25,487 nt of DNA from Thermoplasmata archaeon (lineage in GTDB: Archaea > Thermoplasmatota > Thermoplasmata > RBG-16-68-12 > JAJISG01): NCBI GenBank assembly GCA_046756285.1, contig JBHHWA010000001.1, positions 1 through 25,487 on the forward strand, read 5' to 3'. The notes beneath the pieces are model-generated. The model was given only the letters and a program-made list of their open reading frames with translations. It was not told where the DNA came from and did not search any database. Positions 1-25,487 of the stretch are shown here, piece by piece (within the stretch, counting starts at the first letter, position 1; every line of letters begins with the position of its first letter). Both the position numbers and the translations under genes were made by a program.

Positions 1-680
1 AGGTAGAGGGTCTCCAGGAGAGACAGCTGCAGGCGTTCCCCCAGCATCTTCCCGTAGAAGCCGGCCTCGTACAGCGCGTGGGCACTCTCGGCGTCCACGA
101 CAAGGGACCGGTCATTGAGGAACAGCGCCTCGGCCTTGATCCCCGACAGGTCGTCTTGCATGTGGCCGCGAGGCGAGGCCTTGGAGACGCGGTAGTAGGT
201 GATGTCGCTCTCCTCATCCACGACGGCCAGGAGGAGCTCCTTGCGGACCCGGGCCACTCGACCCAGGTGCGCCTGGAGTTCCTCCAGGTCGAACAGGCTC
301 CGCTCCGAGAGGGCGAGGACCCAGTAGCGCGTGGGGGCCTTATCCGGCCCCGCCCCCCGGGGGAAGACGCGAAAGTCCAAGGGGGGCACGCCCGCCTTGA
401 CCACGTACCCCCGCTGTCGGAGGTCCCGGTACACGAGATACCGGATCTCGAAGTTCGGGAGGACGGCATCCCCCTGTCGGAAGAGGTTCTGGGGCCCCAG
501 CTTTCGGCCCGCCCGGGTGACCTCGAGCTTCCCCGTCTCGCTGAGGTAGGCTGCCTCCACGAGGTCGAGTTCCACGCCCCCACCCGGGAGGGGGTTTCCG
601 AAGTAGCCGCGGTTGTACAGGCGGCTGCCGTCGGCTTCGTCGGCCACGAGGACCTTCCCTTCGAGGAGTCGCCCAGGCAT
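1..680 (-). CDS. endA: tRNA-intron endonuclease, homodimeric two-unit (alpha2) type; 3' end runs off the window
   Basis: Hand translation from ATG at 680 (absent from the ORF track because the window has no stop for it): MPGRLLEGKVLVADEADGSRLYNRGYFGNP...LDLVEAAYL...YLVYRDLRQRGYVVK...DFRVFPRG...LLLAVVDEESDITYY, then a second unit starting ...LYEAGFYGKMLGERLQLSLLETLY. TTTATA box 25-30 nt upstream. Confidence 0.93.
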   Translation of the reverse strand, partial: MPGRLLEGKVLVADEADGSRLYNRGYFGNPLPGGGVELDLVEAAYLSETGKLEVTRAGRKLGPQNLFRQGDAVLPNFEIRYLVYRDLRQRGYVVKAGVPPLDFRVFPRGAGPDKAPTRYWVLALSERSLFDLEELQAHLGRVARVRKELLLAVVDEESDITYYRVSKASPRGHMQDDLSGIKAEALFLNDRSLVVDAESAHALYEAGFYGKMLGERLQLSLLETLY

Positions 681-704
681 GCGTGTTCGAGAAGGTGGTT
701 GAAG

Positions 705-710
705 TATAAA
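705..710 (-). promoter_or_regulatory. TATA box (TTTATA) of endA, probably a leaderless transcript
   Basis: AT-rich hexamer 25-30 nt upstream of ATG680 in a GC-rich context; endA, the HTH gene, DP1, S26 and valS all show similar spacing. Confidence 0.6.
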
Positions 711-788
711 CGGTGCCCGAGGGCCTCGACTGAGGTCTGCGAACCGGTTGGATCGCCGGCTCCCACTCCCGAACGTGGGAATGGCTGG

Positions 789-819
789 CGATAATCTCAG
801 ACCAACGTTTAATAGCGCT
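789..819 (+). promoter_or_regulatory. Promoter of pilin/FG-GAP paralog 1 with conserved upstream box CGATAATC and TATA-like TTTAATA
   Basis: CGATAATC-TCAGACC-AACG-T-TTAA-TAGC-GCT aligns without gaps to the promoters of paralogs 2 and 3. Confidence 0.65.
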
Positions 820-830
820 AAAATGCCCAA

Positions 831-3800
831 ATGGCCAGGCTCTCAGATGGGGGGCGTCGCACGCTGCAGAGACGAAAGCTGGGCCATTCCGGGGTCGCGG
901 AGGTCCTCGGGACCATCCTGGTCCTGCTGATCACCGTCATCATCTTCTCGAGCATCGTGCTCTGGGTCTTCACCCTTCCCGCGCCCAGGGCGGGGGTCAA
1001 CGTCTCCTTCAGTGGGTTCCTATCCGGCAGCTACGTGGGCGGGATTTGGAACGGGGCTGATGTTCAGCTCAACCACTTGGGAGGCCAAGACCTTCACGAG
1101 GGGAGCACGGGAGTATACCTAACGATTGACAACACGACGGAGGTCCTGAAGACGCAGGGCACCTTCTTCGACGGAGTCAGTGTCAAGGAATACGGAGTGA
1201 AGGGGCCCGATGCCACGTGGAACGTCGGAGAGACGTGGACATACCTGAACGAGAGCATCCCCCAGGATGCGAATGTCTCCGTTATGGTCGTGGACCTCGA
1301 ACGGGGCCTACTCCTCTGGCGGAAACCGCTCCTCGGAGCCCCGGGCACGCTGGCCCCCATCTTCCTCGACAAGTGGGTGGACTCTGCCCCGGCGACGGCC
1401 ACGAGGGACCCCGTAACGCCTGACGACAGGTTCACAATCTTCGCCAAAGTGACCGATCCCGACGCAGATCTCAGCCCCGAATCCGTCTGGGGCTACCTGA
1501 CCTTCGGAATCGGCGGCACGCCCCTCGGGTACGTCCAGTTGCGAGATGACGGGAACCCCTTGGTTGGAGACCTCATCGCCGGCGATGGGGTCTACACCCG
1601 TACGCTGAGTTACCAGGCCCAGAAAAAGTGGGACGGGGGCATCATCATCCTCAACGCGACCGACGACGGAGGACGAGGGACCCAGACTAGGCTCATCCTG
1701 AAGGTTCTGGACACGGGAACCTCCACGCAGGTCGGCGGTCCCGGCTCGCTCGGTTTTGGCTCTGCTACCCAGCGATACGAGATCTTCGAGGAGAGCGATT
1801 GGGATTCGCTCCGCTGGGAGGCCACGGCGACCCGGAGCTTCACGAAAGGCCAAGGCGTGGTGGTGGTCGTAGCCACGAAGAAGATCGTCAGCCCAGACTT
1901 GCGCAACACTTTCCTGCTGTGGGATCCCTCTAACAATCGGGAGGTCGTGTATAGCGACCCCCCCTACACGAACCCCGTTACAGGAAGTTCCGTTCCCTCC
2001 ACGACGGACGCCTTTGTGCTGGCGGAATTCGTCAGCGGTTTCTACGTCTACGAGTACCGTTTCACCACTACAAGCGCGGCCCACGGGTTCGACGGATTCC
2101 AGTTGCAATTCGGACACTATCCCCTCGAGTTCGAGTTGATCACAAGCCAGACCCCTGCTCCGGAAAACAGGCTCTACGTGACCGATGCCATCCAGGTGAC
2201 CGATGCCGCCGGCGGAAGCCCCGACTACCCGAGGGTGGAGACCTATGAGGACGCGGCCCACACGATCTCCGCGACGGCCTTCAACTTCACCGAGACGATG
2301 TACGTGAAGGTGTTCGTAGGGAGCACCGATGGAAGCTTTGACGTCGGAAACGTCGTCATATCCGACTTCTTTGGGAACCTTCCCATCTGGGCATCCCCGG
2401 GGACCACCCCAGTGAGCGTCGCCCTCATCAATGACACCATCAGCTACGCCTTCTCCGTGGATCTCTCCAAACCCAACCTGGATCCCTGGAACTTTGGGAC
2501 GGTCTCCTACAACCTGGCTGTTATGAATGTCCAGGACGCAGACGAGAACTATGGCCGGGTCTGGGGACAGATTCAGGTCACCGGTCCGCGCTGGAAATTG
2601 GACATCGCAATGGGCCTCTTTTCGACCGCACAACAGAACTTTGACCTGGCAATCTACGGGGACTTCTTCGACAACGTGGAAGGCTGGACCGAGTATCCCT
2701 ACGAGACCTTCCTCGCATCCCCGGGGAGGAAGGCGCCAGACAACCCTATCACATCGCAGGTATTGGGCGACCTCGACGGGGACGGTGACCTCGACATTCT
2801 CTCAGGGACGAAGAACGGCGAGGTCTGGTGGTATCGGAACCGAGATGGGAAGGCCCACTCTCTGAGTCGCACTGTCATCGACACACTCACATCGACTGTA
2901 AGCGGGGCCGCCGTCGGGCACGTCGACGCGGACACTGATCTGGATGCGGCGGTGGGGACCACCACGGGAGACGTATGGTGGTACCGGAACGACGGGTCCT
3001 GGTCTCCCAACTTCGTGGACAACACGGGGGCCGGGGTCTCCGCCCTGCAGCTAGCCGATGTCAATGGAGACGGCGCCGCGGACCTGATTGTCGGCCTCGA
3101 CGCGGGACCGAACAGCGTGCGGGTTTACCTCAACAACGGAGGGGGCGTGTTCGGGACGGTGACGACCACGGAGACCCTCATGAACGCCGACGTGTTGACC
3201 CCGGGCCACGGAACCGTGGGCGGGTCCTTCCTGCTCACAACCGCCAGCGACAACTTGTACCAGCAGGTGGAAGAGGTGGGCTCGGACGGCTTCGTAGCCG
3301 CATTCGAGGCGGCCGGACTGGCCTCGACGGTCCAAGGGACCTTCCTCGACACCTACGCGGCCGATGGCGTCGTTGAAGTCCTCACCGAGGGGGAGGCCCT
3401 TCCGCGGTACACCCTGGGCTTCCCCGGCCATCGCTACCTGTTCCCCAACATGACCGCGACCGCCTCTGAATCCTTCGAGATCCACTTCGTCGGCCACGTC
3501 AGCTCTGGCTCCGAGCCCTTCGCGGTCGGTTGGTCAAAGGACGGGCTTACCGTCGACTGGCTGAGCGGGTTGATTACCGGGCTGACACCGGGGGAGTACA
3601 TCTGGCGTCTCTCCGGAGTGGACTGGAGTGACGAAACCCTCTTTCTTCACATCATGGACGTCGACGATAGCCCGACCGATCGCAACACCGACGAGCAGCT
3701 CACGAGTCTCTCCGTCGACCTACTCTACATCTTGCAACCCGAGAGCGGCAGCATCAGCAGCCTCGCGAAGGTGTGGAGGTCGTCCACCATCCCGGGGGGG

Positions 3801-4619
3801 AAGGACGCCTACAAGTTCTTCGCGGAGGCGCATCACACCTTCAACGCCGAGAACGACCACCTCCTGCTCCAGGTCGCGGCCGCCCCCCACGGTCCCTACT
3901 ACGGCCTCCTCGTCGTCACGAAGACCACCGATGACGATGGCACCCAGAGCGTGTCCCTTCCCACCGACATCGGCGGCCTCTCCCTCTACATCCTCGCCCA
4001 GGATACGGATCGGAGGTTCGGTGCGACCGTGCTCGACACGTTCTGGTTCGACCACCTGTACTTCAAGTCCTACGAGGCAATCCCCGCCTACTGGCCCATC
4101 GGCGTGGGCGCCCCCACCCAGGGTCTCACCGTGGCGGACATCGACGGGGATGGACACCAGGACATCGTCGTCGCCACGCCGGGTACGGCCCTCCACGTCT
4201 ACTACGGCGACGGGACGGGGAAGGCCTGGCCCTCCAGTGACACGCTAACCGCTACTGGAGCCCTGCTCACGGTGGACGTCGGACTCGTGTCCGCCGACTT
4301 GGCACTCGATATCGTCGTCGGAACCGGTGATACCAAGATACTGCTCTTCACGAACGGCGGTTCCCGAGGGTCTTGGTTCCTCTCCACGATCTCCTCCCTG
4401 TCGACCACCACTACCTCGACGCTCCGCGTGGGGGATGTCGACGGGGACAATTGGGATGACGTCATCTTTGGGACGGAGAACGGCTTCCTGGTGTACCTTC
4501 GAAACGATCAGGGCACCGGCTGGAGGACGACCATCGTCATCCAGATGAACGACCGGATTGACGTGATCGACATCGGGGATGCCGACAGGGGCGTCCTGAT
4601 TCGACCCCATCCTTACTGA
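831..4619 (+). CDS. Giant type IV pilin-like surface protein, paralog 1: class III signal peptide/archaeal pilin N-terminus, stalk, FG-GAP beta-propeller with inserted nested domains (1262 aa)
   Basis: HSG|VAEVLGTILVLLITVIIFSSIVLWV pilin-type N-terminus (DUF1628-like); LRDDGNPLVGDLIAGDGVY motif; six FG-GAP repeats (e.g. LGDLDGDGDLDIL, LADVNGDGAADLIVG, VADIDGDGHQDIVVA, VGDVDGDNWDDVIFG) plus a C-terminal half repeat IGDADRG; many N-x-S/T sequons. Start uncertain (ATG831 or ACG861). Confidence 0.88.
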   Translation: MARLSDGGRRTLQRRKLGHSGVAEVLGTILVLLITVIIFSSIVLWVFTLPAPRAGVNVSFSGFLSGSYVGGIWNGADVQLNHLGGQDLHEGSTGVYLTIDNTTEVLKTQGTFFDGVSVKEYGVKGPDATWNVGETWTYLNESIPQDANVSVMVVDLERGLLLWRKPLLGAPGTLAPIFLDKWVDSAPATATRDPVTPDDRFTIFAKVTDPDADLSPESVWGYLTFGIGGTPLGYVQLRDDGNPLVGDLIAGDGVYTRTLSYQAQKKWDGGIIILNATDDGGRGTQTRLILKVLDTGTSTQVGGPGSLGFGSATQRYEIFEESDWDSLRWEATATRSFTKGQGVVVVVATKKIVSPDLRNTFLLWDPSNNREVVYSDPPYTNPVTGSSVPSTTDAFVLAEFVSGFYVYEYRFTTTSAAHGFDGFQLQFGHYPLEFELITSQTPAPENRLYVTDAIQVTDAAGGSPDYPRVETYEDAAHTISATAFNFTETMYVKVFVGSTDGSFDVGNVVISDFFGNLPIWASPGTTPVSVALINDTISYAFSVDLSKPNLDPWNFGTVSYNLAVMNVQDADENYGRVWGQIQVTGPRWKLDIAMGLFSTAQQNFDLAIYGDFFDNVEGWTEYPYETFLASPGRKAPDNPITSQVLGDLDGDGDLDILSGTKNGEVWWYRNRDGKAHSLSRTVIDTLTSTVSGAAVGHVDADTDLDAAVGTTTGDVWWYRNDGSWSPNFVDNTGAGVSALQLADVNGDGAADLIVGLDAGPNSVRVYLNNGGGVFGTVTTTETLMNADVLTPGHGTVGGSFLLTTASDNLYQQVEEVGSDGFVAAFEAAGLASTVQGTFLDTYAADGVVEVLTEGEALPRYTLGFPGHRYLFPNMTATASESFEIHFVGHVSSGSEPFAVGWSKDGLTVDWLSGLITGLTPGEYIWRLSGVDWSDETLFLHIMDVDDSPTDRNTDEQLTSLSVDLLYILQPESGSISSLAKVWRSSTIPGGKDAYKFFAEAHHTFNAENDHLLLQVAAAPHGPYYGLLVVTKTTDDDGTQSVSLPTDIGGLSLYILAQDTDRRFGATVLDTFWFDHLYFKSYEAIPAYWPIGVGAPTQGLTVADIDGDGHQDIVVATPGTALHVYYGDGTGKAWPSSDTLTATGALLTVDVGLVSADLALDIVVGTGDTKILLFTNGGSRGSWFLSTISSLSTTTTSTLRVGDVDGDNWDDVIFGTENGFLVYLRNDQGTGWRTTIVIQMNDRIDVIDIGDADRGVLIRPHPY

Positions 4620-4629
4620 GGCCATTGCA

Positions 4630-4650
4630 CCCTCCTCAGGGAGGGGTTTC
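4630..4650 (+). terminator. Possible terminator hairpin after paralog 1
   Basis: CCCTCC-TCAG-GGAGGG (6-bp stem) followed by GTTTC, 11 nt after the stop; weak evidence in GC-rich DNA. Confidence 0.25.
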
Positions 4651-4689
4651 TGCCGAGCCTCGGCGGGTGGCTGATACGGCCCTGGTTCC

Positions 4690-4697
4690 TTTATATA
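4690..4697 (+). promoter_or_regulatory. TATA box (TTTATATA) of the HTH regulator gene
   Basis: Begins 30 nt upstream of GTG4720. Confidence 0.6.
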
Positions 4698-4719
4698 GAA
4701 GGTTATTTATAGTCAAGAT

Positions 4720-5658
4720 GTGGACCGGGCCCAGCTTCTGATGGAGGCGCGCGATCTTCTCGCGCACACCGGCTTCTTCGTCAGCGAGCAACATTGGAGC
4801 CGGGGCCTGAGCTTCGACCTCGCCGCCCGTCGCGACGATGTGCTCCTGTTGGTCAAGGTCCTCCTCAATGTGGACGCCCTGAGCCGGGAGGCGGCCCGGG
4901 AGCTGAAGGCCATCGCCTACAGCCTCGACGCCGCCACCCTTCTCGTGGGCCTGAAGAGCAGCAGCGGGGCCCTCGAACAGGGCGTTGTCTACTCGCGCTT
5001 CGGCATCCCGATCGCCACCCCCAAGACGCTCCAGGAGTTCCTGGAGGAGGGCGTCCCTCCCTTCATCTTCTCGGCTCCTGGCGGTCTCTACGTTCGCCTC
5101 AACTCCGACGTCCTGCGTCGGGTCCGGGAGGAGGTGGGCATCTCCCTGGGGCAGATGGCCGAGGTGGCCCATGTCTCCCGACGCACGATTCAGATGTACC
5201 TGGACGGCATGAGCGCCACGGTCGAAGCGGCGTCCCGCCTGGAGGAGTTCCTCAACGAGCCCCTCGTGCTTCCCCTGGACCCCTTCGGCTCGCCGGACGA
5301 GGCGGCCGGCCGATCCCGCCGTCCCTCGCCCGCAAAGGACTTTCACGGGATGATCCGAGGTCTTCTCACCAAGTTGGGGTACGACGTCTTCCTCACCCAG
5401 CGATCCCCCTTCGACGCCATCACGAAGGACGAGGCGATTCTCTTCCTCGCTGGGATGGATAGGCAGGAGCGTGCCCTTCGTCGGAAGGCGGAGGTCGTGG
5501 CCAACCTGTCCAAGGTGGTGGAGAAGGAACCCATCATCTTCGTGTCCCGGCGGGAGAAGATCAGCCTGCGCGGGGTTCCCATCATCGACGCCTTAGAGCT
5601 CCGCAAATTGCGGGAGCGGGGGGAGATGGTGGAGCTCGTCGAGGAACGAAAGGAGTAG
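4720..5658 (+). CDS. Conserved archaeal Cro/C1-type HTH transcriptional regulator (COG1395/PRK04140-like)
   Basis: SFDLAARRDDVLLLVKVLLNVD N-terminus, GVVYSRFGIP, GGLYVRL, HTH region LRRVREEVGISLGQMAEVAHVSRRTIQMY, then RSPFDAI. This pattern is typical of the family. Confidence 0.88.
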   Translation: MDRAQLLMEARDLLAHTGFFVSEQHWSRGLSFDLAARRDDVLLLVKVLLNVDALSREAARELKAIAYSLDAATLLVGLKSSSGALEQGVVYSRFGIPIATPKTLQEFLEEGVPPFIFSAPGGLYVRLNSDVLRRVREEVGISLGQMAEVAHVSRRTIQMYLDGMSATVEAASRLEEFLNEPLVLPLDPFGSPDEAAGRSRRPSPAKDFHGMIRGLLTKLGYDVFLTQRSPFDAITKDEAILFLAGMDRQERALRRKAEVVANLSKVVEKEPIIFVSRREKISLRGVPIIDALELRKLRERGEMVELVEERKE

Positions 5659-5661
5659 ACC

Positions 5662-6732
5662 TCAGCGGGGGCCCGAGGCGACCTTCGACCTGCGCTTCGC
5701 GGCGGAGGCCTTGGGCCGTCTCCCCTTCTTCCCTCCCTTGGGCGGTTGTCTCTTCCTCGGACTCACCACCTTCTTCTTGGGACTGACCGCCTTCTTCTTC
5801 GGCGTCGCGGTCCTCTTCTTGGGAATCGCTGCCTTCTTGAACACGAAGTAGAGCCGAGACGGTTGCTCCCCGCGACCACGAAGGGCCAAGGCACGAATGT
5901 GACAGTACACCTTCGTCCCGCTGGCCTTCGTGAAGAAGGCCTTCAACCCCTCCGACATCTCTCCGTTCACGAGGGGCTTCTTGCCCACGAAGTCCATCTC
6001 CGCGAGCAGACGACCACGGTCATCCTTGGCCTTCAGGACCCGGGCCCAGGGCTTCCCATGGAGCTGGTCCTCCTTCCACCCGAGGAACTTCGCGCTCGGT
6101 GGAGACAGCCCGCGGACCCGCATTTCGCCGTCCACCTTGATGGCCGCGTCGGCAAGGCTCTCCGCCAGGTCCTCCAACTTTCGAAAGGCGCGATGGGACT
6201 CATCCTGGAGCCGTGCGTTCTCCACGGCCGTGGCCATCTGGTTGCCGATGCCACTGACCACGTTGATTTCCTTGCTGGTGAAGTAGTGGCGGGACGTGGT
6301 GCTATCCAGGGTCATCAGCCCGACGGCCTTCCCCTTGTACACCAGGGGGACGATCAGCATGGACTTGAGTTGCCAGGCTCGGATAATCTTCTGGGGAAGG
6401 AGGTCCTCCTGGGGCAGGTCCCGGACGACGGAGGGGAGCTTCTGGGTGATCACCTTGTTCACGAGTTTGGGGACCTCGGCGTGGCTGAGCTGGCGGTCCA
6501 TGAGGACCTGGGCAAAGGCGTCCCGCGGGCAGTAGGCCACCGCCGGGATCAGGAGCTGATTCCGGGGATCGTCGAGGAAAACCGCGGCCCGGTCCACCTT
6601 CACGAGCTGCGGGGAGATGCGCACGACCGTCCGAAGCACCTCCGAGAGATCGGAGAGGTTGCTCACCATCTCCGAGACGCCGATGAGGGCCGCCAGAATT
6701 TGGGTCTCACCCAGATTCCTCTCGTCGAACAT
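5662..6732 (-). CDS. GAF + PAS-like sensor protein with a Lys/Arg-rich (S/T)PKK-repeat C-terminal tail and no kinase domain
   Basis: GAF: DLSEVLRTVV...VDRAAVFL...KSMLIVPLVYKGKAVGLMTLDS...QMATAVENARL. PAS-like: LAESLADAAIKVDGEMRV...FLGWKEDQLHGKP. The last 58 aa contain 25 K/R and no D/E. Confidence 0.85.
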   Translation of the reverse strand: MFDERNLGETQILAALIGVSEMVSNLSDLSEVLRTVVRISPQLVKVDRAAVFLDDPRNQLLIPAVAYCPRDAFAQVLMDRQLSHAEVPKLVNKVITQKLPSVVRDLPQEDLLPQKIIRAWQLKSMLIVPLVYKGKAVGLMTLDSTTSRHYFTSKEINVVSGIGNQMATAVENARLQDESHRAFRKLEDLAESLADAAIKVDGEMRVRGLSPPSAKFLGWKEDQLHGKPWARVLKAKDDRGRLLAEMDFVGKKPLVNGEMSEGLKAFFTKASGTKVYCHIRALALRGRGEQPSRLYFVFKKAAIPKKRTATPKKKAVSPKKKVVSPRKRQPPKGGKKGRRPKASAAKRRSKVASGPR

Positions 6733-6876
6733 GGGGACGGCGAATTATGCCTGGCCGCTGCGCAAAAAGCTTTCGTGGTGGTTATCAGGTGTGGCCAAGG
6801 GCCCCGCCATCTTCTCCAACCCACACGCTCGCCGACAGGAAAACCCTTTACAGATTGCCGGCTAGGCTCGAGGGCC

Positions 6877-7176
6877 ATGGACGCCGTGTTTCTGTTCCCG
6901 AAGGAGGCCGCCTCGCGAAGTCGCGAGATCTTGGAGGACGACCTCATCAGCCGTCAGAGCGTGACGTTGCGCGATGCGCGCTCCTTGGGCATGGAACGGG
7001 ACGGGACCCTCGTGTTCATCCAGGGGGACGCGGCGGCCATCGAACGTTTTGAGACCCTCGCGGAAGAGGCCGCAGAGCGGCTGGCGGAGGACGAGGCCGC
7101 GCCGCTGACGGCCCGCCTTCGGAAGGAGGAGGAGGACGCCGCGGAGGGGGTGGGCCTCCTCTTCGGGGGAACGTAG
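6877..7176 (+). CDS. Small acidic archaeal hypothetical protein (99 aa)
   Basis: 3' part of the 5746-7176 ORF from ATG6877: MDAVFLF...DDLISRQSVTLRDARSLG...EEEDAAEGVGLLFGG. TTTACA about 30 nt upstream; divergent from the GAF gene. Resembles a short conserved archaeal family (recognition only, family not named). Confidence 0.75.
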   Translation: MDAVFLFPKEAASRSREILEDDLISRQSVTLRDARSLGMERDGTLVFIQGDAAAIERFETLAEEAAERLAEDEAAPLTARLRKEEEDAAEGVGLLFGGT

Positions 7177-7272
7177 TCGCGAGTCCGTACCTGGCCTCGA
7201 AACCTCCTCCCGTTCTCAGGCCTGAATCCCTGGATGTACCCCTTTTTATCGGAGGACCTCCTGGGAATTGCC

Positions 7273-8529
7273 GTGCGTGGCCGCCCCGCGCAAGTCTCGG
7301 CGCTTCGGACCGCTCTGGGGGTCATCTGGCTCATCGCCCTCATCCTGTTTCTGGTCTACCTCGCCATCAGTCTTGCCGCCCTCCTATGGATTAGCCCCCT
7401 CATTGTGGACGGCATCATCGGAGGCACGTGCCCTGAGGGGCTGGATTGCAGGGGCTTCTTCTTCTGGATCAATCCGCTGAACCCGAACTTTCTGGAGGTC
7501 ATCAGGCTAGGCGGGACGGGCCTCCTGACCTGGTTCTTCATCGTACTCACCGTGATCTTCGGGATTGTCCTCTATCTGGCTCTCTTCTACGCCAGGCGGA
7601 CCTACCGCGACATCCGTCTGCCGCCGGAGCGTGTCGACGAGAAGCTCGCCTCCCGCAGCCCCATCGTGGCCGTGGGACAGGTCTTCATGGCCATTCTCTT
7701 CTTCGACACCGTCTATCTCCTGATCATTCTGCCCCTCTTGGGCGTCGTCCCGGAGGTCCCTCAAATCGATCCAGAGTGGTATTTCCTCTACATCGTGGTG
7801 AACGCCACCGTTTGGGAGGAGCTGGCATTCCGTGTCCTTCTCATCGGGCTCCCCATGGTCCTCGCCTCCATGGTCACCCGCCTCTCCGATGTGGTCTCCG
7901 GCCAGCGTGTGCAGGGGGAGGGCCGAGGTCGCTACCTCGCAGGGCCCTTCAAGTACCTCCTCGGCGGGCACGTACGCGAGGGCTCGCCTCGGTCCGCGAT
8001 CATCGTCGGGGCGGCCCTTGTCTTCGTCTCCGCGATCATCTTCGGCTACCTCCACGTGCCGGGATCGGGCGCCTGGCGGTTCGTGCTCGCCTTCGTATCG
8101 GGCCTGGCCATGGGCTATCTTTTTCTGCGCTACGGCATCGTGGCCTCCATCCTCTTTCACTTCTCCATCAACTCTCTCGGCGTTCTGGGCGGCGTGGCAG
8201 TGGCAAGCCTCGGGTCGGCGCTCTTTGTGGGGCTGCTGTACTGGGCGCTTGTCGCCTTCGGTGCCGGCTTCTTTGCGTACTACACGAAGCGGGTGGGGGG
8301 TTTCCTGCTGCGCCCCTTTCCCAGGCCCCGCCGACGGCCCGCCCCCGCCCCGCGGTCGAACCCGCGCCCGACCAACCCGGGGGGCGAGCTCCTCCTCTTC
8401 CCGGTCACCTGCCCCGAGTGCGGCGGCCATGAGGCCGAGTACCAGGACGGAGCCCTGGTCTGTTCACAGTGCGGGACGAGGATTTCGACCCCCGGGCCGG
8501 ATCGGGGAGGGAGCGAGGTTCTCGACTAG
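7273..8529 (+). CDS. CPBP (CAAX/Abi-type) intramembrane glutamic metalloprotease with a C-terminal zinc ribbon
   Basis: Multiple TM helices; motifs NATVWEELAFR, IFGYLH, SILFHFSIN; C-terminal CPECGG...CSQCG. Start set at GTG7273 because TTTTTAT lies about 30 nt upstream (ORF track start is 7234). Confidence 0.85.
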   Translation: MRGRPAQVSALRTALGVIWLIALILFLVYLAISLAALLWISPLIVDGIIGGTCPEGLDCRGFFFWINPLNPNFLEVIRLGGTGLLTWFFIVLTVIFGIVLYLALFYARRTYRDIRLPPERVDEKLASRSPIVAVGQVFMAILFFDTVYLLIILPLLGVVPEVPQIDPEWYFLYIVVNATVWEELAFRVLLIGLPMVLASMVTRLSDVVSGQRVQGEGRGRYLAGPFKYLLGGHVREGSPRSAIIVGAALVFVSAIIFGYLHVPGSGAWRFVLAFVSGLAMGYLFLRYGIVASILFHFSINSLGVLGGVAVASLGSALFVGLLYWALVAFGAGFFAYYTKRVGGFLLRPFPRPRRRPAPAPRSNPRPTNPGGELLLFPVTCPECGGHEAEYQDGALVCSQCGTRISTPGPDRGGSEVLD

Positions 8530-8859
8530 GCCTTGGAGATCATCCGAGACCACCGTCACGCAGATGTCGCCTAAGGGGGCGTGGGCGGAGAAGGACACCC
8601 GTCCAGCGTAGGCCGCCTGCTTGTTCAGATAGAAGACCAGGCGATTCCCTTGAATGGATCCGGTCAACAGTTCCCGAGCGGAGTCCCGTATGTGCTGCCG
8701 CTGGAGGAGCTCGGCGAGTCGATCGAGGGACCCTGCCCTCCCCGTGATTCGTTCCCCGACGGTGAGTTGCGCCCCGGGGAAGATGTTGAGCACGGCCTGC
8801 TGCACCTTCCCGGTGGTCTCCGTCGCCCGGCAGGGCGTTTCCACGAGCGCCTCGTGCAC
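8464..8859 (-). CDS. UPF0201 / RNA-binding domain protein (COG1931-like)
   Basis: TETTGKVQQAVLNIFP, LLQRQHIRDSAR, FYLNKQAAYAGRVSF, PLGDICVTV signature; overlaps the 3' end of the CPBP gene by 66 bp. Confidence 0.85.
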   Translation of the reverse strand: MHEALVETPCRATETTGKVQQAVLNIFPGAQLTVGERITGRAGSLDRLAELLQRQHIRDSARELLTGSIQGNRLVFYLNKQAAYAGRVSFSAHAPLGDICVTVVSDDLQGLVENLAPSPIRPGGRNPRPAL

Positions 8860-8935
8860 GCTTCCCCATCCGCCGACCGGCTAAAGGTTGACGCGTCGCG
8901 AACCTTCTTTAACACGCCCTTCCATCCGGGGCGGA

Positions 8936-10387
8936 ATGCGGGAGGACCTTCTCTCACTCGCCATGGAGTCGGGCGTCCTCCTGGAACCCGAGTTGGCGGA
9001 CTACCTCGCGGGGCGCGCCCACCCCGTCGATAGCCTGCTAGCCATCCTAGACGCGGTGAACCCTCGCCCCCTGGTCCTCACGCTGGAGGAGATCCGGGCC
9101 CTGAACCCGGTGCTTCCTGAGTCTCAGGCCACGCCCGCCTCCGCGCCCGTTGCGGCCCGTATGCGACGCGACCGATCCGGGACCCGCCGGGAGGACCACG
9201 ATCCCGACGTGGTCGTCCTCCAAGACATCACCGGCCGCTCCACATGCACCGGAGAGATGCGGGACTTCTCCCGCTACTTCGACCACCGGTACAAGGCCCT
9301 CTCCTCTCTCCTGCGGGGGAGGCGGGAACTCGTGGGGGCCGTGTCCATCAGCCGCGCCCTCCGCATGGCCCGGGAGGTCCGCGTGATCGGCATCGTCCAG
9401 TCCGTGAAGCGGACCCGGACGGGGAACTACCTGCTCCTCATCGAGGACCAGGAGGCGTCCTGTCAGGTCTTGGTCCCGAGCGAGGGTCCCGGTGTCGACG
9501 GCGCCCCCGTGCCTGACGAGGTCCTCGGGGTCGTGGGTCGCCCCTGGAAGGACGGCATCCTTCTCGCCGAAGAGATCGTGCGGCCGGACATACCCGCCTC
9601 CCACGCCTTCCGCGGGGCGGACGAGGCTGTCAGTGCCGCCTTCATCTCCGACATCCACGTGGGAAGCCGCCTGTTCCTCCGGGACAAGTGGGACCGATTC
9701 GTCCGCTGGTTGGAGACCGAGGAGGCCTCCCGGATCAAGTACCTCGTCGTCGTGGGCGACGTCGTCGATGGCATCGGGGTCTACCCGCGACAAGACGAGG
9801 ACCTGGCCGTGGATGACGTGTACCGGCAGTACGAGGAGGTCGCCGACATGCTGGGCGCCCTCCCGGACGACCTGCAGGTGATCGTTCTCCCGGGCAATCA
9901 CGACGCGACGCGTCCTGCCGAGCCCCAGCCCGCGCTGTCTGAGGCAATCCAGAAAGCCTTCCCCGACGGGGTCCTGTTCGTCGGCAATCCGGCCCTCCTC
10001 CGCCTCCACGGCGTCGACGTGCTCTGCTATCACGGCAAGAGCATGGACGACCTGGTGACGAGCATCCCGGGCGTCACCTACGACCGTCCTCTGGCAGGGA
10101 TGGTGGAGATGCTGAAGCGGCGCCACCTGGCCCCCTCATACGGGGGCAAGACGCCGCTGGCGCCGGAACGAGCCGACCACCTGATCGTCGACCCTCCCCC
10201 CTCTGTCTTCGCCACGGGCCACGTCCACGGGTTCGGGATCGGGGAGTACCGGGGCATCCGCCTCCTTAACGCCTCGACCTGGCAGGCGCAGACCGCCTTC
10301 CAGCGGATGCACAACATCACGCCCAAGCCGGGGATGGTCCCTACTGTGGACCTCCAGACCGGGGAGGCCTTCGCCCAGGCCTTCTGA
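8936..10387 (+). CDS. polB: DNA polymerase D small subunit DP1 (3'-5' exonuclease)
   Basis: OB-fold region (VRVIGIVQSV...LLIED) and phosphoesterase motifs SDIHVG, GDVVDG, PGNHD, YHG, GHVH, plus HLAPSYG. ATG8936 preferred (TTTAAC about 28 nt upstream) over TTG8888. Confidence 0.95.
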   Translation: MREDLLSLAMESGVLLEPELADYLAGRAHPVDSLLAILDAVNPRPLVLTLEEIRALNPVLPESQATPASAPVAARMRRDRSGTRREDHDPDVVVLQDITGRSTCTGEMRDFSRYFDHRYKALSSLLRGRRELVGAVSISRALRMAREVRVIGIVQSVKRTRTGNYLLLIEDQEASCQVLVPSEGPGVDGAPVPDEVLGVVGRPWKDGILLAEEIVRPDIPASHAFRGADEAVSAAFISDIHVGSRLFLRDKWDRFVRWLETEEASRIKYLVVVGDVVDGIGVYPRQDEDLAVDDVYRQYEEVADMLGALPDDLQVIVLPGNHDATRPAEPQPALSEAIQKAFPDGVLFVGNPALLRLHGVDVLCYHGKSMDDLVTSIPGVTYDRPLAGMVEMLKRRHLAPSYGGKTPLAPERADHLIVDPPPSVFATGHVHGFGIGEYRGIRLLNASTWQAQTAFQRMHNITPKPGMVPTVDLQTGEAFAQAF

Positions 10388-10435
10388 AGGTCCGAGGGAA
10401 ATGCCCTTCTAGGCCCGCCCGCTACGGCGATTCGC

Positions 10436-11137
10436 ATGCGGATCCTCGCCGTCGGCGACATCCACGGGAAGGAACACCTGGACGCCTTGCGGGCGTCCCT
10501 TCGCGAAGCCCCGGCTGCGGACCTAATCCTCCTCGCAGGCGACATCACCCAGCGCAACGACGTGGACCTATACGGCCACGTGCTGGAGGCCTTCGAGGAG
10601 GTCGGGACCGCCCCAATCCTCGCCGTGTTCGGCAACCACGAGTGGTCCGACTCCCACGCGGAGTACCGGATGGCCTACCCCATCGCCTTTCTGGAGGAGG
10701 AGGCGCAGACCCTGGGGGTCGCGGACCGTACAATCCGGGTCGTGGGGAGCACGGGCGTGCTCGATCGGCCCACGTGGTGGCAACGCACGAACCTCCCGCA
10801 GATCACCGGAGAGTATACCCGAAGGCTCCAGGCACTCGATCACCTTCTGGAGGAGGACGGGTTTCGGATTCTCCTTACGCACTACGCCCCCACCTACCGC
10901 ACCCTCGTCGGGGAGGGGGAGAGCTATTGGGACCAGCTGGGATCCAAGCGAATGGAGCAGGTTCTCCTGCGCCATCGACCCGATCTCGTCATTCACGGCC
11001 ATGCCCATTTGGGCATCCCCTTCGCCGAGCTCCAGACAGGCCAGACGACCCTGGAGAACTTTGACCGGGAACGCGCAATTCCGATCCACAACGTGGCCTT
11101 TCCCGTTCGGAAGGACGTGACCGTTCTGGATCTGTGA
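10436..11137 (+). CDS. Calcineurin-like metallophosphoesterase
   Basis: GDIHG, AGDI, GNHE, THYAP and HGHAH motifs. Confidence 0.88.
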   Translation: MRILAVGDIHGKEHLDALRASLREAPAADLILLAGDITQRNDVDLYGHVLEAFEEVGTAPILAVFGNHEWSDSHAEYRMAYPIAFLEEEAQTLGVADRTIRVVGSTGVLDRPTWWQRTNLPQITGEYTRRLQALDHLLEEDGFRILLTHYAPTYRTLVGEGESYWDQLGSKRMEQVLLRHRPDLVIHGHAHLGIPFAELQTGQTTLENFDRERAIPIHNVAFPVRKDVTVLDL

Positions 11138-11170
11138 GGCGAAAAGAGACACCCCGTGGGGTCGCCAAGC

Positions 11171-14100
11171 TTAGGCGGAGGGATCGATAACTATGCCGCG
11201 ATCCACGTCCCCGACGTCGATGCTATAGATCCGAGTTCCGAGTTGCTCGATCACGATGATCTTCCAGACGACCCCTTTATCATGGCGATACCAGCGGATG
11301 TACCCATCCTCCGTGGCGATAACGATGTCGTCCCAGTAGTCCCCATCGATGTCGGCCACGCGGAGGCTGCGCACGTCGTCTTGGTTCGTGTGAATGAGCG
11401 TGCGGGTCCAGGTGCCGTCGTTGGCCCACCAGTAGACCCGGTTGTCTTGGGTCCCTGCCGCGATGTCGTAGGTGGAGTCGGCGTCTAAGAAGCCGACGTC
11501 GACGGCGTTGACCCTGCCCGTGGCCGCCAAGCTGACGGAACCCCAGGCAGGGGCGTATAAGACACGGGCCGTGCTGCCCGCCGCGACCACGATGTCGTTG
11601 TCTCCATCGCCGTCCATGTCAGCCACGGCGAGGTCCTCCACCTGGGGACCGACGTGGATCACCTCTTCGTCAGGGAGCGTAATGAAGCGCCGCACGAAGA
11701 TGTGGTCCACGTAGACGGCGTCCAGGTCCGTGGCGTTCGGATCCCGGTTCGTGTCCCGCACCCGCAGGTAGAGAGGCGCGCCTCCAATGATTGTCGGGAG
11801 ATTCGCCGTCTGGTACTCGTTGTCATCCACGGTCTTCGTCACGGTGATGAGCGTAGACCACGGCCCGGCCGGGGCGAGAGAGCCCTCGACGACGAAATCG
11901 TCGAATTCGCTGTTGAGGGTGTGGTGGGCCTCCACGAAGAGCTTGTATGCGTCCCCACCCGCGCCCACGGGGAAGGACCGCCACTGATGCTCCAAACGGC
12001 TCGTCGTGCCCTGCAGGCCGATAACCACGACTACGACCTGGTCGAGAGAGATCCGGGAGGCCATGCTGTCTGTGGCCGAATCCAGGTTGGACATGTCTGT
12101 GTCTTGGAACACGATGTAAAGGTCACCACCGCCAAATCCGGCGGCGCTCAGGTCATAGATCTTCAGTGTCTCCGTGGTTTCCGTTAGGGTGCCCAAGACC
12201 GAAACACCGCCGGCCCCGACCTTGTAACCAATCTCGAAGGCTTCCGATCCATCCCCCTCGCTAATGAAGCCGCTGACGACGAGGAACGCCCGATCGGTCG
12301 GGCCGAGGGGCGCGACATTCCCCATGACGTACTGGTGCCCTGGTTCGGCGCCCCCCGTGCTGTTCCGCATGAGGTAAAGGTCGTCCTCGAACCACCAAAA
12401 CGCGTCGTAGAACTCCTCCTGCAGCTCCTCGTACACGCCGTCATCCGCGTACGTGTCCAGGTAGCTCCCAGAGAAGACGACGTCGAACTCGGAGAGGATC
12501 TCGTTAACGGGGACGTAAAAGTCCCACACCTCGCCCGGGCCGAGGACCTCCTCGATGGCCTCGTACGTGTTGTCCGACACACGCGTGTCCGCGACGGTCC
12601 CGGTGATGTTCCCAAACACCGGCATGTCCGTTTCGAGCGTGTAGTCGGCCGTCAGTTGTGTGCCAAAGACGCCAAACCCGTTGTTACGGTAGATGATGAC
12701 GTCCCCGCCGTCCGTCCCCGCGACGATGTCGTTGAATCCGTCGCCTCCCGCAGGGTAGACGTCGGCGAGCTTGACCACGTTGATGCCCGGTCCCAGGTTG
12801 GCGACGAGGCTCGGGGTCCAGTCGCCGTCGTTGGAGTAGGTCCAAATCTCCCCGGCGCTGGTCCCGATCACGATGTCGTTGTCGGAGTCCCGATCGATGA
12901 GCCCGATCGCTACCGCCTCCACGCTGTCCGCCAGGTTGTCGATTTCGAAGCGGGTCCATTGGCTCCCATCGCCCAAGGTGTTCCGATACCAGAGGACACG
13001 CCCGACCTCGAGTCCGAAGACCGCATCCAGGTCGCTGTCCTCATCCAAGTCTCCGAGGGCCACATCCAGGAAGTCTCCGCCCCCGAAGGGCGGGCTGCCC
13101 CCGCAGAACCAGAGGAAGCAGTCTCTCCGGAAGGACTCCATGACGGTCCGACTCCAGGCCCCGTCATTCTCGTAGAACGTGGCGTACCAGGTCTCGTCGT
13201 TGCCGAAGAGGAAGAACGTGACTTCGTTCAGGGCCGCGATGGCGTCCAGATCCCAGCGGGCCCCACGGACGATGACCTGGGCAGTGAGCGCGTACTCCTC
13301 GTTGAAGTCGGCGATGCGCTTGATGCGGAAGCCGTAGGCGTTGGTCCCGAAGAGCCAGGGATCCAGGTTCGTGGTCGAGAGGTCGACGTTGAAACGGTAG
13401 GAACGGGTGTCGTTGACCGCGCCCGGGCTCACGGGGTCGTTGCCGGGCGTGGCCCAGACCTGGACACCACTCTCATAGTCCGAGATGACCACGTCGCCAA
13501 AGATGAAGCCGGCGTCCGTGTCCCGGACCGTGACTCGGACGTACATTCTGTCTGTCGTGTTGAATGTGTTCGTTGGCTGCGTGTGGGCCGCGTCCGCGAA
13601 GAACTCGACCTTCGGATAGTCGGGCGCGCTGCCATTCTGTTCCGTCACCAGGATGGAATCAACGGTGGCGAACCGGTTGTTGGGGGGAGGTACGTTGTTG
13701 GCCCGGATCTCCATCGACACGGAGTGCGGCCCAACGACCAGCTGGACGCCATCCCATCCGTACGCACTGGAGTTCGTGCTGAAGCGGTGCTCGTAAACGT
13801 AGAAGCCTCCCACGAAGCCGAGGAAGGTGAAGGCTCGCGTGCTGGAGGGAAGGGAGGTCTGTGTCACGGGATCGTTGTATGGGGCGAAGCTGTAGACCTC
13901 CGGCCTCTGGGGGAGCCCCGAGGGGGAATAGAGGAACACGTCGTTTTGGAGATCGGCGTTCTTCAGCTTCTGGCTGGCCACGACGATGACGACGGTCTCT
14001 CCCTTCCGGAAGGTTCGGGTTCCGTTGGCGTTGTAGCCGTTGGTGTCCCACTCCGTCGCGTTGAAGATGTCATACAGCTGGAGGTCGCTCTCGAGGGCCA

Positions 14101-14986
14101 GGCCCTCGGGGCCCTTGAAGGGGAGTCCCCCGCCCAAGTTCAGGACCTCGAAGATGAGGCGCGTCTGCGCTTCGCGGCCGCCCTGGTCCGTGGCGTTGAG
14201 AATGATGATGCCCCCATCCCAGGTCTGCAGCGCGGCGAAGCTCAGGGCCCGACTGAAGACCCCATCTCCCGCGAGGGCGTCTCCGACGTTCGGGTCCCCG
14301 TTGTCCAGGAGCTGGACGTAGCCAAGGGGGGCGCCGAACCCGAAGGTGATGTAGCCCCAGACGGAGGCCGCGTCCAGGTCCCCATCCGGGTCCCCGACGC
14401 GGGCGTAGATCGCAAAGGTATCGTCCACGCCCACGGGGTCGCGGCTCGGGGTCGAGGGCTCCGAGTCAACCCACTTCTCCAGGAAGACGGGCAGGCGCTC
14501 CCCGCCCTCGCCCAGGAGGATCTGGTCCCAAATGACCGTCCCACGGACGACGTCCACGACCAAAACCGACACCTGGGCGGTACGGTTGATGGTCTCGTTC
14601 TCGTAAAACCACGTCTCCCCGATATTCCAGTGGATGTCGGGGCCATCAACGCCGTAGGGCTTCACGCTCACCCCGTCGAAGTGATTGCCCTGCGTCTTGA
14701 GCGTATGAGTGGTCCCGTCGATGGTGAGGTAGACCCGCGTGTTCGTATCGAGCAGGTCGTCGCCCCCGAGGTGGGTCAGGTTGACGTAGGCGCCGGCCCA
14801 GGATCCGGCCACGTACCGCCCCTCGAGGCCGCCATCGATGCCGGCATTCCCCGCGGCCCGGGGCGCGGGGAGGGTGAAGACCCAGAGAACGATGGTGGAG
14901 AAGATGACGACCGTGATCAGGAGGATGAGAATGGTTCCAATGACCTCTGAGACTCCACGATGGTCCAGAGGTCTCCGCGGCAGCAC
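11171..14986 (-). CDS. Giant type IV pilin-like surface protein, paralog 2: class III signal peptide, stalk, FG-GAP propeller with nested insert (1271 aa)
   Basis: GTG start with GGAGGAG SD; HRG|VSEVIGTILILLITVVIFS; LLDNGDPNVGDALAGDGVF; FG-GAP repeats LGDLDEDSDLD, IGLIDRDSDND, LADVYPAGGDGFND, VADMDGDGDND, VGFLDADSTYD, VADIDGDYWDD, and half repeat VGDVDRG. Confidence 0.9.
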   Translation of the reverse strand: MLPRRPLDHRGVSEVIGTILILLITVVIFSTIVLWVFTLPAPRAAGNAGIDGGLEGRYVAGSWAGAYVNLTHLGGDDLLDTNTRVYLTIDGTTHTLKTQGNHFDGVSVKPYGVDGPDIHWNIGETWFYENETINRTAQVSVLVVDVVRGTVIWDQILLGEGGERLPVFLEKWVDSEPSTPSRDPVGVDDTFAIYARVGDPDGDLDAASVWGYITFGFGAPLGYVQLLDNGDPNVGDALAGDGVFSRALSFAALQTWDGGIIILNATDQGGREAQTRLIFEVLNLGGGLPFKGPEGLALESDLQLYDIFNATEWDTNGYNANGTRTFRKGETVVIVVASQKLKNADLQNDVFLYSPSGLPQRPEVYSFAPYNDPVTQTSLPSSTRAFTFLGFVGGFYVYEHRFSTNSSAYGWDGVQLVVGPHSVSMEIRANNVPPPNNRFATVDSILVTEQNGSAPDYPKVEFFADAAHTQPTNTFNTTDRMYVRVTVRDTDAGFIFGDVVISDYESGVQVWATPGNDPVSPGAVNDTRSYRFNVDLSTTNLDPWLFGTNAYGFRIKRIADFNEEYALTAQVIVRGARWDLDAIAALNEVTFFLFGNDETWYATFYENDGAWSRTVMESFRRDCFLWFCGGSPPFGGGDFLDVALGDLDEDSDLDAVFGLEVGRVLWYRNTLGDGSQWTRFEIDNLADSVEAVAIGLIDRDSDNDIVIGTSAGEIWTYSNDGDWTPSLVANLGPGINVVKLADVYPAGGDGFNDIVAGTDGGDVIIYRNNGFGVFGTQLTADYTLETDMPVFGNITGTVADTRVSDNTYEAIEEVLGPGEVWDFYVPVNEILSEFDVVFSGSYLDTYADDGVYEELQEEFYDAFWWFEDDLYLMRNSTGGAEPGHQYVMGNVAPLGPTDRAFLVVSGFISEGDGSEAFEIGYKVGAGGVSVLGTLTETTETLKIYDLSAAGFGGGDLYIVFQDTDMSNLDSATDSMASRISLDQVVVVVIGLQGTTSRLEHQWRSFPVGAGGDAYKLFVEAHHTLNSEFDDFVVEGSLAPAGPWSTLITVTKTVDDNEYQTANLPTIIGGAPLYLRVRDTNRDPNATDLDAVYVDHIFVRRFITLPDEEVIHVGPQVEDLAVADMDGDGDNDIVVAAGSTARVLYAPAWGSVSLAATGRVNAVDVGFLDADSTYDIAAGTQDNRVYWWANDGTWTRTLIHTNQDDVRSLRVADIDGDYWDDIVIATEDGYIRWYRHDKGVVWKIIVIEQLGTRIYSIDVGDVDRGIVIDPSA

Positions 14987-15069
14987 TCGAGCTCCTCCCA
15001 GGAAGGAGGCTTGTTTGCGCTGGCCAGCTTATTTAATCGTTCCCGCGGGATTATCGATGAAGATAGCCA
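14793..15069. repeat. 277-bp perfect direct repeat, copy 1 (promoter, SD and first 194 nt of paralog 2)
   Basis: Base-by-base comparison: identical to 17860-18136 (offset 3067). Confidence 0.93.
15026..15056 (-). promoter_or_regulatory. Promoter of paralog 2 (CGATAATC box and TTAAATAA TATA)
   Basis: Minus strand reads CGATAATC-CCGCGGG-AACG-A-TTAA-ATAA-GCT; SD GGAGGAG at 14993-14999. Confidence 0.7.
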
Positions 15070-15133
15070 CAACCCTCCGGAGCGGCGTATCCGATGGCTC
15101 TTCTGCGTTCCCCCGGGGCGACCTGGGGAGGAG

Positions 15134-15204
15134 TGCCAGTCAAGAACTTCAGGTGGCGAGGACTTGGTATCACGAACCAAATGCCCAGGGAGGAGGAGGG
15201 CCGT
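15134..15204 (+). pseudogene. Decayed duplicate of the signal-peptidase promoter and first 8 codons
   Basis: TGCCAGTCAAGAACTT matches 18201 TGCCAGTAAAGAAGTT (offset 3067). ATGCCCAGGGAGGAGGAGGGCCGT (MPREEEGR) matches 18247 ATGCCCAAGGAGGAGGCACGCCGT (MPKEEARR) at 20/24 nt. The ORF stops at TAG 15241-15243. Confidence 0.75.
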
Positions 15205-15239
15205 ATGCGGGGGAGGGCCTCCACTCCGAGAAGTGCTTG

Positions 15240-18053
15240 TTAGGGCGGCTCGGACCGCCGAATGGCGATCCCTCGGTCCACGTCGCCGATATCCAGCGAG
15301 TTGATGTTCTTGCCGAGATCAGCGATCCACTGGGTGGACCAGGAGATCCCCTTATCGTGGCGATACCAGAGGATATCTCCCGTCTCGGTGCCGACAAGGA
15401 CGTCGTCCCAGAAGTCCCCGTCGATGTCCCCGACCCGTAGGGTATAGACCTTGTCCGCCGAAGGGACTTGGTTGATCGCCGTGCGGTCCCAGGAGCCGTC
15501 GTTGGCAAACCAATGGACGAAGCCCAGTTCATTGCCCGTGACCACGTCCAGAGTCTCGTCGCCGTCGATATGGCCCACGTCCACGGCGAGGACGAGGGAC
15601 CCCGCCGATAGTCTCGCAGAGGAACCCCAACCGGGGCCGTAGGCGACGATGGCATCGGAGCCTCTGGCCAGCACGATGTCATTGTGCCCGTCGCCGTCCA
15701 CGTCGGCCACCGTCAGGTCCTTGATTTCCGCTCCCACCCCGAAGGCCTGGGAGGTCGGGAAGTCACCGAGGCCGTCGTTCTCGTAGATTCGGAGGAAACC
15801 ACTCTTCATCCCCGCCACGATGTCGTTGAACCCGTCGCCCGTGACGTCCGCCAGCTTGATCTCCACGACCTCACTGCCGAGATCCGCCACGAGGGTGCGG
15901 CTCCAGACCCCCGTGTTATAGTAGGCATAGATCTGGCCGAGGACATTGCCCGTCACCACGTCGTTGTCCGTATCCCGGTCGATGCGGCCCGCGTCGACGG
16001 TCCATAAGGCCACGCCCTGGTCGTCAATCTGTATGCGCTGCCAGAAGTTACCCGCTCCGTCCAAGTTTCTGTACCAGAAGAGGGGGGCCACTTCGGCGGC
16101 AGTGACGGCGTCCAGGTCCCCATCCTCGTCCATATCGGCCAAGGTGATGTCGTGGAACGGCCCGCGGCCCCAGGGCGGGTCCGGATCCATGGGCGTGGAC
16201 TGATGGTACTCGATGAGATAGACCGCCCATGGGGGGATGTTCTCGAAGAAGAGGGCATACCACTTCTGGTCGAAGATGGGGTGGCCGAACTCCTCGTTGG
16301 CGGTGACGACGTCCAGCTTCCAACGCGGACCCTGGACCGTCACCTGAGCCGCGAGGGCGTACACCTCGTTGCCATCTCGAATCTCCTTGATACGGAACCC
16401 GTAGGAGTTGATTCCCGGCAACCATGCATCCGCGTTGTTGTTCGAGAGGTCTACAGAGAACGTGTAGTTCCGGATGTCCAGGATGGACAGTGGGCCGATG
16501 GGATCGACACCTGGGGTCGCCCAGATCTGAACGCCGCCGAAGTAGTCGGAGACGAACACGTCTCCGGCGCTCACGGACAGGTCTGTCTCCCGAACGGTGA
16601 CCTTCACGTACATCACGTCCGTGTAGTTGAAGCTCGTCGCTTGTTGGGTGTAGCCCGCGTCCTTGTAGAACGTGAGTCGGGGATAGTCGGGAGAGCCACC
16701 CGCGTCGTCCGTGACGGTGATGGTGTCTGTGGTCGCAAACCGGTTCAGAGGAGGGCCCGCGATGGAGGACTTCAGCTCGATGGTCAGGGGGTACTGCCCG
16801 TAGGCCAGCTGGACCCCGTCGAACCCGGCGTCCGCCGATGTGGTGCTGAACCGGTGCTCGTACACGTAGTAGTCGCCCACGAACTCCACGAAAGAGAACG
16901 CCTTCGTGCTGGAGGGGGTGGTCGTCTCCCCCACGGGCTCGTTATACGGCGGGTCACTATACACGAGGGGGGTGAGCGGGACCACCGAGGGATCGTGCAT
17001 GAAGAAGTCGTTCTTGAAATCCAAGTCCCGTAGGGTCTGGCTCGCCACGACAACCACCACCGTTTGTCCCTTGACGAAGGTTCGCGTGCTCGTGGCATTC
17101 CAGCGGTTGGCATTCCAGTCCGACTCCTCATAAATGTCGAAGCGCTGGACACTCGAGGCGAAGGTCAGGGCCACGGGCCCCGCGGGGTCTGGGATGCTCC
17201 CGGTGTCCACGACCCGGAGAGTGAGGCGCGTCTGCGCTTCGCGGCCGCCCTGGTCCGTGGCGTTAAGGATGATGATCCCCCCATCCCAGCTCAGCATGGC
17301 GGCGAAACTCAGTGAACGACTGAAGACTCCATCTCCGGCCAGGGCGTCTCCGATGTTGGGATCCCCGTTGTCCAGCAGCTGCACGTAGCCAAGCGGCCCG
17401 CCGAATCCGAAGGTCAGGTACCCCCAAACGGAGGCCGGATTGAGGTCCCCATCGGGGTCCCCGACCCGGGCGTAGATCGCGAAGGTGTCGTCCACGGCCA
17501 CGGGATCGCGGCTCAGCGTCGAAGGCTCTGAATCGAACCACTTCTCCAGGAAGACGGGCAGGTGCTCCCCGCCCTCGCCCAAGAGGATTTGGTCCCAGAC
17601 GACCGTTCCGCGGACCACGTCCGCGACCAAAACGCCGACCTCCGCGGTGATGGGGATCGTCTCGTTCTCGTAGGTCCACGTCTCCCCGATATTCCAGTGG
17701 ACGTCGGGACCATCGACGCCGTACGGCTTTACGCTCACGCCGTCAAAGTGACTTCCTTGGGTCTTGAGCGTGTGCGTAGTCCCGTCGATGGTGAGGTAGA
17801 CACGAGTGTTTGGATCCAGCAGATCATCCCCGCCAAGGTGCGTGAGGTTGACGTAGGCCCCGGCCCAGGATCCGGCCACGTACCGCCCCTCGAGGCCGCC
17901 ATCGATGCCGGCATTCCCCGCGGCCCGGGGCGCGGGGAGGGTGAAGACCCAGAGAACGATGGTGGAGAAGATGACGACCGTGATCAGGAGGATGAGAATG
18001 GTTCCAATGACCTCTGAGACTCCACGATGGTCCAGAGGTCTCCGCGGCAGCAC
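15240..18053 (-). CDS. Giant type IV pilin-like surface protein, paralog 3: same architecture but an uninterrupted FG-GAP propeller (937 aa)
   Basis: N-terminus identical to paralog 2; six consecutive FG-GAP repeats plus half repeat IGDVDRG; lacks the ~310-330 aa insert. Confidence 0.9.
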   Translation of the reverse strand: MLPRRPLDHRGVSEVIGTILILLITVVIFSTIVLWVFTLPAPRAAGNAGIDGGLEGRYVAGSWAGAYVNLTHLGGDDLLDPNTRVYLTIDGTTHTLKTQGSHFDGVSVKPYGVDGPDVHWNIGETWTYENETIPITAEVGVLVADVVRGTVVWDQILLGEGGEHLPVFLEKWFDSEPSTLSRDPVAVDDTFAIYARVGDPDGDLNPASVWGYLTFGFGGPLGYVQLLDNGDPNIGDALAGDGVFSRSLSFAAMLSWDGGIIILNATDQGGREAQTRLTLRVVDTGSIPDPAGPVALTFASSVQRFDIYEESDWNANRWNATSTRTFVKGQTVVVVVASQTLRDLDFKNDFFMHDPSVVPLTPLVYSDPPYNEPVGETTTPSSTKAFSFVEFVGDYYVYEHRFSTTSADAGFDGVQLAYGQYPLTIELKSSIAGPPLNRFATTDTITVTDDAGGSPDYPRLTFYKDAGYTQQATSFNYTDVMYVKVTVRETDLSVSAGDVFVSDYFGGVQIWATPGVDPIGPLSILDIRNYTFSVDLSNNNADAWLPGINSYGFRIKEIRDGNEVYALAAQVTVQGPRWKLDVVTANEEFGHPIFDQKWYALFFENIPPWAVYLIEYHQSTPMDPDPPWGRGPFHDITLADMDEDGDLDAVTAAEVAPLFWYRNLDGAGNFWQRIQIDDQGVALWTVDAGRIDRDTDNDVVTGNVLGQIYAYYNTGVWSRTLVADLGSEVVEIKLADVTGDGFNDIVAGMKSGFLRIYENDGLGDFPTSQAFGVGAEIKDLTVADVDGDGHNDIVLARGSDAIVAYGPGWGSSARLSAGSLVLAVDVGHIDGDETLDVVTGNELGFVHWFANDGSWDRTAINQVPSADKVYTLRVGDIDGDFWDDVLVGTETGDILWYRHDKGISWSTQWIADLGKNINSLDIGDVDRGIAIRRSEPP

Positions 18054-18136
18054 TCGAGCTCCTCCCAGGAAGGAGGCTTGTTTGCGCTGGCCAGCTTATT
18101 TAATCGTTCCCGCGGGATTATCGATGAAGATAGCCA
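17860..18136. repeat. 277-bp perfect direct repeat, copy 2 (promoter, SD and first 194 nt of paralog 3)
   Basis: Identical to 14793-15069. Confidence 0.93.
18093..18123 (-). promoter_or_regulatory. Promoter of paralog 3 (identical to that of paralog 2)
   Basis: Lies within the 277-bp repeat. Confidence 0.7.
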
Positions 18137-18214
18137 GGGTGCTCGGGAGCCTACTCCTCCAAGTCCCCCGTTTGGTGCTATGGGGCGGTGAAGGGACCGA
18201 TGCCAGTAAAGAAG

Positions 18215-18220
18215 TTTTAA
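18215..18220 (+). promoter_or_regulatory. TATA box (TTTTAA) of the signal peptidase gene
   Basis: Begins 32 nt upstream of ATG18247, preceded by purine-rich AAAGAAG (BRE-like). Confidence 0.6.
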
Positions 18221-18246
18221 GAGGCCAGTGCCCGCTATGACGAGCA

Positions 18247-19194
18247 ATGCCCAAGGAGGAGGCACGCCGTCTCCCACCCTCTCTTGTCAGCTTCCTGCGG
18301 GACCTAGCCGTGGCCTTCCTCCTCGTGGCCATCGTCTTTGCCGCCCTCTTCGCTTTCGCCCGCACCTGGCCCCCCATGGTCGTGGTGGAGAGCGGCAGCA
18401 TGCAGCACAGCAACACGGAGAGCTTCATCGGCGTGGTGGACACGGGGGACATCGTGATCGTCCAGACGGCCCCCCTCCGGCAGGACATCGCCACCTACGT
18501 GCAGGGCCGCGCCGCCGGCTATACGACCTACGGCGACTTCGGGGATGTGATCGTTTTCCAGGATCCCGATCCCAGGGCCCCGGAGGGGAGGTGGATCATT
18601 CATCGGGCCTTGGTCTTCCTGGCCTGGAACGAGACGGCCATGGGCTTCGACATTCCTACCCTCGAATCCCTGGAGCGGGGTATTGACTGGGACTCCAGCG
18701 CGGCCACCCCGTTCGGTCTCGGCCCGGGCGATTCCGTGGTCCTGATGGGCGTCGGTTTCCGCGAACGCGATCTGACCCTCCGGATCGACGACTTCTACGG
18801 CGACCGGGACCCCCAGGACTGTCCTGCTTCCTGCGAAGGATACGTCACGATGGGGGATAGAAACGCCCCCACCTTCGACGATGACCTCGTCTTCCAGGGT
18901 CTCGTCCTTGGGCGCGCGCGGGGAGAGCTCCCGTGGTTCGGTCTCCTGAAGCTCACCTTCGCAGGCCCCTTCGTGTGGGGCGATTCCGAGGCCCCCGCCA
19001 ACAGCTGGACGGCCCTGACCGTCTCCCTAATTCTCCTCATCGCCGGTCCCATTGGCCTCGATGTCGGGCTCTCCCTCTTGGCTGCCCGCCGGAAAGAGGC
19101 CGAGTCGGACAACCCCGGGGAGGGCGAGCCGGACGCGAACCCGCATGGGGAGGAGGGGCCGCCGGAGGAAGGGGAGGATCCGTCGGCTAAATGA
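18247..19194 (+). CDS. Signal peptidase I, S26 family (archaeal Sec11-like, Ser-His type)
   Basis: N-terminal TM, PPMVVVESGSM (catalytic Ser), IIHRA (His), VTMGDRN, C-terminal TM and acidic tail. Confidence 0.9.
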   Translation: MPKEEARRLPPSLVSFLRDLAVAFLLVAIVFAALFAFARTWPPMVVVESGSMQHSNTESFIGVVDTGDIVIVQTAPLRQDIATYVQGRAAGYTTYGDFGDVIVFQDPDPRAPEGRWIIHRALVFLAWNETAMGFDIPTLESLERGIDWDSSAATPFGLGPGDSVVLMGVGFRERDLTLRIDDFYGDRDPQDCPASCEGYVTMGDRNAPTFDDDLVFQGLVLGRARGELPWFGLLKLTFAGPFVWGDSEAPANSWTALTVSLILLIAGPIGLDVGLSLLAARRKEAESDNPGEGEPDANPHGEEGPPEEGEDPSAK

Positions 19195-20419
19195 GGGTCG
19201 TCTGGACCTTGGGCCGATAGCTGCGCAGCTCCATCAGCACGTCGTCGCGGGAGAGGATTCGCTTCACGTCCGGCGCCGAGACGCTGGATTGAATCTCCTT
19301 CGTCCGCCCACCACGTCCGAAGGACTTGACCTTGGCGTTGATGAGCCCCAACATGTCCAGCTCCGAGATGAGGTCCGTCACCCGTCGCTGGGTTAGCGGG
19401 CTGAGGCCGGCCCGCTTGCAGAGCTGCGAGTAGGTGTCGTAAACCTCTCCCGTCGTGAGCTTCACGATGCCCACCTCCTGCTGTAGGATGATGCCCAGGA
19501 GGATGAGCTTCGAGTGGGTGGGCAGGGAGCGCACGGCCTCGATGACCAGGTCGAGCTCGATCTTGTTCTTCGCGCGCTGGACCAGGGCCTCCGTGATGCG
19601 GCTTCGACCCTTGCGGTCCGTCAGTTCGCCGGCGACTCGGAGGAGGTCCAGGGCCCGCCGGGCGTCCCCATGCTCCTGGGCCGCCAGAGCCGCGATGAGG
19701 GGGATGACCCCGTTCTCGATGACGCCAGGGTCGAAGGCGAGTTGCGCCCGCTGCTCGAGGATGTCACCGAGCTCCTTGGCGTTGTAAGGCGGGAAGACCA
19801 TCTTCTCGTCGCTGAGCCGGCTCTTCACGCGCGGGTCGAGAAACTCCGTGAACTTCAGGTCGTTCGAGATCCCAATGAGGCTGACCTTGGCCCGATCCAG
19901 GTCGTCGTTGATCTTCGTAAGGTGGTACAACACGTCGTCGCCGCTCTTGTAGACCAGCTTGTCGATCTCGTCCAAGCAGATGACGACGACCCGCGGCGCC
20001 TCGTCAATCTTCCCGCGGAGGAGGTTGTACACCCGCTCCGTGGAGAGACCGGTGAAAGGGATGCGCTCGTCGAAGTCCTGGATGAACCGGTTTCCCACGT
20101 TCTGGAAGACCCCGTAGGGGGTGTCCACGATCTCGCAGTTGATGTAGAAGTACTCCACCCGGTCCTCGATGTCGGCCCGCCGGAACTCGTTCCCCACGTA
20201 CTTCACGACGGCCGTCTTCCCCGTCCCCGTCTTCCCGAAGATCATCACGTTGGAGGGCATCTCCCCCCGGAGGGCCGTGGCCAGAACGGAAGCCAGCTGG
20301 TTGATCTGCCGCTCCCGATGCGGGAGGCTGTCGGGAATGTAGGAAGGGCGGAGGACGTCCCTGTTCTCCCGGAAGATGGATGTCGTGCGAAGGTAGGGTT
20401 GGAAGATGTTCCCTTCCAT
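19187..20419 (-). CDS. cdc6: Orc1/Cdc6 replication initiator
   Basis: YIPDSLPHRERQI, Walker A GKTGTGKT, Walker B LDEID, DPRVKSRL, GDARRALDLLR, winged helix ISELDMLGLINAKV..GRGGRT. Start is ATG20419 or the in-frame ATG20479. Confidence 0.96.
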   Translation of the reverse strand: MEGNIFQPYLRTTSIFRENRDVLRPSYIPDSLPHRERQINQLASVLATALRGEMPSNVMIFGKTGTGKTAVVKYVGNEFRRADIEDRVEYFYINCEIVDTPYGVFQNVGNRFIQDFDERIPFTGLSTERVYNLLRGKIDEAPRVVVICLDEIDKLVYKSGDDVLYHLTKINDDLDRAKVSLIGISNDLKFTEFLDPRVKSRLSDEKMVFPPYNAKELGDILEQRAQLAFDPGVIENGVIPLIAALAAQEHGDARRALDLLRVAGELTDRKGRSRITEALVQRAKNKIELDLVIEAVRSLPTHSKLILLGIILQQEVGIVKLTTGEVYDTYSQLCKRAGLSPLTQRRVTDLISELDMLGLINAKVKSFGRGGRTKEIQSSVSAPDVKRILSRDDVLMELRSYRPKVQTTLI

Positions 20420-20564
20420 GAAGGACTCCCCTGAGAAGGCGGCTCCCCCAAAAGGTCCGCCCCCTTGGACCGACGGCATAACCCGCGTCTCTACAAAAGG
20501 CTTTGTTTCGACGGCTGCCGAACAACTTTTCTGGAGGGTCTGGCGGTACTGGCCTCGGCGGGAA

Positions 20565-21374
20565 TTACTCGCGCCAGTCGAGGCCGAAGGTGCGGATACC
20601 CACCTTGGGAATGAGGGGCATCTTTCGCTTGTGAATGGAGCGACGGACCAGGGCCTCTGTTTCCCTCACTTTCTTCATCGACAGGCCGGTTCGGGTCGCA
20701 ATTTCCTCGAGGGGCATCTCCAGTTCGAGGCCCAGAAGGACCCGATCCAGGTCCTCGTACGAGATGCCCAGCTCCCCCTCGTCGGTCTGCCCCTCCCACA
20801 GACCTGCCGACGGGACTTTCTCAAGGATGTTGTGTGGGATAGCTAGATGTCGCGCCATTTCCCGAACCTGAGTCTTGTAGAGGTCACCAAGCGGGGCGAA
20901 GTCGGACCCCCCGTCCCCCCAGAGGGTGAAATAACCACTCGCGACCTCGGATTTGTTGCTGGTCCCTATGACGAGGCGATTTTCGGCATGGGCGATCTGA
21001 TAGAGGGTAATCATTCGGAGGCGTGCCTGCACATTCCCCTGACCAATGCGGTCATCCCCAGGAATGTTGAGTTGCCCGAGGACGCTCTCCACCATCGACC
21101 CGACTTCGACTACGCGAAAGTCGATGCCGAGGTGGTCCGCCCACTCCGCCGCGTCTCGCTCATCCTCGGAGTCATCGGCCTTCAGGGGCATCGCGAGCCC
21201 CAGCACATTGGGGGCCCCGATGGCGTCGGCCGACAGTCTGGCGACGACGGAGGAGTCGAGCCCTCCGCTCATCCCCAGAACGAAGCCCTCTCGTCCGCTC
21301 TCCTCCCAATGGTGGCGAAGGAACGACTGGATGATGGAAACCTGGTCCTCTCGGAAGGAGGGCCTGAGGGCCAT
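20565..21374 (-). CDS. nadE: NH3-dependent NAD+ synthetase
   Basis: GMSGGLDSS, GNVQARLRM, GTSNKSE, GYFTLWGDG, DLYKTQV, PSAGLWEGQTDEGELG, HKR. ATG21374 preferred over the upstream extension to 21425. Confidence 0.95.
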   Translation of the reverse strand: MALRPSFREDQVSIIQSFLRHHWEESGREGFVLGMSGGLDSSVVARLSADAIGAPNVLGLAMPLKADDSEDERDAAEWADHLGIDFRVVEVGSMVESVLGQLNIPGDDRIGQGNVQARLRMITLYQIAHAENRLVIGTSNKSEVASGYFTLWGDGGSDFAPLGDLYKTQVREMARHLAIPHNILEKVPSAGLWEGQTDEGELGISYEDLDRVLLGLELEMPLEEIATRTGLSMKKVRETEALVRRSIHKRKMPLIPKVGIRTFGLDWRE

Positions 21375-21503
21375 GCTCGCATCATGGCAGGCTAGGTACA
21401 ATAGCTTGGCCCGCACCATCCGCAAGCCGTCATCCTGGTCGACTCAGGCCTGGCACGCACCGCGCAGGGCTTTTATCGAAAGAGGGAATGGAAGTGCAGA
21501 ACC

Positions 21504-23819
21504 ATGGCCGAGCCCACTCTGCAGGGCAAGCGCTGGGAGCCCACGAGGGAAGAGGAACTCCTTCACACGTGGGAGTCCGACCTCTATCGTTTCGACGCAG
21601 ACAGCGGAAAGCCCATTTTCACCATCGACACGCCCCCTCCCTACCCGTCGGGAATGAGCTGGCACATCGGCGCGGTGGCCAGCTACTCCCTCATCGACAT
21701 GATTGCTCGGAGCCTGAGGATGCGGGGGTACGAGGTCCTCTTTCCCTTTGGCCTGGATCGAAACGGCATCAACATCGAGCGGACGGTCGAGCGAAAGTAC
21801 GACAAGCCGCTCTACGAATGGGATCGCCAGGAGTTTATCGACGTCTGCCGGAGGGAGGTGGATCGGCAGTCGCAGGTTTACCTGAAGACCGCCCACCGCA
21901 TCGGTTTCTCCGCCGACTTCGACGAATACTACTACGAAACCGACTCGCCTGAGTATCGGGCCATGTCCCAAGGCGTCTTCATTCAGCTCTTCAACCAAGG
22001 CTACTTCTACCGGGACCTTCGGCCCACGTTTTACTGCCCTGGTGATCGCACGGCCGTGGCCGAAGCGGACATCGAGTACGAGGTCCGGTCCTCGAAGCTC
22101 GTGCACATCGAGTTCCAGGGGGAGGACGGCCCTTCGGTGACGATTGCGACCACACGCCCGGAACTCCTCTTCGCATGCGATGCGGTGGTCGTACACCCGG
22201 ACGACGAGCGATACAGTGATCTTCACGGGTCGACCCTCCTCGTCCCGCCGCTCGGCAAGTCGGTCAAGGTCCACCCCCACCCGGCCGCCGATCCCGAGTT
22301 TGGAACCGGCGCAGCCATGATCTGTTCCTACGGTGACACGACGGACATCCAGCTCTTCCGGGAACTCGAGCTGACCCCCGTGGCGGCCATCGACGAGGAG
22401 GGGCGGATGACCGCCGAGGCGGGGGCCTATCAGGGGATGACCGTCGCCGAGGCCCGCGAGGCCATCACCGTGGATATGGAGAGGGAAGGGGTCGTCGAGA
22501 AGGTCGAGCAACTCGCCCACAAGACCCCGGTGTGCGGGCGGTCGGGGGACGCCATCGAGTTCGTTCAGACGGAAGACTGGTACATGCGGCAGCTGGACGT
22601 CCTCCCCGAGCTCCGCAACCTCGCCGGTGAGATGGCGTTTCACCCCGACCGGCATCGGCAACTCCTGCTGGACTGGATCAACGCCCTCACCATCGACTGG
22701 CCGGTCGGTCGACGGCGGTACTACCACACGGAGATTCCCCTCTGGTACTGCGAGGGGTGCGGCGAGGCCCTCGCCCCGGAGCCAGGCCCCTATTACCGGC
22801 CGTGGAAGGATCCGGCCCCCTTCGAGGCCTGCCCGCACTGCGGGGGAACCGCCTTTGAAGGGGAGGAGGGGGTCTTCGACACGTGGATGGACTCCAGCAA
22901 CAGCAACCTCCTAGCTACCTTGTACGATCGGGACGACGCCTTCTTCCGGGCCCACTTCCCCGCTTCCCTCCGCCCGCAGGGACGGGACATCGTCCGGAAC
23001 TGGTTGTATTACACCCTGCTAAAGAGCTACCGCCTCCTCGGCCAGAAGCCCTTCGAGCACGTGTTCATCCATGGCATGGGACTGGACAAGCTCGGCCGGG
23101 CGATGCACGACAGCCTCGGGAACGTCGTCGAACCGGGTCCCATCTTCGAGAAGCACGGCGTGGACGCCTTCCGATTCTGGGCCGCGAGCGAGACGAACGT
23201 GGGCGAGGACTTCCGCGTCTCCGAGGAGCGGATCGGAGGGGCCAAGAAGTTCCTCACGAAGCTCTGGAACGTGGCCCGCTTCATCTCGACGTTTCCGGAG
23301 GCCGAGGAGGACGATCTCCCCCCCACGGAGCGTTGGATTCTCGCGGAGCTGAACGCGCTCATCGAAGAGGCCCGCGGGGGCTACGAGGACTTCAACTTCT
23401 TCGTGCCTGCCAACCGGGTTCGGGACTTCTTGTGGAATCTCTTCGCACCCCATTACATCGAAATGGTGAAGCACCGGGCCTACGAAGGAGAACCGGCATC
23501 CCTGTACGTCCTCCATCGGGTCCTACGCGACCTCCTCCGCCTTCTGGCCCCCCTCTGCCCCTTCATCACAGACATCATCTGGCGGGCGATGTACGGCGGC
23601 TCCATCCATCGAGAGGCCCTGCCAGAGACCCAGGAGGCGTGGCGGAGCGATCTGCAGGCGCTGACCCCGGCCTTGGTGGACTTCAATTCTTCCATCTGGA
23701 AAGAGAAGAAGGAGCGGGGCCTCGCCCTGCGAGACGAGATTGCCGGGGTGGCTCTTCCCAAGGATCTAAGGCCGTTCGCCGACGAGCTGTCGCGAATGCA
23801 TCACGCCAAGTGGTCGTGA
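21504..23819 (+). CDS. valS: Valyl-tRNA synthetase (archaeal type)
   Basis: IDTPPPYPSG..WHIGA, IATTRPELL editing-domain motif, GTGAAMICSYGD, DTWMDSS, LRPQGRDI, DAFRFWAA, KLWNVARF. The KMSKS position reads AMHDS. TTTTAT 33 nt upstream. Confidence 0.95.
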   Translation: MAEPTLQGKRWEPTREEELLHTWESDLYRFDADSGKPIFTIDTPPPYPSGMSWHIGAVASYSLIDMIARSLRMRGYEVLFPFGLDRNGINIERTVERKYDKPLYEWDRQEFIDVCRREVDRQSQVYLKTAHRIGFSADFDEYYYETDSPEYRAMSQGVFIQLFNQGYFYRDLRPTFYCPGDRTAVAEADIEYEVRSSKLVHIEFQGEDGPSVTIATTRPELLFACDAVVVHPDDERYSDLHGSTLLVPPLGKSVKVHPHPAADPEFGTGAAMICSYGDTTDIQLFRELELTPVAAIDEEGRMTAEAGAYQGMTVAEAREAITVDMEREGVVEKVEQLAHKTPVCGRSGDAIEFVQTEDWYMRQLDVLPELRNLAGEMAFHPDRHRQLLLDWINALTIDWPVGRRRYYHTEIPLWYCEGCGEALAPEPGPYYRPWKDPAPFEACPHCGGTAFEGEEGVFDTWMDSSNSNLLATLYDRDDAFFRAHFPASLRPQGRDIVRNWLYYTLLKSYRLLGQKPFEHVFIHGMGLDKLGRAMHDSLGNVVEPGPIFEKHGVDAFRFWAASETNVGEDFRVSEERIGGAKKFLTKLWNVARFISTFPEAEEDDLPPTERWILAELNALIEEARGGYEDFNFFVPANRVRDFLWNLFAPHYIEMVKHRAYEGEPASLYVLHRVLRDLLRLLAPLCPFITDIIWRAMYGGSIHREALPETQEAWRSDLQALTPALVDFNSSIWKEKKERGLALRDEIAGVALPKDLRPFADELSRMHHAKWS

Positions 23820-23829
23820 AGACGGGGCC

Positions 23830-24549
23830 CTAGTCGCCTGTCTCCTTCCCCTGCATTTCGCGAGCCCGGCGAATCAGTCGCCTGGCCTCCTTCTTTCCGA
23901 TGGAGGTCTCTCGGGCGACTTCCGCGGGCTGTGCCCTCGCCAGTTCCTCGGGGGTCCGGATCCCCATGGCTCTGAGCTCCGGAAGCCGGCCCTTCCCGAT
24001 GCCGGGGATGGAAGCCAGGGTGGAGGTCGTGGCTCGGCGGTTCCACCAAGGTCGGACCACTTTCACGTACGCGATGGAAAAACCTACGAGGGCGGCAGTG
24101 GGGATGCCCACGTAGAGAGCGGCTAGGGCCAAGGGGTTGGTGGGGGCCACGCACTCCCCTCCGGTGCCGGCCGGAACCACGAGGTCGACCCGGCTCTCCC
24201 CCCACGCGTCGTCAGCGGGTCCCGCCGTTACCGTGCTCGACCTCGTCACCCCCGTTCCCGGGACCTGGACCTGAAAGGTCGCCCCTTCATCATTCGGAGG
24301 GGGGGCATTCGGACCATGGAAGTGGAGCTCGATGCGATACCTCCCTTCGTGGTCGGTGAACCCTGAGGGGGAATTCCCGTCCCGATCAGGTCCCGCCCGT
24401 ATGGCTACGCCGCACGCCGGCGAGCCGTTTTCGTGCGTCAGGCGTCCGCTTACGTAGTAGCTGTGATCCGGGTCATGGGTTCCCAGCCCAGAGATCGGCA
24501 GGACGAGGAGGGAAAGGAGGATGGCAATTACCCCCAAACTCTGACGCAT
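23830..24549 (-). CDS. Membrane protein: signal peptide, predicted extracellular beta-sandwich, TM helix, C-terminal helix-hairpin-helix domain
   Basis: MRQSLGVIAILLSLLVLPISG signal; YYVSGRLTHENG...FTDHEGRYRIEL (carboxypeptidase-regulatory-like); TM LALAALYVGIPTAALVGFSIAYV; HhH LASIPGIGKGRLPELRAMGIRTPEELA...IGKKEARRLI. Confidence 0.8.
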   Translation of the reverse strand: MRQSLGVIAILLSLLVLPISGLGTHDPDHSYYVSGRLTHENGSPACGVAIRAGPDRDGNSPSGFTDHEGRYRIELHFHGPNAPPPNDEGATFQVQVPGTGVTRSSTVTAGPADDAWGESRVDLVVPAGTGGECVAPTNPLALAALYVGIPTAALVGFSIAYVKVVRPWWNRRATTSTLASIPGIGKGRLPELRAMGIRTPEELARAQPAEVARETSIGKKEARRLIRRAREMQGKETGD

Positions 24550-24568
24550 GCTGCGGCCTCGGAGGCCG

Positions 24569-25487
24569 TTATGCGGCGCGGTTTACTATAGTTATCACAT
24601 CGCCATCCCGGAGCGTATGGTCGAGGCCGGTCGTCTGGCCTGGAAACCTCGCACTCGACCCCCACACGCGAGCATGCCTGAACCGCTTTGCAAAATTCCC
24701 GTGCAAGAGCTGGCAGACGTCCGCGACTGTGGCCCCTTCCCGGAGGATTACCGGTTCCTTTGAGGCATCCCTCTGGCCGCGTGGCTTCAGGTACACCCGG
24801 ATGAAGGAGAGCCGCGTGTAGATGGTCTCGATGAGCGTGCCGATGCCGACCTCCTCCTTCGCGGAGACGGGCACCGTCGTCCAACCCTCCATCCTGAGGC
24901 GGATGTCGGCGACGACCTCCGACCCCACGAGATCGATCTTGTTTAGCACGATCAGGCCCGGGACGTAAACGCGATTGCCTGCCAGATGATCCACGAGCCT
25001 CGCCAGACTCAGGTCCTCCTGCAGCGCGATTTCGCCGTTGATGAGGCCCCACTCACGGGCGACGGCGCTTACGGTCTCCTCGTCCAGGTCGGTCTGCGGG
25101 ACGGAGAACACCACGCTGAGTCCTCCCCGGTCCGTCTTGCGGACAGAGACCCGAGGCGGGGTCTCGTTGAGGCGTAGGCCTCCGTCGTAGAGTTCGCGAA
25201 CGAGCGGGCCTGGATCCGGGCGTTCGACGTCGACCATGAGAAGCAGGAGGTCGGCCACGCGGACCTGTGAGAGGACTTCCCGGCCACGTCCCCGTCCGCG
25301 GGCGGCCCCCTCCGTGAGGCCGGGGAGGTCGAGAAGTTGGATCCTGGCCCCTCGATGGGCGAGGATTCCCGGTACCGCCCGAAGCGTCGTGAAGTCGTAC
25401 TCCCCCACCTGACTCGTGGCCTCGGTGATGATGTTCAGGAGGGTACTCTTCCCCACGCTCGGATACCCGGCGAGTGCCACGGTGGCG
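24569..25487 (-). CDS. DRG/OBG-family GTPase with TGS domain; 5' end runs off the window
   Basis: G1 GYPSVGKST, G2 YDFTT, G3 DLPG, GRGRGREV, G4 NKID, TGS region FRHARVWGSSARFPGQ...LRDGDV. The frame stays open to the window edge. Confidence 0.93.
   Translation of the reverse strand, partial: ATVALAGYPSVGKSTLLNIITEATSQVGEYDFTTLRAVPGILAHRGARIQLLDLPGLTEGAARGRGRGREVLSQVRVADLLLLMVDVERPDPGPLVRELYDGGLRLNETPPRVSVRKTDRGGLSVVFSVPQTDLDEETVSAVAREWGLINGEIALQEDLSLARLVDHLAGNRVYVPGLIVLNKIDLVGSEVVADIRLRMEGWTTVPVSAKEEVGIGTLIETIYTRLSFIRVYLKPRGQRDASKEPVILREGATVADVCQLLHGNFAKRFRHARVWGSSARFPGQTTGLDHTLRDGDVITIVNRAA

Follow-up and report, generated by a model that had tools for sequence, protein, structure and literature searches.

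Three pilin-propeller genes and their promoters

The window, by which we mean the whole 25,487-nucleotide stretch of DNA analysed here, is the entire contig C1 of a metagenome-assembled Thermoplasmata genome (G000; 1.415 Mb, 64% G+C, 74% complete, 346 contigs). It carries three paralogous genes for pilin/FG-GAP proteins, each preceded by a short box that includes BRE-like and TATA-like words (Table 1). Around these genes a common gene order is kept across the order, comprising the tRNA-intron endonuclease, the PRK04140 regulator, the pilin, the GAF-PAS protein, a CAAX protease, the PolD small subunit, a phosphoesterase, a signal-peptidase-like gene and Cdc6/Orc1, and the pilin locus may lie near a replication origin. 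The HTH and GAF-PAS genes stay close to the pilin gene in most families of the order, with the GAF-PAS gene often upstream of it in relatives of the genome studied here.

Table 1. Positions of the pilin-propeller genes, their promoter elements and the two neighbouring candidate regulators in the window.
Feature	Position	Strand	Description
Paralog 1 box	789-819	+	31-nt box
Paralog 1 right half-site	790-795	+	GATAAT, core of CGATAATC at 789-796
Paralog 1 BRE-like and TATA elements	804-815	+	AACG 804-807; TATA box TTTAATAG 808-815
Paralog 1 gene	831-4619	+	1262 aa; archaeal type IV pilin N-terminus and FG-GAP propeller
HTH_3 protein	4720-5658	+	NCBIfam PRK04140 equivalog; candidate regulator of the preliminary description
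GAF-PAS protein	5662-6732	-	second candidate regulator of the preliminary description
Paralog 2 gene	11171-14986	-	1271 aa; ancestral syntenic position
Paralog 2 box	15026-15056	-	31-nt box
Paralog 2 BRE-like and TATA elements	15030-15043	-	GGAACG 15043-15038; TATA octamer ATTAAATA 15037-15030
Paralog 2 predicted operator	15050-15067	-	GCTATC 15067-15062, spacer ttcatc, GATAAT 15055-15050
Paralog 3 gene	15240-18053	-	937 aa; tandem copy
Paralog 3 box	18093-18123	-	31-nt box
Paralog 3 BRE-like and TATA elements	18097-18110	-	GGAACG and TATA octamer ATTAAATA
Paralog 3 predicted operator	18117-18134	-	identical to the paralog 2 operator, offset 3067

Paralog 1 is a recent, polymorphic insertion, an extra copy flanked by the genes for the tRNA-intron endonuclease and the HTH protein. 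Contigs from the X4 run join position 682 or 685 straight to 4689, with window positions 683-4688 missing, and this junction points to a co-occurring strain without the whole paralog-1 cassette of promoter, gene and tail. In two relatives (G005 and G003) the endonuclease and HTH genes are adjacent, as they are in the X4 junction.

At all three box positions the sequence reads as the preliminary description gave it. Within the boxes, AACG and TTAA are, by their sequence, the BRE and TATA elements, and GATAAT is a predicted additional element upstream of both. The words AACG or GGAACG and TTTAATAG or ATTAAATA agree with the TATA and BRE words of this genome as judged from hexamer counts and alignment. 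GATAAT is itself unlikely to be a TATA box; other families hold GGTAACTACC in that position. The octamer had been taken as the functional unit, yet the predicted unit is larger: at paralogs 2 and 3, GATAAT apparently has an inverted partner across a 6-nt spacer on its upstream side (GCTATC-N6-GATAAT). At paralog 1 no left half-site was recognisable 12 nt upstream of GATAAT, and an orthologue of this gene (L072) retains CGATAATC-N7-AACGTTTAATA.

Paralog 1 is identical to paralogs 2 and 3 at 20 of the 31 box positions, a recount that replaces the earlier figure of 19. Paralogs 2 and 3 are themselves identical over 277 nt (15069-14793 and its copy), a patch that spans promoter, leader and signal peptide, and they therefore count as one copy, leaving two independent copies in total, as the preliminary description had cautioned. 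When the paralog-2 upstream region was shuffled 300 times, 14 of the shuffles gave a match of 20/31 in some 31-nt window, and 78 an exact shared 8-mer. Because two of the three boxes belong to one copied patch and shuffled sequence reaches 20/31 this often, the window by itself supports the box only weakly.

In the 1.4-Mb genome, the composite CGATAATC-N7-AACG-N-TTAA occurs exactly three times, each time before a pilin/FG-GAP gene. The bare octamer CGATAATC has 31 copies, mostly intragenic, against about 17 estimated from base composition, and TGATAATCA with one mismatch was counted 88 times against a permutation median of 33 and maximum of 122; these two counts are not decisive, since A/T-rich words accumulate outside genes. 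The paralog-1 promoter is also covered by contigs of two other runs of the same study, with no differences listed. At positions 18057, 18071 and 18079 of the paralog-3 leader, contigs of other runs show different letters, none of the listed variants falling inside the box; given these variants, assembly may account in part for the paralog 2/3 promoter patch being perfectly identical.

Conservation and lineage-specific change of the box

Of 41 related genomes, 37 encode a homologue of the pilin, and a scan of public genomes added 80 loci. Promoters were positioned first by the conserved GVSEV codons and next by the TATA octamer, giving a gap-free alignment of 84 distinct sequences. In 77 of these 84, G(G/A)TAA starts exactly 18 nt before the TATA octamer, and at paralog 1 and its orthologue L072 it lies one nt closer than in the 77. 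Among 37 representatives sharing less than 75% identity, the box columns hold 1.3-1.7 bits, compared with 1.1-2.0 for the TATA columns, and columns further upstream mostly hold 0.4 bits or less. The pilin proteins themselves are just ~35-45% identical between families, and at that divergence an information content equal to that of the TATA box indicates equally strong constraint. Judged by these promoter alignments, then, box and TATA are constrained to the same degree throughout an order of uncultured Thermoplasmata, so that conservation in orthologous promoters, the check that the preliminary description had named, bears out a functional element. The half-sites of (C)TATC-N6-G(G/A)TAAT are also retained, with a variable spacer sequence, in relatives of the same family, as at the loci L006, L007, L029, L008, L009 and L011.

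The sequence of the box differs between lineages. Families f2 to f7 carry a 10-bp dyad, GGTAA(C/G/T)TACC, with (A/G)C directly after it; the sister genus carries GGTAATTGC; and the genus of the window carries (C/T)GATAAT(C/T) in both paralog lineages. In five relatives GGTAAnTACC is rare genome-wide, with no excess over its reversed control, which leaves only the copies in promoter context as informative. In these five genomes, such copies precede the pilin gene and one or two genes for surface-anchored proteins, and in the f5 genomes searched GGTAAC-N12-TATA matches pilin promoters only. This near-restriction to pilin promoters suggests that the ancestral box looks nearly private to the pilin gene family, and the word "dedicated", which the preliminary description applied to the regulator, may describe that ancestral state. 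Through the change from GGTAAT to GATAAT, the lineage of the window seems to have moved or relaxed its adhesin promoters into a shared regulon; a single factor, or two separate ones, may recognise GGTAAY and GAKAAY.

Boxes also occur in arrays. On another contig of the same genome (C205, 145-210, plus strand), boxes recur with a period of ~19 nt as TGATTCTCA-N10-TGATTCCTA-N10-TGATAACCA ahead of a TATA box, and f5 pilin promoters have an extra TGATTCTCA and CTATCA upstream of GGTAACTACC. Arrayed and added boxes of this kind suggest several bound units.

A putative genome-wide operator and its predicted regulon

In genome-wide counts that rely on crude gene calls and a crude TATA pattern, the most enriched hexamers before 690 TATA-like sites, in an unbiased count, were GATAAT (72x), TGATAA (66x) and GATAAC (49x), followed as the next class by BRE-like words of the GGAAAA type just before those sites. 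Counted against the same pattern, GA(T/G)AA(C/T) pairs with TATA-like hexamers 25 times at +18 to +20 and 0-4 times at other upstream offsets. The positional bias that would be predicted for a regulatory site is thus present across the genome as a sharp peak.

We aligned 22 distinct promoters on the right-half box, the left half-site playing no part in their selection. In 10 of the 22, including paralogs 2 and 3, GTTATC or ATTCTC is matched at 5/6 positions or better at offset -12, and none of the 22 has an inverted partner at the other offsets tested. A partner at this one fixed distance suggests that the full site is an inverted repeat, roughly GTTATC-N6-GATAAC, and the putative genome-wide operator can be written as approximately GTTATC-N6-GA(T/G)AA(C/T), with the right half 12 nt before the TATA hexamer at no fewer than 22 promoters. 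Paralog 1 and the majority of GTPase promoters lack the left half-site, so a dimer bound to a palindrome is not a general description.

The promoters with a box include those of the three large pilins and of a small classical pilin on contig C3. Five Ras-family GTPase genes qualify under the strict pattern and the remaining two have variants, so that every one of the seven Ras-family genes found in the genome has the box or something close to it. The set also takes in three ArsR-like wHTH paralogues, two of which, like a fourth ArsR gene, have related boxes. By Pfam assignment, it further includes a KaiC-like ATPase, a DUF835 membrane protein and an archaeosortase-like protein, along with several membrane or secreted proteins without a family. 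Orthologues of one of the GTPases retain GAGAA(C/T)-N12-TATA in most families, and partly in f5. Ras-family small GTPases are strongly expanded in the order, with seven here and, for this GTPase, 2-19 matches per genome in 40 relatives, where they often form tandem pairs.

The preliminary description had read the box as private to the adhesin family; this does not hold for the present genome, in which GA(T/G)AA(C/T) in the same register heads at least 22 promoters. A search of the literature on the motif returned nothing relevant. The kind of element, an upstream site for an archaeal transcription factor, is known already, and the predicted regulon and the lineage-specific change of the box are described here.

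To our knowledge, almost nothing is known of gene regulation in uncultured Thermoplasmata or of the role of archaeal Ras-like GTPases. The predicted regulon ties small GTPases to pilin adhesins and envelope proteins and hints at a surface or adhesion programme. Moreover, a precisely placed putative operator makes in vitro tests possible without cultivation by supplying a DNA probe and a handful of candidate factors, and the orthologous promoters offer a natural example of apparent operator turnover at a fixed position.

Candidate factors, proposed mechanism and alternatives

A very conserved Phr/ArsR-like wHTH family probably contains the binder, an assignment that is correlative only. This wHTH family is the best candidate because its promoters contain a box of the TGATAATCA or TGAGAATCA type, often two, in the loci of every family sampled; the boxes lie near the register of the pilin promoters, and a few g2 genomes have degenerate versions. 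What links the family to the operator is the presence of boxes in its promoters, a trait common to many members of the regulon. The protein (124 aa), encoded at 1585-1959 of contig C46 and with paralogues on C46 and C127, shows 75-100% identity throughout the order and has a beta-rich C-terminal part. Its predicted model (pLDDT 86) has the Pyrococcus heat-shock regulator Phr (PDB 2p4w) as its closest solved structure and also resembles other ArsR-type DNA binders. Phr is likewise its sole weak sequence match, at 23-26% identity over the wHTH domain; its score against the Phr NCBIfam model is 17 bits, compared with a cut-off of 320, and Pfam yields only a sub-threshold TrmB match. Phr of Pyrococcus furiosus differs from the candidate in length (198 aa) and is a repressor that acts at start sites. 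Homologue hits are confined to Thermoplasmata and are named "wHTH", "ArsR" or "ribosomal protein S25", the last being one source's label for entries of this family and probably a misannotation.

We consider that the box represents one half (the TATA-proximal one) of an upstream operator at which a wHTH-type factor acts on TBP/TFB, and that the operator is shared by a regulon, and we assign this reading, which draws on promoter sequence and position, a probability of about 0.6. Sharp positional bias and conservation in orthologous promoters are what such a site just upstream of BRE/TATA would predict. The GATAAT hexamer starts 18-19 nt before the TATA hexamer, which would place it at about -48 to -43 from the start site. 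The operator would end ~5-6 nt before the BRE, and a bound factor would sit just beyond the BRE; as a dimer, it would occupy one face of the DNA beside TFB and TBP. Archaeal factors that bind at such a distance usually activate, a position that favours an activator or modulator of the wHTH type. Reasoning from this position and from archaeal precedents, the factor most likely helps to recruit TFB/TBP and so activates or tunes transcription of the pilin adhesins, together with a predicted regulon of at least 22 promoters that would extend to Ras-like GTPases, ArsR-like wHTH genes, the small pilin and membrane or secreted proteins. It counts against this reading that neither core element of the pilin promoters, TATA or BRE, is obviously weak. 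A broader proposal, which we regard as tentative, is that an order-wide element couples the expanded Ras-like GTPases with pilin adhesins and envelope proteins under an autoregulated family of Phr-like wHTH proteins, and that one lineage rewired its adhesins from a private palindrome, GGTAAnTACC, to the common operator.

Several archaeal systems offer precedents. Activators in archaea bind directly upstream of the BRE. EarA, a small wHTH protein believed to assist TFB, activates archaellin promoters of Methanococcus maripaludis and Thermococcales from sites whose distance to the BRE is fixed at 9 nt (PMC5512572, PMC10665913). Like the box described here, EarA sites are short, lie a fixed distance upstream of the BRE/TATA of a type IV pilin-like filament gene, can be repeated and show order-wide conservation. 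The motifs differ, however, with TACATA or A(C/G)(C/G)TACA(T/C) for EarA and GATAAT or GGTAAnTACC here; GGTAACTACC of other families has the CTAC core alone in common with the EarA box, whereas the boxes of the window are CGATAATC. The predicted targets also differ, EarA serving the archaellum operon and the present box giant pilin/FG-GAP adhesins, GTPases and envelope genes. Judged by the names of its homologues, none of which is EarA, and by its Thermoplasmata-only hits, the candidate wHTH was not recognised as an EarA homologue. In addition, earA adjoins a methyltransferase gene, while the candidate wHTH is followed on its contig by a short ORF, and no methyltransferase is evident there.

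As summarised in one paper (PMC5512572), Ptr2 of Methanocaldococcus jannaschii, TFB-RF1 of Pyrococcus furiosus and TK0271 of Thermococcus kodakarensis have TBP/TFB-recruiting sites that, as here, are palindromic or repeated and lie directly upstream of BRE/TATA. These regulators belong to different protein families and read different motifs, and the present box is known from sequence alone. The glycolytic motif of TrmBL1/Tgr in Thermococcales is TATCAC-N5-GTGATA, and its position relative to BRE/TATA decides the outcome. That motif is similarly an inverted repeat with TATC/GATA cores common to a regulon, but its half-sites and spacing differ from GTTATC-N6-GATAAC, and it governs sugar metabolism rather than surface and GTPase genes.

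An opposite sign of regulation, in which the box is a repressor site that blocks access of TFB/TBP and keeps adhesins and GTPases off until a signal arrives, is unlikely, although it is the best placed of the alternatives. The structural relatives of the candidate binder, the ArsR/Phr-type wHTH proteins, are classically repressors, and boxes in the regulators' own promoters would suit negative autoregulation. The site, however, ends ~5-6 nt before the BRE and overlaps neither BRE, TATA nor start site, a position typical of archaeal activators (PMC5512572). A second class of apparent boxes ~30 nt after TATA, which might have been repressor sites, consists mostly of mirror images that arise where palindromic operators lie beside palindromic TATA-like words.

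Less probable again is the proposal of the preliminary description, that the box is the operator of a dedicated adhesin regulator encoded next door, either the HTH protein or the GAF-PAS protein. Both genes lie near the pilin gene across most families, and in other families the box variant is almost pilin-specific. Against this, the same-register box heads promoters far beyond the adhesins (at least 22 in this genome), and the HTH protein is an equivalog of PRK04140, a pan-euryarchaeal family that passes its cut-off in three control genomes too. The conserved block takes in PolD, Cdc6 and the endonuclease, so that the linkage is not specific, and paralog 1 itself came to lie beside the HTH gene by recent insertion. 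The equivalog status and the conserved housekeeping gene order together argue against a dedicated role for the HTH protein, and a domain search recognised no DNA-binding domain in the GAF-PAS protein. The case for an operator read by a more widely acting factor corrects the view of the box as the mark of an adhesin-private regulator encoded next door.

We find it improbable, and a little more so, that the box is an extended core-promoter element for a paralogue of TFB or TBP, defining a class of promoters that depend on an alternative basal factor. The distance from the box to TATA is tightly kept at 12 +/- 1 nt, many promoters have a single half-site, the genome encodes three or more TFB paralogues, and the box tops the positional words before TATA-like sites, ahead even of the BRE. 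TFB contacts, however, extend only ~6-7 nt upstream of TATA, and the box, at 12-18 nt upstream, lies beyond them. Moreover, an inverted partner at a fixed -12 in 10 of 22 promoters suits a dimeric regulator, the pilin variant GGTAAnTACC is palindromic, and the box accompanies just ~4% of TATA-like sites. That the similarity is a functionless, neutral leftover of promoter duplication is highly improbable, for although the match in the window is marginally above chance and two of its three copies are one conversion patch, the order-wide conservation equals that of TATA amid flanking columns that are mostly essentially random, and the same-register box also precedes unrelated genes.

The leaders downstream of these promoters have features of their own. 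On the minus strand, CCTCC-N6-GGAGG at 14987-15004 and 18054-18071 could form a hairpin that pairs with the Shine-Dalgarno sequence of paralogs 2 and 3, and f5 relatives have CTCCC-N8-GGGAG in its place; a hairpin sequestering the Shine-Dalgarno sequence was rejected for the paralog 2/3 leader, which folds no better than shuffled sequences (z = 0.39). At paralog 1, ATG831 is just 23 nt downstream of the first base of the TATA box, too near for a transcript from that promoter to include it. ACG861, preceded by GGGGGG, aligns with the GTG start of paralogs 2 and 3, and in the orthologue L072 an ACG follows GGAGGG, with the upstream ATG kept too.

Follow-up and report, generated by a model that had tools for sequence, protein, structure and literature searches.

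What kind of surface structure is encoded by three very large, related genes that lie close together in a Thermoplasmata genome? The window that we analysed, a stretch of 25,487 nucleotides, belongs to a 1.4-Mb metagenome-assembled genome (MAG; 74% complete, 346 contigs) from hydrothermal-vent metagenomes. Its order, RBG-16-68-12, which appears to correspond to 'Ca. Yaplasmales', inhabits soils, aquifers, marine sediments and vents. The original prediction was that the window encodes a three-member family of pilin-headed adhesins. Indeed, all three large reading frames are open: P1 (831-4619, forward strand, 1262 aa), P2 (11171-14986, reverse strand, 1271 aa, with a GTG start preceded by GGGAGGAG) and P3 (15240-18053, reverse strand, 937 aa). 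As judged from the reading frame and its translation, P1 consists of a pilin module, three beta-sandwich domains and an FG-GAP propeller with an insert. P1 and P2 are 45% identical over their full length, and P2 and P3 are 64% identical over their shared parts only. As had been proposed, the paralogs differ chiefly in their C-terminal 'heads', and about 330 residues between FG-GAP blades are present in P1 and P2 and absent from P3. A promoter-like box could be read directly upstream of P1 (789-819, forward strand; CGATAATC, then a TATA-like element, TTTAATAG), and a similar box precedes both P2 and P3. The proteins are acidic, as expected (pI 4.15-4.32), contain 0-2 Cys each and have hydrophilic C-termini with no hydrophobic segment there. 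A DDG/DNG..GD..AGDG motif said to be common to the paralogs was located at about residues 229-252, with a sub-threshold match to NCBIfam 'choice_anch_X'. The supposed abundance of N-x-S/T sequons did not hold up, as their numbers show no excess over shuffled sequences (8 versus an expected 7.4±2.5 for P1, 13 versus 7.5±2.6 for P2 and 6 versus 4.4±2.0 for P3).

The pilin-type N-terminus that had been recognised in these proteins proved to be a complete pilin module rather than a signal peptide alone. The Pfam domain Pilin_N (PF07790) scored 29.0, 41.9 and 40.7 bits for P1, P2 and P3, respectively, against a cut-off of 25.2. It was placed at 888-1133 on the forward strand in P1 (residues 20-101, by Pfam and the family alignment; FG-GAP_3 and FG-GAP are the other Pfam matches of this protein), and on the reverse strand at 14714-14959 in P2 (47.1 bits) and 17781-18026 in P3 (45.8 bits). 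A short charged leader, a Gly at position -1 and a hydrophobic helix together make up a class III signal peptide, for which the family alignment predicts cleavage at G21|V22 in P1 (nucleotides 893/894, forward strand). Among 42 family members the motif G|V-S/A-E-V-I/L-G-T-I-L is nearly invariant and the Gly at -1 is conserved in more than 90%. Conservation within the protein is highest in the helix, where G17, L20, L22, T25, V26 and F29 are invariant. A profile of residues 1-165 searched against the PDB matched 8fj5, a solved archaeal pilus subunit with 20 chains in the entry, over residues 7-125 (E 1e-5), and also matched Natrinema PilA2 (8gi2) and 9myg. The head domain is therefore homologous to those of filament-forming pilins and, because the 8fj5 match spans both the cleavage region and the head, NLTHxGGE motif included, the N-terminus represents a whole pilin module.

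Could this leader nevertheless remain uncut, so that the N-terminus is an ordinary signal-anchor whose likeness to pilins is merely ancestral? In the 42 members position -2 is variable (S, R, K or A) with no conservation of Lys or Arg, Glu replaces the usual Pro at position +3 in the family alignment, and TIGR02537 exceeds its 20-bit cut-off in P2 and P3 but not in P1. All three observations would suit an uncut leader. However, the Gly at -1 and the VSEVIGTIL sequence are almost invariant across roughly 100 clusters, which is hard to explain without a role in recognition or assembly, and all 30 genomes of the order with a completeness of 90% or more encode the peptidase. We consider an uncut leader improbable. 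P1-P3 are probably processed by an A24 peptidase.

Structure models account for the remainder of each protein. An AlphaFold2 (AF2) model of P3, built on a 46-sequence family alignment (mean pLDDT 88.1), contains a helix at residues 10-38, a short, low-confidence Pro-rich linker and a small beta-sandwich head (residues 49-157). Three further Ig-like beta-sandwich domains follow at about residues 167-280, 300-450 and 459-575, of which the second is similar to Big_3-like Ig domains that occur as repeats in other giant proteins. The C-terminal region (15261-16325, reverse strand; aa ~577-931) forms 28 strands, which fall within residues 581-924 and are arranged as seven four-stranded blades in a closed propeller. 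The FG-GAP repeats noted at the C-termini thus correspond in the AF2 models to a closed seven-bladed propeller of the integrin alpha type. FG-GAP_3 (PF13517) scored 89.8, 45.7 and 72.0 bits in P1, P2 and P3 against a cut-off of 26.9, each protein has three to four Ca2+-type DxDxDGxxD loops, and a propeller profile matched integrin alpha, ITFG2 and PVL lectin. We are confident that P1-P3 are extracellular, that they are held by the pilin-type N-terminal helix, and that their stalk of Ig-like domains projects an FG-GAP propeller of the Ca2+ type.

The insert lies within this propeller in P1 (3141-4118, forward strand; aa ~771-1096, with limits from the family alignment) and P2 (11657-12661, reverse strand; aa ~776-1110). 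An AF2 model of P2 residues 572-1271 (pLDDT 88.6, pTM 0.74) shows it as an all-beta module, in which several strands are 17-20 residues long, that emerges among the strands of blade four; the propeller around it remains intact. Searches for relatives of the insert by sequence gave nothing significant in Pfam and a best E of 0.12 for the PDB profile, and an atlas feature search found no relative, its best score being only 0.84. Structure searches with the two-domain P2 model (propeller and insert) were dominated by the propeller. In one homolog of 1607 aa, the same insertion site additionally holds DUF2341 and a concanavalin-like lectin domain. These heads might be part of an enzyme or of a capture device resembling a pseudopilus or bindosome: close to the membrane, the propeller and insert would bind or cleave a substrate such as polysaccharide so that the cell could take it up, in place of a role in attachment. 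FG-GAP/VCBS propellers are known in esterases, lyases and lectins, the lectin domain of the 1607-aa homolog would fit such a role, and recycling of complex organic carbon has been proposed for the order (PMC9239135). Against it, no domain of P1-P3 matched a catalytic family in Pfam or NCBIfam and no transporter genes were found near the giants, and we regard this explanation as very unlikely.

How the three copies arose could be followed in the family tree, in which P1 groups with its own orthologs from other MAGs, separately from P2 and P3. A long branch leads to P3, which is the sister of the P2 clade, and forms lacking the insert evolved on at least two occasions. The closest homologs of P2 (P0007 and P0008) are 88% and 78% identical to it over aa 572-1271, which comprise the propeller and insert. 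P2 and P3 are 83-100% identical as proteins over residues 1-240 and 43-64% identical beyond. At the DNA level, two perfectly identical 277-bp copies (14793-15069 and 17860-18136) span the promoter, leader and first codons at the 5′ ends of P2 and P3, respectively. As read from these sequences, P2 and P3 are the products of an old duplication with later gene conversion of the carrier end (the first ~240 codons). The triplication is peculiar to this genome. In two vent runs the depth of the P3 unitigs was about 60% of that of P2 and the flanks, although contig depth is a weak measure, and a few low-depth junctions in the vent assemblies hint at P2/P3 hybrids. Taken together, these depths, weak as that measure is, and junctions suggest that the population is polymorphic. 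The locus occurs in only four public sequencing runs, all of DNA and all from a single vent study.

If the pilin module is assembled by pilus machinery, that machinery must be encoded elsewhere. As had been stated, the window contains no assembly ATPase, platform protein or prepilin peptidase, and the expectation that assembly genes act in trans was borne out: outside the window, the genome has genes for two PilB-like ATPases, a PilC platform and an A24 prepilin peptidase. The peptidase candidate is a polytopic protein of 296 aa that matched Arc_PepC_II (41.4 bits; cut-off 29.9) and, weakly, Peptidase_A24 and FlaK. By eye, we take its DWRTRRV and GGADAK motifs to lie at the sites of the two catalytic Asp residues of A24 peptidases. 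The ATPases are of the PilB3_C type, both FlaI-like yet under the equivalog cut-off, and the platform is of the T2SSF type. One small pilin of 164 aa is also encoded, and no archaellin was found in the 74%-complete MAG. In a close relative the pilus locus reads pilin-like (DUF7289-like), PilB, PilC, PilC, PilB2. The platform, like the peptidase, is present in 30/30 genomes of the order with at least 90% completeness. Genomes of the order encode only two to five Pilin_N proteins, of which the giant scores highest. With genes for processing and assembly present in the genome, P1-P3 could be cut by the A24 peptidase and polymerised into a filament. The three points on which the original prediction was to stand or fall thus came out in its favour: the genome encodes a prepilin peptidase and type IV pilus machinery, the modelled propeller is closed, and no paper in our literature search characterises the family with another role.

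To place these genes in a wider context we searched the order with the stalk (P3 residues 1-600), which found the family in 73 of 79 genomes, including 24/24 high-quality genomes and 10/10 genera, usually in one copy. Rather than a sporadic three-member adhesin system, the giant is a core gene of the entire order, usually present once per genome and lying apart from pilus genes. When 1.8 billion representatives were searched with a profile, 98 clusters were obtained at E≤1e-30, and in nearly all full-length matches the stalk starts at residue 150-180, directly after a pilin-sized module. Outside the order, the complete architecture was found in one further family of the same class (25/25 genomes). 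Other giant reading frames, of 1100-3300 aa, begin with the N-terminal ~200-280 residues of this architecture in many more Thermoplasmata families, and two large families are nearly or fully without such N-termini (1/48 and 0/42). Database names of family members ('VCBS repeat', 'type IV pilin' and 'flagellin-like') come solely from automatic annotation.

The genomic neighbourhood is similarly conserved. At least one gene of the same neighbourhood was present at 55 of 80 related loci, and the whole block at about 20. This block, which comprises Cdc6/Orc1, a putative signal peptidase I, a metallophosphoesterase, the PolD small subunit, an Rce1-like protease, a GAF-PAS gene, the giant and an HTH/PDDEXK gene, is origin-proximal, and its synteny is kept from soil to vent lineages. 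In the window, P1 lies beside the HTH gene, and the P2-P3 pair is flanked by the phosphoesterase and signal peptidase genes. At about 55 loci, neither a pilus ATPase nor a platform gene occurs within 10 kb of a full-length giant. A link to the pilus locus comes instead from a family of shorter paralogs (~520-546 aa, 51-67% identical to one another) that share residues 8-284 with the giants. Within one genus the short paralog occupies the same slot as the giant, lies 6.5-8 kb from PilB2, or adjoins the pilin-like gene of the pilus locus; seven loci are of the latter two kinds. It may thus tie the shared carrier end to the pilus locus, possibly through a single event, since the linkage comes from one genus.

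Is the giant then displayed by a pilus, or does it coat the cell? Our tentative preference, with chances approaching even, is that P1-P3 are modular type IV pilin adhesins whose propeller is displayed by the type IV pilus machinery. The short basic leader ending in Gly would be cut by the A24 prepilin peptidase encoded elsewhere, leaving the hydrophobic helix and small beta-sandwich head as a complete pilin module. This module would bear a rigid stalk of three Ig-like domains with a Ca2+-binding, integrin-like seven-bladed FG-GAP propeller at the tip, and in P1 and P2 an extra beta-rich module would sit in a blade loop, much as the I-domain does in integrin alpha. Display would proceed through the machinery of the PilB-PilC-PilC-PilB2 locus. 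The giant would be either a tip subunit or one of low abundance, its ligand would probably be a glycan or surface protein, and the three copies would offer differing heads on one common carrier end. In support of filament display, the pilin module is complete and conserved, the machinery is universal, other pilins are few and the short paralog is linked to the pilus locus. By analogy, the accretion of lectin and DUF2341 domains at the insertion site, the precedent of modular pilins, and a bacterial flagellin cluster that likewise has FG-GAP propellers may point the same way. Against it stand the lack of linkage to pilus genes, the Cdc6-PolD-GAF block, the near-universal, mostly single-copy conservation, which suits a housekeeping envelope protein, the lack of conservation of Lys or Arg at position -2, and the single genus behind the short-paralog linkage. 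To our knowledge, moreover, 937-1271 aa far exceeds any pilin known to polymerise, and we know of no archaeal tip complex.

Core-gene status, the origin-proximal block and the lack of linkage to pilus genes are no less compatible with a housekeeping surface protein than with an accessory of the pilus. It is a real, if lesser, possibility that the leader is cut and no filament forms: the pilin helix would only anchor the protein, and stalk-propeller molecules of about 20 nm would be a major component of the outer coat, as an S-layer substitute or an integrin-like receptor layer. The very large size of the proteins would suit such a coat, as would the many Pilin_N-headed giants of other Thermoplasmata families. 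Class III signal peptides are, moreover, established on archaeal surface proteins outside filaments, in Sulfolobus. No PGF-CTERM, C-terminal transmembrane anchor or other anchor or C-terminal sorting signal was found in P1-P3 (Pfam, NCBIfam and the sequences themselves), which leaves the N-terminal helix as the only candidate anchor; the same Pfam and NCBIfam searches found no S-layer or lattice-forming domain either, which speaks against a coat. A disordered glycoprotein layer of about 20 nm takes the place of an S-layer in the Thermoplasmatales (PMC12448462), although this is a different order. A plain anchor would, however, need no whole conserved pilin head homologous to filament subunits. 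Nor do the giants resemble a top-expressed gene in codon usage, with GC3 of 0.81-0.85 against 0.92 for EF-1alpha, in a test that is not robust: their codon-usage percentile was 75-85th with EF-1alpha and 17-74th with thermosome fragments as the reference, the score mostly follows GC3, and the MAG lacks the ribosomal spc operon. On balance, location on a pilus is slightly favoured over a membrane-anchored coat. A broader version, which we think rather unlikely, is that the pilin module was repurposed as the universal anchor of the main envelope protein in Yaplasmales, and with other heads in many Thermoplasmata, giving an integrin-like, Ca2+-dependent coat that replaces the S-layer. If true, the origin-proximal, single-copy giant pilin would show what sort of protein underlies the 'exterior protein layer' of those Thermoplasmata that lack an S-layer.

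A recent census of archaeal type 4 filament systems describes PilY-like and Ig-rich adhesins in pilus loci and does not mention FG-GAP proteins or propellers. Likewise, a 2016 census (PMC4858521) does not mention propellers or, in its main text, name Thermoplasmata. Our literature search found no paper that combines type IV pilin, FG-GAP and archaea, or that describes the giant family, and the genome papers on the order that we examined do not mention pili, adhesins or S-layers. A giant, order-wide family of archaeal modular pilins is thus undescribed in the literature searched, and its core-gene distribution, conserved block and copy homogenisation are new. Modular pilins account for new functions of simple bacterial pili, and we know of no archaeal counterpart that has been studied. 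No pilin-type protein proposed so far would match the present family in size, and in it a filament module of prokaryotes is combined with an integrin-like propeller-on-legs architecture. Because all well-assembled genomes of this uncultured order, which is distributed worldwide, keep the gene, it is probably central to the contact of these cells with their surroundings, and it offers a concrete candidate for the surface layer of S-layer-less Thermoplasmata.

Several known systems resemble P1-P3 in part. Compared with integrin alpha and the fungal FG-GAP lectins PVL and AAL, the topology is reversed, with the anchor N-terminal and the propeller C-terminal, so P1-P3 are not whole integrin alpha proteins even though their propeller is of that type. 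The all-beta insert in the fourth blade of P1 and P2 also differs from that of integrin alpha, a vWA domain between blades 2 and 3, and, unlike integrin alpha, P1-P3 have no beta-subunit partner that we know of. The sugar-binding proteins of the Sulfolobus bindosome carry class III signal peptides as surface proteins outside filaments. They share with P1-P3 a prepilin-peptidase-type leader, a large extracellular protein and a gene away from assembly genes, but consist of the signal peptide and a solute-binding domain only, whereas P1-P3 keep a full pilin head. As a known archaeal S-layer protein P1-P3 can be set aside, as they match no S-layer domain or C-terminal anchor and their C-termini are hydrophilic. 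The comparison with PilY1 that had been drawn holds as an analogy, in that PilY1 and the archaeal PilY-like adhesins (arCOG03511, arCOG03508; PMC13705601, PMC4858521) are large propeller proteins proposed to functionalise a type IV pilus. P1-P3 are not themselves PilY1/PilC adhesins: they lack a match to that family in Pfam and NCBIfam and are pilin-type, whereas PilY1 is a non-pilin that docks on minor pilins. The archaeal PilY-like genes also lie within pilus loci (PMC13705601, PMC4858521) and those of P1-P3 outside. One member of the giant family carries DUF2341, a domain that has been reported for PilY-like adhesins encoded in pilus loci of archaea (PMC4858521). The closest likeness is to bacterial modular type IV pilins, in which C-terminal modules are grafted onto a pilin carrier and which are thought to act at pilus tips (PMC8179133). 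Like S. sanguinis PilB and PilC and CofB (Raynaud et al. 2021, PMC8179133), P1-P3 combine an N-terminal pilin carrier with bulky C-terminal modules of a ligand-binding kind, and in both cases these include eukaryote-like, metal-dependent adhesion domains, vWA there and FG-GAP here. Ig-like domains and a propeller bring P1-P3 within the definition of modular type IV pilins that was drawn up for bacterial IPR012902 pilins (Raynaud et al. 2021). Since Pfam detected no bacterial N-methyl pilin domain in P1-P3, they represent an archaeal counterpart of these proteins, of the Pilin_N rather than the N-methyl type. They are also two to three times larger, have three Ig-like stalk domains, would enter a filament by analogy with their bacterial counterparts, and are encoded outside the pilus locus.

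The giant pilin gene sits inside an origin-proximal block of about 15 kb that is kept throughout the whole order RBG-16-68-12, from soil to vents (loci L015-L092). The block occupies positions 4720-11137 and 18247-23819 of the window, and its members encode Cdc6, a signal peptidase, a metallophosphoesterase, the PolD small subunit, an Rce1-like protease with a zinc ribbon, a GAF-PAS protein and an HTH/PDDEXK protein. The putative signal peptidase gene (18247-19194, + strand) adjoins Cdc6, an arrangement that is likewise preserved order-wide. Its product is a membrane protein of 315 aa in which the pattern SGSM..., ...HRAL... and GD.N..DD can be read. This protein returned no Pfam match, and its score against the archaeal signal peptidase I model TIGR02228 (E 2.3e-5, 24 bits) lies below the cut-off of 51.85; it is probably a divergent Sec11-type signal peptidase.

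Each of the three giant genes, P1, P2 and P3, is preceded by a CGATAATC box, and in all three a TATA-like TTAA(A)TA element follows about 10 nt downstream (789-819, 15026-15056 and 18093-18123). Because the P1 ATG lies just ~16-23 nt from the upstream element, the P1 transcript may be leaderless; P2 and P3 carry a Shine-Dalgarno-like GGGAGGAG leader. The 5′ ends of P2 and P3 also contain the two copies of a perfect 277-bp repeat (14793-15069 and 17860-18136), and their first 240 codons specify proteins of 83-100% identity, even though P3 falls outside the P2 clade in the family tree. This combination indicates that the 5′ carrier end, which encodes the N-terminal pilin module common to the giants, has been homogenised between P2 and P3 by gene conversion. 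In Logan unitigs from the vent runs X1 and X2, read depth across the P3 region (15040-17900) is about 60% of that over P2 and the flanking DNA, and the tandem copy may be polymorphic within the population. Low-depth junctions in the vent-run unitigs (13079>16349 and 14317>17409) also hint at P2/P3 hybrid alleles.

A family of ~520-546-aa proteins (loci L066, L067, L069, L071, L073, L076, L078 and L081) has its first ~280 residues in common with the giants and ends in a conserved hydrophobic, WYAQVIPFIGMVVY-like tail; its genes occupy the GAF-HTH slot or the vicinity of the pilus locus. In the source MAG, G000, the genes of the pilus locus (contigs C38 and C185, loci L006 and L007), which encode a DUF7289-like pilin-like protein, PilB, PilC and PilB2, have GC3 values of 0.94-0.97, the most extreme in the MAG, with EF-1alpha similar at 0.92 and a genome mean of 0.75. 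Judged by composition, the pilus locus may be very highly expressed. The MAG itself is fragmented and perhaps heterogeneous. Its thermosome genes (C274, C254, C5 and C214; GC3 0.64 to 0.84) are all interrupted at contig ends, and the ribosomal L14 gene is absent from it.

The inter-blade insertion site of the propeller looks like a hot spot at which lectin-like modules are gained, since the 1607-aa family homolog P0011 holds both a DUF2341 domain (1071-1143) and a Laminin_G_3 domain (1186-1337) at this site. FG-GAP_3 propellers are also present in an ESM Atlas cluster made up of 94 flagellins from bacteria, with both Flagellin_N and Flagellin_C domains, which offer an independent example of a filament subunit presenting an FG-GAP propeller.

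Follow-up and report, generated by a model that had tools for sequence, protein, structure and literature searches.

Probable gene conversion between the 5′ ends of tandem pilin-like surface-protein genes in an archaeon of the Thermoplasmata

Introduction

How can two genes whose products have drifted so far apart begin with exactly the same DNA? The question is raised by c1 and c2, two genes standing in tandem on the minus strand of an uncultured hydrothermal-vent archaeon of the Thermoplasmata, a lineage known solely from metagenomes and represented here by a metagenome-assembled genome (MAG). Both products carry an archaeal pilin-type N-terminus and FG-GAP repeats. In the window, meaning the whole stretch of 25,487 nucleotides analysed, a sequence-only reading had noticed that positions 14793-15069 equal 17860-18136 without a mismatch, 83 bp of non-coding DNA included, and had proposed either gene conversion or a recombination cassette. 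Its three measurements were recomputed and hold: the match is exact and maximal over 277 bp at an offset of 3067; the adjoining 92 bp inside the genes (14701-14792 vs. 17768-17859) contain 16 mismatches but a single amino-acid change, T81P; and on the other side 15070-15133 matches 18137-18200 at only 28 of 64 positions. This article examines how the block arose, with particular attention paid to whether its perfect identity survives comparison with independent contigs. The 277-bp block is probably the youngest layer of a concerted evolution, brought about by non-reciprocal homologous recombination (gene conversion), between old tandem paralogues.

Organization of the locus

The features of the locus are given in Table 1. 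Each gene begins with a GTG codon, at 14986 and 18053 respectively, and each start is preceded by 83 bp of the repeat. The genome holds just these two copies, along with an 81% match to 113 nt in a third paralogue.

Table 1. Features of the c1/c2 locus, in window coordinates.
Feature	Position	Strand	Description
Gene c1	11171..14986	-	1271 aa; pilin-type N-terminus, N-domain, FG-GAP repeats, ~330-aa insert
Gene c2	15240..18053	-	937 aa; N-terminus and N-domain as in c1, divergent body
Repeat copy 1 (R)	14793..15069	-	83 bp promoter/leader and codons 1-65 of c1; exact match to 17860-18136
Repeat copy 2 (R)	17860..18136	-	Upstream of and into c2; window shows c1 sequence, read-derived contigs show 12 other bases
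Older homogenised block, c1	14150..14792	-	Partner in c2 is 17217-17859; ~85% nt identity
Spacer J, c2 stop to R	15070..15239	-	Decayed copy of the c2 upstream region; paralogue homology ends here
Intergenic region U, upstream of c2	18137..18246	.	Part of the -350 to -186 upstream interval
TATA-like TTAAATAA of c1	15029..15036	-	~46 nt before the start codon; c2 copy at 18096-18103
Shine-Dalgarno-like box GGGAGGAG	14992-14999	-	Before the c1 start codon; from sequence
Gene divergent from c2	18247..19194	+	315 aa; TIGR02228 E 2.3e-5, SGSM motif

Both proteins match Pfam profile PF07790 (Pilin_N) with 41.9 bits for c1 and 40.7 for c2 (cut-off 25.2). TIGR02537 is matched with 22.2 bits (cut-off 20), and c1 also matches PF13517. 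The motif R-G|V-S-E-V-I-G precedes a hydrophobic helix. A prepilin peptidase of the PF01478 family (PibD/FlaK, Peptidase_A24) was found neither in this genome (74% complete) nor in three relatives (G005, G003, and G009, 94-97% complete), while controls matched, and the proteins are therefore named pilin-like rather than pilins; a divergent peptidase lying beyond the PF01478 profile would be compatible with this result. An assembly ATPase of the PilB/ArlI type is encoded in the genome, where PF00437 scores above its cut-off on contigs C185, C38, and C67, all unlinked to the locus.

Over residues 1-280 the two proteins are 90.7% identical, after which the c2 body is deeply divergent (50% aa) and has no counterpart to the ~330-aa insert of c1. 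The gene c1 is the orthologue of a single gene in same-genus relatives: from about +840 nt onward it is 85-97% identical at the nucleotide level to G005 and G003, and a tree of the C-terminal part groups it with the single genes with a support of 100. In three same-genus species, the single gene consists of the upstream DNA of c2 followed by a c1-type body (shown for G005 and G003), while in G007 a third body type, just 33% identical, stands behind the same upstream DNA.

The region before the start codons is itself layered. Over positions -83 to -1 conservation in the orthologues is about 90%, and -83 is also where their conserved promoter block begins; judged by sequence, TTAAATAA and GGGAGGAG would act as promoter element and ribosome-binding site. 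The adjoining stretch, from about -84 to -150, is 47-56% identical to three relatives and 78% to G007, and between -350 and -186, an interval reaching into the beginning of the divergent gene, the identity to the DNA upstream of the relatives' single gene is 68-92%. The product of that divergent gene is probably an archaeal type I signal peptidase, with a TIGR02228 score (24.3 bits) below the 51.85-bit cut-off. A remnant of its first eight codons lies in the spacer between the c2 stop and the repeat: the ancient duplication unit took in the beginning of this gene.

An old gene pair with a young 5′ end

The sequence-only reading had supposed an old duplication with a recently homogenised 5′ end, and both halves of this view are borne out. 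That c1 and c2 are ancient duplicates is shown by their bodies, which stand at a dN of 0.4 and a dS of 1.0 or more beyond codon 280, and by the spacer, in which the upstream region survives as a decayed duplicate. The resemblance of their 5′ modules goes well past what this age allows. Each module comprises the promoter block from -83 with the leader, then the charged N-terminal segment, the hydrophobic helix, and the N-domain. Identity rises in nested steps from ~60% beyond the N-domain boundary (about +840 nt) to ~85% and then to 100%. The dS between c1 and c2 is 0.50 for codons 151-280, 0.88 for codons 66-150, and only 0.018 for codons 1-65, while dN is 0.07 in the older homogenised block. 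The homologous 5′ block of 920 nt contains 98 mismatches, with 84.8% identity outside the tract. When these mismatches were permuted 20,000 times, no identical run was longer than 117 nt; the runs observed, 277 nt in the window and 122 nt in the variant haplotype described below, are longer than those of all the shuffles, which excludes chance.

Could purifying selection alone, without any recombination, account for the identity of promoter, signal segment, and helix? The -83 to -1 block and the N-terminal helix are indeed the best-conserved parts of the family, and in the Haloferax PilA1-6 pilins the hydrophobic domain is almost invariant (PMC4371748). But the four orthologues differ by 7-15% over the same 277 bp (85-93% identity, vs. 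100% between c1 and c2 in the window or 95.7% in the variant haplotype), and their dS in codons 1-65 is 0.40-0.56, so that the synonymous sites of these codons are unconstrained. The 83 non-coding base pairs of c1 and c2 are identical or differ at one to three sites, and to freeze every synonymous and spacer position goes beyond what selection on a protein or a promoter does. Since the c1-c2 dS of 0.018 compares with 0.5-0.9 in the adjoining codons and 0.4-0.56 among orthologues, selection alone cannot explain the tract, and we give this account next to no credence.

Tree comparisons lead in the same direction as the divergence steps. In a tree of the N-domain, c2 groups with c1, G005, and G003 (support 99), while in a tree of the body it is excluded from them, an AU test rejecting the joint clade (p=0.0015). 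On this evidence c2 reads as a mosaic, with a genus-type N-domain set on a deeply divergent body. Its branch is long (0.74), and rapid evolution of the body, rather than homogenisation of the N-domain, could lie behind part of the mosaic signal, namely the 85% layer. An independent instance comes from a distant relative: the two tandem genes on a JGI contig (L035) encode products 88% identical in amino acids and show mosaic patches of 98-100% nucleotide identity. A search of GTDB genomes with a 21-nt promoter pattern returned just the four known same-genus MAGs and one chance match; the latter and three pattern matches in JGI metagenomes (L029, L032-L034) are not homologous to the window and were set aside.

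Gene conversion, read here from the pattern of identity, would account for these layers through homology-dependent repair in which the 5′ end of c1 was copied onto c2. Copy 1 carries bases unlike all four orthologues at several sites, and c1 is the apparent donor. The sharp upstream edge would then simply be the point where the paralogues cease to be homologous: position -83 is both the end of paralogue homology and the upstream limit of the orthologues' promoter block, and no tract can pass beyond it. Downstream, the edge would lie wherever a given tract happened to end.

Perfect identity set against independent contigs

Identity was checked over 13500-19000 against Logan contigs from four runs (X1-X4) of one vent study. 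These are contigs and not raw reads; they show neither minority haplotypes nor how variants are linked from one side of the 122-bp core to the other. They cannot bridge repeats longer than 31 nt, and the junction sequence of an excised circle would equal that of the tandem.

The contigs of the four runs agree with the window except inside the repeat copy of c2. One contig (17731-17974) runs from the c2-specific coding flank into the repeat and shows 10 substitutions, nine of which are listed (17874, 17892, 17895, 17898, 17901, 17910, 17912, 17928, and 17934); of these nine coding variants, eight affect the third base of a codon. This contig and c2 have similar depths (10.2 vs. 15.3, 19.1 vs. 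20.5, and 8.1 vs. about 10). A second contig (17986-18260) enters the repeat from the unique upstream DNA of c2 and shows three substitutions (18057, 18071, and 18079). In every contig placed at c2, in all four runs, position 17874 is A and not G. Because eight of the 12 variant bases in the c2 copy match at least one orthologue, they appear to be native c2 sequence. The most common c2 haplotype thus has a perfect core of 122 bp (-3 to +118) within a block that is 95.7% identical. The perfect 277-bp identity put forward from the sequence therefore stands in the window, and as a 122-bp core in the contigs, while at 12 sites of copy 2 the contigs of the four runs differ; reads in which the copies differ had been named beforehand as evidence against it, and such differences have now been found in part, at the level of contigs.

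Is the full extent of the identity then a product of assembly, the higher-coverage sequence of c1 having been written into c2 (17860-17934 and 18057-18079) by the assembler, by polishing, or by gap-closing? We hold this to be slightly less probable than its opposite. If it were so, the true tract would be the 122-bp core within the 95.7% block; the explanation concerns extent only and is compatible with gene conversion. All 12 differences go from c2 to c1, and in the four runs no contig joins the c2 flank to 17874G. In X1 and X2, 96% of 550 sampled words from 13500-19000 are present, the missing 4% corresponding by estimate to the two variant patches. The promoter variants form a simple bubble of equal length between shared sequences, of the kind that metagenome assemblers routinely collapse, and the contig names of the relatives point to metaSPAdes or MEGAHIT assemblies. 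Against this, the switch from c2-specific to c1-like sequence lies within a shared run of 14 nt (17860-17873), shorter than the usual k, so that a plain de Bruijn path needs reads that carry the switch. Mosaic haplotypes do exist, since X3 and X4 hold an intermediate form (17874A followed by the window-like 17892G), and the source sample may lie outside the four runs, rare variants being dropped by contigs. For the junction between c2 and the repeat in the window (17830-17900), each run contains three of the four sampled words and none contains all four, a set too small to serve as evidence. No second full-length assembly of c2 was present in the searched collection, and the exact c2 protein was found only on the contig of the window. 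The odds are about even that the perfect 277 bp represent the most recently converted haplotype or are partly a product of assembly.

The tandem order and the shared upstream edge are real: contigs begin exactly 29 nt inside the edge, at 15040 and 18107. One contig of run X1 (17251-15040) crosses the c2 stop and the spacer into the repeat, and in run X4 a ~92% relative has instead a spacer of 15 nt, joined at 15067. A reading in which c1 and c2 are alleles of two strains falsely joined in tandem was rejected, because three runs have single contigs that lead from the c2 body past its stop, across the unique spacer, and on into the repeat. Contig joints such as 14317->17409, with sides of at most 30 nt, were taken as belonging to other organisms or repeats.

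Further tract ends are visible in these contigs, where the c2 flank with 17874A is followed either by window-like or by variant bases, and where one or three promoter variants occur. With the window counted as a real haplotype, the switch to c1-like sequence would lie ahead of 17874, between it and 17892, or past 17934, with zero, one, or three variants in the promoter. Whether the 277 bp are a true haplotype or an assembly product, the process favoured here is ordinary gene conversion, with no dedicated cassette mechanism.

Insertion, excision, or exchange in place

Gene conversion between resident copies has to be weighed against a different history, in which the c2 unit (5′ module, body, and spacer) arrived recently, from another lineage or as an excised circle, by a single crossover into the conserved 5′ module of an ancestor with one gene copy; the identical tract would then be repaired heteroduplex. 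Single-copy species surround c1 in the body tree, (G003,(c1,G005)), which makes one gain more parsimonious than two losses. The c2 body is as distant from c1 as from family-level homologues, the spacer resembles the inter-copy spacer of a pre-existing array, and in the ~92% relative of run X4 a c2-like gene likewise precedes the repeat. But the N-domain and the upstream DNA of c2 are of the genus type, so a donor is required that is a near relative in one half and a distant one in the other. Moreover, a single crossover leaves two hybrid repeats that still differ, so conversion would be needed anyway to reach 100%, and no mobile-element genes were found near the locus. Such an insertion appears unlikely.

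A crossover between the repeats was foreseen by the sequence-only reading as a way to delete or amplify a 3067-bp unit and to release a circle; neither a deletion nor a circle junction was seen in the contigs, which bridge repeats of up to 31 nt. The structure of the single-gene relatives may be the product of a deletion of the 3067-bp unit, or equally the ancestral state. The c2 contigs are shallower than their flanks in three runs (15.3 vs. 21-27, 20.5 vs. 36.5, and about 10 vs. 18-21), a hint of genomes that lack c2, although contig depth is a single figure per contig summed over strains and thus a weak measure of copy number.

This depth, together with a complete gene flanked by direct repeats and a locus hypervariable within the genus (the G007 body), would also be in keeping with programmed variation, the 277-bp repeats serving as sites for the regulated excision, amplification, or cassette switching of a promoter-bearing unit of 3067 bp. 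The recombination cassette envisaged by the sequence-only reading finds no backing in the window: a scan of 10 window proteins, those of c1, c2, and the adjacent genes among them, found no integrase or recombinase domain, Rfam and tRNA scans of the window returned no known RNA element or integration target, and the tract edges carry neither terminal inverted nor short direct repeats. Both copies are complete and promoter-bearing, which leaves no silent donors, and the tract ends differ between haplotypes, as for homology-driven rather than site-specific exchange. Programmed variation is thus very improbable here.

Comparison with known systems

Gene conversion among pilin-family sequences is familiar from the Neisseria pilE/pilS system, in which conversion via conserved segments changes a surface protein, the donors being silent and promoterless and the converted part being the variable one. 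Here, in contrast, it is the conserved 5′ end that is homogenised, and both copies look expressed, each with a putative promoter, a Shine-Dalgarno-like box, a start codon, and a full ORF.

Concerted evolution and gene conversion between prokaryotic paralogues have been surveyed (PMC6053082), and the present case shares their marks: a bounded tract in which paralogues are more similar than orthologues, at synonymous and non-coding sites, and conflicting trees for tract and flank. It differs in that the tract covers the promoter, the leader, and the export-signal end of two very large surface-protein genes, and in that haplotypes of one natural population seem to differ in how long the tract is.

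In the lpl tandem cluster of lipoprotein-like genes in Staphylococcus aureus, surface-protein paralogues also stand in tandem, and a conserved ORF segment is the site of a homologous recombination that shuffles the variable parts, the arrangements differing between strains (Tsuru and Kobayashi, 2008; PMC2568036). There, a central segment is the conserved one and two adjacent ORFs make up the evolutionary unit, whereas here the conserved module is the 5′ end with its promoter, the tandem copies number just two, and rearrangement between strains is no more than hinted at by the single-copy relatives and the 15-nt spacer variant. Finally, PilA1-PilA6 of Haloferax volcanii are paralogues with class III-type N-termini in which a nearly identical hydrophobic helix precedes different outer parts, the helix having its own role in assembly and in the regulation of motility (PMC4371748). 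These are small pilins, not arranged in tandem, whose identity is described at the protein level; c1 and c2 encode proteins of 1271 and 937 aa, share DNA identity that extends into the promoter, and belong to a genome in which, as in its three near-complete relatives, PF01478 finds no match.

Concluding remarks

The locus opens no new mechanism, its kind being well known in bacteria. It also calls for caution, since perfect paralogue repeats in metagenome-assembled genomes can overstate identity, as the disagreement of the contigs illustrates here. If real, it is a clean natural case in which the regulatory and export end of archaeal surface-protein genes undergoes concerted evolution and the exposed parts diverge; the likely consequence would be that both genes retain a common promoter and a common export/anchor segment as their outer parts grow apart. 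More tentatively, and in our view rather doubtfully, the vent population may have been caught in the middle of the process, with c2 haplotypes of nested end points segregating, and with the module of promoter, export signal, and N-domain acting in Thermoplasmata as a portable homology handle by which very different adhesin bodies are stacked, swapped, or dropped at one locus. Were this so, the locus would be an archaeal counterpart of the bacterial tandem surface-protein clusters, a source of copy-number and surface variation within the population.

Locus and gene content

The 25,487-bp window spans one entire contig of its archaeal source MAG (1.4 Mb in 346 contigs, 74% complete, ~63% GC). 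That MAG has other "Thermoplasmata archaeon" MAGs as its nearest relatives, and the runs containing the region are hydrothermal-vent metagenomes, all from one study. The tandem genes c1 and c2 lie among genes for the PolD small subunit, a metallophosphoesterase, a weak homologue of archaeal signal peptidase I, Cdc6/Orc1 and NAD synthase. Pfam Pilin_N, the archaeal type IV pilin N-terminus, scores above cut-off in c1, c2 and a third paralogue, all of which also carry FG-GAP-like repeats.

Table. Features of the window that bear on the tandem pair
Feature	Position	Strand	Remarks
Third paralogue	831-4619	plus	45% aa identity to c1
GAF-PAS gene	5662-6732		Placed by the sequence-only reading
PolD small-subunit gene	8888-10387	plus
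c1	11171-14986	minus	1271 aa
~330-aa segment of c1	11670-12660		c1 residues 778-1103
Repeat, c1 copy	14793-15069
Spacer	15070-15239		170 nt, c2 stop to repeat
c2	15240-18053	minus	937 aa; tandem with c1
Repeat, c2 copy	17860-18136
Signal-peptidase-I-like gene	18247-19194	plus	Divergent from c2; TIGR02228 E 2.3e-5, below cut-off; SGSM motif
Cdc6/Orc1 gene	19187-20479	minus

Because the PF01478 search found no Peptidase_A24 prepilin peptidase in the source MAG (74% complete) or in the related MAGs G005, G003 and G009 (94-97% complete), the products of c1 and c2 would best be termed pilin-like rather than pilins. PilB-type ATPases are present, and each of these genomes encodes large proteins with a clear Pilin_N or class III-type N-terminus; processing of that segment may fall to another enzyme, or the segment may stay in place as a membrane anchor. 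Directly after the hydrophobic helix of the pilin-like proteins comes an A-A-G / G-N-A-G stretch, which could be a candidate type I cleavage site.

The adhesin-like pair is flanked by the PolD small-subunit and Cdc6/Orc1 genes, a pairing that marks the replication-origin neighbourhood in many Euryarchaeota. On L035, a contig of a distant relative (JGI 3300025326), a PolD small-subunit gene and an AAA_16/ATPase_2 gene likewise adjoin a tandem pair. A GAF/PAS-domain gene (precomputed Pfam) adjoins family members in two unrelated contigs, L035 (6314-7228) and L036 (914-1891), and may be a conserved neighbour of the family.

The repeat and its identity profile

The two repeat copies are identical over 277 bp, the match is maximal, and the offset of 3067 is constant over the entire homologous 5′ region. 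In gene orientation the tract starts 83 nt ahead of the GTG start codon. It contains a TTAAATAA box ~46 nt before the start, a GGGAGGAG box, and a coding part made of a charged N-terminus with R-G|V-S-E-V-I-G, a hydrophobic helix and 25 more codons. Recounting gave exactly the figures of the sequence-only reading: the perfect repeat itself, 83 non-coding bp within it, 16 mismatches across 92 bp of the adjoining coding DNA, and 28 of 64 matching positions just upstream. Identity between c1 and c2 descends in steps, from 100% (277 bp) to ~85% (14150-14792) and then to ~60% beyond ~+840 nt. When the 98 mismatches of the 920-nt block were permuted, the longest run was at most 117 nt in 20,000 of 20,000 permutations.

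Probable recombination rather than constraint

By Nei-Gojobori estimates, c1 and c2 differ with dS 0.018 and dN 0 in codons 1-65, dS 0.88 and dN 0.07 in codons 66-150, dS 0.50 and dN 0.066 in codons 151-280, and dS 1.0-1.35 and dN 0.40-0.45 beyond codon 280. Orthologues from two same-genus genomes show dS of 0.40-0.56 in codons 1-65, so synonymous sites there can vary and constraint is ruled out as the cause of the c1/c2 identity. This comparison bears out the recent 5′ homogenisation proposed from the sequence alone: the 5′ module of c1 and c2 probably undergoes gene conversion, for the window and the variant haplotype described below alike.

The upstream edge

In the same-genus MAGs G005 and G003 (long contigs, completeness 94-95%) synteny is kept and there is a single gene. 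Their upstream DNA (-350 to -186) is 68-92% identical to that of c2 and only 36-62% to that of c1, while from ~+840 nt their bodies are mostly 80-97% identical to c1 (a few windows lower) and only ~60% to c2. All four orthologues keep the promoter block (-83 to -1) at ~90% conservation. Conservation begins abruptly at -83, the next 60 nt upstream being poorly conserved in three of them; the same-genus G007 keeps 78%. The spacer holds recognisable islands of the c2 upstream region, among them codons 1-8 of the divergent peptidase-like gene, which suggests that the ancient duplication unit extended ~250 nt upstream and that its non-coding part has since decayed. Together with the conservation from -83, this decay would make the sharp edge both the end of usable paralogue homology and the upstream limit of a putative promoter block, past which a homology-dependent tract would be unable to extend.

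In X4, one of four public vent metagenome runs (X1-X4), a ~92%-identical strain follows a c2-like stop with 15 different nucleotides and enters the repeat at 15067 (join 15067/15241). Its edge is identical to that of the window and its spacer is different; tandem arrays with differing spacers thus coexist in vent samples.

Independent contigs and the extent of the repeat

Logan contigs (k=31) from the four runs provided an independent check at the level of contigs, not raw reads. At each copy, contigs start precisely 29 nt in from the upstream edge (15040 and 18107), making the edge a true branch point. The tandem order is genuine too, since single contigs cross the c2 body, stop and spacer and enter the repeat. 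The perfect 277 bp is present in the assembly, but the contigs give c2 12 other bases. The X1 contig 17731-17974 (with equivalents in X2 and X3), of depth near that of c2, begins in c2-specific sequence and carries 10 substitutions where it continues into the repeat. Of the nine listed, all within 17874-17934, eight fall at third codon positions and two alter the amino acid (A48T, D51E). The X3 contig 17986-18260 joins unique DNA upstream of c2 to substitutions at 18057, 18071 and 18079; X2 has the same three, and X1 has 18071 only. Position 17874 is A in all contigs placed at c2 in all four runs, and in X3 and X4 an intermediate form occurs, in which the c2 flank with 17874A is followed by the window-like 17892G. 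Over 5.5 kb, X1 and X2 show 96% word share, the shortfall being about the size estimated for two variant patches.

Since 8 of the 12 variant bases match at least one orthologue, the variant appears to be the native c2 sequence, and the c2 copy of the window to have c1's derived bases; if the window haplotype is real, c1 would be the conversion donor. In the variant, c1 and c2 are 95.7% identical over the block and retain an uninterrupted match of 122 bp (-3 to +118), longer than any run in 20,000 permutations.

The assembly does contain the repeat; its perfect extent is without backing from the independent read-derived contigs. An assembly product would fit with all differences running towards c1, the higher-coverage copy, and with a junction of c2 flank and window repeat that no contig supports. 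Yet the switch sits in a 14-nt shared run, where a de Bruijn path cannot make it without reads, and intermediate haplotypes exist, so that an assembly product and a real haplotype stand at about even odds.

Deletion, gain and known parallels

Mechanistically, a crossover between the repeats could yield a deletion, an amplification or a 3067-bp circle, as with any direct repeat. Single-gene relatives have exactly the structure expected from such a deletion. This structure may be the ancestral state rather than a deletion product, and the nesting of c1 among single-copy species in the body tree would slightly favour gain of c2 over loss. In three runs, contigs of the c2 body (15070-17859) have only ~0.55-0.65 times the depth of contigs from c1 and the upstream flank, contig depth being an unreliable measure; part of the population could be without c2.

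The recombination cassette also proposed by the sequence-only reading found no favour: the window showed no recombinase among the 10 proteins scanned, no tRNA or Rfam element and no terminal repeats, tract end points differ between haplotypes, and no trace of a dedicated system emerged. Ordinary gene conversion explains the data best, its upstream limit being set by the end of homology. Such behaviour is of a well-established kind, shared with the concerted evolution of prokaryotic paralogues (PMC6053082), the lpl tandem surface-protein clusters of S. aureus, which recombine at a conserved segment (PMC2568036), and Haloferax PilA1-6, paralogous archaeal pilins with a common hydrophobic domain (PMC4371748).

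A conserved module ahead of divergent bodies

Over residues 1-280, c2 has 90.7% identity to c1 and 84-88% to orthologues from the same genus; over residues 281-937 its identity to c1 falls to 50%. The closest counterpart of this second part (57%) belongs to a remote homologue that reaches just 44% in the N-domain. The N-domain tree places c2, c1, G005 and G003 in one clade (support 99); the body tree groups c1, G005 and G003 (100) and leaves c2 outside on a long branch. For the body, an AU test rejects a joint clade of c2 with the other three (p=0.0015); rapid evolution of the c2 body could contribute to this conflict. In G007 (gene at 827-2781 of L008, G007:C110, a contig that terminates within it) the upstream DNA is 92% and the N-terminal 160 aa 86% the same, while beyond that segment the protein shares only 32-36% identity with each of the other family members. 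The locus thus appears to retain a conserved 5′ module ahead of very different bodies. The ~330-aa segment of c1 is present in the third paralogue and missing from c2 (~15745); homologues of 941-947 aa in other metagenomes (P0008 and P0009, 47% identical to c2) show that the short architecture is not restricted to the source genome.

An independent second instance is L035, which next to its PolD small-subunit gene carries a tandem short-form pair (8459-12606). One gene encodes 941 aa; the other, partial, resembles P0009 (947 aa), which matches it at 98%. The two genes are ~88% identical in amino acids, with nucleotide patches of 98-100% amid stretches of 70-85%; P0008 and P0009 are nearly identical over their C-terminal ~140 aa. 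Identity within the L035 pair begins at the start codon, not within the promoter. This mosaic pair suggests that patchy homogenisation of tandem copies is recurrent in the c1/c2 family.
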